NCBI GenBank assembly: GCA_903901225.1
Contig: CAIUQE010000019.1
Location: 1,146 to 65,145, forward strand
Direction: 5' to 3'
Origin: Candidatus Omnitrophota bacterium
GTDB lineage: Bacteria; Omnitrophota; Gorgyraeia; Zapsychrales; Fredricksoniimonadaceae
DNA length: 64,000 nt
Each line of letters opens with the position of its first letter. Position 1 is the first letter of the stretch. The position numbers and the translations under genes are program-made. The notes beneath the pieces were generated by a model, which saw only the letters and a list, made by a program, of their open reading frames with translations, was not told the origin of the DNA and made no database searches. This document shows, one piece after another, positions 1 to 64,000 of this stretch.

Positions 1-612
1 ATACGCCCCGGCGCTGACGCGTTCGAAGAGGTGCACCTGGTTGGCCATCCGGTCATAGATGCCCTTGAAGTTAGGGCCATTGCCCATGGGCCAGTTGGCG
101 GGAAAGGCGTGGATCCCCAGGACTTTTTCGAGCTGGTCGATGAGCTCCAGCGGCGCCATGGAAGGCCGGTCGAGCTTGTTCATGAACGTGAAGATGGGGA
201 TGTTGCGCTTGCGGCAGATCTCGAAAAGCTTGCGCGTCTGGCCCTCAATACCCTTGCCGGCGTCGATCACCATGATGACCGCGTCAACCGCCATGAGCAC
301 GCGGTAGGTGTCTTCCGAAAAATCCTTGTGGCCGGGCGTGTCGAGCAGGTTCAGGCGGTAATTGTCGTAATCAAATTGCAGGACCGTCGATGAGATGGAT
401 ATGCCGCGTTTTTTCTCGAGCTCCATCCAGTCCGAGGCCGTGTCGCGTTGTTTCTTCTTCGATGTGACGGAACCGGCCAGGTCCAAGGCGCCCCCGTAGA
501 GCAGGAGCTTTTCCGTGAGCGTGGTCTTCCCCGCGTCGGGATGCGAAATGATCGCGAAGGTCCTGCGCCGGGCGGCTTCGTTTCTTATCTGTTCGCTGGT
601 ATCCAAGGCCAT
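1..612 (-). CDS. prfC: Peptide chain release factor 3 (N-terminal part; continues beyond window start)
   Basis: Manual translation from the ATG at 612: [42 protein letters not shown]...[21 protein letters not shown], the RF3 GTPase signature. Absent from the ORF track because there is no stop inside the window. Confidence 0.95.
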
Positions 613-735
613 GGCCTGTTCTCAGGGTTCGGGGTAAAACATCCTTGGAACTATATAGCATGAAGGCGATCTGTCAAGCGATCGCTTGCGGAGAGGTTTT
701 CTTGTGATATCATGAAAAAAACAGGAGAAAATCGT

Positions 736-1203
736 ATGCGCCGGATGTTGGGTATTCTGATAGCTATGGTCATGGTGTCGTTCAATTGTTTTGCCGCGCA
801 TGAGGCGGATATCGCGGGCGTGTGGACGGTGACGGATGGGAAATCGCGCATCGAGATCCAAAAAACGGATAAGGGCACCTTCGAGGGCAGGATCGTATGG
901 TTGAAAGATCCGGCTTACCTTGCCGGTGACGCCGAGGCGGGCGTCTTGAGGCATGACCGCAAGAACCCGGATGCGTCCCTGCGCGGCCGCGCGATCATGG
1001 GCCTTGTGATCATGAAGGGGTTCAAATTCGACGGCCGGCAGAAATGGTCCGGCGGCACGATCTATGACCCGAAGCAGGGCAAGACTTACAAAGGGACCAT
1101 GTCGTTGGCGGACGCCCAGACGCTGGACATGCGCGGTTTCATCGGCGTGTCCCTGCTGGGAAGGACCGAGAAGTGGAAACGTTACGCAGAGCCGGCTAAA
1201 TAG
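736..1203 (+). CDS. DUF2147 family exported protein
   Basis: AGGAG upstream of ATG 736; signal peptide; motifs G.W, GRIVW, D..NPD..LRGR.IMGL, W.GG.IYDP..GKTY, L..RGFIG.SLLGRT..W. Confidence 0.88.
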   Translation: MRRMLGILIAMVMVSFNCFAAHEADIAGVWTVTDGKSRIEIQKTDKGTFEGRIVWLKDPAYLAGDAEAGVLRHDRKNPDASLRGRAIMGLVIMKGFKFDGRQKWSGGTIYDPKQGKTYKGTMSLADAQTLDMRGFIGVSLLGRTEKWKRYAEPAK

Positions 1204-1345
1204 CCGGGGAAAAAGGCACTTCTTTTATTGAACATGTTTAGCGGGGAGAAGCCCATAATCCCGCCCGCGTTGTTACATCAAATTCACTCCCCCGACATAT
1301 TCCCTTCACACACCTCCATTATACTTTGCGTAAAAAGGAGGCCCT

Positions 1346-1495
1346 ATGTGTGTTAGCAGGATGAAAAAGAGCAGGCTTAACAGGTTTTTCGACCGCTGTG
1401 ACCTGACCGTTGCGCCAAGGATCAGCCCGGATCTTCTGATCGAGGCGAGTTCCCGCAAGAAGCGCGTCCGTGTTTATGAAAAGAACCAAAGCTGA
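1346..1495 (+). CDS. Small basic hypothetical protein (49 aa)
   Basis: AAGGAGG 4 nt before ATG 1346; MCVSRMKKSRLNRFFDRCDLTVAPRISPDLLIEASSRKKRVRVYEKNQS*; overlaps the start of the next ORF. Confidence 0.45.
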   Translation: MCVSRMKKSRLNRFFDRCDLTVAPRISPDLLIEASSRKKRVRVYEKNQS

Positions 1496-1676
1496 AATGT
1501 TAAGAAATCCCGCTGTTCGCAAAGAGATCCAGCGCTACAAGTGGATCGAAAGCGAGATGGCGGGCTACGATATCGGCATGGAAAGGGCCAGCCGTGACTG
1601 GATGGAACGCCACGCCGCCGCCTGGCTCAAGGCGCACCGGAATTTCAGGATGTCAGGCCTCAAGCAGGCCTGGTGA
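1476..1676 (+). CDS. DUF4032-like small protein
   Basis: EIQRYKWIESEMAGYDIG.ERA..DW...H matches the EI..HKW..SE..G.DIG...A..DW motif. Confidence 0.75.
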   Translation: MKRTKAEMLRNPAVRKEIQRYKWIESEMAGYDIGMERASRDWMERHAAAWLKAHRNFRMSGLKQAW

Positions 1677-1689
1677 AACAAAATAGAAT

Positions 1690-1734
1690 GGGGACATGTA
1701 TCAAATTCGTCCATTGAATTTGGTACGTCTCCCC
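1690..1734. repeat. Imperfect 19-bp palindrome of GGGGAC...TCCCC type (REP/MITE-like or terminator)
   Basis: GGGGACATGTATCAAATTC-gtccatt-GAATTTGGTACGTCTCCCC; 3 mismatches, 2 of them G-U compatible. Confidence 0.6.
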
Positions 1735-1820
1735 GGTCTTGCTGCCGTTTTTTTGTTTGTTCCCAGAAGAGTTATCTGTTATATTCCGATTAAATAGTTT
1801 ATTGCGTTGGAGAGAGGCCC

Positions 1821-2081
1821 ATGCCCGAAATAGCCCGTTTTTATGGAATTATTATTTCGATGTTTTATGACGATCATAATCCGCCGCATTTTCACGCGCG
1901 CTATGGGGATGAGAGCGTTGTTATTCGTATTGATACATTAAGTGTTTTGGAAGGGAATGTTTCAGTTAGAGCGCAAGGGCTTATTGTTGAGTGGGCTTCT
2001 CAGCATAAAGAGGAATTGATTGAAGACTGGAACCTGGCTAAGCAGAATCAGGCCCCCAAGAAAGTCGCTCCCTTAAAGTGA
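1821..2081 (+). CDS. DUF4160 family protein (putative TA toxin)
   Basis: MPEIARFYGIIISMFYDDHNPPHFHARYG...VEWA..H.EEL...W is the typical DUF4160 sequence. Confidence 0.9.
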   Translation: MPEIARFYGIIISMFYDDHNPPHFHARYGDESVVIRIDTLSVLEGNVSVRAQGLIVEWASQHKEELIEDWNLAKQNQAPKKVAPLK

Positions 2082-2091
2082 GGACATTAAA

Positions 2092-2358
2092 ATGTACTAT
2101 GATGTGAAATCCGCACAATATTGTGATGGTTATAAAATACGGCTTTCCTTTGAAGACGGTAAAGGCGGCGTTGTTGATTTTCAGCCTTATCTTCACAAAG
2201 GCGGCGTTTTCGAAAAGTTTCGAGATATAAACTTCTTTAAGAAATTTAGTATTAATCAGGAGGTCGGGGTTTTGAGCTGGGAAGGTGATATAGACATCGC
2301 ACCTGAAACGATCTATTCCGCCGCGACAAAATTGCCAATGCCAAGATGGGCTGTATAG
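2092..2358 (+). CDS. DUF2442 family protein (partner of DUF4160)
   Basis: YKIRLSFEDG..GVVDF...GGVF..F.D..FF...L.W...IDIAPETIY; GAGG RBS; directly follows DUF4160. Confidence 0.9.
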   Translation: MYYDVKSAQYCDGYKIRLSFEDGKGGVVDFQPYLHKGGVFEKFRDINFFKKFSINQEVGVLSWEGDIDIAPETIYSAATKLPMPRWAV

Positions 2359-3170
2359 TGAACCACGCCACGCCACGCCACGCCACGCCACGCCACGCCA
2401 TTTTTTTATTACTGTTTTTAGTTATTTTTTCTAATGCCAATGCCAAAGCTGCCGATATCGTCACCGGACTGGTGGGACACTGGAAACTTGACGGCAATGC
2501 CAAAGATTACAGCGGCAAGGGGGTTGATGGCACGATATATGGCGCAACAGCGACGACGGACAGGTTTGGCACGGCGAATGGGGCGATGGGTTTTGATGGG
2601 AGCAGCAATTTTATTAATCTCCAGGCTCCTTCGATTTTGAAATTTCAGAAAATTAATAATTTTTCAGTAGCTGCGTGGTTTAAGACCAGTTCTGCAACAG
2701 AACAATATATCTTCAGTTTTTTTTCGCATACGGTAAATGCTGGATGCGCGCCTGCGAGTCATGGGTATCTTTTTGGTATTCAAAGTTCAGGAATAGTTTT
2801 TATTACTTTTGATGACGGTAGCTCTCATTCAATATTCAGCGCATTAAATTATAACAATAATTTATGGCATCATGTTGTTGGTGTTTGGAATGGCACAAAT
2901 TTAAATCTATATGTTGATGGGGCATCGGTTGCCACACCAGTGGCGGGGCCGACTGCTGCGATCACATATAGTTCGCCACTACATGCCAATATTGGTGAAT
3001 CTAATTGTTATACTGGTTTAACGCCAGGGGGGCAATTTAATGGCAGTGTCGACGACGTCCGCGTCTACAAACGTGCTTTAACCCAGGCCGATGTCACCGC
3101 GCTCTACAATATGGGCCAGGCAAGGACAATGCTGAACAGGGCCATCCTGCGTAGCGGGGTGATAAGGTAG
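2346..3170 (+). CDS. Secreted LamG-like jellyroll (ConA-like) domain protein
   Basis: Hydrophobic signal region; GLVGHWKLDGNAKDYSG, DRFG.ANGA..FDG, FSVAAWFK, WHHVVGVW, LYVDG, F.GSVDDVRVY.RAL. Start is 2346 (ATG) or 2358 (GTG). Confidence 0.85.
   Translation: MGCIVNHATPRHATPRHAIFLLLFLVIFSNANAKAADIVTGLVGHWKLDGNAKDYSGKGVDGTIYGATATTDRFGTANGAMGFDGSSNFINLQAPSILKFQKINNFSVAAWFKTSSATEQYIFSFFSHTVNAGCAPASHGYLFGIQSSGIVFITFDDGSSHSIFSALNYNNNLWHHVVGVWNGTNLNLYVDGASVATPVAGPTAAITYSSPLHANIGESNCYTGLTPGGQFNGSVDDVRVYKRALTQADVTALYNMGQARTMLNRAILRSGVIR
2363..2400 (+). repeat. Pentanucleotide simple sequence repeat (CCACG)7+CCA
   Basis: Read directly from the sequence; encodes HATPRHATPRHA in the LamG ORF. Confidence 0.97.
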
Positions 3171-3177
3171 TTGATCT

Positions 3178-3321
3178 TTAAGTTTTCTTCCTGAGGCACA
3201 TCACGGCCTTGAAACACCGCAGGGCGATGAACGCGCCCAGGGTCAGGAGGAAAATGACGGGCCAGAGCAGGACGGCCCAGGCGCGCGTGAGGATTGCTTT
3301 GCAGGGGCAGGTGGTTGTCAT
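3178..3321 (-). CDS. Small Cys-containing membrane peptide (47 aa)
   Basis: ATGA overlap with the radical SAM stop codon; [47 protein letters not shown]; GC-rich third codon positions. Confidence 0.55.
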
Positions 3322-4865
3322 GATATGGTCAGTTCGCTGTTGTAGAAAAGTTCATGGCGGATCTTGCGGATGAGCTTCAGTTCCGGCGCGAAATGGTACA
3401 TCCGGTTCCTTAATTTCATCGCGTAATAATAACTCACGAAACGGGCCACGCCCTGCGCCAGCGCGCGCGTCGGGCGGTGGCGCAGGCTCCCCATCACGTT
3501 GACGATCGCGTTCGACAGGATGCTCATGTAGGAAATGTTGCCCAGAGCGTCGCGTGCCGCGGCGTCGAACCAGGGGCTGCGCCGCCCCTGGGCGTCATAA
3601 TCGTCAAAGATCCAGTCCGCCCATTCTTCCAGGCTTTCCGGTGGTCGCAGGCCGTGCTCCAGGGCCAGCTTGAAATCGGGCGTCCCCGGCAAAGGCGTGT
3701 AGATCGCCATGGTCTCCATCTGCGCGCAGGGGTTCTCCGCCCGCAACTGGAAGGCAAGGGCGATCGTCTGGTCGATGTCCGCGAATGTTTCCGTCGGGTA
3801 ACCGATCATGAGGCTGAACGCGGGGATGATGCCGTGTTTCTTGCAGCGCTGGTTGGCGGCCAGGGTTTGCTCGAGGGTGATGCCCTTGTTCATGAGATCG
3901 AGCGTCTTCTGCGACCCGGATTCCGCGCCGAATTTGAGCGTGTAGGCCCCGGCCCGCTTGAGCGTGCGGATCTCGTCATCCGTCGCTTTCCCGAAGACAT
4001 CGACCCGCGTGCCGGATGTGTAAAATGAGATGTTCAGGTCCTGTTTGATCATGCCCTCGCAGATGGCGTTCGCGCGGGCGCGGTCGATATAAAATTCATC
4101 GTCCCTCAGCCAGATGCCGTTAAGCTTGAGCCGTTTGACCGTATCGACGATCATGCCGACGCTTTTTGCCACGGACATCGCGCGCCAGCGCCGCTGTCGG
4201 ATCGAGGAGCTGCTGCAGAAGCCGCACGCGAAGGGGCATCCGCGGCTGGTCTGGCCGATGTCCAGCACGCGGGTGCTTTCCTTGAGGTACATGTCCGGAT
4301 GGATGTATTTCTCGACGTCAACGAGTTCCCAGGGGGTTGGCAGGAGCCCTTCGACATCCAGGAGGGGCCTGTCCGGCGTGCGGATGACCTTTCCCTGTTC
4401 CTTGAAAAGGATCCCTTTAATATCATGCCAGCGCCGCTTCGCGGCCATGGCTTGCACCAGTTCGAGGAAACTTTCATCGCCTTCGCCCATGACCACAACA
4501 TCCACGTTGGGATGGCGCAGGGTCTGTTCGGGCAGGACCGAGGGGTGACAACCTCCCCAGACGAGCGGTGTTGTGCCGCCGGTAAGTTCCCGGCACAGCG
4601 CGCTCAGGTGCAAGGCATGGCGGATCTGCGTCCCCGTCATGGTCGATATCCCGATGCACAAGAGGTCGGAAGAAATATAGCGGCTGAGGGTTTCCCGTGT
4701 TATGCTTTCGGCCCGCTGGTCAAGCAGGGTGACCTTAAGACCGGCTTTAAGCAAAGGGGCCGCGATGGATAACAGCGCGTGGGGCGGAGCGATGGTCGAG
4801 CCAAAGTCCATGCCTGTCTTGGGGTACAACAAAAGGATGTGGGGGCGCGGTTCGTGTGAATGCAT
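3318..4865 (-). CDS. Cobalamin-binding radical SAM protein
   Basis: N-terminal B12-binding region ([25 protein letters not shown]) and [12 protein letters not shown] (CxxxCxxC). Confidence 0.93.
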
Positions 4866-4943
4866 TGAGAGTTTAGAAAGTTCTTTGAATAGCTGTCAGC
4901 ATACTATATAAATAGTCAGTTAAAGTCTAGTTGAAACCCAATA

Positions 4944-6593
4944 ATGCGCGGGGTGGGTGTGGCTCTGGAATCTGTCCTGAAGTTTCAGAAGAAGATATTC
5001 TTTCTGTTGGCTTTTTTGACGGGCATGGTGGTCTTATCGAATTACAGCGATTTTCAGGTGGCGGTCGCGCAGGGAGATCATGGCCGGGACCTTTACGCGT
5101 TCAAGCGGGTCCTCGAAGGCGCTGTCCCGTACCGTGACTTTTCCTGGCTTTTCGGCCCGCTCATGGCGTATTATTACGCGTTCTTTTTCAAATTGTGCGG
5201 CGTCAGCATCCAATCGGCACTGCTGGGACAGAACATCCTGATCCTGCTGACAGGGATGGTCATGTACCTGGCGTGTGCCCGGCTCCTGACGCCGACGTGG
5301 GGTTTTCTGTGCGCGTTGATGTACTGGGCGCTGCGGGGGAGCGAATTTTTCTACACCTACAACCATTCGGGCGGGATTCTGTGCATCGTTCTCGTCGCCT
5401 ATGCGTTCTTCAGGTATGTGCAAGACGCTTCCCTGCGGCACGTCGCTTTGGGCTTCGGGGTAATGTTTTTGTTCATGCTGATCCGCCTTAATATGGCCTG
5501 CGCCCTGTTGGCCGTATGGGCAGGTGCGTTGATCTGCCTGGATATTTTGCGCAAGGACCCGCGGCTGGGCCTGAAGGTGCGGGTGTATGTTTACGGGGGG
5601 GCGGCCTGCCTGGCCCTGGCTGTTTTTGTGTACTGGCTTTATTTTCGCGGCCAGCCGTTATATGTACTTTGGGAGAGTTTTCCGCTTTCGAAAGCCCAGC
5701 GCACCGATGAGGCCGGGGTCATGGCTTCCCTGCACTATCTGATCATTGTGCTGTACCGGCTGATGACCAGTTCATTTATGTGGGCCGGAATTATGGTCTG
5801 TCTGTTCGGGGGAGTGATGAAGCTTCTTCTCACGTTGACGCGCAAAGATCTTTTTCCGGAGAGGGAGCGGATCGGCATGGGGGTCACGCTCCTGTTCCTT
5901 GCCGGTACGGTTGCGGCCACACTGCATGAGTTCCTTCTCAGTGGCATTGACTACCGGCTTTATTGGGCTTTTCCGTCCACGGTGCTGCTCATGATCTTTG
6001 TGCTTGGCCATGCCGTAGCGGGGCCGCGTTATCGGGTTGTCCGGGGTGTCCTTTACGCCACGGTCTTCTGGATAGCCGTGTTGACTCTGCAGGGGGCCTT
6101 GGCGCAGGCCAGGTCTTCGAGAACTCCGGCGCATCTTTTGCAGCGCGGGCAGAACCGGGTTTATACCACGCAAGAGGCGGTTTGGTACGTGACCGTGGGG
6201 CAGGCCTGCGATTTTATCGCCAAGAATGTTCCGGCGGGCGAGAAGCTTTTCACCATGCCGTTCGATACGTTGTATAATTACTTAACAGGCAGGGATCAGC
6301 CGACACGTCAATGGGTTTATTTCCAGCACATGATCATCCCTGAAGAACAGGAGCGGCAGGTCATTCAGGACCTGGAGCGGGAGAAGGTTAATTGGGTCCT
6401 CGTGTCCAACAGGGCGATCTCGATCGAGGGCGGGCTTGGCCTGCTGGGCCGCGATTATTGCACTGTGCTCTGGAAATATATCGACAAGAACTACCAGCCC
6501 GCCGCCCGCTTCGGGCAGTGGTCTTCTTCGCCCAGCTGGGCTTGGAACCACGGGGTCATCATATTTAAAAGAAAAGTGCCATTCGCGCACTGA
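4944..6593 (+). CDS. GT-C (ArnT/PMT-like) integral membrane glycosyltransferase
   Basis: D.G..LY...RVL.G.VPYRDF...FGPL..Y loop after the first TM helix, multiple TMs, periplasmic C-terminal domain. Confidence 0.7.
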   Translation: MRGVGVALESVLKFQKKIFFLLAFLTGMVVLSNYSDFQVAVAQGDHGRDLYAFKRVLEGAVPYRDFSWLFGPLMAYYYAFFFKLCGVSIQSALLGQNILILLTGMVMYLACARLLTPTWGFLCALMYWALRGSEFFYTYNHSGGILCIVLVAYAFFRYVQDASLRHVALGFGVMFLFMLIRLNMACALLAVWAGALICLDILRKDPRLGLKVRVYVYGGAACLALAVFVYWLYFRGQPLYVLWESFPLSKAQRTDEAGVMASLHYLIIVLYRLMTSSFMWAGIMVCLFGGVMKLLLTLTRKDLFPERERIGMGVTLLFLAGTVAATLHEFLLSGIDYRLYWAFPSTVLLMIFVLGHAVAGPRYRVVRGVLYATVFWIAVLTLQGALAQARSSRTPAHLLQRGQNRVYTTQEAVWYVTVGQACDFIAKNVPAGEKLFTMPFDTLYNYLTGRDQPTRQWVYFQHMIIPEEQERQVIQDLEREKVNWVLVSNRAISIEGGLGLLGRDYCTVLWKYIDKNYQPAARFGQWSSSPSWAWNHGVIIFKRKVPFAH

Positions 6594-6610
6594 ACCAACA
6601 AGGAGAACGT

Positions 6611-7030
6611 ATGACAGAGCAGATCAAGGATCCGGCCAATGTTCCGGCTGTCCCACCGGCGAGCGTTGTGAGCAACGCGAGCGCAGCGAGCGCAGCGAGT
6701 GCCGAGAGCGTGATGACCATCGACGATTTCAAGAAATTCAAATTCATCGTCGCGCAGATCAAGGAAGCCGCCATTCATCCGAACGCGGACAAGTTGTTCG
6801 TGGTCAAGGTCGACACCGGCACGGAGGAGCGTCAGCTGGTCGCGGGCATCCGCCGTTCTTACACGCCGGAACAGCTGGTGGGTCGGCGCGTGGTCATTGT
6901 CGCGAACCTGGCGCCCGCTGTCATCCGGGGTGTCGCCTCGCAGGGGATGATCCTCGCCGCTTCAGACGACCAGGGTATCTCGATCCTCGCGCCGGATCGT
7001 GATGTGGCCCTTGGCAGTACGGTGAAATAA
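6611..7030 (+). CDS. Stand-alone tRNA-binding OB-fold protein (MetRS C-terminal/Trbp111/CsaA family)
   Basis: TIDDFKK...AQI..A..HPNADKL...KVD.G.EERQLVAGI...Y.PEQLVGR.V..VANL.PA.IRGV.SQGMILAA; AGGAG RBS. Confidence 0.92.
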   Translation: MTEQIKDPANVPAVPPASVVSNASAASAASAESVMTIDDFKKFKFIVAQIKEAAIHPNADKLFVVKVDTGTEERQLVAGIRRSYTPEQLVGRRVVIVANLAPAVIRGVASQGMILAASDDQGISILAPDRDVALGSTVK

Positions 7031-7037
7031 TTCCGGC

Positions 7038-8423
7038 ATGGACATCCCCCTGGCCGTAACGTCCCAGGAGTGCCTGGCGTGCCGCGGGTGCTGCCGGTTC
7101 CACGCGCCCGATGATGCCTGGTCACCCCGCCTTACGGCGGAGGATGCCGCCTTGCTCCTGAAAGCGCAGCCCGACGGCGGCTGGCAGGGTGGCGGTGGCC
7201 GCCTTGCGCTCAAAGCCTGTCAAAGCGGGCATGCCTGCCCCTTTCTTGAGGAAGGTTCCGGAAAGTGCGGCGTTTACGACGATCGGCCTTTCGAATGCCG
7301 CCTGTATCCTTTTCTTTTGTCACGCGAGGACACGGGGTTTCGGGTGTACGCGCACACAAGCTGCCCGGCCATTCAAAGGGATGGCGCGTCGTCGCACGCG
7401 CAGGGGATCAGGGAACTTTTCCGGCAGGATGCGGCGCAGCGATTCGCCCAGGAGAACGCGGCAAACTTTGCCGATTATTCTTCTTTCCGGGATGAGGTTG
7501 AGGAAGTTTACGCCTTTGATCCCGGGGCGGGCTTATGGGCGCAGCGGCAGTTGATCGAAGAGGCCCTTTCCAGGAACACACGAACGCTGTCCTCATTGTC
7601 CTTTGTGAATTTATTTGCCTGGCAGGGGTTCTTTCGTTTTGATGTCGAGGCCATTGACGGGGCTGTGTGTGTTTTTGCCGCGCAGCCTGCCGGGATTTTC
7701 CTCTACTGGCCGCCGCTCGGAGAAAATATCCCCGCGTCGGCGGTCGCGACGTGTTTTGAGAAGATGCGCGCGGTCAACCGCGGCGGCAGCCTGACGCGCG
7801 TCGAGAACGTGGCCGCGGATGAATTGCGTTTTTTCGACGAGCGGCTTTACCGGTTTGAGCCGCGCGGCCATGAGTATGTCTACGACCGCGCGCGGGTCGC
7901 CCTGTTGCGCGGCCAGGGTTACAAGTCCCGGCGCGGGGACGCGAATATGTTCAGGCGCCGTTATGCCGGGATGTGCAACTTCCGGCCATACGCGCCGTCC
8001 GACTTCAATGCTTGCGCGCTGCTTTTTGACCGATGGCTTGACGGGCGGCTGGGGAAATACGACAATGATGTGTACGGCCACATGCTGCGTGAGAACCGTT
8101 CGGTGCACCGGCTGGTCCTGGCGTACGCCCCCCAGCTCGGGCTGGTCGGCCGGGTCGTTGCGGTCAACGGGAAGCTCGTGGCGTATACGTTCGGCTATGA
8201 GCTTGGCCCGGACACGTTCTGTGTCCTGTTCGAGATCGCGGACCTTGAGGTAAAAGGCCTCGCGGCGTTCGTATTCCGGGCGTTGTGCGCGGACCCGGCG
8301 CTGGAAAATTTCACGCGGATCAATGCCATGGATGATTTCGCGGCAGAGCAGCTCGGGCGGACCAAAATGTCGTGGAGGCCACAGCGGCTTGAGCCGGTTT
8401 ACGCGGTGCTACCAAGGGAGTGA
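7038..8423 (+). CDS. YkgJ-type Cys-cluster domain fused to DUF2156 (aminoacyl-tRNA-dependent transferase-like GNAT) domain
   Basis: N-terminus CLACRGCC...CPFL...C.VY..RP.ECRLYPF; C-terminus SF.NLF.W, EYVY....L..LRG..YK.RR, AYTFG..L..DT..V.FE.AD...KGL, IN...D......L.R.K.SWRP. Confidence 0.8.
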   Translation: MDIPLAVTSQECLACRGCCRFHAPDDAWSPRLTAEDAALLLKAQPDGGWQGGGGRLALKACQSGHACPFLEEGSGKCGVYDDRPFECRLYPFLLSREDTGFRVYAHTSCPAIQRDGASSHAQGIRELFRQDAAQRFAQENAANFADYSSFRDEVEEVYAFDPGAGLWAQRQLIEEALSRNTRTLSSLSFVNLFAWQGFFRFDVEAIDGAVCVFAAQPAGIFLYWPPLGENIPASAVATCFEKMRAVNRGGSLTRVENVAADELRFFDERLYRFEPRGHEYVYDRARVALLRGQGYKSRRGDANMFRRRYAGMCNFRPYAPSDFNACALLFDRWLDGRLGKYDNDVYGHMLRENRSVHRLVLAYAPQLGLVGRVVAVNGKLVAYTFGYELGPDTFCVLFEIADLEVKGLAAFVFRALCADPALENFTRINAMDDFAAEQLGRTKMSWRPQRLEPVYAVLPRE

Positions 8424-8426
8424 CGG

Positions 8427-9047
8427 ATGCAGCTTCAGGACATGGAATATGTGGTGTTCGACGTTGAAACGACGGGGCTTTCGCCGCTCGACGGGGACCG
8501 TATCATCGAGCTTTCCGCGGCGCGCGTGCGCCGGGGGGTTGTCGTCGACCGTTATGACACGTTCGTTGACCCGCGAAGGCCGCTGAACCTTGAGGCGCAG
8601 AAGCTTAACAAGATCACGGACGCGATGATCAAGGGGGCGCCTACATCGGCGCAGGTATTGCCGGAGTTCATGGAATTCGCGGGAGGCGCCTGCCTTGCCG
8701 CGCACAACGCCTCTTTTGACATCAAGTTCGTCAGTTATGAACTGTCGCTCGCGGGGCGCAGGCTTCACGGGGCGACGCCTGTGCTTGACACCATGAAGAT
8801 GTCCAGAAGTTTCCTGCCGCACCTGACGAGCCAGCGGCTGAGCTACATCGCGCATTCGCTCGGGGTTAAGGTTGGTGACACGCACCGCGCGACGGCGGAT
8901 GTGGAGATCCTGGTGGGGGTGCTCGGCCGGCTTTTTGCCCTGGCGTCGGATTACAACATCCGCACGTTCCAGGAACTTATCGCGCAATTCGGCGTGGAGA
9001 AGCCGAATTTCAGGTTCCGGACCGATGAGCAGCCTTCTTTGTTCTAG
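8427..9047 (+). CDS. DEDDh 3'-5' exonuclease (DnaQ/Pol III epsilon-like)
   Basis: VFDVETTG, AHNASFD, HRA..D motifs. Confidence 0.92.
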   Translation: MQLQDMEYVVFDVETTGLSPLDGDRIIELSAARVRRGVVVDRYDTFVDPRRPLNLEAQKLNKITDAMIKGAPTSAQVLPEFMEFAGGACLAAHNASFDIKFVSYELSLAGRRLHGATPVLDTMKMSRSFLPHLTSQRLSYIAHSLGVKVGDTHRATADVEILVGVLGRLFALASDYNIRTFQELIAQFGVEKPNFRFRTDEQPSLF

Positions 9048-9115
9048 CTGGGACAGTTGCATTTGCGTGAAGACTTTCTTGCGAAGCGGCGAACCTGCCG
9101 TTATAATGGGAGCCA

Positions 9116-10234
9116 ATGTTTAGAAATATACTATATTTCATTATTGGAATATTTTTCATTTTAACGCGCGGGCCATCCCTGGCCTGCGCGGCCGGTGGCA
9201 ATGTGACCGCGGTTGACGCGGCCTTGACCGCTTACGAGAACAGCCAGGCGCAAATATCGTCCTTTTCCCGGCCCGTGATGATGCCGGCGGGCCGCGCGCA
9301 GGCCGGTGGTGTGCCGCAATGGAAATCCTCGCTCGGCGAGATCCAGGAAACGTCGGCGGCCATGCTCGAGACCAATGCCAGGCTGACGGCGGAGGAGAAT
9401 CAGCTTAAAACCGATTTCGACGACCTGACCGCGCGCACGGAAGCCCTGGCGATGAAGAATGCACAGCAGGCCGGCGAGCTTGCACGCATGGAGAAGCTCG
9501 GCGGCACCGATGAAATGTTGCGGCTCAAGGAAGTCCTCGAGGACCGCGACCGAGCCCTCCGGGAGCAGCAGGCCGCTCTGGGTCCCATGCGGATTCGGCA
9601 GAAAAGTTACCAGAACAAGCTGGCGCTGGCGCGTTTGCGCGTCGCTGAGCTTGAGATCGACAGGAAGTCCGCCGAAATTGACGGGAAGGTGCGTGAAGAC
9701 GGGGCGCTCGCGGCCCTGCGCGCGGACAAGGCCAGGATCAGGGCTGGCGTTTCAAAGGTGCGCGAGCAGGCCGGCCTGCTGCGCGAGAAGATCGTCGAGC
9801 TCAAGCGGGTTGACGGCCGCGACCTGCCGCAATTGCACGAGTTGAAAGTCCGTAATGCCGGGCTGAGGGACCGTTTGAGAACGTTGCAGGCGGATGATGA
9901 CGCCGCTCGGGCAAAGCTGAACACGCTTGACGACAAGAAAACAAAAGCCTGTTCGGAGCCTAATATTGCCCGGGTCAGGGAGCTTGCGGCGCGGCGTGAG
10001 GCGCTGGCCGGGCAGTTGCAGGATAATAGCATCAAACTGATGGCACTGAAGAAAGATAACGCGGCCGATGGCCAGGATGATTTATCCGCCACAAAGGCTG
10101 ATATCGAGAAGCTGGACCGCCAGAACGTCGCCATGGACCAGGAGATCGGCGACCTGCGCGAGAATATTGCCCTTCTGGAGTATAAGATCAACACGTTGCA
10201 GCGTTACACGGACCGCAACAAGCCCGGGCATTAA
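9116..10234 (+). CDS. Exported coiled-coil hypothetical protein
   Basis: Hydrophobic N-terminus followed by long heptad-rich helical sequence; TATAAT at 9102-9107. Confidence 0.7.
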   Translation: MFRNILYFIIGIFFILTRGPSLACAAGGNVTAVDAALTAYENSQAQISSFSRPVMMPAGRAQAGGVPQWKSSLGEIQETSAAMLETNARLTAEENQLKTDFDDLTARTEALAMKNAQQAGELARMEKLGGTDEMLRLKEVLEDRDRALREQQAALGPMRIRQKSYQNKLALARLRVAELEIDRKSAEIDGKVREDGALAALRADKARIRAGVSKVREQAGLLREKIVELKRVDGRDLPQLHELKVRNAGLRDRLRTLQADDDAARAKLNTLDDKKTKACSEPNIARVRELAARREALAGQLQDNSIKLMALKKDNAADGQDDLSATKADIEKLDRQNVAMDQEIGDLRENIALLEYKINTLQRYTDRNKPGH

Positions 10235-10252
10235 CGGGATAAAGGAGTTGTC

Positions 10253-10738
10253 ATGAAAGATATTCTTGAGATCCTCGTTAACGACGCGCGCACGACGCCG
10301 GAGGAGATCGCGAAGTTGACCGGCCAGAAGGCGGCGGATGTTAAAAAGCAGATCAAGAAATACGAGGATGGCGGGACGATCGTCCAGTACAAGGCCATCA
10401 TCAATCCCGAGATGATCGAGGGCAACCAGAACCTTGTCCGCGCGCTTATCGAGGTCAGCATCACGCCGCAGAAGGACGTCGGCTTCGACCATATCGCGGC
10501 GCGCATCTATAATTTTTCCGAGGTCAAGAGCTGCTATCTGGTGTCGGGCAGTTACGACCTCCTGCTGGTCGTTGAAGGCAACAGCATCCAGACCGTGGCG
10601 GAATTCGTTTCCTCGAAATTGTCGTCCATGGAGAACGTGCGCCAGACCTCGACGCATTTCCTGCTGAAGAAGTACAAGGAGGACGGGAAAGTTTTCAAGA
10701 GCGCGCCCCGTCAAAAAAGGCTGAACATCACCTATTAG
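10253..10738 (+). CDS. Lrp/AsnC family transcriptional regulator
   Basis: N-terminal HTH; GFD.IA.RI..F.EVKSCYLVSGSYDLL..VEG; T.THF.LKKYK; paired with an aminotransferase as in yugG-yugH. Confidence 0.92.
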   Translation: MKDILEILVNDARTTPEEIAKLTGQKAADVKKQIKKYEDGGTIVQYKAIINPEMIEGNQNLVRALIEVSITPQKDVGFDHIAARIYNFSEVKSCYLVSGSYDLLLVVEGNSIQTVAEFVSSKLSSMENVRQTSTHFLLKKYKEDGKVFKSAPRQKRLNITY

Positions 10739-10760
10739 AGACTGCCCTTTCGAGGCCATC

Positions 10761-11924
10761 ATGCAAGTAGCTAAACTCGTAGAAGAACTCCCCCCGTCGG
10801 GAATCCGTGCTTTTTTTGATCTCGTGCTCGGGATGAAGGACGTGATCTCGCTCGGCGTCGGTGAGCCGGATTTCGTCACGCCGTGGAATGTCCGGGAGCA
10901 CGCCATTTATTCCCTTGAACAGGGGTACACGTCCTACACGTCCAACAAGGGGCTGCCGGAGTTGCGCAAGGACATCGCGAAGTTCCTGAAATGGCGCCGC
11001 GGCCTGGAGTATGACTGGGACAACGAGATGCTGATCACCGTCGGTGTCAGTGAGGCGATGGACCTTGTTTTTCGCGCGATCCTCAATCCCGGCGAGAAAG
11101 TCCTGGTGCACGAGCCCTGCTTCGTTGCCTACGCGCCGCTGGTGAAGCTGGCAGGCGGAGAGCCGGTGGCGGTTATCACGACCGCGGAGGAGCATTTCAA
11201 GGTCACACCCCGCAAGCTGGAGCAGGCGTACACGAAGGGCGTCAAGGCCATGATCCTGAATTATCCGTGCAATCCGACGGGGACGTCCTACACGCGTCAG
11301 GAACTTTTGGGCATTGCCCGGTTCGCGAAGAAGCACGACCTTTTGGTCATTTCCGACGAAGTTTACGACGAGCTCAGTTATGATTTCGAGCATACGCCCC
11401 TGGCCTCGTTGCCCGGGATGAAGGAGCGCGTCATTTATCTCAACGGCTTTTCCAAGGCCTACGCGATGACGGGGTTCCGCCTCGGCTGGGCCGCTGGGCC
11501 CGCGAAGATACTGGCAGCCATGACCAAGATCCACCAGTACACGATCATGTGCGCGCCCATCACGAGCCAGATGGCCGCCCGTGAGGCGATGCGCAACGGC
11601 GCGAAGGATGTCCAGGCCATGGTGCGCGAGTACAACCGGCGGCGCAATTTTATCGTCGCGTCGCTCAACGAGCTGGGGTTGACGTGCCATATGCCCCAGG
11701 GCGCGTTCTACGCTTTTCCGTCGATCAAAGGCCTGGGGATAAGTTCGCTGGATTTCGCGAAGGAACTCCTGGAGAGAGAAAAAGTGGCGCTGGTGCCGGG
11801 CAACGCGTTCGGTTCACAGTGCAGTGACCATATCCGCATCTCATACGCTTCAAGCTATGACAACCTGCGCGAAGCTGTGGCGCGGATCAAAAAATACATG
11901 GAGTGGCGCCGTGGCAAAAAATAA
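10761..11924 (+). CDS. PLP-dependent aminotransferase class I/II
   Basis: SLGVGEPDF, NYPCNPTG, ISDEVY, NGFSKAYAMTGFRLG, GAFYAFP. Confidence 0.95.
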   Translation: MQVAKLVEELPPSGIRAFFDLVLGMKDVISLGVGEPDFVTPWNVREHAIYSLEQGYTSYTSNKGLPELRKDIAKFLKWRRGLEYDWDNEMLITVGVSEAMDLVFRAILNPGEKVLVHEPCFVAYAPLVKLAGGEPVAVITTAEEHFKVTPRKLEQAYTKGVKAMILNYPCNPTGTSYTRQELLGIARFAKKHDLLVISDEVYDELSYDFEHTPLASLPGMKERVIYLNGFSKAYAMTGFRLGWAAGPAKILAAMTKIHQYTIMCAPITSQMAAREAMRNGAKDVQAMVREYNRRRNFIVASLNELGLTCHMPQGAFYAFPSIKGLGISSLDFAKELLEREKVALVPGNAFGSQCSDHIRISYASSYDNLREAVARIKKYMEWRRGKK

Positions 11925-12303
11925 GACAACGGCCGGCGATCCGCAGTTCGAGGTCGCTTTTTTTGAGAATGTGCTTAAACACAGCCCTGATTTTGTCGAG
12001 GCGCTCGCGGCCCTCGCGGAGCTTTACACGAAGCAGGGGCTTTATGAGAAGGGCCTTGAGCTTGACCGGCGCCTGGCGCGTTTGCGGCCCGATGAGCCGG
12101 TGGTTCTTTATAATCTTGCCTGCAGCCTGTCGCTGGTGGGTGATATCGCGGGGGCTTTCGCGGCGGTCAAGGCGGCCTTCCAGTCCGGGTACGAGGATTT
12201 TGCCCATCTGGAGAAAGACCGCGACCTGTTGAATTTGTTCGGCGATACCGCGTTCCAGGAGTATTACCGCGGCGTGAAGCCCGGTAAAGGCGCGGGAAAA
12301 TAA
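11911..12303 (+). CDS. TPR-repeat protein
   Basis: PDFVEAL..LAELYT..G.YE.GL..D.RL..LRP...V.YNLACSLS; GTG start overlaps the upstream stop region. Confidence 0.8.
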   Translation: MAKNKTTAGDPQFEVAFFENVLKHSPDFVEALAALAELYTKQGLYEKGLELDRRLARLRPDEPVVLYNLACSLSLVGDIAGAFAAVKAAFQSGYEDFAHLEKDRDLLNLFGDTAFQEYYRGVKPGKGAGK

Positions 12304-12315
12304 GAAAGGGAAAAT

Positions 12316-13230
12316 ATGGGCTTGCTTGTTTTGGGAACAGTAGCGCTCGATGATGTGAAGACGCCTTCGGGTGTGAAGAAGAATATGCTGGGAGGTTCTG
12401 CCGCCCACTTCTCCATGAGCGCGCGTCTTTTCGACGACGTGCATGTGGTGGGTGTCGTGGGTAAGGATTTTCCCAAGGTCCACCTTGATTTCCTCAAGCG
12501 CAAGGGGATGAACATCGCATCCCTGACCGTTGCCCCGGGAGAAACGTTCCGTTGGTCCGGTGAATATAAGGTCGAAGACCTTAACAGCGCGATCACGCAC
12601 GCGACACAGCTGGGCGTCCTCGCGGATTACGCGCCCCAGCTGACGGAACAACAGAAGAGCATGGGCCACGTTTTTCTGGCGAACCTCGCGCCGGCGGTGC
12701 AGGAGAAGCTGCTGAAGATGGTGCGTCAGCCCCGCCTGGTGGGGCTGGACACGATGAACTTGTGGATCAACACGGCGGTCAAGGACCTCAAGCGCTTGAT
12801 GAAGAACGTTGACGTGATGGTCCTTAATGACGGCGAGGCAAGGCTTCTCACGGGTGAGCGCAACGCGGTCATGGCCGCGAAGTGCCTGCGCGCGATGGGG
12901 CCGAAGGTCGTTGTCATTAAGAAAGGCGAGCATGGCGTTTACGTGTTCGGAGGGAGCTTTCGTTTCGGGTATCCCGCGTATCCCGTTGAGCGCGTGGTCG
13001 ACCCGACCGGCGCCGGTGACACCTTCGCGGGCGGGCTTTTTGGGTACTTGTCGCGCCTGAAGAAACTGGATGAAAAGGGCCTGCGCCGGGCTGTCGTTTA
13101 CGGCACGGTCCTGGCATCGTTCAATGTCGAAGGTTTTGGCATGGGGCGGACCGCGCCGCTGACCATGAAAGATGTCGAGAAGCGCCTGAAGGATTACCAG
13201 CATTTTTGCGCGTTCGCGCCCGGCGCATGA
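12316..13230 (+). CDS. PfkB family carbohydrate kinase
   Basis: G.VALD...TP, LGGSA, DPTGAGDTFAGG. Confidence 0.93.
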   Translation: MGLLVLGTVALDDVKTPSGVKKNMLGGSAAHFSMSARLFDDVHVVGVVGKDFPKVHLDFLKRKGMNIASLTVAPGETFRWSGEYKVEDLNSAITHATQLGVLADYAPQLTEQQKSMGHVFLANLAPAVQEKLLKMVRQPRLVGLDTMNLWINTAVKDLKRLMKNVDVMVLNDGEARLLTGERNAVMAAKCLRAMGPKVVVIKKGEHGVYVFGGSFRFGYPAYPVERVVDPTGAGDTFAGGLFGYLSRLKKLDEKGLRRAVVYGTVLASFNVEGFGMGRTAPLTMKDVEKRLKDYQHFCAFAPGA

Positions 13231-13505
13231 AGGGAATATCGTTTGAATTCATCGCTCTGGTCGCGTCGGTTGTGATGCCATTGTGGAATATTCCGCTCAT
13301 TGTCAAGGTCATCCAGCGCCGTTCGTCGAACGACATGTCGCTGGCCTGGGCCTGGGGCGTGTGGCTGTGCATGGCGCTGATGCTGCCGTGGGCGGTGCTC
13401 ACGCGGGATAATGTCCTGAGGGTTTTCAGTTTCGTTAATTTCACCCTGTTCTCGGGTGTGCTGATCGCCGTAGTCAAATATTACCGGGGAGCCAAGGATG
13501 CCTGA
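13227..13505 (+). CDS. PQ-loop/SemiSWEET-like 3-TM membrane protein
   Basis: Three hydrophobic segments; P.I.K...R.SS.D.S..W pattern; ATGA overlap with pfkB. Confidence 0.65.
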   Translation: MKGISFEFIALVASVVMPLWNIPLIVKVIQRRSSNDMSLAWAWGVWLCMALMLPWAVLTRDNVLRVFSFVNFTLFSGVLIAVVKYYRGAKDA

Positions 13506-14430
13506 ACTTCAACCGAAACAACACGCCTTGAAATGCGGGTTTGTGTCGATCGTCGGGCGGCCGAACACGGGCAAGTCGACACTCCTCAATTACCTCGTGG
13601 GTGAAAAGGTCGCGATCGTTTCGCCCGTCCCCCAGACCACGCGGACGGCGGTACGGGGCATCTTCACCGACAAGCGCGGGCAGATCGTGTTCGTGGATAC
13701 GCCGGGCTGGCACGCGGGCCGCGACGGGCTTGACCGCTTCATGAATAAATCCTGCCAGAACAGCCTCGAAGGCGTTGATGCCGTTGTTTATGTGGTGGAT
13801 ACCTCGCGGACGGTGGGTGTCGAGGAGCATCAGATCGCGCGGCGCCTGAAGTCCGTCAAGGTGCCGGTGGTGATGGCCCTCAACAAGATCGACCTCAAAG
13901 GCGATCGTATCGGGCAGTACATCGAGCTTTGGGAAGAGGTCAAGGGCCAGAAGATCGATGAGATAACGAATTTCGTGATGATCCCGGTATCCGGGCGCGC
14001 CGGGACCCAGACGGACAAGCTGCTGGATATTCTTTTTGAATTCCTTCCGACGGGCCCTTTCTTTTACGAGGAAGATGTTGTTTCCGACATGCCCCAGAAA
14101 CAGCTGGTCAGCGACATCATCCGTGAAAAACTGTTTTTGCTGACGCGCGAGGAACTGCCGCATTCGATCGCGGTCGTTGTCGAGGAGATGCGCCCCGTCA
14201 AGGGCAAGACCACGCATATCCGCGCGGTGATCTTCGTGGAGCGCGATTCCCAGAAAGAGATCATCATTGGCGCCAAAGGCCAGATGGTCAAGAAGGTCGG
14301 CACCCTGGCCCGCGAGGAACTTGAGGTCCTGCTGGGTAACAAAGTTTTTCTGGAGTTGCACGTCAAGGCGCAGAAGAACTGGCGCGATGACCACGGCATG
14401 CTCGCCGACATGGGCTATATTTTTGAATGA
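13498..14430 (+). CDS. era: GTPase Era
   Basis: GFVSIVGRPNTGKSTL, PQTTR, DTPG, NKID, and KH domain VERDSQK.IIIG.KG. Confidence 0.96.
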   Translation: MPELQPKQHALKCGFVSIVGRPNTGKSTLLNYLVGEKVAIVSPVPQTTRTAVRGIFTDKRGQIVFVDTPGWHAGRDGLDRFMNKSCQNSLEGVDAVVYVVDTSRTVGVEEHQIARRLKSVKVPVVMALNKIDLKGDRIGQYIELWEEVKGQKIDEITNFVMIPVSGRAGTQTDKLLDILFEFLPTGPFFYEEDVVSDMPQKQLVSDIIREKLFLLTREELPHSIAVVVEEMRPVKGKTTHIRAVIFVERDSQKEIIIGAKGQMVKKVGTLAREELEVLLGNKVFLELHVKAQKNWRDDHGMLADMGYIFE

Positions 14431-14499
14431 TGCACGCCTTAACGCCGTCAACCTGATGGCCGGCCTTATCCCTCTGCGAACGATTCCTTCTTCCTGAAT

Positions 14500-15519
14500 T
14501 TACGTGTTCTCGATCCTGCGCCAGTCGGTGAAGACCGGGTCGATGCCGTGGGCTTTGAGGTATGCGATGGTGTCGGCCGCGCTGCGGTCGTCGGCAATAT
14601 CGAACTGGGGATCGGCGGCCGTCGTGTCATTGTAGCCGCCGACGGTTGTCCTTGATCCGATGGATACTTTTGTCACGCACAAGCCCATGAGGCGGTTGCG
14701 CATCGTCGGAGTTTCGCGCGTTGAGAGGTTGATGCCGGTGTGGGGGAACAGGGCGCGCGTCAGGCATAATATTTTGACGAACGTCGCGTCATCGACATCG
14801 TTCGGCGCGAGGGCTTTTGCCTTGATGGTGCGCAGGCGGGGGAACGAGAGGCTGTATTCCACGCCCGGGAATTTCTTCTCAAGCCCGCGCAGGTGGTTGT
14901 AAAGCGCGGACAGGTCTTGAGCCAAAGGTCCGAGACCGAGCAGGATGCCCAGCGAGATCTGGCGCATGCCGGCTTTGGCGATGCGCTCCGGCGCGCCGTA
15001 GCGAAAAGCATAGTCCCTTTTTTGACCCGCCAGATGAACCTCGCTGTAACGGCTACGATCATAAGTCTCCTGATAGACCGTAACTCCGTCGGCACCGGCA
15101 AGATAAAGCGTGCGGTAGTCATTCTCAGTCATGGGGAAGACTTCGAGTGAAATTCCCTGAAAATATTTTTTGGCCAGCGTTACGGCATCCTTCAGATAGC
15201 CGACGGGCGTGGCCTGCGGCGATTCCCCGGTCAATAACAGGATGTTCTGCACGCCCGTGCGCGCGATGGCCCGCATTTCCGCGTCCATCTGCGCCGGTGT
15301 GAGCTTGACGCGCGTGATCTTGCGGCGGTTGTGGAACCCGCAGTAGGTGCAATGGCTCGTGCAATAATTGGACAGATAGAGCGGGGTGTAAAGCCCGATG
15401 GCTTTCCCGAAATGCCCAAGGGTCAGGCGCCGGGCGTCCTGGGCCAGGGCTTCAAGCTTGACGGGATCGGGGTCATGGAGAACAGCGTTGATGGCTTCGG
15501 GCGTGATATTGGGGCGCAT
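14500..15519 (-). CDS. thiH: 2-iminoacetate synthase (radical SAM tyrosine lyase)
   Basis: YTPLYLSNYCTSHCTYCGF, LLLTGE, YQETY, LSTRE, GS.T.VGGY, QF.I.D.RS; adjacent to thiG. Confidence 0.9.
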   Translation of the reverse strand: MRPNITPEAINAVLHDPDPVKLEALAQDARRLTLGHFGKAIGLYTPLYLSNYCTSHCTYCGFHNRRKITRVKLTPAQMDAEMRAIARTGVQNILLLTGESPQATPVGYLKDAVTLAKKYFQGISLEVFPMTENDYRTLYLAGADGVTVYQETYDRSRYSEVHLAGQKRDYAFRYGAPERIAKAGMRQISLGILLGLGPLAQDLSALYNHLRGLEKKFPGVEYSLSFPRLRTIKAKALAPNDVDDATFVKILCLTRALFPHTGINLSTRETPTMRNRLMGLCVTKVSIGSRTTVGGYNDTTAADPQFDIADDRSAADTIAYLKAHGIDPVFTDWRRIENT

Positions 15520-15538
15520 GGCGTTGATAACAAAACCT

Positions 15539-16513
15539 TTATTCGAACAGGAAGCCGGTCAGCGGTGAAGACGCTTCTCCCATAGGACGCTTTGCCGGCA
15601 GTCCGCTAAGATAAGCGGTGCGTCCGGCCTCGACGGCCTGCGCGAAGGCTTTGGCCATGGCGGCAGGGTTGTCGGCGATGGCCACAGCAGTATTTACCAG
15701 CACCGCGCTGGCCCCGAGTTCCATGGCCTCGCAGGCATGGGACGGCGCGCCGATGCCGGCATCCACGATGACGGGAATGTCGATCTCCTCGATCAGGACC
15801 TTGATGAAATCGCGCGCGCGCAAACCCTGGTTCGAACCGATGAAAGATCCCAGCGGCATGATGGCCGCGGCACCTGCTTCGACGAGCCGGCGCGCCACAT
15901 AAAGGTCTGCCGAAACATAAGGCAGGACCACGAAGCCTTCTGCCGCGAGAATTTTTGTCGCCGTGATGGTGGCTTCATTGTCGGGCAGGAGGTATTTCGA
16001 ATCATTGATGACCTCGACCTTGATCCAGTGGCCCTGGCCCGAGGCTTTCGCCAGGTGCGCAAGGCGCACGGCCTCATCGGCGGTGCGCGCACCCGAGGTG
16101 TTGGTCAACAACGTGACGTTGTTGGGAAGGTATTGCAAAATATTATCTTCATGCTGTTCAAGGTCGATGCGCCGCAGGGCCACGGTGACGATCTCGGCGC
16201 CCGAAGCGAGGATGCTCTCTTTCACGTCCGCCTTGTTCTTGAATTTTCCGGTGCCCAGAAGGAAACGCGACTTGAACTCCTTGTCCGCCAAAATAAAAGG
16301 GTCTGGCTTTGGACTGCCGCCGCCCATGAAGGTGACAAGCTCCAGCGTGTCGTTGGCGGCAATAGGCGTGGCGGCCCAGCGGGCGCGGTCGATGATCTGC
16401 CCGTTCAGTTCAGTGACAACAAGGTTCGGGTCCTTGCAAAGCTGTGCCACGGCGTTCTGCAGCGACGCTTCCCCCGTGATCTCCCGCGTTTTTCCGTTGA
16501 TGGTCAATGTCAT
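15539..16513 (-). CDS. thiG: ThiS-ThiG fusion (sulfur carrier plus thiazole synthase)
   Basis: MTLTINGK...VVTELNGQII...W....DTLELVTFMGGG (ThiS) continues in frame into SRFLLGTGK...WIKVEVI...MPLGSFIGS..G...VDAGIG.PS.A..AMELG..AVLVNTA...ASSP (ThiG). Confidence 0.93.
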   Translation of the reverse strand: MTLTINGKTREITGEASLQNAVAQLCKDPNLVVTELNGQIIDRARWAATPIAANDTLELVTFMGGGSPKPDPFILADKEFKSRFLLGTGKFKNKADVKESILASGAEIVTVALRRIDLEQHEDNILQYLPNNVTLLTNTSGARTADEAVRLAHLAKASGQGHWIKVEVINDSKYLLPDNEATITATKILAAEGFVVLPYVSADLYVARRLVEAGAAAIMPLGSFIGSNQGLRARDFIKVLIEEIDIPVIVDAGIGAPSHACEAMELGASAVLVNTAVAIADNPAAMAKAFAQAVEAGRTAYLSGLPAKRPMGEASSPLTGFLFE

Positions 16514-16520
16514 GGGCGTT

Positions 16521-16549
16521 ATTTTAGGGCATGTGCCCTCAAAAAGCAA
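16521..16549 (-). promoter_or_regulatory. Putative sigma70 promoter for thiS-thiG with a palindrome in the spacer
   Basis: Minus strand TTGCTT-17 nt-TAAAAT, 7 nt before ATG 16513; AGGGCA-TG-TGCCCT at 16526-16539. Confidence 0.45.
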
Positions 16550-16571
16550 AAACAAAACAACTGATCCTTGG

Positions 16572-19500
16572 TTATTCCAGGAATTGCGCGGCGGATACGA
16601 GTGGGGTGAGGGAAGTTATGACCGGGGTCAGCCCTTTGATCTTGCCGGGGGCCATGCGGCTGTCAGCCGGGGCCATGGGGACGGCCTGTCCCGTGGTGTC
16701 CAGTTTCAGCAGGTCAGGATTCATGTCGATACCGCCGGGTGTTGCGGCTTTGTCCGCAGTCGCGGGCATGGCGTGATCGGGGGTCATGTCCACGACTTTT
16801 AATGACAGTTCCTTCTCAAAATAATCCGCGATATCATCAAAGGCTTTTTCGGCCTTTTCTTTGCCTGCAGGAGTGTTTGGGATTATTTTTCTGTCTATGG
16901 CGTGTTCTATAAAAGCGGCGTAGTTTTCCGGGGTCATGCGTAGCTCATACTGTGGCGCGAACACCTGACTGATGAACTGGATCATCGGAATATAGCCGGG
17001 GTGATTTTCTTTCAAATAATCGAACAACGATTTTCCGATCTCGGGCTTGAGGATCGCGCGCCTTTCCTGAAAGTCCTTGTTGGCCAGAAGTTGGAATATC
17101 CCGGAAGTTTGAAGGTCGGCGTTGGTAAATGTATCGGCAGCATTGACCGTGAATGTCTGGACGTCAAGCATGTCGTATGATTCTTTATCAACAGGGATAT
17201 GTTCTACGTTAGGAGCCGCATCAAAATAGGTTCTTTCAATGATCGTCTCGGGTCGATGTAACTGAATAGTTCCTGTTGTGCCGTGGGACATGCGGATCTT
17301 CTTTAATTCATGATCATTCATAAAGAAATTATAAGCGGCTGATCCGGGAGTCAGCATGATGCGGCCGTCTTTGGGAAGATATCTTGAAAGTTCCGCGATC
17401 GCGGCGGCAAAGGCGGGTTCCATGTCGTAGGCCGAACCGGTGTAGATGGGGTCAATATAAGCGCCTTCATCGCCAAGGGCCACATGCGCGGTGGCCAGTT
17501 GCCGTCCGTCCTGGTCATGGACAATGATGAAGCCGGCGGTGGCCTGCAGGGCGGTTTCCAACGGGGTTATTTTCTGGACCCCCTCTGATGAAAAACAACC
17601 CTGCCCCGCCCCTTGTCCGACTGAAGCTTCCTCCAGCAGGTCTTTTCTGAAGGTGATCTTTACGTTCTGTTTTCCATTTTGGCTGGTGATGGCTTTTTCC
17701 AGGGCGTCGATCTCGTTGATCTTGGATTGGAGCTCGCTCAGGGTGTTCTTGTGATCCTGGTTGTTATTGAGTTCAGGCGCGGTGTTGAATTTTATGAAGG
17801 CACCCCGGAATTCTTCAGCATCTTTGGTTGTCTGGATCAGTTTAACGGTATTACTAACGGAAACCGGCATGTCCCTGAATTTAAATTCGCGCCATTCAAG
17901 TTTCTTGACGGAGGCTTCCACCGACTCGACCATGGCGGTCGCTGAATGTCGGATCTGTTCCCTGATCTGGACATCGCTCATGCCCTTGGACAAGGACAAG
18001 TCCAGTTCGATCCCTTCTTCCCAGAGCCGGGGATCCCAGCCATTGCCTACCAGACGCGCAACAGCTTCTTTGTTCCCGAATACCAGATCTTTGAATTCAC
18101 GCTGCATTTCCAAATCAGGGTGTATTTTAAAAGAATCTTTTCCGATCGCCATTAGCTTAGTCCGTAAAGCCCTGCTGGCGGCAGATACACCGGCGTTTTT
18201 GTGGTAAGCATTGAGAAACTCTTTGATCGCATATCTGTATAACGACCAGAGGCGGCTTTCTTCGCCCGATTTTGTAAAAACAGACATGATGGTTCCGATC
18301 TGATTGATGAAAGAAGTGTTCTCAAAGAGAGGCGTAGCATTTTCAGGAACAGGCTCCTGGATCAAACTTTCCAGCAAGGTGGCGCGTAATACGGGCATCT
18401 GGCGCGATATTTGGGCCAATGCCTTGCGCGTGTCGGCGTTCCTTGATGTGGCGGATGTTTGAAGAATTTTATGCCACAGGCGGATCAAGGTCACGCTAGC
18501 GGCTTCAATGGCGCGGCCTGCTTTGAGGTCCGGTGGAAGTTGCGGGTCATGGGGCGAAGCTTTGAAAATTATTTTTGACCGGTCGTTATAACTACCATAG
18601 GCTTCTTTCATCAGCATCACTTCAGTGACAAAGGGAAGGGCGTCCATCTTGTAGCGCAGGTCAATGGATGGGTCATCCAAAAGGGCCAGGGTTTTCTCAC
18701 TAAGCAGTTCGGTTGTTCGATAGCCCCAACTGTGAAGACGATCGATGAATTGCTGCAATCTTTGCATATAGAGCGGCTTGCCGCTTAAAATCGTATCTCG
18801 AACGGCGGATTCAATGCGGCGTTGGTCATTGATATGCTGGTAATTTTTTCTTAAATCGGGTTTATTTCTCTGCGAGGCGGTTTGCAGTAATTCTTTTATC
18901 GGACGCACCTGTTGATCAATGTATATCGCGTAAGTTGCAAGCGTGTGCCCGGCGGCATGCTGGGCAAGGTTTAAAAATATTTTCTGAAAAAGGTTTCTAT
19001 TGTCGTCGTTAACGATCATATAGTTGTTAAGTGCTTTCCCCAGGGTAAGAATGTTCGATGCGATATTGGTGACATTTTTATAAAACTCATCTGCAGGATC
19101 ATCGGTCAGCATTGTTCCCAAGTTTGCAGGCAAAGGGGCTTTAAGGATGTTTTCAATAATAGATCGACGCAGCCCAGGCATTAAGGCGTCAACGGCCTCG
19201 GGTGTTCCCGCGTTAACGGGTTGTGCCAGAATACGGTCGGTAGCGACAAAGACAGCATCAAAAGCGGGGCGCTCGTCCTGAAGTGAACCTTGCATCAGGT
19301 TTGCCAGATACGCAATAGCTCCCACGCTGTGCATGATCTTGAAGCGCATATCAGCCGCTATCGTTTGGTCCATGATGACAGGCATGATGTTGGGGGTTTT
19401 TGGTAAAAGAATTTGACGAAATTTTTTATGTGTGAGTAGTTGTGTGAGATCTTTAATGGGTTGAACATCGCCATCAAGGCAAACTTCCGTGATAAGTTCC

Positions 19501-21665
19501 GGCAGGCCGTTTAACTTATTGATCTCAAGGCCTTTCGTCGCATCAAAAAGATGTTTAATATTATTGGTATCTTCATCCATGCGCGTGAGGAATTCTGGCA
19601 TCGTGTGTGTGGCAGAAAATCGCACCCACTTGTCAAGAATGAGGGGCGTAAACAGACGCGCATCCTCTGGAGAAAAAACACCTGCGTCAACCGCCGCGTC
19701 TGCCAGATCCCAAAGTTTATTTTTTATCCTGGTGAAAAAACGGGGTGGATTGGAGTTGTTCGCCATCAGGGATGTTTTAAGATTTAAGGCAATAGTCAGG
19801 AATCCGGTATAAAACTCCTCCGGCATGGCCGAGGAAATCCCTTGAATGATCCGGAAATAAGACTCCCCCAGCGGATCTAGCGCATCAAGGATGACTTCAA
19901 ATAATTTTTTCAAATTCGCGTCAACAGGGATGGTATGCTTCAGCTGATGCAATTGCCAGGCATCAACTTTGAAAAATAAAGAATTGTGGTCTTGCATCAT
20001 GGCAACAAAAACCTTTACGAATTTCAGCCACAGGCGATCAAAATCCTGGCCAAGGATATTTTTCAGGACAAACAATGATAACTTGGGGTATCGTGACTTA
20101 GGATCATCATAATCTGTGATGTTTTTCTCATTGTACTTAATAAAATCGATCAGAGACCCCTTGCCCGCAAGCCCCATCTTATAAAGGCCCGGCCATAATT
20201 TTTCAAATTCTTTTTGCCGCGATACCTGGTCTGTTCCAAGGTGGTCATACATGTTATTTATGATCTTGAGGGCTTCATAACTTCCATAGGTGTCACCCCC
20301 TTCTTGCCCGCTGACAGTTTTTAACAACAGCACCAATTCTTCTTCATGTACTTGAAGCCACGGTTTATCTAGTTTTAAAAGCAATGGAAAGCCGTGGGTA
20401 GTCAGCACGTAAGTGGTTAGTAAATTAGTGTTAGCGATTTTCTCTGAAAGTGACAAGAAATACGCCGCATCTTTTTGCCCGCTGAATATAGCCGTAACTT
20501 GATCCTTGACATCATTCCATCGGTAATGTTCTTCCGCCATATCGCATGCCGCAAGGAGCATGGGGCGGCCCGTGAGCGCGGCTTTTACTGGAGCGGGGTC
20601 ATTATCTTCCACGAGGGTGAGTCCTGCGGCATCCACGCCACCCGTAAAATATTTTCTTGGCAGGACTTCGCCGGTCGCGGGATCGGGTTCTTCCCGGATC
20701 ATATTGATGACACCCTTGCGGTACGCCGCGATGTATTGCTGGTAGATCTGTTCATTACCATCCTTACCGGGCTGTTCCACGCCTGAGGTCGCGCTTTGGT
20801 CGACGTAGGCTTTCCCCAGAAGGCTCTGCCTGAGATGATCCTTGAACCATTTGGCCAGGATCATGGCGTGGAAGACCTGGCGCAGGAGAGCGAAGTTCTT
20901 GCCGGTGTTGATCTCCGCTTCGATCTTCGGCAGGAGCACCTCGCGCATGGCCGTGGTCGTGAGGTCGCTGGCAGGAGCTGAGGACTCTGCGATGCCCCTC
21001 TGATGAGACATGGCTATGTAATCTTCTTCCAACATTACTTTCAGATGACTTTCCAGGATCACCACCGTGGTGCCGTTGGCGTAAACCCGGGCGCGGTCGG
21101 GCGTGATCCAGATCTTGTGGAAGGTGTCGAGCGGGACATCGGTGGTGCCAAAGCGTTCAGCCAACGTTTTATAAAGGAGGTCCCAGTAAGTCCGGCCCAG
21201 CGCGGTATCCGGGTTCATCAGGGAACTTGTCAGCTGTTTGAGAAGGTAATCCTGCGCCAATAGATCGCGTGCCATGGTTGTCGGGCCGAAAGCCTTGGGT
21301 GTGATCCGGTCAGGCTCAAGGGGTGAGAGGTTGACCCAAAGGTCGCTCTGGGGAACGGTCAAAGCGGTCAGAAAGTATTTGACGAGGTCCTGGGTGGTGT
21401 CTTTTAGAACAGGTTGATCACCGGGTCCTTGCCCGGGATCGACCAGGAAATCGAAATGAAACGGATGGCGCGGGTCGATCTTAAGGCCCTTGAGACAGGC
21501 GGGTTGGAACGCCGGTGACATGGTAACGGGCGCGCCCGGTGGTGGCAGGGGCACGGCCATCTGGGCCAAGGCCGGGCCGGGAAGCACACTGGTTCCCAGA
21601 AAGGCGGCCAATAGGACGCCGCGCAGAACATGAAAGATCCTGTGGGTGCGCAAATAATACATCAT
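16572..21665 (-). CDS. Sandwich-family secreted protein, copy 1 (1697 aa; helical cargo with possible GNAT-like domain)
   Basis: Signal peptide (ALA-Q); LKGLKI..PFHFDF, KYFLTAL.VP..DLWVNLSP.E.DRI, RDLLAQDY.LKQ, PRKYFTGG; C-terminal GGIDMNP...GLTPVI...QFLE; central part AT-richer. Confidence 0.9.
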   Translation of the reverse strand: MMYYLRTHRIFHVLRGVLLAAFLGTSVLPGPALAQMAVPLPPPGAPVTMSPAFQPACLKGLKIDPRHPFHFDFLVDPGQGPGDQPVLKDTTQDLVKYFLTALTVPQSDLWVNLSPLEPDRITPKAFGPTTMARDLLAQDYLLKQLTSSLMNPDTALGRTYWDLLYKTLAERFGTTDVPLDTFHKIWITPDRARVYANGTTVVILESHLKVMLEEDYIAMSHQRGIAESSAPASDLTTTAMREVLLPKIEAEINTGKNFALLRQVFHAMILAKWFKDHLRQSLLGKAYVDQSATSGVEQPGKDGNEQIYQQYIAAYRKGVINMIREEPDPATGEVLPRKYFTGGVDAAGLTLVEDNDPAPVKAALTGRPMLLAACDMAEEHYRWNDVKDQVTAIFSGQKDAAYFLSLSEKIANTNLLTTYVLTTHGFPLLLKLDKPWLQVHEEELVLLLKTVSGQEGGDTYGSYEALKIINNMYDHLGTDQVSRQKEFEKLWPGLYKMGLAGKGSLIDFIKYNEKNITDYDDPKSRYPKLSLFVLKNILGQDFDRLWLKFVKVFVAMMQDHNSLFFKVDAWQLHQLKHTIPVDANLKKLFEVILDALDPLGESYFRIIQGISSAMPEEFYTGFLTIALNLKTSLMANNSNPPRFFTRIKNKLWDLADAAVDAGVFSPEDARLFTPLILDKWVRFSATHTMPEFLTRMDEDTNNIKHLFDATKGLEINKLNGLPELITEVCLDGDVQPIKDLTQLLTHKKFRQILLPKTPNIMPVIMDQTIAADMRFKIMHSVGAIAYLANLMQGSLQDERPAFDAVFVATDRILAQPVNAGTPEAVDALMPGLRRSIIENILKAPLPANLGTMLTDDPADEFYKNVTNIASNILTLGKALNNYMIVNDDNRNLFQKIFLNLAQHAAGHTLATYAIYIDQQVRPIKELLQTASQRNKPDLRKNYQHINDQRRIESAVRDTILSGKPLYMQRLQQFIDRLHSWGYRTTELLSEKTLALLDDPSIDLRYKMDALPFVTEVMLMKEAYGSYNDRSKIIFKASPHDPQLPPDLKAGRAIEAASVTLIRLWHKILQTSATSRNADTRKALAQISRQMPVLRATLLESLIQEPVPENATPLFENTSFINQIGTIMSVFTKSGEESRLWSLYRYAIKEFLNAYHKNAGVSAASRALRTKLMAIGKDSFKIHPDLEMQREFKDLVFGNKEAVARLVGNGWDPRLWEEGIELDLSLSKGMSDVQIREQIRHSATAMVESVEASVKKLEWREFKFRDMPVSVSNTVKLIQTTKDAEEFRGAFIKFNTAPELNNNQDHKNTLSELQSKINEIDALEKAITSQNGKQNVKITFRKDLLEEASVGQGAGQGCFSSEGVQKITPLETALQATAGFIIVHDQDGRQLATAHVALGDEGAYIDPIYTGSAYDMEPAFAAAIAELSRYLPKDGRIMLTPGSAAYNFFMNDHELKKIRMSHGTTGTIQLHRPETIIERTYFDAAPNVEHIPVDKESYDMLDVQTFTVNAADTFTNADLQTSGIFQLLANKDFQERRAILKPEIGKSLFDYLKENHPGYIPMIQFISQVFAPQYELRMTPENYAAFIEHAIDRKIIPNTPAGKEKAEKAFDDIADYFEKELSLKVVDMTPDHAMPATADKAATPGGIDMNPDLLKLDTTGQAVPMAPADSRMAPGKIKGLTPVITSLTPLVSAAQFLE

Positions 21666-21791
21666 CTTATGTTTGTAACGTATCTCCCTTCCTAAATATA
21701 AATTATAAAAATGCGGAAAACAAGGGCATGAGGTTCAGCCTGCGTTGCGGCAGTTGTGCAGGGCGGGGGGTTTGTGATAATATAGCGCCTC

Positions 21792-21986
21792 ATGAGTGCG
21801 ATCATTTGCCCCCATTGCAAGAATCCGATCTATGACGAGGACGCCCTGTTATGCCATTATTGCGGCAACAGCCTGGCGCGCGTGAGCAGCGGTGCTGTGG
21901 GCAAGATGCGCGCGGCGGGGATGAAATGGGTGTTGGTCGCGCTGGGCGTCATCACGCTGGTGATAACGATCATCATGTTCCAATAA
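21792..21986 (+). CDS. Small zinc-ribbon membrane protein
   Basis: CPHC...CHYC plus a C-terminal TM helix. Confidence 0.7.
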   Translation: MSAIICPHCKNPIYDEDALLCHYCGNSLARVSSGAVGKMRAAGMKWVLVALGVITLVITIIMFQ

Positions 21987-21998
21987 ACCGAGGGAAAT

Positions 21999-24473
21999 AT
22001 GCCGTATACGGGGAATGATATCAGGCGGGTCGAGGAAAAGTGGCAGGCCATCTGGGCCCAGAAGAAAACGTTCAAGGCGTCAGTGGACAGCCACAAGAAG
22101 AAATATTATGTCCTGGAGATGTTCCCGTATCCGTCGGGAAAGATCCACATGGGCCATGTCCGCAATTACACCATCGCGGACGTGATCGCGCGTTATAAGA
22201 TGATGCGCGGGTTCAATGTTTTGCACCCGATGGGCTATGACGCCTTCGGCCAGCCCGCGGAGAACGCGGCCATCAAGCGCGGGGTTTCGCCGTCGGAGTG
22301 GACCTACCGCTGCATCGACGACATGCGCGCCGGGCTGAAGAAGATGGGTTTTTCCTACGACTGGGACCGGGAGCTCGCGACCTGTGACGCGTCGTATTAC
22401 CGCTGGAACCAGTGGATATTCTTAAAGATGCAGGAGAAGGGGCTGGTTTACAAGAAGGGTTCACCGGTCAACTGGTGCCCGTCGTGTGCCACGACCCTCG
22501 CCAATGAGGAAGTTAGCAACGGTGCGTGCTGGCGCTGTAAAAATGAGGTCGTGCAGAAAGACCTCGAACAGTGGTACCTGAAGATCACGCATTACGCGGA
22601 ACCCTTGCTGGAAGATTTGAGAACATTGAACAACTGGCCGTCGCGCGTGGTGGCCATGCAGGAGAACTGGATCGGCAGGAGTTTTGGGACGGACATTTAT
22701 TTCAGGATCAAGGGGGCGGATGATGTCATCACGGTCTTTACGACCCGGCCTGATACCATTTTTGGCGCGACCTATGTGACCCTGGCGCCGGAACATCCGC
22801 TGGCTCGCAAATTGTCCCGCGGCACACCCCAGGAAGTGGCGGTGGCGGCGTTCATCGAAAAGTCCGCGCATATTTCCAAATCATTGCGCATGTCGGGTGA
22901 CGCGCGCAAGGAGGGTATCTTTACCGGCGGGTATGCCGTCAATCCTGTCAACGGTGAAGAAGTACCGGTGTGGATCGGCGATTATGTGCTCATGGAGTAC
23001 GGCACCGGCGCGATCATGGCGGTCCCGACGCATGACCAGCGCGATTTCGAGTTCGCGCGCACGCATAATTTGCCCATGCGTGTTGTCATCCAGGACCCGG
23101 CACATCCTTCTGTTACGCCCCAGCAGATGTCCAAGGCGTATGAGGAGAGCGGGGTGCTTGTCAATTCCAGGCAATTTGACGGCGTCTCCAATGAGGATGC
23201 CAAGAAGAATATTTCGGAATGGATCGCGGCACAGAAGATGGGCCGTTTGACCATCAATTGGCGCCTGCGCGACTGGCTCATTTCCCGTCAGCGCTATTGG
23301 GGCACGCCGATCCCCATGGTCTACTGCGAGGCATGCGGCATTGTGCCCGTGCCCTATGACCAGTTGCCGGTTAAATTGCCTGAGAACGCGCCGATCACCG
23401 GTTCGGGCGGCAGCCCTTTGGCCAAGGTCAAAGAATTCGTGGATGTGCAATGTCCGAAATGCGGGTGTGAAGCGCGCCGCGAGACCGACACCATGGCCAC
23501 GTTCTTCGATTCGTCGTGGTATTTCCTGAGGTATTGCTCCGCCCACAATGACAAAGAGATCTTTGACGCCAAGGAGGCCGCGTATTGGATGCCTGTCGAC
23601 CAGTATATCGGCGGTATTGAACACGCGATCCTGCATCTGCTTTACGCGCGTTTCTTTACGAAGTTCCTCCATGACATCGGCCTCGTCGTTGTCGACGAAC
23701 CTTTTGATCGCTTGTTGACCCAGGGCATGGTCCTTAAAGAGGGCGAGGTCATGTCCAAGTCGCGCGGGAATGTGGTCGATCCCGACGAGGTCATTGCCAC
23801 GTTTGGCGCGGATACGTTGCGCGTGTTCATCCTGTTCGCGGCGCCGCCTGAGGACCAGCTGGAATGGAGCCCGGCCGGGCTGGAGGGGAACTGGCGATTC
23901 ATCAACAGGATATGGAATGTGGTGGAGAACCGCTATAGGCCAGTTGCGGCAGGGAACGGCATGCCCGACGCGGATGACAAGAAGCTTGAGTTTGAACGCA
24001 ATGCCGCGATCAAGAAAGTGACGGACAGCATGGAAGGCGGGTTCAAGTTCAACACCGCCATTTCCGCGGTCATGGTCCTGATGAACGCGGTCGATAAATT
24101 CCAGGTGCCGGATGGGGCTCCCGCGAAGCAGGCGGCGCTGAACAAGGCGGTTGAAACAGCCGTGTTGCTCATGGCGCCGTTCATCCCGCACGCGGCGGAA
24201 GAATTGTGGCAGATGATGGGCAAGAATGACGCGTCGGTCGCCTTTGTAGCCTGGCCGACGTATTCTGATGACGCCCTTAAGACCGACACGGTCCGCATGG
24301 CCGTTCAGGTGAATGGCAAGGTGCGCGGGGAATTCGAGGTGGCGCGCGATGCTGACGAAGCTGTGTTGCGGCCGATCGTTCTTGCCGATGAAGGCGTGCA
24401 GCGCCACATCGCGGGCAAGGACATCAAAAAATTCATTGTGATCAAGAACAAGCTTGTGAGCATTGTGGTGTGA
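21999..24473 (+). CDS. leuS: Leucine--tRNA ligase
   Basis: MFPYPSGKIHMGH, RDWLISRQRYWGTPIP, GGIEHAILHLLYARF, MSKS. Confidence 0.98.
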   Translation: MPYTGNDIRRVEEKWQAIWAQKKTFKASVDSHKKKYYVLEMFPYPSGKIHMGHVRNYTIADVIARYKMMRGFNVLHPMGYDAFGQPAENAAIKRGVSPSEWTYRCIDDMRAGLKKMGFSYDWDRELATCDASYYRWNQWIFLKMQEKGLVYKKGSPVNWCPSCATTLANEEVSNGACWRCKNEVVQKDLEQWYLKITHYAEPLLEDLRTLNNWPSRVVAMQENWIGRSFGTDIYFRIKGADDVITVFTTRPDTIFGATYVTLAPEHPLARKLSRGTPQEVAVAAFIEKSAHISKSLRMSGDARKEGIFTGGYAVNPVNGEEVPVWIGDYVLMEYGTGAIMAVPTHDQRDFEFARTHNLPMRVVIQDPAHPSVTPQQMSKAYEESGVLVNSRQFDGVSNEDAKKNISEWIAAQKMGRLTINWRLRDWLISRQRYWGTPIPMVYCEACGIVPVPYDQLPVKLPENAPITGSGGSPLAKVKEFVDVQCPKCGCEARRETDTMATFFDSSWYFLRYCSAHNDKEIFDAKEAAYWMPVDQYIGGIEHAILHLLYARFFTKFLHDIGLVVVDEPFDRLLTQGMVLKEGEVMSKSRGNVVDPDEVIATFGADTLRVFILFAAPPEDQLEWSPAGLEGNWRFINRIWNVVENRYRPVAAGNGMPDADDKKLEFERNAAIKKVTDSMEGGFKFNTAISAVMVLMNAVDKFQVPDGAPAKQAALNKAVETAVLLMAPFIPHAAEELWQMMGKNDASVAFVAWPTYSDDALKTDTVRMAVQVNGKVRGEFEVARDADEAVLRPIVLADEGVQRHIAGKDIKKFIVIKNKLVSIVV

Positions 24474-24480
24474 GGTTGTG

Positions 24481-25194
24481 ATGACACAGCGTGAAATTGC
24501 CCGGCTGATCGACCATTCTTTGCTTCATCCGGCTTTGACCGATATCGAGATCCGTCAAGGCTGTGAGCTTGCGCGCCGCTGCGAAGTCAAGGCGGTGTGC
24601 GTCAAGCCCTACGCGATCTCCGTGGCGAAGGATATCCTCAAAGGTTCTCCCGTCGCGATCTGTTCCGTGGTCGGGTTCCCGCACGGCAATAGCATCACCA
24701 TGGTCAAGTTGCGCGAGACGCAGGAGGCTTTGGCCGCCGGGGCGCACGAGATCGACGTGGTCATCAATATCGGCAAGGCCAAAAGCGGTGAATTGGAGTA
24801 CGTGAAGGAAGAGCTGCGCGCCATCAACCGCGCTTGCCAGCGCACGGCGGCCCCCCTCAAGGTTATTTTTGAGACTGATTTTCTGACGGATGCCGAAGTT
24901 GTCGCGCTGTGCCAGGTGGCCACGGATGTGAATGTCGCGTATGTGAAAACTTCGACGGGATTCGGCTTTGTGAAACAGCCTGGCGGCAATCACAGCTGCA
25001 ACGGGGCCACGGAACATCACGTGAAGCTGATGCGTCAGCATTGCGCCTCGCATATCCGCATCAAGGCTTCGGGCGGCATACGTACGCTTGATGATGTGCT
25101 CAAATTCCATGCGTTGGGCTGTTCGCGCGTCGGCACAAGCGCGACGGAAGCCATCCTTGACGAAGCGAAGCGGCGCGGGGACAAAGAAAAATAA
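24481..25194 (+). CDS. deoC: Deoxyribose-phosphate aldolase
   Basis: IDHSLL, VGFPHG, EIDVVIN, KVIFET, VKTSTGF, IKASGGIR, RVGTS. Confidence 0.96.
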   Translation: MTQREIARLIDHSLLHPALTDIEIRQGCELARRCEVKAVCVKPYAISVAKDILKGSPVAICSVVGFPHGNSITMVKLRETQEALAAGAHEIDVVINIGKAKSGELEYVKEELRAINRACQRTAAPLKVIFETDFLTDAEVVALCQVATDVNVAYVKTSTGFGFVKQPGGNHSCNGATEHHVKLMRQHCASHIRIKASGGIRTLDDVLKFHALGCSRVGTSATEAILDEAKRRGDKEK

Positions 25195-25286
25195 CGCGCC
25201 CCGAAAATTTTTGCTATTATTAGTTCGCACCCCAGGTCTTTCCTTTCCTCCCCCCGGAGAATGGCGTCCTTGCCCAAGGACGCGCG

Positions 25287-25631
25287 ATGTTATTCTTCAC
25301 ACCCCATGAACGCAGGGCGCTGATCTTTCTGGGAGCGGCTTTTTTTTGCGGCATCTGTCTGGACATTGCCTTCAAACTTTATCCGCCGGGTTATCAAGCG
25401 CTGCAGGTTCTTGACAAGGCGCCGGAGCACGCCCAGATCGACATCAATCGTGCTTCCTATGAGGACCTGATCGCGGTCGCAGGGATCGGGCCGTCGACAG
25501 CGGCGAGGATCATTTACGCCAGGGAAAAGGCGGGACGGTTCGCGTCACTTGAAGAAATCAGGGGCATCAAGGGGTTCTCCAAGAAAAGTTTTGCCAGGGC
25601 TGCGGCGCGGCTGACTGTAGGGCCGCCATGA
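25287..25631 (+). CDS. comEA: ComEA-like helix-hairpin-helix DNA-binding protein
   Basis: N-terminal TM; IDINRAS.EDL..V.GIGP..A.RII..R...GRF.SLEE...IKG. Confidence 0.88.
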   Translation: MLFFTPHERRALIFLGAAFFCGICLDIAFKLYPPGYQALQVLDKAPEHAQIDINRASYEDLIAVAGIGPSTAARIIYAREKAGRFASLEEIRGIKGFSKKSFARAAARLTVGPP

Positions 25632-27163
25632 CCCGTCGTCCCGCGGTGATATTGGCACTGGCGTTTGTCGCCGGGATATGCGGCGAGAATATTTTTGGCC
25701 CGCTGCCTTTTCTGTTCATTGCGGTGGGACTCTTCGCTGGCGTTGTCATTGTCGTTCGTTGTGGAAGGTTAGGATCGGGGGCGCTGCTGGTCGCGCTGGC
25801 GTTCCTGTGCGGCGCATTTGCCGCGTGGGACCGCAGTGTTATCCCCGCGGACCATATTCGAGCGCAGTTGGACCGGCTGAAAGGCCGCGCCGTGGATGTG
25901 GTGTGCCTGGTCGCGGCGCCACCTGAAAAAAAGACCAATGGTCTGGCGCCCAAAAGTGTGTTCATCGGCGATCTTGAGCAGGTCAGTGGTTGCCGCTTGA
26001 GTGGTAGAGTGATCGTGAACCTTTACGGCGCGGGGGATTTCCGTTACGGCGATCGTGTTCACGTGAACGGAAAATTCTCCAGGCCCTTCAATTTCTCTCC
26101 CGGTGGAAAACTATCTTATCGTGACTATCTTGCGCGGCAGGGTATTTACGCCGTGCTGCATGTGCGCACGCAAGCGCCGCGGAGGTGCCTTGAGGCGCGG
26201 CGATCATGGAGCTGGGAAGCCATGACCTTGGCCGCGCGCCTGCGCTTGCAGGAAGTTTTTCGGCAAAGCCTTTCTCCCGGCGAGGCAGGGCTTATGAACG
26301 CGATGCTTCTGGGGCCGCGCAACGACATCCCGCCGCATGTGTATGACATTTTTCGTAAGACCGGTACGGCGCATATCATCGCCATCAGCGGGATGAACAT
26401 GACGCTGACCTCGGCCGGCGTTATTTTTATTTTGGGATTGTTCCGTATCCCGCGCCTGCCGCGCGCGTTGCTGGCCGTGGTGATCCTCGCGTTCTATTCC
26501 TGCATGGCGGGCAACAGCGCGCCGGTGGCACGCTCAGCGCTCATGGCCGCGGTGTTCATCCTGAGTTTTGTTATCGAACGCGAGACCGACGCGGCCAACA
26601 GCCTGGCGCTGGCCGCTTTGCTCCTGCTGGCGGCAGATCCCGGGCAGTTGAATGACATCGGGTTCCAGTTGTCGTTCGCTTGTGTTGCCGCGTTACTTTT
26701 ATTGGCGCCATTGATCCTGGCACCGTTCGAAGGCGCGCCTTGTCAGGAGAACAAGGTTGCCTGGGGCCTGATCGAAGGCGCGGGCGTCACCCTGGCCGCG
26801 TTCATCGGGTCCGCGGGTATCCTGGCGTATGATTTCGGATACATGACACCGGTCGGGCTCATTGTGAATCTTCCGGTTATTCCGCTGATGGCGCTGGTCA
26901 CGGCGCTGGGGGCCGCGGTGGCGTTCACCGGGCTTGCGCTGCCATTTTTGGTAACACCTTTCGCGCTGGGCCTGAAGGTTGTATTGAACATTTCTGTCTG
27001 GATACTGGCCCAGGCCGCGCGCATGCCCGTCGTGCCCTGCGCCGGGGTATCCGGGTGGGTGGCTGGCGCGTATTACGGCATCTTATTGTCTGTGACCGCG
27101 TATTTTCATATGACAGCGAGAAAAAACAGGTTCAGCCAGCCCAGGCCGCCCCTGATCCATTAA
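25628..27163 (+). CDS. comEC: ComEC/Rec2 competence channel (no C-terminal metallo-beta-lactamase domain)
   Basis: DUF4131-like region, F..TGTAHIIAISG, RSALMA, GFQLSF. Confidence 0.9.
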   Translation: MTRRPAVILALAFVAGICGENIFGPLPFLFIAVGLFAGVVIVVRCGRLGSGALLVALAFLCGAFAAWDRSVIPADHIRAQLDRLKGRAVDVVCLVAAPPEKKTNGLAPKSVFIGDLEQVSGCRLSGRVIVNLYGAGDFRYGDRVHVNGKFSRPFNFSPGGKLSYRDYLARQGIYAVLHVRTQAPRRCLEARRSWSWEAMTLAARLRLQEVFRQSLSPGEAGLMNAMLLGPRNDIPPHVYDIFRKTGTAHIIAISGMNMTLTSAGVIFILGLFRIPRLPRALLAVVILAFYSCMAGNSAPVARSALMAAVFILSFVIERETDAANSLALAALLLLAADPGQLNDIGFQLSFACVAALLLLAPLILAPFEGAPCQENKVAWGLIEGAGVTLAAFIGSAGILAYDFGYMTPVGLIVNLPVIPLMALVTALGAAVAFTGLALPFLVTPFALGLKVVLNISVWILAQAARMPVVPCAGVSGWVAGAYYGILLSVTAYFHMTARKNRFSQPRPPLIH

Positions 27164-27255
27164 TTTTCGCCCCTTTTGCCCTCTTTTTGGCACGATCAAT
27201 CAATATATGTTATCTTTTAACTAAGTTTGGCGGTGTGTCTTACCCAAAGGCGGAG

Positions 27256-30200
27256 ATGAAATTGGACGTGAAGCGAATTCTACATGGAATTCTTGCGGGC
27301 ATTTTGATCCTGGCATTCATTGTGCCGGATCTGCGGGTCTATGCGCAGGGAGTTATTTCTTTGCCGGAACCGGGCGTTGGATTCGCGCTGAGCCCGGCAT
27401 TTTCACCCGTGCTCCTTAAGGGCATCAAGGTCCGCTTGAACGACCCTTTCCGTTTTGATTTCATCCTGGACAAAGGCGATGGCACGGCCACGGCGGCGCA
27501 GATCAAGGCCGACGCCACCCGCCTGATCAAATACTTTCTCGCCTCCCTGACGATCCCGGAAAGCGACCTCTGGGTCAACCTTTCACCCTATGAAAAAGAC
27601 CGTATCATCCCCGACGCTTTTGGCCAGACGGGGATGGGGCGCGACCTGCTTGTCCTGGATTATCTCCTCAAAAAAACAATGGCCATGCTCCTGCACCCGG
27701 ATGGTGCGGTGGGAAAGAAATTCTGGGAGAAACTCTACGCCCGGGCCTACGAGGTCTACGGGACCACCGACATTCCCATTGACACCTTCAATAAGGTCTG
27801 GATCACCACGGACAGCGCCGAGATCTACGCGCGGTCGAAAGATGAAGGCACGCCGGTCCAGGCCGCCGTGGCTTTCGTGACCGCAACCCATCTGAAGGTC
27901 ATGCTGGAGAGTGATTACGTAGCCCTGTCCCATCAGAGGGACAGGGCGGATTCCTCTGCTCCTGCCGAGGACGTAGCCCTGTCCCGTACAACCCAAGGTG
28001 CTGACGCCATGAGCGTAGGGGAGGACTTTATGTCCTCCCGCCATGATCTCGAAAAGAATGTTCTTCGCGAGATCATCATCCCCGTCCTCGAAAAGGAAGT
28101 GAACGAGGGCCGGGATTTCAGCCAGCTGCGGCAGATCTATACCAGCCTTGTGCTGGCGACATGGTACAAGAAGGAGTTGACGAACGCCCTTGTGACCAGG
28201 GTCTACGCGGACCAGGGCAAGGTGGCCGGGATCACGCACCATGATCCCGGGATGCAGCAAAGAATATGGGACAGCTATGCCGAAACCTTCCGCAAAGGGG
28301 TGTATAACCTGATCCGGGAAGAGGTCGATCCGGCTTCTGGGGAAACCATTCCCCGGAAATATTTCTCCGGCGGGGTGGTCCTGCATGGCGATTATGCAAC
28401 GACACAAGAAAGGCCTTCGGCGGAAGGTCCTGGAGATTACGCGGCAATGACAGTGGACCTGGCGCAGGACACTACAGGGGAAGCAACGACACTCAATGAT
28501 ATCCTTGGCCCTTCCGCTGAACAGGCGGTCATGGCAAAATATTTCAGCCGGGGGAAACTTCCCAGTCATGTCAGGAAATTCTTGTCCGGCAGGAATGAGC
28601 TGGTCCGGGACAATAATACGAAAGAATTTGTCCGACGGTTGATGGATATCATGGAGACCGTTGGGCCCGATGTCGGGAACATGATCATAGACTTCATGCG
28701 GGGAGAGCTCGGCGGGAAATTTCTTCTCAAGGATTTGGTTGACCCGGGAGTTCTGTCGGTGTTGTTTCGCGGGGATAAGGATACGCAGGCGTTGCTGGAG
28801 ATGGCTGTGGAGGAGAATGACCCGCGTTACATTGGTTCAGCGCTGGCGGATTTTTTTAAGAAAGAGTTTGATCAGGAAGATGACTTTCAGACTGTCACCA
28901 GGGCGGCGCTCCTGTTGCGTTGCCTTTATGGTTTTCCCCAGGAACGGGTCCCGTTGGTATACCTTACGGCCCTTGAAACTTCCGGGATCCTTGAGCTGTT
29001 CCGGTATGTTCACCGTAATCCGGCATTAAAAGGACAGTATTCATTTCTTACTCCGGGGAATCCGATTGTTACGGCGATCCTGGAGAATAACGGGCCGGAG
29101 CTTGTGCGTTTGATCAATGAGATCCCCTGCCCGCCGGCAAAAAAAGCGGGGCTGTTGTTGCCGATAAAAAAGATGCTCGCGCACTACGGTTATCCTCTCG
29201 TTGCCATTGACGTCGGGAGCGCCGCGGATAACACGCTGCCGGCGTCTGACCCCCTTCCCATAAACATTTCCCTTCACGGTCAATTGTCCGCGATGGAGGA
29301 CATATTATCGGATACGGGCGCCGACCAGGCGTTGGTTTTGAAAGCAGTATTAAAGATCCTGGAAGATGTTAAGGAAACCCTGTCCCATGATCCGCATATT
29401 TATAAGGAATTGGTTGCCAGCTTCCAGGATGAATTGGTCAAAGCCCGAAGCAGTTACCTCCAGCAGCTAGCCATACAACACAAGGATAATGAGGATGCCC
29501 TTTTCGTTGCCGTGACGCAGGCAGAAACAGCCATGTTGCTGGGCTTTGATGAGACCGACATCGTTATTTTGAAAGCGTTCCATTTCTTGAAAAGGAATAA
29601 AACGAATCCGACCATGGAAAGGATCATCAAACACCTCAAAGAGGCGTCATCTGAGATCGATACAGCGACCCTGGAAAAGATATCTATCTTGAAGGATTTT
29701 TTCACCGGGATGATCGCTCTTGATCTTCAGGAAGAACATGTCATTTATGCCAAAGAGGCCAGGACGCTCAGGGATTTTGATATCGACCAGTTTTACCGGA
29801 ACAACATCGAGCATGGCTTTCAGGACCTGGTGATCGCCATGATGGAAGAAACAGGTGCTGACAAAGAGAGTGTGCAGAATTATTTGACAAGTAAAAAGAT
29901 ATTTCCCAACGGGCAGATGGCATTGCTTAATGTTAATGAGTATCCTGTTTTGAGAATAAATAGCAGCTTTGTCAATGAGAGGCTTTTGAAAATAATGACT
30001 CGGGATGTCAAGGATGCAATCAGGAAGATCCTGGATGGCGTGGCTGATGGCAATCAACATATCCCTTTTATTTATCGAACCACACTGGGTAACCAAAAGA
30101 ATTTTTCCATTTATGTCAGGATCAATGGAGTGATCGGGAACAATGAGTTAAGACATGCGGGGCTGGCTGACATTGAAATTAAAGACTTGTTGAATGCTTT

Positions 30201-30585
30201 GGCTAATAAAGAAAACAGCCTGATCTCGGCATTGAATACACAGGCCAGGTACACATTTCGGTCAGGAGATATAACAAAATTCTCCACCGTTATAAAAAAG
30301 ATCATACCTCTGCCGCAGGTTCAAGAAAATGTAATAAATCTCATTAAAACATCCCTGCATAACAGGGAGGTTGTTATCGTTGCCTTTGGAGCAAGGGCCA
30401 AGTTCAAAATGCGATCAGACACCAACTCAATGTTGCACGACTTTGAGCAGCATTTGAATAATGTTTCCACAGGTACTATTGAGCCTCTTCCTGTTTATGC
30501 CGATCAGGCCATGTCTCTTGAGAAAGATCTCGGCGGTATTGACCTTGATCCCGCCGCTGCTCAAAGGCATCAAGGTTTATCGTAA
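27256..30585 (+). CDS. Sandwich-family secreted protein, copy 2 (unknown cargo; C-terminal tail truncated after GGIDLDPA)
   Basis: ATG 27256 after GGAG; signal peptide (VYA-Q); LLKGIKV..DPFRFDFILDKGD, RLIKYFLASLT.PE.DLWVNLSPYEKDRI, PRKYFSGG; DQAM...GGIDL at 30502-30546. Confidence 0.88.
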   Translation: MKLDVKRILHGILAGILILAFIVPDLRVYAQGVISLPEPGVGFALSPAFSPVLLKGIKVRLNDPFRFDFILDKGDGTATAAQIKADATRLIKYFLASLTIPESDLWVNLSPYEKDRIIPDAFGQTGMGRDLLVLDYLLKKTMAMLLHPDGAVGKKFWEKLYARAYEVYGTTDIPIDTFNKVWITTDSAEIYARSKDEGTPVQAAVAFVTATHLKVMLESDYVALSHQRDRADSSAPAEDVALSRTTQGADAMSVGEDFMSSRHDLEKNVLREIIIPVLEKEVNEGRDFSQLRQIYTSLVLATWYKKELTNALVTRVYADQGKVAGITHHDPGMQQRIWDSYAETFRKGVYNLIREEVDPASGETIPRKYFSGGVVLHGDYATTQERPSAEGPGDYAAMTVDLAQDTTGEATTLNDILGPSAEQAVMAKYFSRGKLPSHVRKFLSGRNELVRDNNTKEFVRRLMDIMETVGPDVGNMIIDFMRGELGGKFLLKDLVDPGVLSVLFRGDKDTQALLEMAVEENDPRYIGSALADFFKKEFDQEDDFQTVTRAALLLRCLYGFPQERVPLVYLTALETSGILELFRYVHRNPALKGQYSFLTPGNPIVTAILENNGPELVRLINEIPCPPAKKAGLLLPIKKMLAHYGYPLVAIDVGSAADNTLPASDPLPINISLHGQLSAMEDILSDTGADQALVLKAVLKILEDVKETLSHDPHIYKELVASFQDELVKARSSYLQQLAIQHKDNEDALFVAVTQAETAMLLGFDETDIVILKAFHFLKRNKTNPTMERIIKHLKEASSEIDTATLEKISILKDFFTGMIALDLQEEHVIYAKEARTLRDFDIDQFYRNNIEHGFQDLVIAMMEETGADKESVQNYLTSKKIFPNGQMALLNVNEYPVLRINSSFVNERLLKIMTRDVKDAIRKILDGVADGNQHIPFIYRTTLGNQKNFSIYVRINGVIGNNELRHAGLADIEIKDLLNALANKENSLISALNTQARYTFRSGDITKFSTVIKKIIPLPQVQENVINLIKTSLHNREVVIVAFGARAKFKMRSDTNSMLHDFEQHLNNVSTGTIEPLPVYADQAMSLEKDLGGIDLDPAAAQRHQGLS
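27917..28039. repeat. Intragenic palindrome cluster in copy 2, including a GTAG-type REP
   Basis: GCCCTGTCCC-atcaga-GGGACAGGGC (27922-27947); direct repeat ACGTAGCCCTGTCCC (27917-27931 and 27971-27985); GTAG-GGGAGGAC-tttat-GTCCTCCC (28015-28039). Confidence 0.85.
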
Positions 30586-33500
30586 TGACCCGTTCCGGTT
30601 TGATTTCATCCTCGACAAAGGTGATGGCAAGGCCGTGGAGGCGCAGACAAAAACGGATGCCACCCGGTTGATCAAATATTTCCTTGCGTCGCTGACGGTT
30701 CCCGAGAAAGACCTGTGGGTCAACCTCTCGCCCTATGAAAAAGACCGCATCGTGCCCGAAGCCTTCGGGAAGACCGAGATGGGCCGTGATCTTCTCGCGC
30801 AGGATTACATCCTCAAGCAAATAACAGCATCGCTCATTTACCCCGATGAAAAGACCGGCAAGGAATTCTGGGCCAAAGTTTACGCCGAAGCACAGCGTCG
30901 TTACGGCACAACGGACATCCCGGTCGACACCTTCAACAAGGTCTGGATCATCCCCGAAAAAGCCACCGTCTACGAACACAAAGACGCCGTATATGTGGTT
31001 GAGAGCCGATTGAAAGTCATGTTGGAAACGGATTATATTGCGATGACGCGGGCGGACACAAGGTCCGCCCCTACAACGCAAGGTGTTGACTTCGTGAGCG
31101 TAGGGGAGGACCTTGTGTCCTCCCGCCATGAGCTCGCCAAGAATGTTCTGCGCGAGATCATCATCCCCGCCCTTGAAAAAGAAGTCAACGAAGGCCAAAA
31201 CTTCGCCACGCTGCGCCAGGTCTACAATTCCCTGATTCTAGCCACCTGGTACAAGCGCAAGGTCAAGGCCGGCATCCTTGGCCAGGCGTATGTCGACAAA
31301 AAGAAGACGGGCGGCATCGACATCAAGGACAAGAACGAAAAGGAAAAGATCTGGGCCCAGTACGTCGAGGCGTTCAGGAGGGGGGCGTATAACCTTATCA
31401 GGGAAGAATACGACTCGACGACCAGATCCACTACTCCGAGAAAATATTTCGCGGGAGGATTGGCCTTGAGTGTGGACGCCGCGATGGATATTACGTCAGA
31501 TGCGGCAAGCGTGGCAAGTATGCCTGGTGATAGATTTGAAATCATCATTTCGTCTCTTTTATCGGTCGACAGGGCGATGTCTGAGAGGGATAGTCACGTG
31601 CCGCCTACTGTTGAAATGGTAAACCGGATAAATAATCTTGTTGAAGCGCTTGGCAGTCCAGACGGGCTGGTGCGTGCGCATGCGGCTAAAGAGCTTCTTA
31701 AGATGGATGAAAAGGGAGTGAGGCAGTCGTTATTTGAAAATGGTTACTGGTCTGAAAAAGAGTCAATGTCAGGCAAGTTCAGAGCGTTGATCTTGAAAAA
31801 AGTACCGGCATGGAAGTTGGTGCTGGAGGCGTTCAACACACTGAATGTTTTTGATGGTTATGAAAAGATAGACATGCGTAATAATCCTGCAAGATATCTG
31901 GCCCTGGGCATGGAGGTCATGTTTTGGCCAAAAAGGTATTCATTTTATTCTTGGTGGAATTTTTCAACATATCTTTTAGCGATGAAGGATTATGACCAGT
32001 TTATCGATTATGTGGCTTTTAGTCCGGCCAAAGTGTTCAGCACGGAGTCGATCTTATCAGAAGTCAGAAGCACCCAAAGTTATTCGCAAAAGAAGTTCTT
32101 CCTGGATGTTTTGATCCGCCGGAAAGAGCCGAAAGCAGTTGAACTGTCTTGGGCATGGATCGGAAGAAAGGGGACTGTTAATGATTTTCACAGCGCTTTG
32201 CAGGATTCAATTGAAGGATATTTGAAGGACGCGGACCCAAAATTTGTTTCAGCAGCATTTTTCTCCCGTGAGGCCAGGAAAGGTCCTGGCAAGCTGGCGA
32301 TAGATTATTTGAATATTTTCCCGACGGCTTCGGCGCTTAAAGATGATGTGAGCATCATGTCGACATCCAGCTGCCCTTTCAACTGCAGGATGTGCGTTGC
32401 CAAGAAAATCCGCAGGGAGCGCAACCCTGATGTCCCTAAAGCAGAATTGTTCAGGCGGATCGATCAGGTCAGGGGCGCCTCGAGGATCCGGTTCGTTGGA
32501 CCCGGTGAAACGACAGCTTATGGAAAACAGGATTTATCGGAACCTGGATTTTCCAGGGACTTTATTGATGTGCTCAAGTATGCGTCCGAAGCTGCTGATG
32601 AGATCTATGTTGTGACCAACGGCCTTTTAATCCCCGCCGACATGGATCAAGCCAGAAGTCTGCTGGGAAATCTTCCCAATAACATTGTTTGGATCCTTTC
32701 AGTTGATGAGCAACACGCGGCAGAAATGGCAAGAGTTCAGGACGGCAAGAAACTTACAGATCTGGTGATGGTGTTCGAAGGATTGCATAATGAGGATCAT
32801 ATTAAGGCAGGATATTTTGTGGCGGCCACCTTTTCCGACCAATCGAAAGTTACAAGACAGTTTGGATTGAGGGATGCCGAGAAAGAGCACCGGGTTACAG
32901 CTTTTCCGATCATAGAACAAGGTGTCGCCGCAGAAGCGATGAAGGGTGAAGTTTCGTACAGGGACCCTGGCCATTACAATGATCACTCAAAGGAGGAGGG
33001 CAGGACAGACCTGTACATTGATATGGATGGCTTCGTTGTGGGTTCAAACCATGTCGCTTTCATGACTTCCGGGGAAAGAAAGACTATTCGCACGTTCAAT
33101 ATTTTTGGGAATGTTCAGGAGCAGCCCTTATCCGATTTTATGCTTATAAAATACAAGACAAGGGCGATATGGAACGACTATGGCAGTGAAAAAGAATTTT
33201 TTGAATGCTGTAAATATCTTCTCAAGGCGATCGCGTTGTATTTAGATGGTAATGAAAAAGAACTGCAAGGACAATTGACCATCATAAGGGCCATGCCAAT
33301 GAATTTGAGAAAGAAGGTTGTCGAAAAGTTACATGGGAATTTTGAATGGATAGATCTGAGGGAACGTGTATTACTTGGTATTTGGTTTAGCCGCTATTTA
33401 CCGGATTGGTGGGAGCTTATCCTAAAGAAAGACAAGGTCCATTACTTTGGCAACTTGACGCAGCTTTTTTCTTCCAAAGGTACTCAGACGGGAGATAATG

Positions 33501-33697
33501 CCGAGGTTGCACAAAACGGCGGTATCGACCTCAACCCCTCTAAAATTGACATGGCCACGAAGAACAGCGGCGCGCCGATCGATCTCAACCTCGACCCCGC
33601 GATGCTCTGGCGTATGCAGGATGCTTCCGGCGTCACACCTGTCATTGTCGGCATCCATGCTCTTGGAAGCCTGCGGCAGTTCCTCGAAATTCCGTAG
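30461..33697 (+). CDS. Sandwich-family protein, copy 3 (HEAT-like plus radical SAM cargo); family signal peptide missing
   Basis: Family homology begins at PPLLKGIKV (30551); PRKYFAGG; CPFNCRMC (32372-32395); C-terminal GGIDLNP...DPAM...GVTPVI...QFLE. Upstream in-frame ATGs lie inside copy 2. Confidence 0.8.
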   Translation: MFPQVLLSLFLFMPIRPCLLRKISAVLTLIPPLLKGIKVYRNDPFRFDFILDKGDGKAVEAQTKTDATRLIKYFLASLTVPEKDLWVNLSPYEKDRIVPEAFGKTEMGRDLLAQDYILKQITASLIYPDEKTGKEFWAKVYAEAQRRYGTTDIPVDTFNKVWIIPEKATVYEHKDAVYVVESRLKVMLETDYIAMTRADTRSAPTTQGVDFVSVGEDLVSSRHELAKNVLREIIIPALEKEVNEGQNFATLRQVYNSLILATWYKRKVKAGILGQAYVDKKKTGGIDIKDKNEKEKIWAQYVEAFRRGAYNLIREEYDSTTRSTTPRKYFAGGLALSVDAAMDITSDAASVASMPGDRFEIIISSLLSVDRAMSERDSHVPPTVEMVNRINNLVEALGSPDGLVRAHAAKELLKMDEKGVRQSLFENGYWSEKESMSGKFRALILKKVPAWKLVLEAFNTLNVFDGYEKIDMRNNPARYLALGMEVMFWPKRYSFYSWWNFSTYLLAMKDYDQFIDYVAFSPAKVFSTESILSEVRSTQSYSQKKFFLDVLIRRKEPKAVELSWAWIGRKGTVNDFHSALQDSIEGYLKDADPKFVSAAFFSREARKGPGKLAIDYLNIFPTASALKDDVSIMSTSSCPFNCRMCVAKKIRRERNPDVPKAELFRRIDQVRGASRIRFVGPGETTAYGKQDLSEPGFSRDFIDVLKYASEAADEIYVVTNGLLIPADMDQARSLLGNLPNNIVWILSVDEQHAAEMARVQDGKKLTDLVMVFEGLHNEDHIKAGYFVAATFSDQSKVTRQFGLRDAEKEHRVTAFPIIEQGVAAEAMKGEVSYRDPGHYNDHSKEEGRTDLYIDMDGFVVGSNHVAFMTSGERKTIRTFNIFGNVQEQPLSDFMLIKYKTRAIWNDYGSEKEFFECCKYLLKAIALYLDGNEKELQGQLTIIRAMPMNLRKKVVEKLHGNFEWIDLRERVLLGIWFSRYLPDWWELILKKDKVHYFGNLTQLFSSKGTQTGDNAEVAQNGGIDLNPSKIDMATKNSGAPIDLNLDPAMLWRMQDASGVTPVIVGIHALGSLRQFLEIP
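31050..31124. repeat. Inverted pair of GTAG-type REP hairpins (REP doublet) inside copy 3
   Basis: GGGCGGAC-acaag-GTCCGCCC-CTAC (31050-31074), 25-nt spacer, GTAG-GGGAGGAC-cttgt-GTCCTCCC (31100-31124). Confidence 0.88.
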
Positions 33698-33739
33698 TGA
33701 GATATCTCAAGACAGAGTATTTTCGATCCTCCGCCTTCA

Positions 33740-33768
33740 TTGACAAACATTTCCCCCTGTGATACATT
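33740..33768 (+). promoter_or_regulatory. Sigma70 promoter for bamD-lptE
   Basis: TTGACA-17 nt-TACATT with an extended TG. Confidence 0.65.
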
Positions 33769-33786
33769 GGGCGCACTGTGTTTTAT

Positions 33787-34749
33787 ATGAAAATCAGGCC
33801 TACTCTTATAGCTCTTGTTGTCGTCGCCTCCGCCATGGCCATGGCCGCGCCGGCCCATGCCTTCTGGATCTGGACGCCGGAAAGTGGCAAGTGGGTCAAT
33901 CCCAAATACTCCGTTAAGCCTTCGCCGCAGGAACAGCTGGCCTACGCCGATACTTTTTTTCAGGCGGGCAAGTACCCGGAGGCGATGCGCGAATACAAGA
34001 AACTTTTGAAGCATTATCCCAAGGCCCGCGAGGCCGCTGAGGCGCAGTTCAATATGGGCCGCGCCTGGGAGGACCTGAAGAAATTCTGGCGCGCCGTTGA
34101 AGAATACCAGAAGGTCGTGGATCGTTATCCTTTCAGCGACCTTGGCCCCAAGGTCGTGGAGCGGCAGTACGCCATCGCGGACCTTTTTCTCGAGGGTAAG
34201 GCCAAGGACCATGAGTTCGCCCAGTCATTGCTGGGGACGGATTATCAGGTCCCCGAGGTTTTCCTGAAAGTCATCAAGAACGACCCTTATGGTCCGCTCG
34301 CGCCTGTGTCCCAATACAAGATCGGTCTTTTTTACCTGGCCAAGCGTGATTACCAGCAGGCCCGTGACGCTTTTGAGAAGACGGTCAACGATTATCCGGA
34401 TTCCAAGTGGGCGGAAGCGGCGCGTTACCAGATCGCGGTCGCGGACGCCAAGCGCTCAGTCGGGGCCCAGTATGACCAAAAAACAACGAATATCGCCGTC
34501 CAGGGGTTTGAGGATTACGTGAAGCTGAACCCTGAATCCGACCTTTCCGCCTCCGCCAAGGAACAGATCAACAAATTACGGGAGAAGGAAGCGGAAAATA
34601 ATTTTGTGGTCGGTGAGTATTACGCGAAAATGAAGAGGTACAATTCCGCCAGGATATACTGGCAGACCGTCGTCGACAAGTATGCTGACACGCCCTGGGC
34701 CGCCAAAGCCTCCGCGCAGCTCAAGGCCATTGCGGGTAAAGCTTCATGA
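33787..34749 (+). CDS. bamD: Outer membrane assembly factor BamD-like TPR protein
   Basis: Signal peptide; repeated TPR/YP.S motifs; YDQ..T..A...F..Y...PES, E.NF.VG.YY; directly upstream of lptE. Confidence 0.8.
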   Translation: MKIRPTLIALVVVASAMAMAAPAHAFWIWTPESGKWVNPKYSVKPSPQEQLAYADTFFQAGKYPEAMREYKKLLKHYPKAREAAEAQFNMGRAWEDLKKFWRAVEEYQKVVDRYPFSDLGPKVVERQYAIADLFLEGKAKDHEFAQSLLGTDYQVPEVFLKVIKNDPYGPLAPVSQYKIGLFYLAKRDYQQARDAFEKTVNDYPDSKWAEAARYQIAVADAKRSVGAQYDQKTTNIAVQGFEDYVKLNPESDLSASAKEQINKLREKEAENNFVVGEYYAKMKRYNSARIYWQTVVDKYADTPWAAKASAQLKAIAGKAS

Positions 34750-35264
34750 AGAAAGCGGTCCTTCTAGTCCTGGTCCTGTTGCTGGCCGGCTGCGGTTATA
34801 GCACCAGATCCCTCCTGCCGAGCCGTTTCCGCACGATCTATATCGAGCCTTTTGAGAACAAGGTCGATTACATGAACACCACCGAGCGCAAACTTTATAT
34901 TCCCGGCATGGAAACGCGCGTGCGCGAGGCCGTGGTGGACCGCTACCTCTTCGATGGCAACCTGCGCATCGGCAACAAGGATACGGCGGACCTTGTGCTC
35001 AAGGGGCAGTTGCTGAGCTTTGAGCGCGAGCAGCTCAGCCTCCAGCCGAACGAATCTGTCCAGGAATACCGGCTTCGCGTGACCGTTGCGCTTGAGCTTG
35101 TTGATTCTGTTGAAAAGCAGCCGATGTGGAAAGAAACTGCTTTCGCGGGTGAGGCCACATATTATACGGTTGGTCCTTTGGCCAAACCTGAAGCCCAGGC
35201 GATCGACGAAGCCATCAAAGACCTGGCCTTGCGCGTGGTCGCCCGTACCGTTGAAGCCTGGTAA
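34746..35264 (+). CDS. lptE: LPS assembly lipoprotein LptE family
   Basis: Lipobox LAGC-GY; TIYI.PF.N, AD.VL.G, EYRL..TV..., E..AI; lies before holA. Confidence 0.82.
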   Translation: MKKAVLLVLVLLLAGCGYSTRSLLPSRFRTIYIEPFENKVDYMNTTERKLYIPGMETRVREAVVDRYLFDGNLRIGNKDTADLVLKGQLLSFEREQLSLQPNESVQEYRLRVTVALELVDSVEKQPMWKETAFAGEATYYTVGPLAKPEAQAIDEAIKDLALRVVARTVEAW

Positions 35265-35300
35265 GGCCAGCTTCTCCCAACCCCGGCCTGATATTGAAAC

Positions 35301-35954
35301 ATGCCCCTGCATCAGCTCATCCTTGGTCCTGATGTCCCCTTGCGCGACAAAGCCCTTCGCGTCCTGAAAGCCCGTTTTCTTAAAACTCCCGAGGCCTTGA
35401 AGTTCGACCTGAATTATCTCGACGCGCAGGACCTTGCGTTCCAGGACCTCAAGGCCGCTTTGTTGACACTGCCGGCGGTGGCGGAGAGGCGGGTCGTTTT
35501 TGTCAGCCGCGCGGAGAAGCTTGACGAACAGCAGCTTGAACTCATCGAGCAGGTGATCGACCGTGACGCTTTGGGCTGCGTCATCGTGCTTGAGGCGGCG
35601 CAATGGGACAAGAGGGTCCCGGCGCGCAAGCGCCTCGCGGCCAAGCTGGAGGTTTCCGGTGGTGAACCAAAGCTCACGGCCTTTGACTTGTTTCGGGACT
35701 TGCCCCGTGACCGCGCGGGCATGCTCGCGCGGCTTGGGGAACTTTTAGAGGATGAGGCGGTGGAGAATATTTTGGGCGCCTTGCGGTGGTGGTGGTGCCA
35801 TGAGATGAAAAGGTCGATCGCGGCGGTAAAATATAAAAAAGGCCTCCTGGTCATCCAGGAGGCCGATCAGAGGATCAAGTTAAGCGGCCTGCTCTCGCGG
35901 GAGCAGTCGATCGAAGTGGCTCTGGTCAAGCTTTCTTCGTTGATAAAAGCTTAG
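35301..35954 (+). CDS. holA: DNA polymerase III delta subunit (short form)
   Basis: L.LG.D...RD, FD...LDA, LTLP...ERRVV.V..AE.L, EAD..IK.SG; conserved lptE-holA-rpsT order. Confidence 0.7.
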   Translation: MPLHQLILGPDVPLRDKALRVLKARFLKTPEALKFDLNYLDAQDLAFQDLKAALLTLPAVAERRVVFVSRAEKLDEQQLELIEQVIDRDALGCVIVLEAAQWDKRVPARKRLAAKLEVSGGEPKLTAFDLFRDLPRDRAGMLARLGELLEDEAVENILGALRWWWCHEMKRSIAAVKYKKGLLVIQEADQRIKLSGLLSREQSIEVALVKLSSLIKA

Positions 35955-36189
35955 CGAAGCGGGCCTTGCGGCGGGCAGCTGTCTTCTTGTGCATGATATT
36001 GCGTTTGGCCGCTTTATCGATCTTCTTGTAGACCAAAGGCAGGAGCTCCTTGGCTTTCTTTTCATCGACAGCGACGGAAGCCACGTAAGCTTTGATGGTT
36101 TTTCTGAGTTCGGATTTGATATCCAGATTGTGCATCTGGCGCGCGCGGTTCTTCTTGAGGTCTTTAACGGCGGTTTTACGTTGAGGCAC
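35926..36189 (-). CDS. rpsT: 30S ribosomal protein S20
   Basis: GTG start after AAGGAG; PQRKTAVK..KKN..R..HN...KSELRKTIK...IDKAAKRNIMHK.TAARRKAR. Confidence 0.95.
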   Translation of the reverse strand: MPQRKTAVKDLKKNRARQMHNLDIKSELRKTIKAYVASVAVDEKKAKELLPLVYKKIDKAAKRNIMHKKTAARRKARFAKLLSTKKA

Positions 36190-36244
36190 GAGTTTTACTC
36201 CTTGTTGTTTGTTAGGTTCGAAAGTATAACAAACGGGTTTTTTT

Positions 36245-37816
36245 ATGTCAACTGATAAAAATGAGCACGACCATTCGCTCCGGGGCATATTGCGCTCCAC
36301 CTCCGTGATGTCGCTGGGAACCCTGGCCAGCCGCGCGCTGGGGTTTGTGCGGGACATCATTTTCGCGCATTTTTTCGGAACGGCCGCGGGGGCGGACGCG
36401 TTCGTCGTGGCGTTCCGCCTGCCGAACCTTTTCCGGGACCTGGTGGGCGAGGGGGCGGCCAATTCCTCCTTTGTCCCGGTCATGACCGAATACAAGGAAA
36501 GGAAGCCGGAGGAACTGGCCGGGTTTCTTAACGCGATCCTGGTCTGGGCGTTCATCGTGCTGTGCGCCATCACCCTGGCGTGCATTGTCCTCGCGCCCCT
36601 GGTGGTCAGGCTCATCGCGCCTGGCTTCGCGGAGGAACCTGGCAAGCTCGGGATGGCCGTGACGTTGACCCGCATCATGTTCCCCTATCTCGTCCTGATC
36701 GGGCTGACGGCGTTATTTTCCGCCATCCAGTTCGCCTATGGCGCTTTTGTCATGCCGGCGTTCGGGCCATGCCTGCTCAATATCGCGCTTATTGCGTCGA
36801 CCCTTGCCGCCGTGGCCTGGATGAAGACGCCGGTCTACGGGCTGGCCTGGGGCGTTCTCGCGGGCGGGTTCCTGCAACTGTATTTCCAGTGGCGCACCCT
36901 GGCCGGGCATGGGGTTGTTTTCCGCTGGCCGTTAACGCTGTTCCATCCGGGCGCGCGCCAGATCGGGCGGCTCCTTTTGCCGCGCCTGGTCGGGTCCGCG
37001 GTCTATCAGCTCAATGTTTTTGTCGATACGATCTGCGCCTCGCTCACGGCCATTGTCGGGGCCGGCGGAATTTCGGCCATTTATTACGCGAACCGGATCG
37101 TGCTTTTCCCGATGGGGGTTTTTGGCGTCGCGCTCGCCGCGGCGACCCTGCCGGCGTTCGCGCGGCACGTGGTGGCGGATGACAAGGAAGAGTTGCGCCG
37201 GACCATTGTTTTCGCCCTGGAGAATATCTTTTTCGTGATGATGCCGACGACCATCTTTTTGTGCCTTCTGGCGGAGCCGCTGACGCGGGTCGTTTTCCAG
37301 CGCGGGGTGTTCGACGCGTATTCCACGACGGTCACGGCGTCGGTCCTCTTTTTCTTCAGCCTGGGCCTCATGGGTTATGGCGGGGTGAAGATACTCGCCT
37401 CCGCCTTTCATGCCATGCAGGACACCCGCACGCCGGTGAAGGTCGCCTTGCTGTGCCTCGTCGTGAACGCGGCGCTTAATCTTATCCTGATGTTCCCCAT
37501 GAAGCTTTCCGGCATCGCCCTGGCGAGCGCGATCGCGTCTTTGGTCAATGTCGGGACGCTGTTCATGATCCTGGAGCGGCGGCTTGCCGGCTTGAAAGGC
37601 GCCTTTGGCGCTTATTTCGCGCGGCTGTTCGCGGCCGGTATTGTGATGGGAGCCCTCATCTGGGGGCTGTGGCACGGCCTCAGCGGGATCCCGGAGCTGG
37701 CACGGCTTTTCGTGGCCGCGCTCCTGGGCGGGGCAGGTTATCTTGCGGCGGCGTTCGTGTTCGGGCTGGAGCAGGCGCGCCAGCTTGTCAGGAAGCTCAT
37801 ACGCCTGCCGTCCTGA
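36245..37816 (+). CDS. murJ: Lipid II flippase MurJ
   Basis: SRALGFVRD, DAF.VAFRLPN.FR.L.GEGA...SFVP, YYANR...P.GVFG, F.A.QDTRTP. Confidence 0.96.
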   Translation: MSTDKNEHDHSLRGILRSTSVMSLGTLASRALGFVRDIIFAHFFGTAAGADAFVVAFRLPNLFRDLVGEGAANSSFVPVMTEYKERKPEELAGFLNAILVWAFIVLCAITLACIVLAPLVVRLIAPGFAEEPGKLGMAVTLTRIMFPYLVLIGLTALFSAIQFAYGAFVMPAFGPCLLNIALIASTLAAVAWMKTPVYGLAWGVLAGGFLQLYFQWRTLAGHGVVFRWPLTLFHPGARQIGRLLLPRLVGSAVYQLNVFVDTICASLTAIVGAGGISAIYYANRIVLFPMGVFGVALAAATLPAFARHVVADDKEELRRTIVFALENIFFVMMPTTIFLCLLAEPLTRVVFQRGVFDAYSTTVTASVLFFFSLGLMGYGGVKILASAFHAMQDTRTPVKVALLCLVVNAALNLILMFPMKLSGIALASAIASLVNVGTLFMILERRLAGLKGAFGAYFARLFAAGIVMGALIWGLWHGLSGIPELARLFVAALLGGAGYLAAAFVFGLEQARQLVRKLIRLPS

Positions 37817-37832
37817 AAAGGGATGGTCCTTC

Positions 37833-39500
37833 GTGAATCTTCATCTGTTGAATATCGCGTTGTGGTTCCTCCCTTATGCCCAGGTCACCGGCCTCGGCCT
37901 GTTGCTGCTGAAATTGCTGCGCTTCGAGTTCAAACGCCCGCGTGACGTGTTGCGCGCGTTCTGGGCGGGATTCGCGGGCCTCATTGCCTGCCTGCAGCTG
38001 ACTCATTTCTTTTGGCCCGTGAACTTTCCGGTGGTCTTGTCGTTAATGTTCCTGAGCGCGTTGGGTTTTATCATGGCTGGCCGCGACGGCGTGAGGCTGC
38101 TGACGAACCTGAAGTTCAAAGATCTCCTGTTCATCATTGTTGCCGCCGGGATCGTGCATGCCTGGGTCCTCAGCCAGAAAGCTGTCGTGCCTGTGCGTTA
38201 TGATACCGGCTTGTATCATATCCAGCAGATCGACTGGCTGATGCGGCATCCGACGGTGGTAGGGCTGGGGAATCTTTTCACGAACCTGGCGTTCCCCCAG
38301 GTGTATTTCTTTTTTGCCGCTTTCCTGGAACGGGCTTACGCGGGCATGGGCGGATGTTATATGGCCAGCTATATCCTGGCTGCCGCCGTCCTGTTCGAAT
38401 GCGCGCTCGGGGCGCGCGCCATTATCGTCAAGGCCGACCTGCGGGTACAAAATTTCTTTCGCGTTCTTCTATTTCTGCCGTTCATTTTCTACGCCTGTTA
38501 TGATAGCCGCGTTGTCACGGCGTCACCCGATGCGGCGGTGTTCCTCATCGAACTGGCGATGACCGCGCTGTTGTTCGACGTGCTGGAAGATCTGCCGGGA
38601 TGTCCGCTGGCTTTCTTCGTTTATATTTTTATGACATTTATCGGTATCGCGCTCAAGCCTTCTTACGCGATCTTTGGTGCTGCCGGGCTTGTGCTGGCCG
38701 GATGGAGGGGGCGCGGGCGTCTTCGTGGATGGTGGTTTGTCCTCATCGGGGCGTGCGTCCTTGTCCCGTTCTTTATCCGCAACATCATGCTGAGCGGGTA
38801 TCTTTTTTTTCCGTCATCTTTCATGCCTTTTCCCGTGGACTGGAGGATCCCCGCGTTCATCCAGGACGGGAATCTCGCGTGTACGTTGAGTTACGCCAAG
38901 GCGGGGGATTGCCAGGCGCGGGCGTTGGGCGATCTGGGCTGGCTCGGGTTCTGGTTAAAGGACGGGATCAGGGGCGCGAGCGGGTTTTTTAACGTTCCTT
39001 TGGGATTGATCTTTTTTGGGTGCCTCTTTGGTGTCAGGAAGGTCTTTAAAGCACCTGTTATCGCTGTTCTTTTGCCGCCGGTCATTTCGTTTACGGTTAT
39101 TTTTTTTACCGCGCCGGATTGCCGCTTCTTTGGCAGCAGCGTCTGGATCATCGGGCTGGTACTCGCGGCGGCGGTTTTCGCCGGAGAAGGGGTCCTGTTG
39201 AAGTTCCTGCCCGTGAAAGGACTGGTCCTTGTGCTCGTTGTTTTATTCGGGCTGATGAGCGCGCGGGGTGCCTGGAGTGCGGTGGCTTTGAAGAGATACA
39301 TTCCCGTTGATCGCGGGCATTACAAGGTGTTCCGCCTGAGCGACGCGGTCAGCGTCCTTCAGTTACAGGGCGATGACCGCTGCTGGGGCACGTCTTTGCC
39401 GTGCACGCCGCATCGTATCGGCGCTTTGAAGTTGCGCGATCCGCGGCACATCGAGGCGGGTTTCACGCGCCAGGGTGACCGGGAGGATATGACGCCATGA
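37833..39500 (+). CDS. Polytopic membrane protein (GT-C-like, unknown function)
   Basis: Many TMs; YDTGLYHIQ.I.W....VVGLGNL, RN..LSGY..FP, TAPD.RF, CW...LPC. Confidence 0.65.
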   Translation: MNLHLLNIALWFLPYAQVTGLGLLLLKLLRFEFKRPRDVLRAFWAGFAGLIACLQLTHFFWPVNFPVVLSLMFLSALGFIMAGRDGVRLLTNLKFKDLLFIIVAAGIVHAWVLSQKAVVPVRYDTGLYHIQQIDWLMRHPTVVGLGNLFTNLAFPQVYFFFAAFLERAYAGMGGCYMASYILAAAVLFECALGARAIIVKADLRVQNFFRVLLFLPFIFYACYDSRVVTASPDAAVFLIELAMTALLFDVLEDLPGCPLAFFVYIFMTFIGIALKPSYAIFGAAGLVLAGWRGRGRLRGWWFVLIGACVLVPFFIRNIMLSGYLFFPSSFMPFPVDWRIPAFIQDGNLACTLSYAKAGDCQARALGDLGWLGFWLKDGIRGASGFFNVPLGLIFFGCLFGVRKVFKAPVIAVLLPPVISFTVIFFTAPDCRFFGSSVWIIGLVLAAAVFAGEGVLLKFLPVKGLVLVLVVLFGLMSARGAWSAVALKRYIPVDRGHYKVFRLSDAVSVLQLQGDDRCWGTSLPCTPHRIGALKLRDPRHIEAGFTRQGDREDMTP

Positions 39501-40762
39501 ACAGTCCGTTGCGGGCCAGGATAGCGGCGCTCCCTGTTTCCAGTGGTGTTTATCTCATGAAGGACGGCGCCGGGGCCATTATTTACGTCGGCAAGGCCGT
39601 GAACCTGCGCCGGCGTGTCCAGTCATATTTCAGGGGCAAGGCGCAAGATCCAAAGACGGGCCTCCTTGTCGCGCAGATCGCGGATATCGACGTGGTCCAG
39701 ACCCACAGCGAGGCCGCGGCGCTCATCCTTGAAGCCGCGCTGGTGAAAGAGCATTTTCCAAGGTTCAACATCGACCTCAAGGATGGCAAATCTTATCCGT
39801 ATATCGAACTGACCCAAGAGGAGTTCCCCCTGGTCTCCCTGGTGCGTCTGGCTGGCGTTGACGGCAAAAAGCCCGGGGCGCGGTATTTCGGGCCTTATGT
39901 CGACGCGCCGCTTGTGCGTGAAGCGCTGGGCCTGGTCCGCAAGATATTTCCTTTTCGCAGTTGCCTCACCATGCCGAAGAAGCCCTGCCTTTACAACGAT
40001 ATCGGCTTGTGCGACGCGCCCTGCGCGGGGCAGATCTCCGTTGAGGATTACCGCCGCAAGATCAACAATATCCGCTGTGTCCTTGACGGGCGCAAGGATG
40101 AGCTTTACCGCAACCTCAGGCAGGACATGGAACGCCTGGCGCAGGCGCGGGATTTTGAACGCGCGGCGGAAGCGCGCGACCAGTTGCGGGCGGTCGGGGC
40201 GCTTTACGCCTCAAGCCCGGATGCCAATTATTTCAAGGAAGCCGAACAGCTCCAGCGGGCTTTTGGCTTGCCGCGCCGCCCGGAGCGCGTGGAGTGCATT
40301 GACATTTCGACCACCATGGGGGCGAATTCCGTCGGGTCCGTTGTCACCTTTCTTGATGGCAGGCCCGATAAGAGCAATTACCGGCGTTTCCGCATCAGGG
40401 AGGTCGAGGGCATGGATGATTTTAAAATGGTCGCCGAGGTCGTGCGCCGGCGTTACGGGCGCCTGAAACGCGCGGGCGCGGCCTATCCCGACCTGGTCAT
40501 TATCGACGGCGGCAAAGGCCAGCTTGCCGCGGCCGAGGCGGAGCTCAGGGCGCTTGACGCGGCCATCCCGCTGATCTCGCTGGCCAAGAGGGAAGAGGAG
40601 GTTTTTCTTCCAGGCCGGCGGGGGCCCGTTATCCTGGACAGGTCATCGCTCGCCTTGAGGTTTTTGCAGCGCGTGCGCGATGAGGCACACCGTTTTGCCC
40701 TGGCGTATCACAGGATATTGCGCGGGAAGAAGTTTGTCGAGTTGGAGCGTAACACTAAGTGA
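39497..40762 (+). CDS. uvrC: Excinuclease ABC subunit C (compact)
   Basis: GVYLMK...IYVGKA.NLR.RV.SYF (GIY-YIG), UVR motif FE.AA..RD, RVEC.DIS, PDL.IIDGGKGQL, QRVRDEAHRFA. Confidence 0.93.
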   Translation: MNSPLRARIAALPVSSGVYLMKDGAGAIIYVGKAVNLRRRVQSYFRGKAQDPKTGLLVAQIADIDVVQTHSEAAALILEAALVKEHFPRFNIDLKDGKSYPYIELTQEEFPLVSLVRLAGVDGKKPGARYFGPYVDAPLVREALGLVRKIFPFRSCLTMPKKPCLYNDIGLCDAPCAGQISVEDYRRKINNIRCVLDGRKDELYRNLRQDMERLAQARDFERAAEARDQLRAVGALYASSPDANYFKEAEQLQRAFGLPRRPERVECIDISTTMGANSVGSVVTFLDGRPDKSNYRRFRIREVEGMDDFKMVAEVVRRRYGRLKRAGAAYPDLVIIDGGKGQLAAAEAELRALDAAIPLISLAKREEEVFLPGRRGPVILDRSSLALRFLQRVRDEAHRFALAYHRILRGKKFVELERNTK

Positions 40763-40816
40763 AATATGATGTTATAAAACGCTGGTAACAAGGCACGCAG
40801 CGGGTATATAATACGC

Positions 40817-43800
40817 ATGGTACGCGCCCGATCCGTAAATGGCACCGGTCGTGCCATCCAACTTATGAGAATATCTTTTTTTAATAAAGATCTCTTTAAA
40901 GACCTGAACCGCAGCCTGAACCGGTCCGGGCGCCGGCCACGGCGTTATTTTATCCTTCTCACTGTGGTCTTTTTTTCCGTGTTCGTATTTTCAGCGCTGA
41001 CGTTCAATTACCTCGTCCTGCGCGGCGCGCTCATCAATGCCAATATCACGCGCAAGCAGGTCATCGTGGATCTGACGAAGGAACTTATTTTTCAGAAACT
41101 GGACGGCTTCGAACAGTTCGGGATCTCGCTGGCGGGGAACCAGGATTTTTTGCAAAAGGTCGCCGTCGGCGACTGGCAGGGCGCGATCGCAACGCTGGGT
41201 GATGTCCCGGGCAAGGCGGAATTCATCGACAGGATATTCCTGGCGGACGCGCGGGGGACTGTCCTTGCCGACCTGCCGCGCCTTGAGGGCGCGGTGGGAC
41301 AGAACCAGGCGCTGACGGACTGGTATCAGGGGGTCAGCCAGAAGTGGGCGCCTTATGTCAGCGAGGTTTACCAGCGGTCCGTCGAGCCGCGCGTCAATGT
41401 TGTCAACATCGCGGTACCGATCGCCACCGGCGCGTACCCGTCCCGGCAGATCATGGGGGTCCTTGTCCTTCAGATCAGGGTGGAGAGTTTTTCGTTATGG
41501 GTCCAGGACCTCAAGCTGGCCTCTGGTGAATACCTGTTCATTGTTGACCACAAAGGCCAGAGCGTTTATCATCCCAAATTTCCCGCTCAGGGTGGCATCA
41601 CCGCGTTCTCTTCCGTCCCCGTTGTCCGCAGAATATTGGACGGCAAGGAAGGCTCGGATTTTACCAATAATCCTTTTGAAAAGGAAAAAAGGTTCGAGAC
41701 CTACGGCCGGATCGAGAATTTCGGCTGGGGGGTTGTCTTGACCCAGCCGGCGCACACGGCTTACGCCGAACACAACAAGGCTCTGGTCACGGTCCTGTTG
41801 ATGTACGGGCTGTTCTTCATTTCCATCGCCGGCCTTGTGGCCACTGTGCTGTGGTTTTTCCGTAAGAATAAGGAACACGCGCTTATCCTGGAAAATACCC
41901 AGCAGGACCTGAGGCTCATCCTTGATTCCACCGCGGAGGCGATCTACGGCGTTGACATTGACGGCAGGTGCACCTTCTGCAATCCCGCGTGCCTGCGCTT
42001 GCTTGGCTACAGCGATGCCCGCGCTCTGCTGGGAGAAGACATGCACCGCAAGGTCCATCATAGCCAGCCGGACGGGGCGCTGATCCCGGTCGGGGAGTGC
42101 CGCATATCCAAAGCGGCCAGGAGCGGCACGGAAGAACATTTTGAAGGGCATGTTTTCTGGCGGGCGGACGGGACGAGCTTTCCTGTTGAAGTGTGGTCCT
42201 ACCCGCAGCGCCGCGACGGAAGGCTTGTCGGAACGGTCGTCACGTTCATCGACATCACCGAGCGCGAGCGCGCCGAAGAAGTGCTGCGCGAGAGCGAAGA
42301 GAAACACCGCGTCCTTTTTGAAAGTTCCCATGACGCCTTGATGACGATTTCGCCTCCTTTGTGGAAGTTCACCGAGGCTAACCCCGTTACGCTGCAGTTG
42401 TTTGGGGTTGCGACCAAGCAGGAATTCCTGGCCATCGGGCCGTGGGACGTTGCCCCCCAGAAGCAGCCTGACGGGCGCGATTCCGGCGAGAAGGCGAAGG
42501 CCATGATCGAGACGGCCGTGCGCGAAGGGTCGCATTTTTTTGAATGGACGCACAAACGTATCGACGGGAAGGAGTTCCCCGCCACGATCCTGCTCACGCG
42601 GATGCAGTATGGCGGCCAGATGATGCTGCAGGCCACGGTGCGTGATATCAGCGAGCAGAAGCGCCGCGCGGAAGAGTTGCAACGCTCGGCCTCTTTTCTG
42701 ATGATGTCGCACGATCTTGCGGAAATCGGGTCGTGGGAATATGACCTCGCGACCCAGACGACGGTCTGGTCCGAGAAGATGTTCGCGATCCACGGCATCG
42801 CGCCGCAGGCCGGGGCCCCGGCGTTCGCCAGGATCGCGGAGATGGTCCATCCGGATGACCGCGACCGCTGGGGGCGGATGATCGAGGATGTGGTCAGGAC
42901 CAAAATGTCGCAGGAGATCGAGTTTAGGATCATCAGGCCTGATGGCGAATGCCGCTGGCTGCACGCGCGCGAGGCGGCGTATAACCGCGTTCAGGAGGAC
43001 CGGACGTATTTTTACGGGGTCATCCGGGATATCACGGCACGCAGGCGCACCGAGGAAGAGATCGCCTTCAAGAACATCATCCTTTCTTTCCAGGCGGAGA
43101 CGTCGATCGACGGCATCCTCACCGTCGACGAACAGGGCCGGGTCATCCTGGCCAACCGGCGTTTCGCGTTCATGTGGAACGTTCCCAACGAGATCATGGA
43201 GTCAAGATCTGACGAAAAGCTCCAGCGGCACATGGGGTCGTTCCTGGCCGCGCCCGAGGCCTTTTTCAAGAGGATCCAGTTTCTTTACGCGAACCGCCAT
43301 GAGAAGAGCACTGACGAGCTTACGTTCACCGGCGGGAAGGTGTTCGAACGTTATACCTCGCCCATGTTCGACAGCGACGGGAAGTATTACGGCAGGGTTT
43401 GGTACTTCCGCGACATCACCGCGCCCCGCAAGATGGGCGAGAGCATCCGCCGTTCGGAGAACCAGAAAAGAGCGCTCCTCGACAACATTCCGGACCTGGC
43501 CTGGCTCAAGGATAAGGAAGGGAAGTATATCGCGGCCAATGAATCTTTTTCCAGGGCTTGTGGCGTGGATGTCATCACGGTCCTGGGAAAGACCGACGCG
43601 GATATTTGGCCGCCGGATGTGGCCGGGAAATACGCCGTGGATGACCAGGAGGTCATGGCGGCAGGCCAGGGCAAGACGCTCATCGAACCGGTGACGGATA
43701 AAGAGGGGAAGACCCAGTGGTTCCAGACCACCAGGACGCCCATTCACAATGAGAAAGGCGAGATCATCGGCACGGCCGGGATCGCCCGTGATATCACCGT

Positions 43801-44686
43801 CCAGAAGAACGACGCGGAGGAATTGCGCCGGGCGTATGAACATCTCAACGCGGCCAAAGACCAGCTCGTGCAGTCCGAGAAACTGGCCGCCATCGGCCAA
43901 CTGGCCGCGGGCGTGGCGCATGAGATCAACAATCCCATGGGGTTTGTCGCCAGCAACCTGGAGATGCTCGAAGAGTACGTTGCCGGATTTTTGAAGATGA
44001 TCGACTTTACGCGCCGGCTCAAGGTCGCCGTTGAGAAGAAGGATGCGGCCGCGGCGTTCGCGGTCATGGTCGAGATGCGCGAGTTCGAGTCTTCCGTCAA
44101 CATGCCTTACATTATCAGTGACAGCGAGAACCTGGTGCGCCAGTCGCGCGACGGCGTCAGCCGCATCAAGAAGATCGTGGCGGACCTCTCGAACTTTTCG
44201 CGCGATGAGGTCGAATGGACCGAGGAGCTCATCAAGATCGAGGATGTCGTCGGGATGGCGCTCAGCGTCGCTTTCAATGAACTGAAATACCGCATCGAGC
44301 TGCGCCGGGAATACGGCCCCACGCCCCCGGTATTGTGCAACACCCAGAAGTTGGCCCAGGTTTTCCTGAATCTCCTGATGAACGCCGCCCAGTCGATCGC
44401 CGACAAGGGCGTGGTCGAGATCCGGACTTACGTGAAGGATGGTTATCTCGGCGTTGATATCATGGACAGCGGTTGCGGGATACCTGAGGAGAATCTGAAC
44501 AAGATCTTTGACCCGTTCTTCACGACAAAGCCCGCCGGCAAGGGGACGGGGCTTGGCCTGAGCATCAGCTACGAGCTTGTCAAGAAGCAGGGCGGCGAGA
44601 TCACGGTCCGTTCGACGGTCGGCAAGGGCAGTGTTTTTTCGGTGATGTTGCCGCTTTCTTCTAAAAAACCCGTGCCCCGGGCATGA
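40817..44686 (+). CDS. Cache plus multi-PAS sensor histidine kinase
   Basis: Two TMs flanking a dCache-like domain, about five PAS/PAC repeats, H-box [44 protein letters not shown]. Alternative start at 40865. Confidence 0.93.
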
Positions 44687-44747
44687 CCCGTGATCTTTTT
44701 TTACCTTTTCCTGGTGTATACTTGTTGCGTACGGGGGGAGGTATCGT

Positions 44748-46841
44748 ATGCGCGCGTTTTTGCTGAAAGTCCTGATGGCGGCGCTGGGCGTGGTCCTTTT
44801 GTCCTGCCGTCCTTCCTTATCCCAGCCTTTGGATATCCACACACTGGCTTCGGGCATCGGCGCCGCGGCTGGCGGTCCCGGAGGTATTTCTTTGTCACGA
44901 AAGCCGGCCATGCCCGTTGAGCTGACGGATCCTCTCCGTCAGGAGATGAGCCTGAAGATCGCCGCGGGGCTGGTGTCGCTTGCCGACGCGGCAACGCATG
45001 TGGCGCCGAGCCATGTCGGCCATCCCGGTTTTCACGACGCGGCGTTCGTGTATGACAAGGCCGTGGACGCGCTCGTCTTGCGCGCCGCCGGCGCGGACCA
45101 TGAAGCGCGCGCCGTCCTTGATTATTTCGCGCAGCGCCTGCGCATCCCCCTGGGTGAGGTCAAAAAGAACGCGGATGCCAACGGCATTTACGGGATGCTG
45201 AAACTGGTCCCGTCCATTGACGATCCTCGCGGCGTCGGGCTTGTCAATGCCGTGGATTGCCGTTCGACGGAGGTTGAGGGGCGCGGCCAGGTCGAGTACT
45301 GGACAACGCCGGGGCCCGTGGCGTTCATGGTCATGGCGTTGCTGAAAGTGGACCGCAAGAAATATCTGCCGGAGGCTCTGACCTTGGGGCGTGCCCTGCG
45401 GCTGATGCAGCGGGCTGACGGCGCTGTCACGGACGGCGACCGGGGCGCGGGGAACGTGTGGACGGAACCGCACATGGATTCCTATTCGGCGTTCCTGATG
45501 CTTTTTGAAGCGACGGGTGACGGGGCCTGGAAAGAGGCGGCGGACAAGGCGTGGGAGTGGTTCGCGGGCAATGTTTACAAGCCCGGCGACGGCGTGATCC
45601 ACCAGGGGATGCGCCCCGGCGGGCCGACGGCTGTGTTCGCGACCGATGCCTATTCATGGACCATGGCGGGGCGGGGCGGGGAACGGCTGCCGCTCGACGT
45701 GCTGGAGAAATTGACCGACCGGATGCTGCGCAGCACCGTCGCGCGGGTGACGCTGGAACTTCCCGACGGGGATACCCGGACCGTGACCCTGGTGGATTTT
45801 ACCGACGCGCGGGATGAGCGCATCAAGGCTGATCGCGGCGGCTTCCATCCCATGGGGTCCGTCGAGTGGATCGGCGGGGTGATCCTGGCCCTGCAGAAGA
45901 ACGCGGTGCGTTTCTGGAACGAAGGCAGTTTCGCGTCGCAGGAAAAAGCGGGGTATTACAAGGCGCTCGCCGAGTTCTTCAACCGCCAGGCGATGGATAC
46001 CTTCTACGCGCTTGACGGCGTTAAAGGCCTGGTGTCGTTCTACGCGACCTCCCAGTGGCTGGCGACGGGGCATGGCTGGAAAACGCCGTATTTTTACGTG
46101 AAGGACCCCGCGGGCAAGCCGTCGGTCAAGGGCGGCAGCACCATTGGCGCCTGGGTCGTCCTGCCGCTGTTGCGCGATGACCCTTTCAAGCTGGATGATG
46201 ATTACGGCCGGGTGTATGACGCCATCCCCCTGGATGAACCGGCTACCCGTAAAGCAGAGGCGTATATCGCGGATATCGTCCAGGCGCGGACGTTCACGGA
46301 ACCTGTCCCGACGGAGATGGCATCGGACGTGGGCGATATCCCCGAGATGTGGCGTTACAACGTGCAGATGTTCAACGCGTTCAACGCGGGCAATTATTAC
46401 GCGGCGATCCTCTGGGCCGAGAAGGTCGTGGGCAACAGCGAATGGCGCCGGCTCGCCGTCGACCAGCAGCGCCGCAAGGCGCGTGACGTGAAGGGCCTTG
46501 TGGACTACCCCTGGGGCACGCCCGTGGCCGAGGTGAAGGAAAAGCAAAGGACCATCCAGAAATACCCGCTGCTTAATGAAATGGGCGCGGCCATGTGGGG
46601 GCTCGCGGTATCGCAGTACAGGCTGGGTAATTTGAGCGAGGCGAAGAGCTGGGTCAAGACCATCATCGCAACGGTCCCTTATCACCAGATCTTCGCGCCG
46701 TCAGGGCCGGGTTACTGGAACGCGCTGGTGTCCTGGGAGACGAATCCGGGCGGCAGTGCCCTTGATGCCGCCATGGGCGAGATCTACCGCGAGGTCCTGC
46801 GCGACATGGGCAGCGCGTCCGCCATGCCGCCGTCTTTTTAA
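44748..46841 (+). CDS. Exported protein, probable alpha/alpha-toroid (six-hairpin glycosidase-like) fold with a TPR-like C-terminus
   Basis: Signal or lipobox (LLSC); helical repeats YD.A...L, WTEPHMD.Y.AF, W...A..A.EW, D..SW; C-terminal LNE.G...W...A.......Y.QIF.P....YW. Confidence 0.5.
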   Translation: MRAFLLKVLMAALGVVLLSCRPSLSQPLDIHTLASGIGAAAGGPGGISLSRKPAMPVELTDPLRQEMSLKIAAGLVSLADAATHVAPSHVGHPGFHDAAFVYDKAVDALVLRAAGADHEARAVLDYFAQRLRIPLGEVKKNADANGIYGMLKLVPSIDDPRGVGLVNAVDCRSTEVEGRGQVEYWTTPGPVAFMVMALLKVDRKKYLPEALTLGRALRLMQRADGAVTDGDRGAGNVWTEPHMDSYSAFLMLFEATGDGAWKEAADKAWEWFAGNVYKPGDGVIHQGMRPGGPTAVFATDAYSWTMAGRGGERLPLDVLEKLTDRMLRSTVARVTLELPDGDTRTVTLVDFTDARDERIKADRGGFHPMGSVEWIGGVILALQKNAVRFWNEGSFASQEKAGYYKALAEFFNRQAMDTFYALDGVKGLVSFYATSQWLATGHGWKTPYFYVKDPAGKPSVKGGSTIGAWVVLPLLRDDPFKLDDDYGRVYDAIPLDEPATRKAEAYIADIVQARTFTEPVPTEMASDVGDIPEMWRYNVQMFNAFNAGNYYAAILWAEKVVGNSEWRRLAVDQQRRKARDVKGLVDYPWGTPVAEVKEKQRTIQKYPLLNEMGAAMWGLAVSQYRLGNLSEAKSWVKTIIATVPYHQIFAPSGPGYWNALVSWETNPGGSALDAAMGEIYREVLRDMGSASAMPPSF

Positions 46842-47218
46842 GCTTTAATCGCCGGGAAGAATTTTACGCCGGGCAGGTTTTTGAAGTCAGCGTCCTGGGT
46901 CCAGACAGTCCCGCGCATCAAGCGCGCTGTGGCGAGGACAATGCTGTCCGCCATGGGGAGTTTAAGTTCAGCGCTGATCTTGGCCGCGTTCAATGACAAA
47001 GGCGCGTCCAGAGGGATGATCAGCCCCTGGTTCATGAGGCCGATGGCCTGCAGGGCATTATTTTCATCGCGCTCCTGGAGGATCTTTTTGAAGACCTCGT
47101 AGAGGCAGATGACAGGGACAACGAGCTTGCCGGTGTTCTCAATGGGCGCGGCGAAATGTTTCGCGTTGGCGCCGTCACTGAAATATTCCAGCCAGGCCGA
47201 AGAGTCCACGATGTTCAT
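46838..47218 (-). CDS. vapC: VapC family PIN-domain toxin
   Basis: IVDSSAWLEY, LYEV, L.MADSI..ATA, WTQD.DF. Confidence 0.92.
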   Translation of the reverse strand: MNIVDSSAWLEYFSDGANAKHFAAPIENTGKLVVPVICLYEVFKKILQERDENNALQAIGLMNQGLIIPLDAPLSLNAAKISAELKLPMADSIVLATARLMRGTVWTQDADFKNLPGVKFFPAIKA

Positions 47219-47421
47219 ACGCGGTCACTCTCCCGTTCGATCGACGTACTTATCCCCTTAAGAAACCCGCGCATGGTCTTCATTTTCTTGACCGGCAGCA
47301 GTTCAATGCGGTCCTGGAAGTGGAACACCTGGAGCTTCTCTCCGGGACCAATGGGAAATTCCTTGCGCATCAGCGCGGGGATGACGATCTGGTATTTGGG
47401 CGAGACGGTCACGGTTGTCAT
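47215..47421 (-). CDS. AbrB/MazE/SpoVT-family antitoxin
   Basis: VTVSPKYQIVIP..MR....I.PG..L; ATGA overlap with vapC. Confidence 0.9.
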   Translation of the reverse strand: MTTVTVSPKYQIVIPALMRKEFPIGPGEKLQVFHFQDRIELLPVKKMKTMRGFLKGISTSIERESDRV

Positions 47422-47518
47422 ACGTTTCTCCGATCGATAAGATATTTGTAGCACATCCCAACTATAGCAGGCCTTTGCAGATGGTCAAGAGATCCTGCAT
47501 GTCGTGTATGGAGGGGTT

Positions 47519-47547
47519 TTGACAAGAAAATATATGGTGACTACAAT
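47519..47547 (+). promoter_or_regulatory. Sigma70 promoter upstream of ychF
   Basis: TTGACA-17 nt-TACAAT. Confidence 0.6.
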
Positions 47548-47746
47548 GAACAATGATTTTCATGAAAAATCCGGGTTAAATAAGAAGAAATGTTTTGGAA
47601 GCAGGTGGAATTCGTTTTTTGTCGCACTATGAGTTACAATTCGCGGTCCATGAACGCTCCAGATAAAAACCATCGACAGATAGGCCTTCGGGCAGTAATA
47701 TATACAATCTTTAAGTTATATTAATATCGATTCAACAAGGAATTCC

Positions 47747-48820
47747 ATGGAAATAGGTATCGTCGGGCTTCCCAACGTCGGGAAGTCAACATTGTTCAAC
47801 GCGTTGACCGGGGCCGCCGCGGCCGCGTCGAATTTCCCTTTCACGACCATTGAGCCGAATGTGGGGGTCGTGCCGATCCCTGATGATCGGCTGTCGCGGC
47901 TGTCGGACGAGTGGCATTCGGCCAAGATCACGCCGGCGGGCATCCGTTTCGTGGATATCGCGGGGCTCGTCAAGGGCGCGAGCAAGGGCGAGGGGCTGGG
48001 CAACCAGTTTTTGGGCAACATCCGCTCCGTGGACGCGGTGGCGCACGTGGTGCGGTGTTTCAGGGATGACAATGTCATTAATGTCATGAACGACTTGAAT
48101 CCGACGGATGCCGCGGACATCATCGAGATGGAATTGATGCTTTCTGACATGCAGCAGGCGCAGAAAGCTTACGACAAATGGATGCGCCCGGCCAAGTGCG
48201 GCGACAAGGACGCGAAGATCAAATGCGACGTGCTCGAAGCGGTCCTCAAGGGATTGGATGAAGGTATTCCGGTGCGCCGTCAGACCATCGACCAGGCGGT
48301 CGCGAGGGAATTCCAGTTCATCACCAACAAGCCGGTCATGTATGTGGCGAACACCGGCGAGAACGGGCCGGATGAGGCGCTCATGGCCCCGCTGGTCGAG
48401 CGCGCGGCGAAAGAAGGCGCGGCCCTGATCCCGTTGTGCACGAAATTCGAGGCCGAGGTGGTCCAGCTTTCGCCCGAGGAGCGCAAGGAATATTATGACG
48501 CGGCGGGCATCGGGACCCCCGGGTTGGCCCGTCTGGCCCAGGCCGGGAAAGACCTGCTGCGTCAGGTGTGTTTTTTCACGGCCGGCGAGCAGGAGACGCG
48601 CGCGTGGCTTATTCCTCAAGAGACGCGGGCCGTGAAGGCCGCGGGCAAGATCCATACCGATATCGAACGCGGGTTCATCCGCGCCGAGATCTACCGTTAC
48701 AAGGACCTTGTGGCGCTGGGGTCTTACAAGGCCGTGCAGGAAGCTAAAAAGATCACTCTTGAAGGCAAAGATTACCTTATGCAAGAGGGTGATGTCGTCT
48801 ATTTTAGATTCAGCGTGTAA
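47747..48820 (+). CDS. ychF: Ribosome-binding ATPase YchF
   Basis: GIVGLPNVGKSTLFNALT, NFPFTTIEPN, DIAGLVKGAS.GEGLGNQFL, AAGKIHTD.ERGFIRAE. Confidence 0.97.
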   Translation: MEIGIVGLPNVGKSTLFNALTGAAAAASNFPFTTIEPNVGVVPIPDDRLSRLSDEWHSAKITPAGIRFVDIAGLVKGASKGEGLGNQFLGNIRSVDAVAHVVRCFRDDNVINVMNDLNPTDAADIIEMELMLSDMQQAQKAYDKWMRPAKCGDKDAKIKCDVLEAVLKGLDEGIPVRRQTIDQAVAREFQFITNKPVMYVANTGENGPDEALMAPLVERAAKEGAALIPLCTKFEAEVVQLSPEERKEYYDAAGIGTPGLARLAQAGKDLLRQVCFFTAGEQETRAWLIPQETRAVKAAGKIHTDIERGFIRAEIYRYKDLVALGSYKAVQEAKKITLEGKDYLMQEGDVVYFRFSV

Positions 48821-48841
48821 CTATCGGAAGCCGGTTGACCC

Positions 48842-49940
48842 ATGAATGAAATGTTATCCAGAAAAATAAGAGAGCTTGACCAGAAGATCTCCGACCTTCG
48901 GGGGTTTCTTTGACCTGCCCAGACTTGTTGAACGTATCCATGTGACCGAAGCGCGTATGGCGGCCCCTGATTTCTGGAACAACCAGGACGAGGCCAACAA
49001 GCTTATCAAGGAATTGAAGGGCCTTAAGGGGGCGGTCGACCCTCTGACGCAGGCCGAGAAGCTGATCACGGACGCGCGCGAACTGCTGGAGCTCGCCGAA
49101 GGCGACGCCGCGATGGAGAGCCAGATCGAGGCGGATGTCCAGTCACTCATCCCCATCGTGGGCAAACTTGAGATCCAGACGCTGCTGGCCGGGCCGTATG
49201 ATAATTGCAATGCCATCGTGAGCCTCAATTCGGGCGCCGGTGGCACGGAGTCGTGCGACTGGACCGGTATGCTGTTTCGCATGTACACGCGCTGGGCCGA
49301 GAGCAAGGGCTGCAAGGTCGAAGTCTTTGATATCCTGCCCGGTGAAGAGGCCGGCATCAAGAATGTTTCGTTCCGCGTGGAAGGCGACAAGGTGTATGGG
49401 TTCCTCAAGGCGGAAAAGGGCGTGCACCGCCTGGTGCGCATTTCCCCGTTCGATTCGAACAAGCGCCGCCACACGTCCTTCGCCTCTTTCGACGTGATCC
49501 CCGAGATCGAGGATGACACAGAGGTGGAGATCAACCCCGACGACCTGAAGGTCGACGTTTTTCGTTCCTCCGGTCCCGGCGGGCAGAGCGTGAACACCGC
49601 GGATTCGGCGGTGCGCATCACCCACATACCGACGGGTTTTATCACCCAGAGCCAGGTCGAGCGTTCGCAGCTGCAGAACAAGGCCCGCTGTATGAAGGTG
49701 TTGAAGGCGAAATTATTTGAATTGAAGCAGCAGGAAATGGATAATAAACTGGCCGCGGAAGCGGGCCAGAAACAGAAGATCGAGTGGGGGAGCCAGATCC
49801 GTTCCTACGTCATGCAGCCTTACCAGATGGTCAAGGACCACCGCACGGACGCCGAAACGGGCAATATCCAGAAGGTCATGGACGGGGACATTGACATGTT
49901 CATCGAGGCTTTCCTCAAGATGAAGCCGCACGACAAATAG
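48842..49940 (+). CDS. prfB: Peptide chain release factor 2, with programmed +1 frameshift
   Basis: ATG 48842 frame reads ...CGG GGG TTT CTT TGA C (CTT at 48908-48910); the +1 frame has SPF and GPGGQ. Confidence 0.96.
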
Positions 49941-49949
49941 GAAAAAACC

Positions 49950-52945
<2,996 letters not shown>

Positions 52946-52949
<4 letters not shown>

Positions 52950-54460
52950 TCCGCGCGGCTGGCGGCATCCTCACGGCGGTCCTGCTGTCATTGTGTTTTC
53001 CATCGGGAAACATGGCGTGGTGCGCGTGGTTCGCCCTCATTCCGCTCATCCTGGCGGCCGCAGGCACCCGTCCTTCGCGCGCCCTGGGGCATGGTTATGC
53101 CGCCGGGTTCGTTTTTTTTATTCTGACCCTTTTCTGGATCCATCACGTCACGGCCCTTGGGCTGATCCTCCTGTCGGCTTATCTTGCCGTTTACTGGGGG
53201 ATATTCGCCGCGGGTGCGGCCTGGAGCGCGTCGTGGACCCTGGCCCGTCGCGCGATTTTCCTTCCCGCGCTGTGGACCGCCCTGGAGTATGCGCGGGCGC
53301 GCGCGTTTACGGGCTTCGGCTGGTCGTCGCTGGCGCATACCCAAAGCGCGAATATCTTCTTCATCCAGATCGCGGACATCACCGGCACTTACGGTGTTTC
53401 CTTCATCATGGTGGCGGTGGCGGTCATTGTCGGTGATGTTCTGCGCGCGGCCTATCGCGAGGGCAGGATCGGCCGGGAGGTTCGCGGCCCGCTCTTTGGT
53501 CTTGTGCTGGTGCTGGGTCTGGTGTTGTGTTACGGGTTATGGCGCGTCAGCGGCCTGGAGAAGTCGTCCTCTTCCCGGACAATCCGCGTGGCCCTTGTCC
53601 AGCCGAATATTTCCCTGGCGGATGACTGGGACCCTTTGCTCAGGTCCAATGTCGTCGACAGGCATCTGGCCCTGAGCCGTGCCGCCATGGCCCTCAAACC
53701 CGATCTTGTCGTATGGCCGGAAACAGCGTTCCCCGCGTTCATCTGGGAACAGCCTGATCTTTTTGAGAAGCTCCGGGCGTTCACGCGTGAGAACAGGGTC
53801 AGGCTTCTTTTCGGCGCCGTGACCCGTTCTGGCCAGGCCTATTTCAATTCCGCCATTCTCGTTGATGAAACAGGGCGCCCCGGTGGCCGTTACGATAAGC
53901 AGCACCTGGTGCTTTTTGGCGAGTATATCCCGTTGCGCCGGGAGCTGCCGTTCCTGGCCAGCATCGTGCCCATCGATGATTTCACGCCCGGAAAAAGCAA
54001 CACAGTTTTTCCGCTGGGACGGGGGTTGTTCTTTTCGGCGCTTGTCTGTTTCGAAGACACGCTTCCCGAATTGACCCGCCGGGCCGCGGCGGACGGTGCG
54101 GAATTCCTGGTCAATATTACCAATGACGCGTGGTTCGGGCCGTCACGCCAGCCGTGGATGCATCTGGATAATGCCGTTTTTAGGGCGGTTGAATCTCGCC
54201 TTCCATTATTACGCGCTACCAAGACCGGGGTGAGTTGCGCGGTGATGCCGGATGGTCGCGTCACCGGCTGTGTGGCGGATGACAGGGGCCGGTCCGTGAT
54301 GGTGGAAGGCGTCAAGGTCGTGGAGTTTCCCGTGATGGCGCCGCCGCCTACCTTTTACACAAAGTACGGAGATATTTTTGCAATGCTCGTTTTTATCGCT
54401 ATACTAGGGGTTGTATTGGTAAAAAATCCAGGAGCGGAGGCTAGCAATGTCCGATCATGA
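52946..54460 (+). CDS. lnt: Apolipoprotein N-acyltransferase
   Basis: N-terminal TMs; VWPE, YDK.HLV.FGEYIP, CFE, NITNDAWFG. Confidence 0.95.
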
Positions 54461-54830
54461 CCGTATTTTTAAAGTGTTGATCATTGATGACGATAAAGGT
54501 TTGCAGAGGATGCTCCAGATCGTGCTGGGCACTCACGGGTTTGATATTGTATCCGCGTTCACGGGTGAAGAAGGGCTTTCACTGGCCAAAGCGGAGAAGC
54601 CGGATGCCATCGTCCTGGACGTCATGATGCCGGGGATCAAGGGGCGGGATGTGTGCCGCACCCTCAAGGCGGATGCCGCCACGCGGGATATTCCCGTGCT
54701 TATCCTGAGCGCGAAAGATTCGGATGATGATATCGCCGCGGAGCTTGCCGCCGGCGCGGTCGCCCATCTTACGAAGCCCGTCAATTCCACGTCGCTTGTC
54801 CGGAAGGTTAAGCAGATCCTGGGGGCCTGA
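54447..54830 (+). CDS. Single-domain response regulator
   Basis: LIIDDD, PD.IVLDVMMP, LSA, KP. Confidence 0.92.
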   Translation: MSDHDRIFKVLIIDDDKGLQRMLQIVLGTHGFDIVSAFTGEEGLSLAKAEKPDAIVLDVMMPGIKGRDVCRTLKADAATRDIPVLILSAKDSDDDIAAELAAGAVAHLTKPVNSTSLVRKVKQILGA

Positions 54831-55714
54831 TGTCCCGGTTTTTGTTCAACCTGCTTTACGGCGTTATCCGTTCCCTCCCGTACTGGCTTTATCACGCTTT
54901 GGCCTTGCTTGGGGCGTGGGTCATTTACAGCGTGTCCGCCCGCCTGCGGCGCAATGCCCTCGAAAGCCTTGCGATCGCGTTCGGCGATACGATCTCGCCG
55001 CGTTCCAAAGATGTTATCGCGCGGGAATCTTTCCTGAGCCTTACGCTGGGTATCGCGGACCTTGCTTTTTATATTGCCCGTCCCGGCCGCGCGGCCGATG
55101 TTTTTTCTTTGGAGGGGGGCGCGTATCTCCAGGAGGCGCGGCAGAAGGGTGCCGGCGCGGTCGTGGCCGTCGCGCATCTGGGGCCTTTCGCGGCCATGCT
55201 TTTTAAATTTCTTTATGAAGGCCACAAGGTGTGGGTGGTGATGCGCCCGCCTCGCAGCGAGGCCCTGCGCAAGGACCTTATCAGCCGCCGGGACACGTTC
55301 GCGCCCCAGCCCATCTACAGCACGCCGATCCGTGAATGCGTCGTCGCTTGTTCCCAGGTGTTGCGGCGCAATGAGGTCCTGGTCATGCCCGTGGACCAGA
55401 ATTACGGAGGGCCAGGGCGGGTTTTTGTTGATTTCTTCGGGCGCAAGGCGGCAACGGCCGCAGGTCCCGCGGCTTACGCGGCCAAGACGGGGGCGGCGCT
55501 CCTGACGGCGTTCGCCAGGCCTAACGGGCGGGGGCGCTGGAAGATCACGGTCGCGCCCGTGGCGATCGACCGGACGGTTCCTGAACAGGAGGCCATCCTG
55601 AAAGCGACGCAGGAGATCACGGCGCGCGTCGAGGCCGAGGCCCGCGCGAACCCCGGAGAATGGTCGTGGATGCATCGCCGCTGGAAAGCGGTCCCCAGGG
55701 AAGGAGAGGTTTAG
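54830..55714 (+). CDS. Lipid A biosynthesis acyltransferase (LpxL/HtrB family)
   Basis: AHLG, DQ....G.VFVDFFG..A.T, P.EW.WMHRRWK. Confidence 0.85.
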   Translation: MSRFLFNLLYGVIRSLPYWLYHALALLGAWVIYSVSARLRRNALESLAIAFGDTISPRSKDVIARESFLSLTLGIADLAFYIARPGRAADVFSLEGGAYLQEARQKGAGAVVAVAHLGPFAAMLFKFLYEGHKVWVVMRPPRSEALRKDLISRRDTFAPQPIYSTPIRECVVACSQVLRRNEVLVMPVDQNYGGPGRVFVDFFGRKAATAAGPAAYAAKTGAALLTAFARPNGRGRWKITVAPVAIDRTVPEQEAILKATQEITARVEAEARANPGEWSWMHRRWKAVPREGEV

Positions 55715-55715
55715 C

Positions 55716-55880
55716 ATGTTGAAAAAAACACTATTCTTTATTATCGGGTTCGCGCTGGTCATTGCCGGCATCACCCTGACGCTGCGCGACTGGTTTTTCC
55801 TGGTCATGGTCTTTCGCGGGGTTATCGGCCCGCTCATGGCCGTTATCGGGCTGGTCGTCCTGACGCTGATCAAAGATTGA
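55716..55880 (+). CDS. Small 2-TM membrane protein (54 aa)
   Basis: GGAGAGG RBS; MLKKTLFFIIGFALVIAGITLTLRDWFFLVMVFRGVIGPLMAVIGLVVLTLIKD*; below the ORF-track length cutoff. Confidence 0.7.
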   Translation: MLKKTLFFIIGFALVIAGITLTLRDWFFLVMVFRGVIGPLMAVIGLVVLTLIKD

Positions 55881-55943
55881 TTTGGACAGAACGCCGCGGC
55901 TCGGCTATATTAGGTTGTCATTTCCCCTAACAGGAGAATCATT

Positions 55944-56567
55944 ATGTTCCAGTTGTTCCCCCACGAAGTGAATTTTTTTGACCTTTTCGAGAAACAGTCC
56001 GCGTGCCTGCTGGATGCGGCGGCGGCGCTGAAGTCCGCGGTCGCCAAGGGCACCGTCGACATTGACGCGCTCCAGAGGGTCCACCAGATCGAGGAAGAAG
56101 CGGACAAGGCTTCCTTCGCGGTCATTTCGCAGCTCAACAAGTCCTTCATTACGCCGTTCGACCGTGAAGACATCCACGCGCTGACGAAAGCGCTCGACGA
56201 TGTTGTCGACATGATGAACACGATCGCCAACCGCATGTCCGTCTACAAGATCAATGAGGTCCGCCAGAACCTCATCGCCTTCGCGCTCGTCATAGAAGAG
56301 TCCGTCCGGGCCCTCAATGAGGCGGTCCGCAAGATGCGCGACATGAAGCATTACCAGCTGGTCATGAACGCCTGCATCGAGGTCAGCCGCCTCGAGAACA
56401 TCTCCGATTCCATGCGGGATACCGCGCTGGCCGGGCTGTTCGAGACGGAGAAGGACCCCATCATCGTCATCAAGTGGAAAGAGCTTTATGAGGACGCGGA
56501 AATGGTGCTGGACATCTGTGAGGACGCGGCCCATGTCGTTGAATCCATCATGCTCAAGCAGGCGTAA
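55944..56567 (+). CDS. DUF47 phosphate transport regulator
   Basis: FF.LFE, E.EAD, FITPFDREDI..L...LDDV.D, LEN..D, D.CED.A; directly upstream of PiT. Confidence 0.92.
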   Translation: MFQLFPHEVNFFDLFEKQSACLLDAAAALKSAVAKGTVDIDALQRVHQIEEEADKASFAVISQLNKSFITPFDREDIHALTKALDDVVDMMNTIANRMSVYKINEVRQNLIAFALVIEESVRALNEAVRKMRDMKHYQLVMNACIEVSRLENISDSMRDTALAGLFETEKDPIIVIKWKELYEDAEMVLDICEDAAHVVESIMLKQA

Positions 56568-56573
56568 GGCATC

Positions 56574-57575
56574 ATGACCCTGGAAATATTTTTTCTTGTT
56601 TTTCTCGCTTTGGTGTTCGATTTTTTGAACGGGTTCCACGACTCCGCCAACGCGATCGCCACCATCGTGTCGACGCGCGTCCTGACACCGCGCCAGGCGG
56701 TGCTGTGGGCCGGTTGTTTCGAGTTCCTTTCCCTTGTCATTTTCTTCTTTATCGGGCTGCACGTGGCGAACACGGTCGGTAAGGGCATCATCGATATCCA
56801 TATCGTGAACAATGAGGTCATTTTTGGCGCGCTGATGGGGGCGTGCAGCTGGAACATCATCACCTGGTATTTCGGCATCCCGACCAGTTCTTCGCACGCG
56901 TTGATCGGCGGCATGATCGGTTCGGCGCTGGTCAAGGCCGGCCCCAAGGCCCTGGTCGCGGCGGGGATCATTAAGACCGTGTCGTTCATTTTCATATCGC
57001 CGCTCGTGGGGCTTGTGCTGGGTGTCATCTTGGGGCGGCTGGTGTACTGGCTTTTCCGGCATTCCTCGCCTTACAAGGTGGATTTCTTCTTCCGCAAGGG
57101 GCAATTGTTCTCGGCCGCGCTTTACAGCATGGGGCACGGCGGCAATGACGCGCAAAAGACCATGGGCATCATCGCCAGCCTGCTTTTTTCGGCCGGCCTC
57201 CTGGGCGAGAAATTCTATGTCCCGGTGTGGGTCATGGTCGCGTGTTTCGCCGCGATATCGTGCGGCATCATGTTCGGCGGCTGGCGCATTGTCAAGACCA
57301 TGGGGCAGAAGATCGCCAAGCTCAAGCCTGTGGACGGGTTCTGCGCCGAGACGGGCGCCGCGATGATGCTGTTCACCGCGACGTTCTTCGGCGTGCCGGT
57401 ATCCACGACGCAGACGATCACCGGGTCCATTATGGGCGTTGGTTCGCGCCGGCGCCTGAGCGCGGTGAAATGGGGCGTGGCGGGCAATATTGTTGTGGCC
57501 TGGATCATCACGATCCCGTGTTCCGCCGCCATTGCCGCGCTGGCCTACGGGGTGGCGCACACGATCAGAGGATGA
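56574..57575 (+). CDS. Inorganic phosphate transporter (PiT family)
   Basis: NGFHDSANAIAT.VSTR, GIPTSSSHALIGG, HGGNDAQK.MG, PVSTT. Confidence 0.95.
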   Translation: MTLEIFFLVFLALVFDFLNGFHDSANAIATIVSTRVLTPRQAVLWAGCFEFLSLVIFFFIGLHVANTVGKGIIDIHIVNNEVIFGALMGACSWNIITWYFGIPTSSSHALIGGMIGSALVKAGPKALVAAGIIKTVSFIFISPLVGLVLGVILGRLVYWLFRHSSPYKVDFFFRKGQLFSAALYSMGHGGNDAQKTMGIIASLLFSAGLLGEKFYVPVWVMVACFAAISCGIMFGGWRIVKTMGQKIAKLKPVDGFCAETGAAMMLFTATFFGVPVSTTQTITGSIMGVGSRRRLSAVKWGVAGNIVVAWIITIPCSAAIAALAYGVAHTIRG

Positions 57576-57576
57576 C

Positions 57577-58215
57577 ATGCTCCTGCGTTTAAGAAAATAT
57601 TTCCTTTCCGGCCTTGCCGTTTTCCTGCCGCTGGTTTTTGCCATTTATGTTTTTATCTGGATCCTGAATTTCATGGAAAGCCTCCTGGGGCGGTACCTGA
57701 GGCCTTTCTTCATTGAGTATTACGATTTTTATTTCTGGGGCCTGGGGATATTGATCCTTCTACTGGTCGTTCTTTTCTGCGGCTTCTGCGTGACCCATTA
57801 TTTTGGCAAGGTGATCCACCGCGTCACGGAGCGCATTGTCCTGCGCATCCCGCTCTTGGGTAGCATTTATCCCGCTTTCCGTGAGATCGCGGGGTTCCTT
57901 TTCAGGGAACACGCTTCGAACATCCAACAGGTCGTGATGGTCGAGTGGCCCTGCAAGGGGATGTACATGATCGCGTTTCTGACCAACAAGACCGCTGAGC
58001 GCATCGCCGTGAAGGCCGGCAGGAAAATGTCGAATGTCATGATCCCGCATGTTCCCAATCCTCTCGTGGGTTTTGTCGTTATGGTGCCGGATGAAGATAT
58101 CGTTCCTTTACCCATCTCGATCGAGGAAGCGGTGAAGATCATTGTTTCCGGCGGCGTCATTAACGGCGAACCCCATCCCTATCTTCCCGGTCATGATGGC
58201 GTCACGAAAGCCTGA
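57577..58215 (+). CDS. DUF502 membrane protein
   Basis: YF..GL...LP, RIPL..SIY, V..EWP..G, P..PNP..GF, EEA.K.IVSGG. Confidence 0.9.
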   Translation: MLLRLRKYFLSGLAVFLPLVFAIYVFIWILNFMESLLGRYLRPFFIEYYDFYFWGLGILILLLVVLFCGFCVTHYFGKVIHRVTERIVLRIPLLGSIYPAFREIAGFLFREHASNIQQVVMVEWPCKGMYMIAFLTNKTAERIAVKAGRKMSNVMIPHVPNPLVGFVVMVPDEDIVPLPISIEEAVKIIVSGGVINGEPHPYLPGHDGVTKA

Positions 58216-58861
58216 CCTCAGCGGCGTCAAACTTGTTGTTTTTGACATTGACGGCACCCTTGTGGACGCGTATCCCGCTATCACCGACAGCGTGAATCAT
58301 ATGCTCAAGCGCATGGGTTACCCGCCGCAGTCGCTGGCCACGGTCAAGCGTTCGGTCGGCTGGGGTGTGGACGGCCTGGTGCGCAAGTTCGTTCCCGAAG
58401 AGCAGGCTGCCGCGGCGCTGGCTATTTTTCGACGGCATCATGACGCGCGCCTGCGCCGGAATATCCGGGTGCTTCCGGGCGTGAAGGCCCTTTTGCCTTT
58501 CCTGAAGCGGCGCGGCTGTGTCCTTGCCATCGCGAGCAACCGTCCCGCGAAATTCTGCCGGATCATCCTCAAGACGCTGGGCATCGGCGGATATTTCAAA
58601 TATGTTGTCTGCGGGGATTCGGTCAAGCGCGCCAAACCTTATCCCGACATGCTCAAGTGCATCCTGAAAAAGAGCGGTATCCGGGCCGGCCAGGCGGTTT
58701 ACGTGGGTGATATGACGGTTGATATCGAGTGCGGCCGCGCGGCAGGCGTTCCCACGCTGGCTGTGCCCACCGGTTCCTGCACGCGCGCCGAGCTCAAGGC
58801 CGCCAGGCCTGGCGCGTTGATCCGGCGTATCAGTGATCTGCGGGCGTTTCTCAGGCCTTAA
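58193..58861 (+). CDS. HAD-family hydrolase (phosphoglycolate phosphatase-like)
   Basis: FDIDGTLVD, ASN, KPYPD, YVGD...DI. Confidence 0.92.
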   Translation: MMASRKPDLSGVKLVVFDIDGTLVDAYPAITDSVNHMLKRMGYPPQSLATVKRSVGWGVDGLVRKFVPEEQAAAALAIFRRHHDARLRRNIRVLPGVKALLPFLKRRGCVLAIASNRPAKFCRIILKTLGIGGYFKYVVCGDSVKRAKPYPDMLKCILKKSGIRAGQAVYVGDMTVDIECGRAAGVPTLAVPTGSCTRAELKAARPGALIRRISDLRAFLRP

Positions 58862-58936
58862 AAAAACATTTTTTTTGTTTTTGAAGAGTGCTGATGTGTT
58901 AAAATCATCACATTCAGGGACTTTTACGGGGAAATC

Positions 58937-59326
58937 ATGTTGAAAAAAAGTTTTTTGGCGATGATCCTGGCAGGCATATGCGCTTTTTCAGCGAGCGGTT
59001 GTATTTATTTGGCCGTCGGGGCTGCGGGTGTCGTTGGCGGTTATGTGGTAAGCCCTGATACGGTGGAAGGCAGTGTGGCCCACTCTTTTGAAGACACCTG
59101 GAACGCGGCCAAAGAGATCACGGGCATCATGGGCAAGATCGTCGAGGAGAACAGCTCCCAGGGTGTCCTTCTGGCTGACATCAATGCGGCCCGCGTGACG
59201 GTCACGCTGGTATCCGTCAACGGGACAACTACCAAGATATCCATCAAAGCGCGTAAATCCTTCATGCCCAAGGTTGACCTGGCCCAGGATGTCTACATCA
59301 AGATCGTCAACAGTTTTGAGCGTTGA
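58937..59326 (+). CDS. DUF3568-like lipoprotein
   Basis: Lipobox ASGC followed by a Gly/Ala-rich segment and a small alpha/beta domain. Confidence 0.6.
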   Translation: MLKKSFLAMILAGICAFSASGCIYLAVGAAGVVGGYVVSPDTVEGSVAHSFEDTWNAAKEITGIMGKIVEENSSQGVLLADINAARVTVTLVSVNGTTTKISIKARKSFMPKVDLAQDVYIKIVNSFER

Positions 59327-59347
59327 TCTCCCCACGACATTTTTGAT

Positions 59348-59375
59348 TTGACAACAAGCGGCGGACGGATAGAAT
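59348..59375 (+). promoter_or_regulatory. Sigma70 promoter of tRNA-Phe
   Basis: TTGACA-16 nt-TAGAAT, 14 nt before the tRNA. Confidence 0.7.
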
Positions 59376-59389
59376 AGCTTTTCTATTTC

Positions 59390-59462
59390 GCCGAGATAGC
59401 TCAGTTGGTAGAGCGAAGGACTGAAAATCCTTGCGTCCCCAGTTCAATTCTGGGTCTCGGCA
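59390..59462 (+). tRNA. tRNA-Phe (GAA); CCA not encoded
   Basis: Acceptor GCCGAGA/TCTCGGC, D arm GCTC/GAGC, anticodon arm AAGGA-CTGAAAA-TCCTT, T arm CCCAG-TTCAATT-CTGGG. Confidence 0.97.
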
Positions 59463-59479
59463 CTTTTTTCTTCCGCAGC

Positions 59480-59522
59480 GCAAGAAACCCGCTTCCCGAA
59501 AGGGCGCGGGTTTCTTGCTTAT
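59480..59522 (+). terminator. Hairpin terminator after tRNA-Phe
   Basis: GCAAGAAACCCGC...CCCGAAAGGG...GCGGGTTTCTTGC followed by TTATT. Confidence 0.7.
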
Positions 59523-59679
59523 TGGGGAAGAAAAAAGTGCCCTGGCGAGGCTCCGCCCGATCCGGGGCATATTCTTTCTATGAGGGGTTCGACTTTCGTC
59601 CTTTTTTTGCTTTTTTCTCTAAAGTCCGATAAAATAGGCTTCGTTCCGTAATGAAAAAATATTTCTCAGGGAGGTGCGT

Positions 59680-60393
59680 ATGGTCAGGAAAATACTGTTG
59701 CTGGCGGTGGTCGTGGCGGGTGCGATGATGGCGGGGCTGGCGCGTGCCGAGCAGGTTCAGCCGCTGCAGGTGGCTCTTTTCACGCCGGTGCAGCTTGTCC
59801 CGCCGGGTGAGTTTATTCGGGGGCTTCGTCTTGACCTGATCTACGGCGAGAATGAAAACGTGAGCGGCATTGACCTTGGCCTGGCGAACAGGACGGACGC
59901 GAATTTTGAAGGGATCCAGTGGGGCGCGGTTAACCTCAACGGCGGCCACACCTTCGGCTGGCAGTCGGCTTTCGTGAATATTGATGGCACGCGGATGGTG
60001 GGCTTGCAGACGGGCCTTCTGAATACGGTCGACGGCGACACGACTGGTATCCAATGGGGTGTTGTCAATTGGAACGCGGGGTTCGTCCATGGCTGGCAGG
60101 AAGGGCTGTTCAATTATGTCGGGGGCGAATTCATTGGCTGGCAGGATGGCGGGTTAAACGTTGTCCAGGGCGGGGCCAAGGGCCTTCAGACCGGCCTTGT
60201 GAACCTTGTGGACGGCCCGTTCAGCGGGGTGCAGGTCGGGTTCATCTGGAATTACGCGCAGTCCGTGCATGGCGTGCAGATCGGCCTTGTGAATGCCACG
60301 AAGTCGCTCAATGGCCTGCAGGTCGGCATCGCCAATTACAATGGCAACAAACAGCCGTTCGAGTTTTTCCCTATCGTTAACTGGTCATTCTAA
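59680..60393 (+). CDS. Exported Gly/Gln/Asn-rich repeat protein (LA_2272-like)
   Basis: Signal peptide; repeated G.Q.G.VN units; C-terminal PIVNWSF. Confidence 0.75.
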   Translation: MVRKILLLAVVVAGAMMAGLARAEQVQPLQVALFTPVQLVPPGEFIRGLRLDLIYGENENVSGIDLGLANRTDANFEGIQWGAVNLNGGHTFGWQSAFVNIDGTRMVGLQTGLLNTVDGDTTGIQWGVVNWNAGFVHGWQEGLFNYVGGEFIGWQDGGLNVVQGGAKGLQTGLVNLVDGPFSGVQVGFIWNYAQSVHGVQIGLVNATKSLNGLQVGIANYNGNKQPFEFFPIVNWSF

Positions 60394-60411
60394 GGCAGGA
60401 GGAATCGCCTC

Positions 60412-60726
60412 ATGAAAAAGTGCCCTTTTTGCGCGGAAGAGATCCAGGATGCGGCCATCAAGTGCCGTCATTGCAATGAGTTCCTTGACCCGGGCCGCAA
60501 GCCGGTCAATGATACCCGGCCGTGGTATTTTCGCACGACGACGATCGTTACCGCGATCCTCTGCGTGATGGCACTGGCGCTTCCGCTGGTGTGGTTCAAT
60601 CCTTATTACAGCCGCCTGAAGAAGATCATCATTTCGGTGATCGTGATCGTGGCGACGTATTTCCTGTGGACCTGGACGTCGCAGGCGCTGCAGACGATCC
60701 AGGGGACGTACAAAATGGTTTTGTGA
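60412..60726 (+). CDS. Zinc-ribbon membrane protein
   Basis: KKCPFCAEEI...AIKCRHC plus two TMs; AGGAGG RBS. Confidence 0.82.
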   Translation: MKKCPFCAEEIQDAAIKCRHCNEFLDPGRKPVNDTRPWYFRTTTIVTAILCVMALALPLVWFNPYYSRLKKIIISVIVIVATYFLWTWTSQALQTIQGTYKMVL

Positions 60727-60959
60727 GAATGCCGGGGACATATTGAGTTATTCCGGATCCTGGCCTTCTGTCAAGCCTTCTCATCAGGAATTATAAGTAT
60801 TTCGTATTAAAGCACACTATAAAGCCTCTATTCTTCAGCTACTTACAAGAAATAGTAGTAGCGTTTTCTCGCCGGACCGTTCGATCGCATACCCCATATA
60901 TATTTATAGACTATACTTACTTTAACGGCGTGGTGGCCGTCTGACCAAGGGGCGAGGGG

Positions 60960-63434
60960 ATGGTGAAGAAATTCGTTAAAAGATCGATCGCGTTATTGAC
61001 GCTTGTGACCTTCATGGCCATGAGCGTGCCGTCGTCTTATGCCCAGAGTGTTGTTCTGCCCAAACCCGGGACCATGGTGGCCCTGAGTGAAAGCTTCACG
61101 CCGCCGCTCTTAAAAGGCATTAAAGTTTATCCGGACAATCCATTCCGTCTTGATTTCATCCTTGATAAGGGCAATTCCAGCGATCCCGCTGATAAGTTAA
61201 AGGACGAGTCTTCCCGCCTGATCAAGTATTTCCTCGCGTCGGTCACGGTCCCTGAAAAAGATCTCTGGGTCAATCTCAGCCCTTATGAAAAAGACCGCAT
61301 TGTGCCGGAGGCGTTTGGCCAGACCGAGATGGGGCGTGACCTTTTGGCGCAGGATTATCTTTTGAAGCAGATCACAGCGTCGGTGATTTATCCCGAAGGC
61401 GAAGTCGGCAAGAAATTCTGGGCCAAGGTTTACGCCGAGGCGCAGAGCCGTTATGGCACAACCGATATCCCGGTCGACACCTTCAACAAGGTCTGGATCG
61501 TCCCGGAGAAGGCGGTCGTCTACGAGAACAAGGATGCCGCCTTTGTAGTTGAAAGCAAACTCAAGGTAATGCTGGAGTCAGATTATGTAGCCGCCACGCA
61601 AAATGAGGAGATGGTGCGTAGGGGCGGGTCTGTGACCCGCCCACATGAGCAAGATTCGCAAGAATTCGCCAAACCGATCCTGCGCGAAGTCGTCATTCCC
61701 ATTCTTGAGAAAGAGGTCAACGAAAGCCGGAATTTCGCCCAACTGCGGCAGGTCTATAATTCCCTCATTCTCGCCGTTTGGTTCAAGGACAAGGTCAAAG
61801 AAAGTATTTTCGGCAAGGCCTATGTCGACCGCGACAAGATCGCGGGGGTTGCTATCAACGATAAGGCGGAGAAGGAGAAGATCTGGGCGCGGTATGTGGA
61901 GTCGTTCAAGAAGGGTGTATATAACTATATCAAGGAAGAGAATGACCCCGGTACGCAAGATGTCATCCCGCGTAAATATTTCTCCGGCGGATTTAATATG
62001 AGGCTCGATCATGCGATGGTTGTGACCCATGACGCCGGGATGATCGCAGGGTTAAGGTCAGCTTTTAAGGTGATGGTTTTGTCGGTGGCGTTAACCATTG
62101 CAGGTGGTCAGACGCCTTTGGTCAATATGCCAGTAAAAATCCCGCCGGTTATCGCAGGTTCAGTAACAGATCGTTTGTTTAAATGGGTCGGTCATCAGTC
62201 ATGGATCACTTTTCAAATTTTTTCTATTGAAGGATGGAACGAGTACCTTATGTCAATTCGGCGACCTTTGAATACTGTAGGGGAAGCATCTTTTAATACT
62301 GGTACTGGATTGCAAATAATTCGTCTACCAATGCAGCCTAGAGAGGGAGGAGTTATAATACGTCCTCTTATTCATGAAATATCACATGCGATCATTAATC
62401 GAGAACATTTTCTAGGAAATCGAACATTTTTACTGCAAAAAGTCGAGGCTTTGGAAAAGGCGGTATTGGATAACGGGACACAGGAAGACATAAAGGCTTT
62501 TTACAAGATGTTTATGTTCTATAAATATCAATATAATTCACTATCACAATGGATCGTGGGTTATAAAAATGGTGAGATCGATGTTGATGAGTTATTGTCT
62601 CAGGTTAAGATCGTTAATCGTCAGGGAAGTGGATGGCGCGATGATTCTTATTTGAAGTCAGCGAAGATCGGGTTTGAAATGTTTTTGGAGCGAGGTAAGA
62701 TCCAATTGGGTGAGAAAGTCGTTTCGACAAGTACCTCGAATATTCCCTCTGGGCATCTCAGCGAGGATCGGGATTGGTGGGAAAAGATGAAGTCTGATCA
62801 GAAGTTGCAAGATTATATTGAGTCTTATTCTTGTCCGAACAGTGAGGCTTCCAATGAATTATTCGTTTATTTTGTTACGGCGTATACCAAGTGGCAGTAT
62901 TTCTATTATTTTGGTTCGACCCCTCAACCTCTTTCTGGCGCTCAAGAGGTGCATAAAAGTTTATCTGGTTTATCGCATAGTGGGAAGCTTGAGAAGACTG
63001 ATGATTCTAAGAAGCCAGAGCAGCATGAGAAGCCAGTAATGGCTGAAAAGTCTGGAGAAGCAGGACCTGCAATATTTGCTGTGGTGGAGCAATTCATAAT
63101 AGAAGCAGGGCTTCCGCCGGATATTGTTAGTTATGATAATTCAATGTCTTTCGCGTTGGCTCCTGAAAATATGTCTATACCTGATGAAAAGCCGTTACTG
63201 GGTGAGGGCAAACCTGTCAAGGCTGATAACGGTGGTATCGACCTAACCCGCGACAGGATGGGCCTTCAGGTTCACAGCGGCGGGCAAGGCGTTCAATTCA
63301 ACTTTGATCCTGCCATGATCCAGCAGTTACAGAATGCTCCCGGCCTGGCACCGGTGATCATCGACATCCAGCCGATGACTACCACTGTGCCGATGTTCCT
63401 GGGGCTTAAGGATGATGCGCCGGCGCAAGGCTGA
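60960..63434 (+). CDS. Sandwich-family secreted protein, copy 4 (HExxH zincin-like cargo)
   Basis: Signal peptide (SYA-Q); full conserved N-terminal domain to PRKYFSGG; LIHEISH (62373-62387); C-terminal GGIDL...DPAM...GLAPVIIDIQP...FLG. Confidence 0.9.
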   Translation: MVKKFVKRSIALLTLVTFMAMSVPSSYAQSVVLPKPGTMVALSESFTPPLLKGIKVYPDNPFRLDFILDKGNSSDPADKLKDESSRLIKYFLASVTVPEKDLWVNLSPYEKDRIVPEAFGQTEMGRDLLAQDYLLKQITASVIYPEGEVGKKFWAKVYAEAQSRYGTTDIPVDTFNKVWIVPEKAVVYENKDAAFVVESKLKVMLESDYVAATQNEEMVRRGGSVTRPHEQDSQEFAKPILREVVIPILEKEVNESRNFAQLRQVYNSLILAVWFKDKVKESIFGKAYVDRDKIAGVAINDKAEKEKIWARYVESFKKGVYNYIKEENDPGTQDVIPRKYFSGGFNMRLDHAMVVTHDAGMIAGLRSAFKVMVLSVALTIAGGQTPLVNMPVKIPPVIAGSVTDRLFKWVGHQSWITFQIFSIEGWNEYLMSIRRPLNTVGEASFNTGTGLQIIRLPMQPREGGVIIRPLIHEISHAIINREHFLGNRTFLLQKVEALEKAVLDNGTQEDIKAFYKMFMFYKYQYNSLSQWIVGYKNGEIDVDELLSQVKIVNRQGSGWRDDSYLKSAKIGFEMFLERGKIQLGEKVVSTSTSNIPSGHLSEDRDWWEKMKSDQKLQDYIESYSCPNSEASNELFVYFVTAYTKWQYFYYFGSTPQPLSGAQEVHKSLSGLSHSGKLEKTDDSKKPEQHEKPVMAEKSGEAGPAIFAVVEQFIIEAGLPPDIVSYDNSMSFALAPENMSIPDEKPLLGEGKPVKADNGGIDLTRDRMGLQVHSGGQGVQFNFDPAMIQQLQNAPGLAPVIIDIQPMTTTVPMFLGLKDDAPAQG
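61618..61642 (+). repeat. GTAG-type REP hairpin inside copy 4
   Basis: GTAG-GGGCGGGTC-tgt-GACCCGCCC (perfect 9-bp stem). Confidence 0.85.
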
Positions 63435-63443
63435 CCGCCACGA

Positions 63444-63472
63444 TTGACAGCAGGGGATAGAAATGGTATATT
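63444..63472 (+). promoter_or_regulatory. Sigma70 promoter of brnT-brnA
   Basis: TTGACA-17 nt-TATATT with extended TG; ATG 9 nt downstream and no SD. Confidence 0.65.
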
Positions 63473-63481
63473 TTTTATACT

Positions 63482-63745
63482 ATGATCAACTTTGAATTTG
63501 ATCAGGCTAAAAGCCAGTCCAACTTGAAGAAACACGGCATAGATTTTGAAAAAGCCAAAACGATCTGGGAAGATCCTGATTTTATCGAAGTGCCGGCGCG
63601 CGTGCAAGATGAGCCAAGATCATTGGTTGTGGGGCGGTTAGAGGGTAAATTATGGTCGGCTGTCGTTACATATCGGAATGACAGGGTGAGAATTATTTCC
63701 GTGCGTCGCGCAAGGCCGGAGGAGGAGGCTGTTTATGAAAGCTAA
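63482..63745 (+). CDS. brnT: BrnT family toxin
   Basis: FEFD..KS.SN..KHGIDFE.A..IW.D, E.R...VG, VVT.R...RIISVRRAR..E...YE. Confidence 0.92.
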   Translation: MINFEFDQAKSQSNLKKHGIDFEKAKTIWEDPDFIEVPARVQDEPRSLVVGRLEGKLWSAVVTYRNDRVRIISVRRARPEEEAVYES

Positions 63746-63959
63746 AGAATTTGATGCTCATTTTGACGCCGGCGAGAACGTTACAAAACATTTGAATCTC
63801 GCCAAAACAAGACGCGGTGGGCAGGAGATCCGGCGTGTTAACGTGGATTTCCCCGTGTGGATGTTGAATTCGCTTGATAAAGAGGCTGGCCGCCTTGGCG
63901 TTTCGCGCCAAGCGGTTGTCAAGGTCCTGGTGGCCCAGCATTTTCATGTAGCTGCGTAG
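63735..63959 (+). CDS. BrnA/CopG-type (RHH) antitoxin
   Basis: MKAKEFD..FD.GE.V...L...RRVNVDFP.WM..SLD.EA.RLGVSRQ.VVK; overlaps brnT. Confidence 0.88.
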   Translation: MKAKEFDAHFDAGENVTKHLNLAKTRRGGQEIRRVNVDFPVWMLNSLDKEAGRLGVSRQAVVKVLVAQHFHVAA

Positions 63960-64000
63960 GCTGTATTTGAATGACGGATGTACCACAAGTGGTTTGGGCA

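Follow-up and report, generated by a model that had tools for sequence, protein, structure and literature searches.

The locus

The window, here meaning the whole stretch of 64,000 nucleotides analyzed from a Candidatus Omnitrophota bacterium, carries four related ORFs built around a conserved N-terminal domain (the head), a variable middle (the cargo), and a short GGID tail, with the following features.

16572..21665, minus strand: copy 1, intact ORF of 1697 aa, between leuS (divergent) and thiS-thiG
21564..21665, minus strand: copy 1 leader, signal-peptide-like by hydropathy and motif only, ending A|Q
20637..21563, minus strand: copy 1 head domain, ending in an invariant GG
16737..20636, minus strand: copy 1 cargo, ~1300 aa, with a D-H-A-M motif at 16767-16778
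16572..16736, minus strand: copy 1 GGID tail
25628..27163, plus strand: comEC, left flank of the slot of copies 2 and 3
27256..30585, plus strand: copy 2, ORF of 1109 aa counted from the ATG at 27256
27256-27345, plus strand: copy 2 signal
27346-28374, plus strand: copy 2 head
30502-30513, plus strand: D-Q-A-M motif of the copy 2 cargo, which is dark
30532-30546, plus strand: copy 2 tail, truncated after GGIDL
30547..30559, plus strand: out-of-frame deletion junction, from the start of the copy 2 tail to the copy 3 head, with short microhomology
30461..33697, plus strand: copy 3, ORF of 1078 aa, with real homology from ~30548 and no signal peptide
to 31459, plus strand: copy 3 head, after which D-x-A-M motifs lie at 31475 and 31568
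31048..31126, no strand: in-frame palindromic repeat whose 27-nt arms are 93% complementary, located in a variable loop of the copy 3 head
32372-32395, plus strand: CxxxCxxC of the copy 3 cargo, a radical SAM domain
33518-33697, plus strand: copy 3 tail
33778..34749, plus strand: BamD/YfiO-like TPR lipoprotein, right flank of the slot of copies 2 and 3
60960..63434, plus strand: copy 4, intact ORF of 824 aa
60960-61043, plus strand: copy 4 signal
61044-61991, plus strand: copy 4 head
61992..63230, plus strand: copy 4 cargo, with a zincin-like HExxH at 62373-62387 and D-x-[AS]-M motifs at 62007 and 63135
63231-63434, plus strand: copy 4 tail
63482..63742, plus strand: BrnT-type toxin gene, part of a toxin-antitoxin system and not an immunity gene

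The first-pass annotation had described a four-copy family with conserved ends and unrelated, AT-richer middles, and all four ORFs were recovered at its coordinates. The heads are 47 to 68% identical to that of copy 4. Copies 1, 2, and 4, but not copy 3, start with a signal-like N terminus that ends A-Q and leads into LP.PG; all four copies carry GGID[LM], and all except copy 2 have G[LV].PVI. The middles are mutually dissimilar (best pairwise E values of 1.2 to 7.7). Its GC spot counts in copy 4 (34, 24, and 18 of 60) are exact, and the bias extends genome-wide, with cargo GC below head GC in 33 of 36 members (0.468 versus 0.532) and GC3 at 0.507 in cargo versus 0.660 in heads. One correction is needed: copies 2 and 3 are not two intact genes but are fused out of frame through a deletion. 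Copy 3 has no signal peptide because the copy 2 tail stops after GGIDL and runs out of frame into the copy 3 head. A single unbroken contig spans the junction (27450-30946, with no differences) in three of four sequencing runs, so that an assembly artefact is unlikely, with the proviso that these runs may be the window's own source.

The copy 1 cargo has no match in Pfam, NCBIfam, or PDB, and its residues ~940-1720 have a homolog (24%) within another family member; PDB sequence searches with the cargos of copies 2 and 4 were likewise negative. The copy 4 HExxH is kept in all three of its matches, which come from the genomes of two relatives. Flanking terminal repeats were sought at the window copies and none were found.

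A large family with constant ends

The four window genes are part of a very large family, as yet unnamed, of proteins that uncultured Omnitrophota export and in which enzyme cargo is freely exchanged between a fixed head and tail. In this 2.4-Mb genome ~45 to 50 family loci account for 7% of the DNA, and 34 of these are intact, with a signal peptide, a ~320-aa head, cargo, and a ~60-aa GGID tail in frames of 709 to 3961 aa. A signal-like leader is present in all 43 ORFs with a complete head start, with A/G-Q in 39, and a search with the head returned 8,300 clusters at 50% identity. The GGID tail co-occurs with the head genome-wide and the cargos are not homologous.

No characterized family was found for the head; the first-pass annotation, too, had not recognized a named family for the chassis. 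Searches of Pfam, NCBIfam, and PDB sequences gave no family match, the best recurring weak Pfam match being PSII_BNR (E 0.01). An ESM Atlas query with the head returned unnamed Omnitrophota clusters and one Actinomycetota "LPXTG anchor" cluster (TM 0.66), and a second query returned nothing. A resemblance to DUF1598 was rejected: PF07643 has no match in the genome at E 10, DUF1598 is absent among the 25 listed of 30 Pfam families matched by 88 heads, and no paper naming it was found in the literature searched. Nor was any description of head or tail found in a search of open-access papers and bioRxiv main texts.

Neither GG pair varies among the 88 Omnitrophota members compared, and Asp132, Lys136, Asn254, and Arg263 are likewise invariant. 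Of 150 representatives, 125 have the conserved tail at the very C terminus. The tail is reduced to GG plus 8 to 15 residues in two distant families, and heads without cargo also occur. In 60 of the 88 members a D-x-[AS]-[MQ] motif falls in the first 60 aa beyond the head, and in 35 one falls in the last 30 aa ahead of the tail, compared with 0.5 to 0.6 per 1000 aa elsewhere; the motif is also found near several borders of shared modules.

Cargo content and exchange

The 36 cargos compared have no BLAST similarity to one another, though their heads are up to 92% identical. An 89%-identical module of 665 aa is present in otherwise different members, and the same slot can hold different cargo; these sequence comparisons show that cargo modules are exchanged, added, and lost via recombination between the constant ends. 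Cargo is modular, bracketed by D-x-A-M/Q motifs, and mostly dark or of cytoplasmic enzyme types. The recognizable cargos are mostly ordinary enzymes, including methyltransferases, a phosphomutase, HAD, radical SAM, and a glycosyltransferase, and many of them seem metabolic, not toxic; RelA-like, WD40, TPR, HEAT, and signaling cargos also occur, and one cargo has three AvrB/XopAH-like stretches. That AvrB-like cargo aside, none of this genome's 47 scanned cargo pieces or proteins falls in a known toxin family, and none matched a classical Tox- or Ntox family. HExxH is 3.5-fold enriched, and membrane-helix-like stretches are present in only 8 of 36 cargos. Cys makes up 0.24% of these 36 cargos and 0.13% of 424 collected cargos versus 1.1% of 859 other long ORFs, a purge that implies selection at the protein level.

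It is conceivable that the cargo is a structural or decoy load in a variable coat or adhesin set, with its variation directed against phages or host recognition and enzyme activity incidental. Most cargo is unrecognizable, cargos are only 25 to 41% identical to the genome's own enzyme homologs, several Pfam matches fall below cut-off, and the WD40, TPR, and HEAT cargos would suit such a role. We consider it improbable, however, as the catalytic motifs that were examined are preserved (CxxxCxxC in two cargos and HExxH in copy 4 and its homologs) and multi-domain enzymes are carried whole. More improbable still is a selfish gene-capture or dispersal element with unselected cargo. Copies come and go at housekeeping slots, broken copies are common, and cargo GC is low, but the 34 intact frames with signal peptides and the Cys purge argue against it, as do the lack of terminal repeats at the window copies and the near absence of the family from viruses (three loci on viral contigs, and no match among 50,697 phage records).

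Actinobacterial homologs and the question of immunity

The same head is found in secreted proteins of Streptomyces and relatives (HHalign probability of 100%). There it is flanked on either side by GG-I/V-D motifs, and the variable cargo is N-terminal. GG[IVL]D[FL] follows the cargo in all 124 of these homologs and 106 have a C-terminal hydrophobic anchor segment; LPxTG-type motifs occur in only three, and "sortase-anchored" is thus not a general description. P0177, P0255, and P0341 fuse the head to an XOO_2897 deaminase that passes the Pfam cut-off, and P0344 fuses it to Tox-REase-5. The arrangements in the two phyla may be related by circular permutation or by internal insertion. The head tree was built by a quick method and gives no direction of transfer between phyla; its actinobacterial rows P0223 and P0269 have very long branches, probably because a motif-based cut mis-extracted them, and were disregarded.

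As first proposed, no immunity-like gene follows the window copies, the next genes being thiS-thiG, copy 3, the BamD/YfiO-like lipoprotein, and the BrnT toxin gene. After 44 tail-bearing ORFs surveyed there is no recurring small gene, only housekeeping, family, or TA genes, or nothing. A polymorphic toxin system of the classical kin-directed kind, in which each toxin has its cognate immunity gene, would share the constant carrier and variable domain, and toxin-family domains are present on the actinobacterial homologs. With internal rather than C-terminal cargo, no Tox-family cargo in this genome, and no conserved small downstream gene, this is the least probable of the explanations and largely refuted for Omnitrophota; its revival is most plausible for the actinobacterial branch, given cognate protective genes.

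Proposed mechanism

The first-pass annotation had suggested a polymorphic effector delivery system. The unnamed conserved chassis, swappable cargo, export signal, and lack of immunity genes all stand, and the effector idea gains independent support because the same head bears Pfam polymorphic-toxin domains in actinobacterial proteins; the idea is unsupported in its original form in that none of this genome's cargos matches a classical Tox-/Ntox family. We put at about even the likelihood that the family is a lineage-expanded, Sec-exported carrier from which a host or prey cell receives variable enzyme or effector cargo on contact. Delivery into the other cell, cleavage, head-tail docking, and what each of the two ends does are inferences.

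On the sequence evidence, the whole chain is sent across the inner membrane by its signal peptide, which ends A|Q; the cargos mostly have no membrane helix and little Cys. The head may be a module for cargo handling, with the GG-[IV]-D-hydrophobic strand completing or engaging its fold; since this strand is at the far C terminus in Omnitrophota, head and tail would clamp the cargo as a loop, and in actinobacteria the cargo precedes the strand. A type II secretion or type IV/Tad pilus machine, several of which are present in the genome (seven secretins and 13 PilB/GspE/PilT-type ATPases, all over cut-off), could then carry the chain over the outer membrane at a contact site. Cuts at GG and/or the D-x-A-M/Q junctions would free the cargo, which would act where ATP, SAM, PLP, and sugar phosphates exist, in or on a host or prey cell with breached cytoplasm. 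The last step is the exchange, gain, and loss of cargo modules shown above. No immunity gene would be needed, because the cargo would never fold in the producer's cytoplasm.

The proposed carrier is favored by recognizable cargos that need cytoplasmic cofactors. Also in its favor are the signal-like leaders, the scarcity of membrane helices and Cys in cargo, the AvrB/XopAH-like stretches, the HExxH enrichment, the actinobacterial homologs with their toxin domains and GG motifs, the invariant GG pairs, the shrunken tails, the placement of the D-x-[AS]-[MQ] motif, the secretins and ATPases, and the reported habit of Omnitrophota as host-dependent or predatory. Several observations count against it. 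No translocon, needle, or pore-forming part was identified in this 95%-complete genome, where PorV, VipB, and FHIPEP were not found, and family genes lie among housekeeping genes and do not adjoin secretion loci. D-x-A-M is lineage-specific, with different linkers in other families and absence from some members, and no Cys, His, or Ser is shared by all heads, so that the head is not an obvious protease. The cargos of this genome gave no Tox-/Ntox match, many of the recognizable ones seem metabolic, and outside the window 29 of 43 cargo pieces have no Pfam match; only a minority of actinobacterial cargos (2 of 28 in one scan) pass a Pfam cut-off for a toxin family. Cargos of the radical SAM and PLP kinds, for their part, would need cofactors acquired after export, a further point against the carrier.

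Head and tail could instead sort the proteins to the producer's own surface, in the manner of type IX C-terminal signals, where the enzymes would digest lysed prey externally. The Cys depletion and few membrane helices fit an exposed location, the actinobacterial homologs mostly have the hydrophobic anchor, two cargos look like sections of the 16,827-aa giant protein in this genome, and the cargo classes match those of multi-enzyme giants that part of one source reads as surface proteins (10.64898/2026.06.07.730766). Signaling, methyltransferase, RelA-like, deaminase, and AvrB-like cargos would nevertheless be of little use in a lysate, and rapid wholesale cargo replacement suits an arms race more than nutrition; we regard surface display as rather unlikely.

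Relation to known systems

Type IX secretion cargo (compare PMC11285876) has a Sec signal, Q at +1, and a conserved C-terminal domain of Ig-like beta-sandwich fold. The family is similar in its Sec signal before Gln, variable middle, and short conserved C-terminal module but differs in its large constant N-terminal head, in tails that are sometimes only about a dozen residues and have no Pfam match to the T9SS CTD, and in that PorV, the single T9SS component searched (with a positive control in Bacteroides), was not found in the genome. VipB and FHIPEP were not found either, and the Sec-like signals also set the family apart from T3SS and T6SS effectors. Double-glycine leaders are cut by C39 peptidases, with export via an ABC transporter. 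The invariant GG pairs at both cargo borders and the genome's one C39 domain, inside the giant protein, recall these leaders; here, however, the GG are internal and precede a conserved I/V-D-hydrophobic strand, and export begins with a Sec signal.

Polymorphic toxins, as covered in parts of PMC3482391, PMC3239186, and PMC12419801, likewise have a constant trafficking part, exchangeable cargo, and recombination between constant parts, and those without immunity genes are described there as aimed at hosts or prey; the XOO_2897 and Tox-REase-5 domains are shared with the actinobacterial homologs. In contrast, the family has its cargo internally (Omnitrophota) or N-terminally (actinobacteria) rather than at a C-terminal tip, has no RHS, FilH, LXG, MafB, or HINT parts and no immunity gene, and carries mostly metabolic-type enzymes at its 45 to 50 loci per genome.

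Omnitrophota giant "Archaeovorin" or multi-enzyme proteins, for which parts of two sources propose proteolytic processing (10.1101/2023.11.21.568195; 10.64898/2026.06.07.730766), also string cytoplasm-type enzyme domains behind a signal peptide, with methyltransferase, GHKL ATPase, HAD, phosphomutase, and radical SAM classes in common as far as those parts report. The giants exceed 10 kaa with many membrane helices, whereas family members are 0.7 to 4 kaa, mostly without helices, and present in dozens of copies. The genome's own giant has no head match and no GGID motif, and "GGID" does not occur in the main text of 10.64898/2026.06.07.730766.

Significance

To our knowledge, the abundant, ultra-small, host-dependent Omnitrophota include almost none that can be grown alone. 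They are reported as host-dependent or predatory in part of PMC10066038, and this family takes 7% of the genome analyzed here. The same head carrying nuclease- and deaminase-type toxin domains in Streptomyces and relatives suggests an undescribed form of protein delivery to other cells. We tentatively entertain, as possible though somewhat doubtful, a bolder form in which the head and GG-I/V-D strand are a new delivery and release module of two distant phyla, with Sec and a pilus-type machine: in actinobacteria it would be a cell-anchored launcher of N-terminal deaminase and nuclease toxins, and in epibiotic Omnitrophota it would have been rearranged into a head-tail clamp that, expanded to dozens of copies, puts whole metabolic and signaling enzymes into the living host cytoplasm and rewires the host. 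The defined head, tail, and junction motifs are concrete peptides to seek in co-culture proteomes, and the actinobacterial homologs bring the problem into culturable, genetically tractable Streptomyces. If true, this would be an undescribed class of N-terminal-toxin proteins in Streptomyces biology, possibly a new protein-export signal, and a set of effectors, on a Legionella-like scale, directed at microbial hosts.

Copies in the window and the junction between copies 2 and 3

The first-pass annotation had read four frames of the window as sandwich proteins with swappable middles. In an intact member, a signal-like leader and a head of ∼320 aa precede a variable cargo and a tail of ∼60 aa.

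16572..21665, minus strand: copy 1, dark cargo
27256..30585, plus strand: copy 2, dark cargo
30461..33697, plus strand: copy 3, radical SAM cargo with an intact CxxxCxxC
60960..63434, plus strand: copy 4, putative zinc peptidase cargo

The common head, the leaders of copies 1, 2, and 4, the GGID tails, and the unrelatedness of the middles are all as it described, and its three GC spot counts were exact on recount. It overlooked that copies 2 and 3 are joined by a deletion: the copy 2 tail ends right behind GGIDL and runs out of frame into the first strand of the copy 3 head (∼30547-30559), a fusion that accounts for the missing signal peptide of copy 3. A single contig spans the junction with zero differences in three of four runs, which argues against assembler error, although it is no independent replication because these runs may be the window's own source. 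An in-frame palindromic repeat (31048-31126) lies in a variable loop of the copy 3 head; contigs from two runs carry an alternative joint there with 38 other letters, and the loop may therefore differ within the population. A decayed hairpin is present at 27938-27985. Elsewhere in the window, ThiS and ThiG form one fused reading frame (15539-16555), a PIN-domain gene is at 46838-47218, and two long frames among housekeeping genes (44748-46841, 697 aa; 37743-39500, 585 aa) have zero Pfam matches.

A large family within one genome

The family's relatives are nearly all labeled Candidatus Omnitrophota. In the window's genome (2.38 Mb, 95% complete), 48 frames match the head, 43 the tail, and 38 both, or ∼45 to 50 loci after allowing for split and contig-end pieces. 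Together they occupy 168,651 bases (7% of the genome); that they are a selfish element is, in our estimate, very unlikely. The 34 intact leader-to-tail members are 709 to 3,961 aa long. A hydrophobic leader is present in each of the 43 frames whose head start is complete (36 by motif filter, the other seven, of the same type, by eye), and in 39 of them A/G-Q immediately precedes the head.

No recurring small gene was seen after the 44 tail-bearing frames surveyed in the genome, which are followed by housekeeping genes, further family members, toxin-antitoxin genes, or nothing; a kin-directed toxin system is the least probable of the readings considered. A BrnT-type toxin gene (63482-63742) directly follows copy 4, and toxin-antitoxin genes also stand behind some further copies.

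Cargo content and exchange

Pairwise BLAST among 36 cargos gave zero matches at an E value of <1e-4, despite head identities of up to 92%, and GC is lower in cargo than in head in 33 of the 36 members (0.468 versus 0.532). Cysteine makes up 0.24% of cargo, compared with 1.1% in 859 other long frames of the genome, and a membrane-helix-like stretch occurs in only eight of the 36. Export-type leaders, the lack of anchors in most members, and a cysteine purge are thereby established at the sequence level.

Outside the window, 43 cargo pieces were compared with Pfam: 14 have a match (E ≤ 0.001) and 29 have none. Matches include sugar-linked domains (glycosyltransferase 2, UDP-glucose pyrophosphorylase-like, phosphomutase), a Cys/Met PLP enzyme, methyltransferases, HAD, GHKL ATPase, TPR, 2H phosphoesterase, HD plus deaminase, and, below the cut-off, a RelA-like domain; none of this genome's cargos matched a Tox- or Ntox-family. 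The repertoire of members in other genomes also includes PEP-synthase-type, kinase, EPSP synthase, lipase, WD40, and ADP-ribosyltransferase-like domains. The HExxH of the copy 4 cargo, which we take to be a zinc peptidase motif, is conserved in three matches from two relatives' genomes, and its retention suggests the zinc peptidase assignment. One cargo (L100:2193-6035, contig C34) combines two HExxH motifs with three AvrB/XopAH-like stretches, which is surprising in a bacterium in which no type III export gene was found. Surface display or external digestion as the role of the family is possible but rather doubtful, and a variable coat is improbable.

Cargo is swapped between members. A 665-aa module is 89% identical in two members that otherwise carry different cargo, and several cargos correspond to portions of longer ones. 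The slot that copies 2 and 3 occupy between comEC (25628..27163) and a bamD-like gene (33778..34749) is empty in three of five same-genus genomes, with comEC adjoining bamD, and lacks a family tail in the other two. A family gene sits just upstream of bamD at four of 29 other loci, all from other genera (727, 1,553, 2,651, and >3,289 aa), each with cargo unlike that of copy 2 or 3. Of 88 members, 60 have the motif D-x-[AS]-[MQ] ≤60 aa past the head and 35 have it ≤30 aa ahead of the tail, against a background of 0.5 to 0.6 per 1,000 residues inside cargos and in other proteins. The motif is near several, but not every, shared-module border. In members from other Omnitrophota families (L308-L327), A/S-S-S-P and P-D-G-G linkers replace D-x-A-M, which suggests that junction signals are lineage specific.

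Range and cargo-less heads

A head profile search returned 8,300 representatives of 50%-identity clusters (6,785 at E ≤ 1e-30); the tail is present in 127 of the best 150 and C-terminal in 125. Of 401 genomes in a sample of the phylum, 116 matched in a single-query search, all in the window's class and including 50 of the 54 other genomes of its order. Distant families retain the layout with different details: two have a tail of just GG plus 8 to 15 residues at the extreme end, and a third differs in its linker motifs and has a long helical tail. Cargo-less heads (∼420 aa), ending in a full GG-I/V-D-L motif, form one well-supported tree group of 17 rows and possibly act in trans. In both loci read, they lie directly downstream of a large multi-enzyme gene.

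L368:3757-13632 (genome G406, contig C20): cargo-less head behind a giant multi-enzyme gene
L367:5141-19001 (genome G061, contig C1): cargo-less head behind a giant multi-enzyme gene

The G406 neighbor has a signal-like leader followed by triose-phosphate isomerase, phosphoglycerate kinase, enolase, and two (fructose-)bisphosphatase domains.

An actinobacterial branch

A structure search of the Atlas matched an Actinomycetota cluster (TM 0.66), and from this lead six Streptomyces plasmid records were identified that match the head (24 to 30% identity, E down to 4e-30). One actinobacterial core retrieved 995 proteins, and those with a name among the best 120 are from Streptomyces, Actinacidiphila, Kitasatospora, Frankia, and Parafrankia, and the actinobacterial profile aligns to the Omnitrophota head with an HHalign probability of 100% (E 2e-41). 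These homologs contradict a head confined to Omnitrophota. Residues conserved across groups include W103, N105, D132, K136, W179, N254, R263, and G343-G344 (copy 4 numbering); Cys, His, and Ser are absent from this set.

The actinobacterial order is signal peptide, variable N-terminal domain, GG[IVL]D[FL] (124/124 proteins), core, a second GG[IVL]D[FL] (123/124), and a hydrophobic anchor (106/124). The variable parts form 12 clusters; besides those with a Pfam match, some show deaminase, HNH-like, or restriction-fold motifs on inspection by eye. An XOO_2897 deaminase exceeds the Pfam cut-off in two of 28 scanned proteins and in P0341, and Tox-REase-5 does so in P0344, the latter two proteins having the actinobacterial layout and no taxon label. 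XOO_2897-clade deaminases are reported to be toxin domains, some host directed and without immunity genes (PMC3239186). No annotated immunity gene lies beside the four annotated plasmid examples, where short unannotated frames are present. Modular exchange, invariant GG borders, and a head that elsewhere accompanies toxin-family domains are likewise established. This secreted, C-terminally anchored family with variable N-terminal deaminase/nuclease domains (L112-L115 on Streptomyces plasmids, P0156-P0279, and P0339-P0344) is apparently undescribed; in one example, the gene follows that of a PrsW protease.

Of the two actinobacterial motif regions, the first matches the Omnitrophota tail better (mean 10.1 versus 4.4 bits in 123 windows; HHalign, 69% versus 30%), which favors a circular permutation between the two layouts, whereas the cargo-less heads favor cargo having been inserted at the terminal motif. 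On either account, the cargo is directly followed by a GG-I/V-D strand in both phyla.

Relation to known systems and proposed mechanism

The family is functionally akin to a polymorphic effector system without immunity genes (PMC12419801, PMC3482391) and has cargo classes in common with Omnitrophota giant proteins (10.1101/2023.11.21.568195; 10.64898/2026.06.07.730766); its layout is similar to that of type IX cargo, but it departs from each of the three in a defining feature. In the literature searched, neither the head, the tail, nor the actinobacterial branch turned up, and subscription journals and preprint supplements, outside that scope, could hold a description; as far as searched, the family is real, large, and undescribed.

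As sequence patterns suggest, the tail strand would dock onto the head. The protein would then leave the cell through a type II or type IV/Tad machine. The genome has seven secretins, 13 ATPases over the cut-off, and 12 GspF/PilC/TadB-type domain matches; PorV, VipB, and FHIPEP were not found in this 95% complete assembly. The seven secretin genes are dispersed over contigs C33, C36, C5, C15, C37, C35, and C11. Cleavage at GG or D-x-A-M sites may free the cargo; the cuts could be made by the head itself or by another protein, for instance the C39 peptidase domain of a 16,827-aa giant (contig C11:44397-94877, minus strand). This giant, which contains the genome's only C39 peptidase match, has neither head nor GGID tail, and two family cargos resemble portions of it.

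Omnitrophota are reported to be host dependent or predatory (PMC10066038). Delivery of cargo to a host or prey cell, to which we give about an even chance, is preferred over the other readings mainly because the cargo needs cytoplasmic cofactors. As far as searched, the head-cargo-tail carrier architecture is new; in the mechanism that we propose for it, released cargo would act where such cofactors exist, within the host or prey cell.

What the first reader, a model, noticed from the sequence alone, without database searches (positions are those of the whole stretch)
27917..61642. GTAG-type REP palindromes translated in frame at the same linker of the conserved domain
Seen: just after LKVMLE.DY.A, copy 2 has GTAG-GGGAGGAC-tttat-GTCCTCCC (28015-28039), copy 3 has an inverted doublet (31050-31074 and 31100-31124), and copy 4 has GTAG-GGGCGGGTC-tgt-GACCCGCCC (61618-61642). 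Copies 2 and 3 read the element as V-G-E-D; copy 4 reads it in another frame as R-R-G-G-S, which points to independent acquisitions. Established: GTAG plus a GC-rich hairpin is the substrate motif of REP-associated tyrosine transposases (RAYT, HUH family), and REPs are normally extragenic. I noticed no such GTAG hairpin in the housekeeping genes or intergenic regions here. Inference: the loop is a REP insertion hotspot, or REP nicking helps spread and recombine this family.
Basis: partly seen in the sequence, partly recalled or inferred. Interest (0 to 1): 0.78.

Follow-up and report, generated by a model that had tools for sequence, protein, structure and literature searches.

The report
Mobile palindromes colonise Omnitrophota protein loops
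Short GTAG-tagged DNA hairpins (REP elements) sit in frame in one variable loop of a 45-copy Omnitrophota protein family and in almost no other gene of this genome; they were likely inserted rarely by REP transposases and then likely copied between gene copies by gene conversion, a new and concentrated case of a known phenomenon.

Summary
All four hairpins are real and in frame. They are true REPs: two REP-flanked Y1 transposase genes (RAYT-like) are in the genome, and 49 copies are intergenic, which the window did not show. In coding DNA, types A and B occur only in this family (25 hits, against 0 in about 1,870 other predicted genes); 18 of 45 paralogues carry a GTAG REP in loop 2. Copies 2 and 3 share one cassette; copy 4 is independent. 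Related genomes fill the same loop, and up to four other loops, with their own repeat types. Loop content follows the genome, not the paralogue tree (AU tests reject monophyly for 7 of 8 groups), so loop-only gene conversion is the likely amplifier. Crossovers do not cluster at the loop, so 'REP nicking recombines the family' is unsupported. An IS110, an IS481-like element and nested palindromes also landed here. In-frame REPs in flexible loops are published (PMC3733652, PMC6006769), and this scan noted the same loops before (e1-871818, e1-4980811). New variant of a known kind.

The parts
28015..28039 (+). REP type A, second arm of the cassette, in frame in loop 2 of family copy 2 (the first arm is deleted in this copy)
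   Evidence: loop and both flanks lie in one 3,497-nt unitig with no differences
27919..27975 (+). type C double-hairpin element in loop 2 of copy 2; found only in family loops
31050..31074 (-). REP type A, first (antisense) arm of the tag-inward doublet in copy 3
31100..31124 (+). REP type A, second arm of the doublet in copy 3, 25 nt after the first
61618..61642 (+). REP type B (9-bp stem), in a different frame, in loop 2 of copy 4
20952..21017 (-). loop 2 of copy 1, holding a degenerate type C element and no type A or B REP
16572..21665 (-). family copy 1 (1697 aa): signal-like N-terminus, conserved domain, variable cargo, conserved tail
27256..30585 (+). family copy 2 (about 1110 aa); loop 2 at 27919-28059; tail truncated
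30461..33697 (+). family copy 3 (1078 aa, weak radical-SAM cargo); loop 2 at 31037-31144; lacks the usual N-terminus
60960..63434 (+). family copy 4 (824 aa); loop 2 at 61587-61676

Best explanation
The hairpins are genuine GTAG-type REP elements lying in frame in surface loops of a large Omnitrophota protein family, where they were likely placed by rare RAYT-mediated insertions, likely kept because only loop insertions leave the protein intact, and likely multiplied by short-patch gene conversion among the roughly 45 paralogues. Shown: element identity, a resident REP-flanked Y1 transposase, confinement of coding copies to this family, many independent element types across genomes, and loop content that follows the genome rather than the paralogue tree while both flanks keep their own ancestry. 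Inferred: the RAYT nicks single-stranded REP DNA and transfers it (shown in vitro for other RAYTs only); the conserved flanks act as homology arms for ordinary homologous recombination; redundancy makes loop changes cheap; hairpins already present attract second-order inserts (nested palindromes, IS110, IS481-like). On this reading the loop is a passive, self-amplifying sink and the added peptides have no specific function.
For: RAYT-like genes at C8 and C32 are flanked by inverted type A REPs. Type A and B hits: 25 in family genes, 0 in other genes, 49 intergenic, 11 in element ends. The reading frame that would give a stop is never used. Loop 2 is a low-confidence coil between helices (pLDDT about 58 at residues 191-200). 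In 143 loops from 29 relatives, tagged hairpins number 35 in loop 2 (2.6/kb), 14 in loop 1 (1.9/kb) and 9 elsewhere in the domain (0.08/kb). In G007 and G010 the loop element also surrounds a resident Y1 transposase gene. Carriers of cassettes A, B and C are not clades (p-AU 2e-5, 2e-11, 1e-7). Genes that are sisters on both sides of the loop carry different cassettes. Loop 12-mer sharing is 51 of 271 pairs within genomes against 12 of 1004 between genomes. Type C is 86% identical among paralogues whose third codon positions are 42% identical. An IS110 sits directly after the tag of a type B REP in loop 2 of C37.
Against: Tolerance alone does not obviously explain why about 150 kb of the family's own variable cargo holds only one small palindrome, and 1.9 Mb of other genes only one. 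The REP arms of cassette A are 89% and 95% identical while the spacer between them is 52%, so the arms are being preserved or refreshed by something; intergenic doublets show the same pattern (spacers 37.5%), but it is not explained. The saturated spacer means cassette A is old, so part of its scatter could be loss. The one repeated loop with no tagged hairpin (G022) was not shown to move (p-AU 0.062). The two transposases score just under the NCBIfam RAYT cut-off (79.3 and 71.8 against 80). The relatives' sample is the best-scoring 144 of about 1,050 matches, biased to one subfamily.
Confidence: 0.62

Rival explanations
1. RAYT-driven spread: the transposase nicks at loop REPs and actively transfers the loop cassette into paralogues, so REP-bearing loops home through the family and diversify an exposed surface.
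For: Loop-only exchange with both flanks kept. Arms conserved while the spacer decays. 18 of 45 genes carry a GTAG REP in loop 2. RAYT matches in 35 of 41 genomes. The hairpin-free G022 loop was not shown to be polyphyletic.
Against: No crossover excess at the loop. Cassettes with no extragenic copy or known enzyme (type C) or with a changed tag (G002) spread as widely. More than half of the paralogues have no REP. No direction of transfer was shown.
Confidence: 0.15
2. Each copy is a separate insertion into a DNA site that the transposase prefers just after the conserved motif.
For: Many element types, two frames and both doublet orientations reach the same loop. Several loop REP variants are identical to intergenic variants.
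Against: All type A cassettes share frame, a 25-nt spacer and a tag-inward layout not seen in intergenic doublets. Type C has no extragenic donor in G000, G007 or G022. At least five different loops are hit. Spacers next to family genes are not REP-enriched (3 of 27 against 61 of 809, p 0.45).
Confidence: 0.09
3. The hairpins are selected as mRNA or DNA structure at this point of the gene (pausing, stabilisation), so REPs are co-opted and then lost in some copies.
For: Arms are far more conserved than the spacer or third codon positions. Type C shows paired stem changes in two copies.
Against: Over half of the paralogues lack such an element and sister genes differ. Intergenic doublets show the same arm conservation. 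Paired changes can arise by template switching at palindromes (own knowledge).
Confidence: 0.1
4. The loop-flank mosaics are short-read assembly chimeras made at the repeats.
For: Unitigs of the probable source runs break at the REPs of copies 3 and 4.
Against: The loop of copy 2 lies inside one 3,497-nt unitig with no differences. Trees of the two flanks largely agree, whereas chimeras would give crossovers at the loop. The pattern recurs in many separately assembled genomes.
Confidence: 0.03

Closest known systems
TnpA-REP subclass 2.4 (RAYT group 4) and its REPs; Quentin et al. 2018, PMC6006769 (passages read)
   Same: Long REPs with three G-C pairs at the stem base, 'double-foot' forms, and in-frame REP insertions that recur at one variable region of one protein family (the transposase itself, between HUH and Y). 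The G007 transposase shows exactly this.
   Different: Here the recurrent recipient is an unlinked 45-copy family of proteins with signal-like N-termini, and the inserts appear to spread among paralogues. The subclass was not assigned by profile.
Intragenic GTAG and CGTC REPs; Di Nocera et al. 2013, PMC3733652 (abstract, section 15 and passages read)
   Same: Single and dimeric REPs in frame in genes, adding 20-30 residues, proposed to be neutral in flexible linkers or loops.
   Different: There the targets are varied unrelated genes, mostly at different sites. Here all coding type A and B copies fall in loops of one family.
Rickettsia palindromic elements (RPE), as cited in PMC3733652; original papers not read
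   Same: Palindromic repeats translated inside proteins.
   Different: RPEs are spread over unrelated proteins. No paralogue amplification or mix of element families at one loop is described in what was read.
REP-targeting insertion sequences (ISPpu9, ISPpu10 and others); Tobes and Pareja 2006, PMC1525189 (abstract read)
   Same: An IS110-family element is inserted in a REP, directly after the tag (C37).
   Different: The target REP is inside a gene, which the IS breaks. There is one copy only, so specificity is untested.

Membership tests
GTAG-type REP | 5' GTAG tag directly before a GC-rich hairpin | tested here: met
GTAG-type REP | multicopy, mostly intergenic, often as inverted doublets | tested here: met
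   49 intergenic type A and B copies in 27 internal spacers plus contig ends, many as doublets
GTAG-type REP | the same repeats flank a Y1 (HUH) transposase gene | tested here: met
   type A at C8:27016/27701/27734 and C32:11860/12571 around PF01797 genes; no transposase flanked by type B, C, G or H was found in G000
GTAG-type REP | single-strand cleavage and strand transfer by the cognate enzyme | not testable with these tools
   needs biochemistry (assay described in PMC8266576)
RAYT (TnpA-REP) | HUH motif and catalytic Tyr, no tnpB, REP-flanked | tested here: met
   motifs read in the translations; no TnpB-sized partner among the listed ORFs (by eye)
RAYT (TnpA-REP) | reaches the NF047646 cut-off | tested here: inconclusive
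   79.3 and 71.8 bits against 80; the IS200 model scores far lower, 32.7 and 29.4 against 55
TnpA-REP subclass 2.4 | REPs with three basal G-C pairs, or double-foot REPs | tested here: met
   types A and B; double-foot forms in G000 loop 1, G003 and G007
TnpA-REP subclass 2.4 | in-frame REP inside the transposase between HUH and Y | tested here: inconclusive
   present in the G007 homologue (35% identical), absent in both G000 copies
TnpA-REP subclass 2.4 | placement by the subclass profile or tree | not tested
   no such profile at hand
Rickettsia-type RPE | in-frame insertion across many unrelated genes | tested here: not met
   0 type A or B copies in non-family genes of G000; partly met by another element in G010
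REP-targeting IS110 | IS110 transposase inserted at a fixed point of a REP | tested here: inconclusive
   PF01548 and PF02371 gene inserted right after the tag, but a single copy
nick-driven shuffling or homing system | recombination breakpoints cluster at the element | tested here: not met
   crossovers 10 against 12.9 and 3 against 6.8 expected; loop-only conversion tracts are invisible to this test
nick-driven shuffling or homing system | directional, enzyme-dependent spread into empty alleles | not testable with these tools
   needs population or experimental data

The most novel reading that the evidence does not exclude
Omnitrophota use RAYT/REP chemistry as a loop-diversifying system: REP-bearing loop cassettes are nicked and transferred between dozens of paralogous exported proteins, swapping surface loops while leaving the fold and cargo intact. 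This would be the first case of REPs homing through a protein family, and would give a defined natural donor-recipient pair for testing how REPs spread, which is still an open question.
Probability: 0.15. Interest if true: 0.8.

Novelty: new variant of a known kind. Interest (0 to 1): 0.48.

Why it matters
How REPs spread is still unresolved (PMC8266576). This family records many independent insertions at alignable sites, with empty and filled alleles, nested inserts and cognate transposases in the same genomes, so junctions, frame selection and copying can be read directly. It also shows loop-only sequence exchange in a large undescribed Omnitrophota protein family of unknown fold. If the process is passive it is a vivid but ordinary extension of published intragenic REPs; if RAYT-driven it would be a new diversification mechanism.

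Tried and rejected
Crossover clustering at loop 2: not found. Locus-level targeting: spacers beside family genes are not REP-enriched. REPs in other long ORFs of G000: the overlaps were judged shadow frames by eye and by a self-trained codon model; that model is rough (1,920 genes). Known family or fold for the conserved domain: no Pfam or NCBIfam hit, no Foldseek match at E<=0.001, best VIA-align Z 3.6; the ESM Atlas gave Omnitrophota clusters without a named family. Rfam: only a tRNA in the window. Expression: no RNA holder listed. Cognate transposase for each relative's loop element: the top-scoring RAYT loci of G002, G003, G004, G005, G006 and G040 are flanked by other repeats or none, and only G001 matched type A. 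Two IS hits in loops (C27, C36) were first counted separately, then read as one split gene with a 4-nt target duplication (inferred across a contig gap). Monophyly test for the G022 loop: inconclusive. Whether REP-free loops also fold into hairpins was not tested. Seven literature searches found no paper on REPs in this family; supplements were not read.

Full report
Observation. The window is G000:C19:1146-65145. The four hairpins are at the stated places and frames. Three are type A (GTAG, 8-bp stem, 5-nt loop) and one is type B (9-bp stem, 3-nt loop), with folding z-scores of -3.8 to -6.1. Genome-wide, GTAG precedes a hairpin 23.6 times per 1000 sites against 2.3-6.3 for 12 control tetramers. 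The feature is real.

The host family. A profile built from the genome finds 48 ORF segments, which reduce to 45 genes after merging C9/C27 (contig overlap), the two halves of C37, and C27/C36 (inferred). Most have a signal-like N-terminus, a conserved domain of about 330 residues, a variable cargo and a short conserved tail. There are 4,334 homologues among 6,725 candidates, and the named ones are Omnitrophota; 37 of 41 genomes searched have the family. No Pfam, NCBIfam or PDB match was found for the domain. In the AlphaFold model (mean pLDDT 77, pTM 0.76) loop 2 runs from the end of helix 176-191 through a coil with pLDDT about 58 to helix 207-214.

They are REPs with a resident enzyme. Two PF01797 genes (C8, C32) have HUH and Tyr motifs and are bracketed by inverted type A copies. 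They score 79.3 and 71.8 on the RAYT model (cut-off 80) and far lower on IS200. With a self-trained gene model (1,920 genes, 2.05 Mb coding) the 85 type A and B hits fall as 25 in family genes, 0 in other genes, 49 intergenic and 11 in the ends of a multicopy element. Two of the 25 are a contig-overlap duplicate and one is the IS-split copy in C37. By hand this is about 5 per kb of loop 2 against 0.15 per kb of intergenic DNA. By my count, 12 genes carry cassette A, 5 type B, 1 a third GTAG type (H), 10 the double hairpin C and 2 a purine/pyrimidine palindrome (F); one gene has a double-foot REP in loop 1. Sense-strand REPs use two frames and never the one that gives a stop. Spacers beside family genes are not enriched (3 of 27 against 61 of 809), so the effect is specific to the loops.

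Independent or inherited? Both. Cassette A has one layout everywhere (tags inward, 25-nt spacer, one frame), so copies 2 and 3 are one event; copy 4 is another. In relatives I examined 143 loops from 29 genomes, taken from the 144 best-scoring listed or returned places of about 1,050 matches. A motif-free scan found 35 tagged hairpins in loop 2 (2.6/kb), 14 in loop 1 (1.9/kb) and 9 in the rest of the domain (0.08/kb); eight of the nine mark three further insertion sites. The types differ by genome, and doublets in G001 and G004 have the opposite orientation. In G002, 10 of 11 sites of its element are in loop 2 and the eleventh is at a contig end. In G007, 9 of 15 sites examined are in loops 1 or 2 and 6 surround a transposase that itself holds an in-frame copy. 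In G010, 7 of 15 examined are in loop 2, four surround a Y1 transposase, one is intergenic, and three lie in other genes (a XerC-like integrase, a class III aminotransferase, an ABC ATPase). So other genes do take such inserts where the element is abundant, but the family is the main coding sink.

How cassettes move. On trees of the domain with loop 2 removed, carriers of A, B and C need 7, 5 and 8 changes and are rejected as clades. Trees of the two flanks largely agree, and genes that are sisters on both sides carry different cassettes: C14 against copy 4, C9/27 against C49_17738, and the two C34 genes. A copying model finds no excess of crossovers at the loop (10 of 179 against 12.9 expected; 3 of 94 against 6.8). 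Among 51 genes of five relatives, loops share 12-mers in 51 of 271 within-genome pairs and 12 of 1004 between-genome pairs; monophyly is rejected for 4 of 5 groups but not for the hairpin-free G022 loop (p 0.062). These groups were defined from loop sequence, not from the tree. Type C is 86% identical across paralogues with 42% third-position identity and was found only in family loops in G000, G007 and G022 (3 of 251 genomes matched). Together this points to loop-only gene conversion. Against a simple picture, the arms of A are 89% and 95% identical but the spacer only 52%, equal to third positions, so A is old and its arms are preserved or refreshed; intergenic doublets behave alike.

Second-order inserts. 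Small palindromes are nested inside two A and two B copies. An IS110 sits right after the tag of a type B REP in C37, matching known REP-targeting IS (PMC1525189, abstract). An IS481-like element (family name recalled from its ends, not tested) splits loop 2 of the C27/C36 gene.

Assembly. The loop of copy 2 lies in one 3,497-nt unitig of the probable source runs; unitigs break at the REPs of copies 3 and 4. These runs are not independent of the genome.

Mechanism. Most likely (0.62): rare RAYT-made insertions, selection for in-frame loop positions, amplification by conversion between conserved flanks, then secondary insertion into the hairpins. RAYT-driven homing (0.15), targeted repeated insertion (0.09), selected RNA or DNA structure (0.10) and artefact (0.03) remain. 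Single-strand cleavage and strand transfer are shown for other RAYTs, and the dissemination route is still unknown (PMC8266576, passages read).

Relation to what is known. In-frame REPs in flexible loops are described by Di Nocera et al. (PMC3733652; abstract, section 15, passages). Quentin et al. (PMC6006769; passages) report recurrent in-frame REP insertion within subclass 2.4 transposase genes. Two Omnitrophota preprints (10.64898/2026.06.07.730766: abstract and term search, with no use of 'palindrom'; 10.1101/2023.11.21.568195: passages) showed no description of this family or its loops in what I read. Their supplements are closed, and the supplements of the two REP papers were not read; any of these could bear on novelty. 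Seven searches found no direct report. Earlier notes of this scan saw the same loops. Verdict: new variant of a known kind, interest 0.48.

Noticed in passing
window 30461-30585: Copy 2's tail is cut short and runs out of frame into the conserved start of copy 3, which lacks the usual N-terminus; this looks like a deletion between tandem paralogues.
   Followed up: no
G000 contig ends (C6, C7, C12, C13, C15, C16, C19, C23, C26, C29, C35:77700-77971): An unassembled multicopy element carries a type A REP about 100 nt inside one end (11 copies).
   Followed up: partly
G000:C37:199591-200730 (L256): Single-copy IS110 inserted directly after the tag of a REP inside a family gene; its non-coding end could be checked for a bridge RNA that matches the REP.
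   Followed up: partly
G000:C27:1-141, C36:39960-40099, C42, C5, C44, C39, C4 ends: An IS481-like element; three of its junctions lie beside palindromic repeats.
   Followed up: partly
G000:C35:54239-54259 (L259): A type F palindrome in frame in a GT9 heptosyltransferase, the only such insert found in a non-family gene of this genome.
   Followed up: partly
L163, L174, L175 (G010): An A/T-tailed palindrome that flanks a Y1 transposase is also in frame in a XerC-like integrase, a class III aminotransferase and an ABC ATPase fusion.
   Followed up: partly
G000:C22:14453-14617 and C49:32607-32720: Type C occurs as 54-nt tandem copies (three and two) within loop 2.
   Followed up: no
G000:C21:14809-15400: Cargo-less remnant: a partial conserved domain with a REP doublet joined out of frame to the conserved tail.
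   Followed up: no
G000:C4:1-1671: A Hint/intein-like segment with an inserted domain, followed by repeats of the kind seen in large surface proteins (read by eye).
   Followed up: no
L143, L146, L079 (G003); L112, L133 (G010): REPs occupy up to four different sites of one domain and often replace, rather than lengthen, the native residues, ending on the conserved leucine that starts the next helix.
   Followed up: partly
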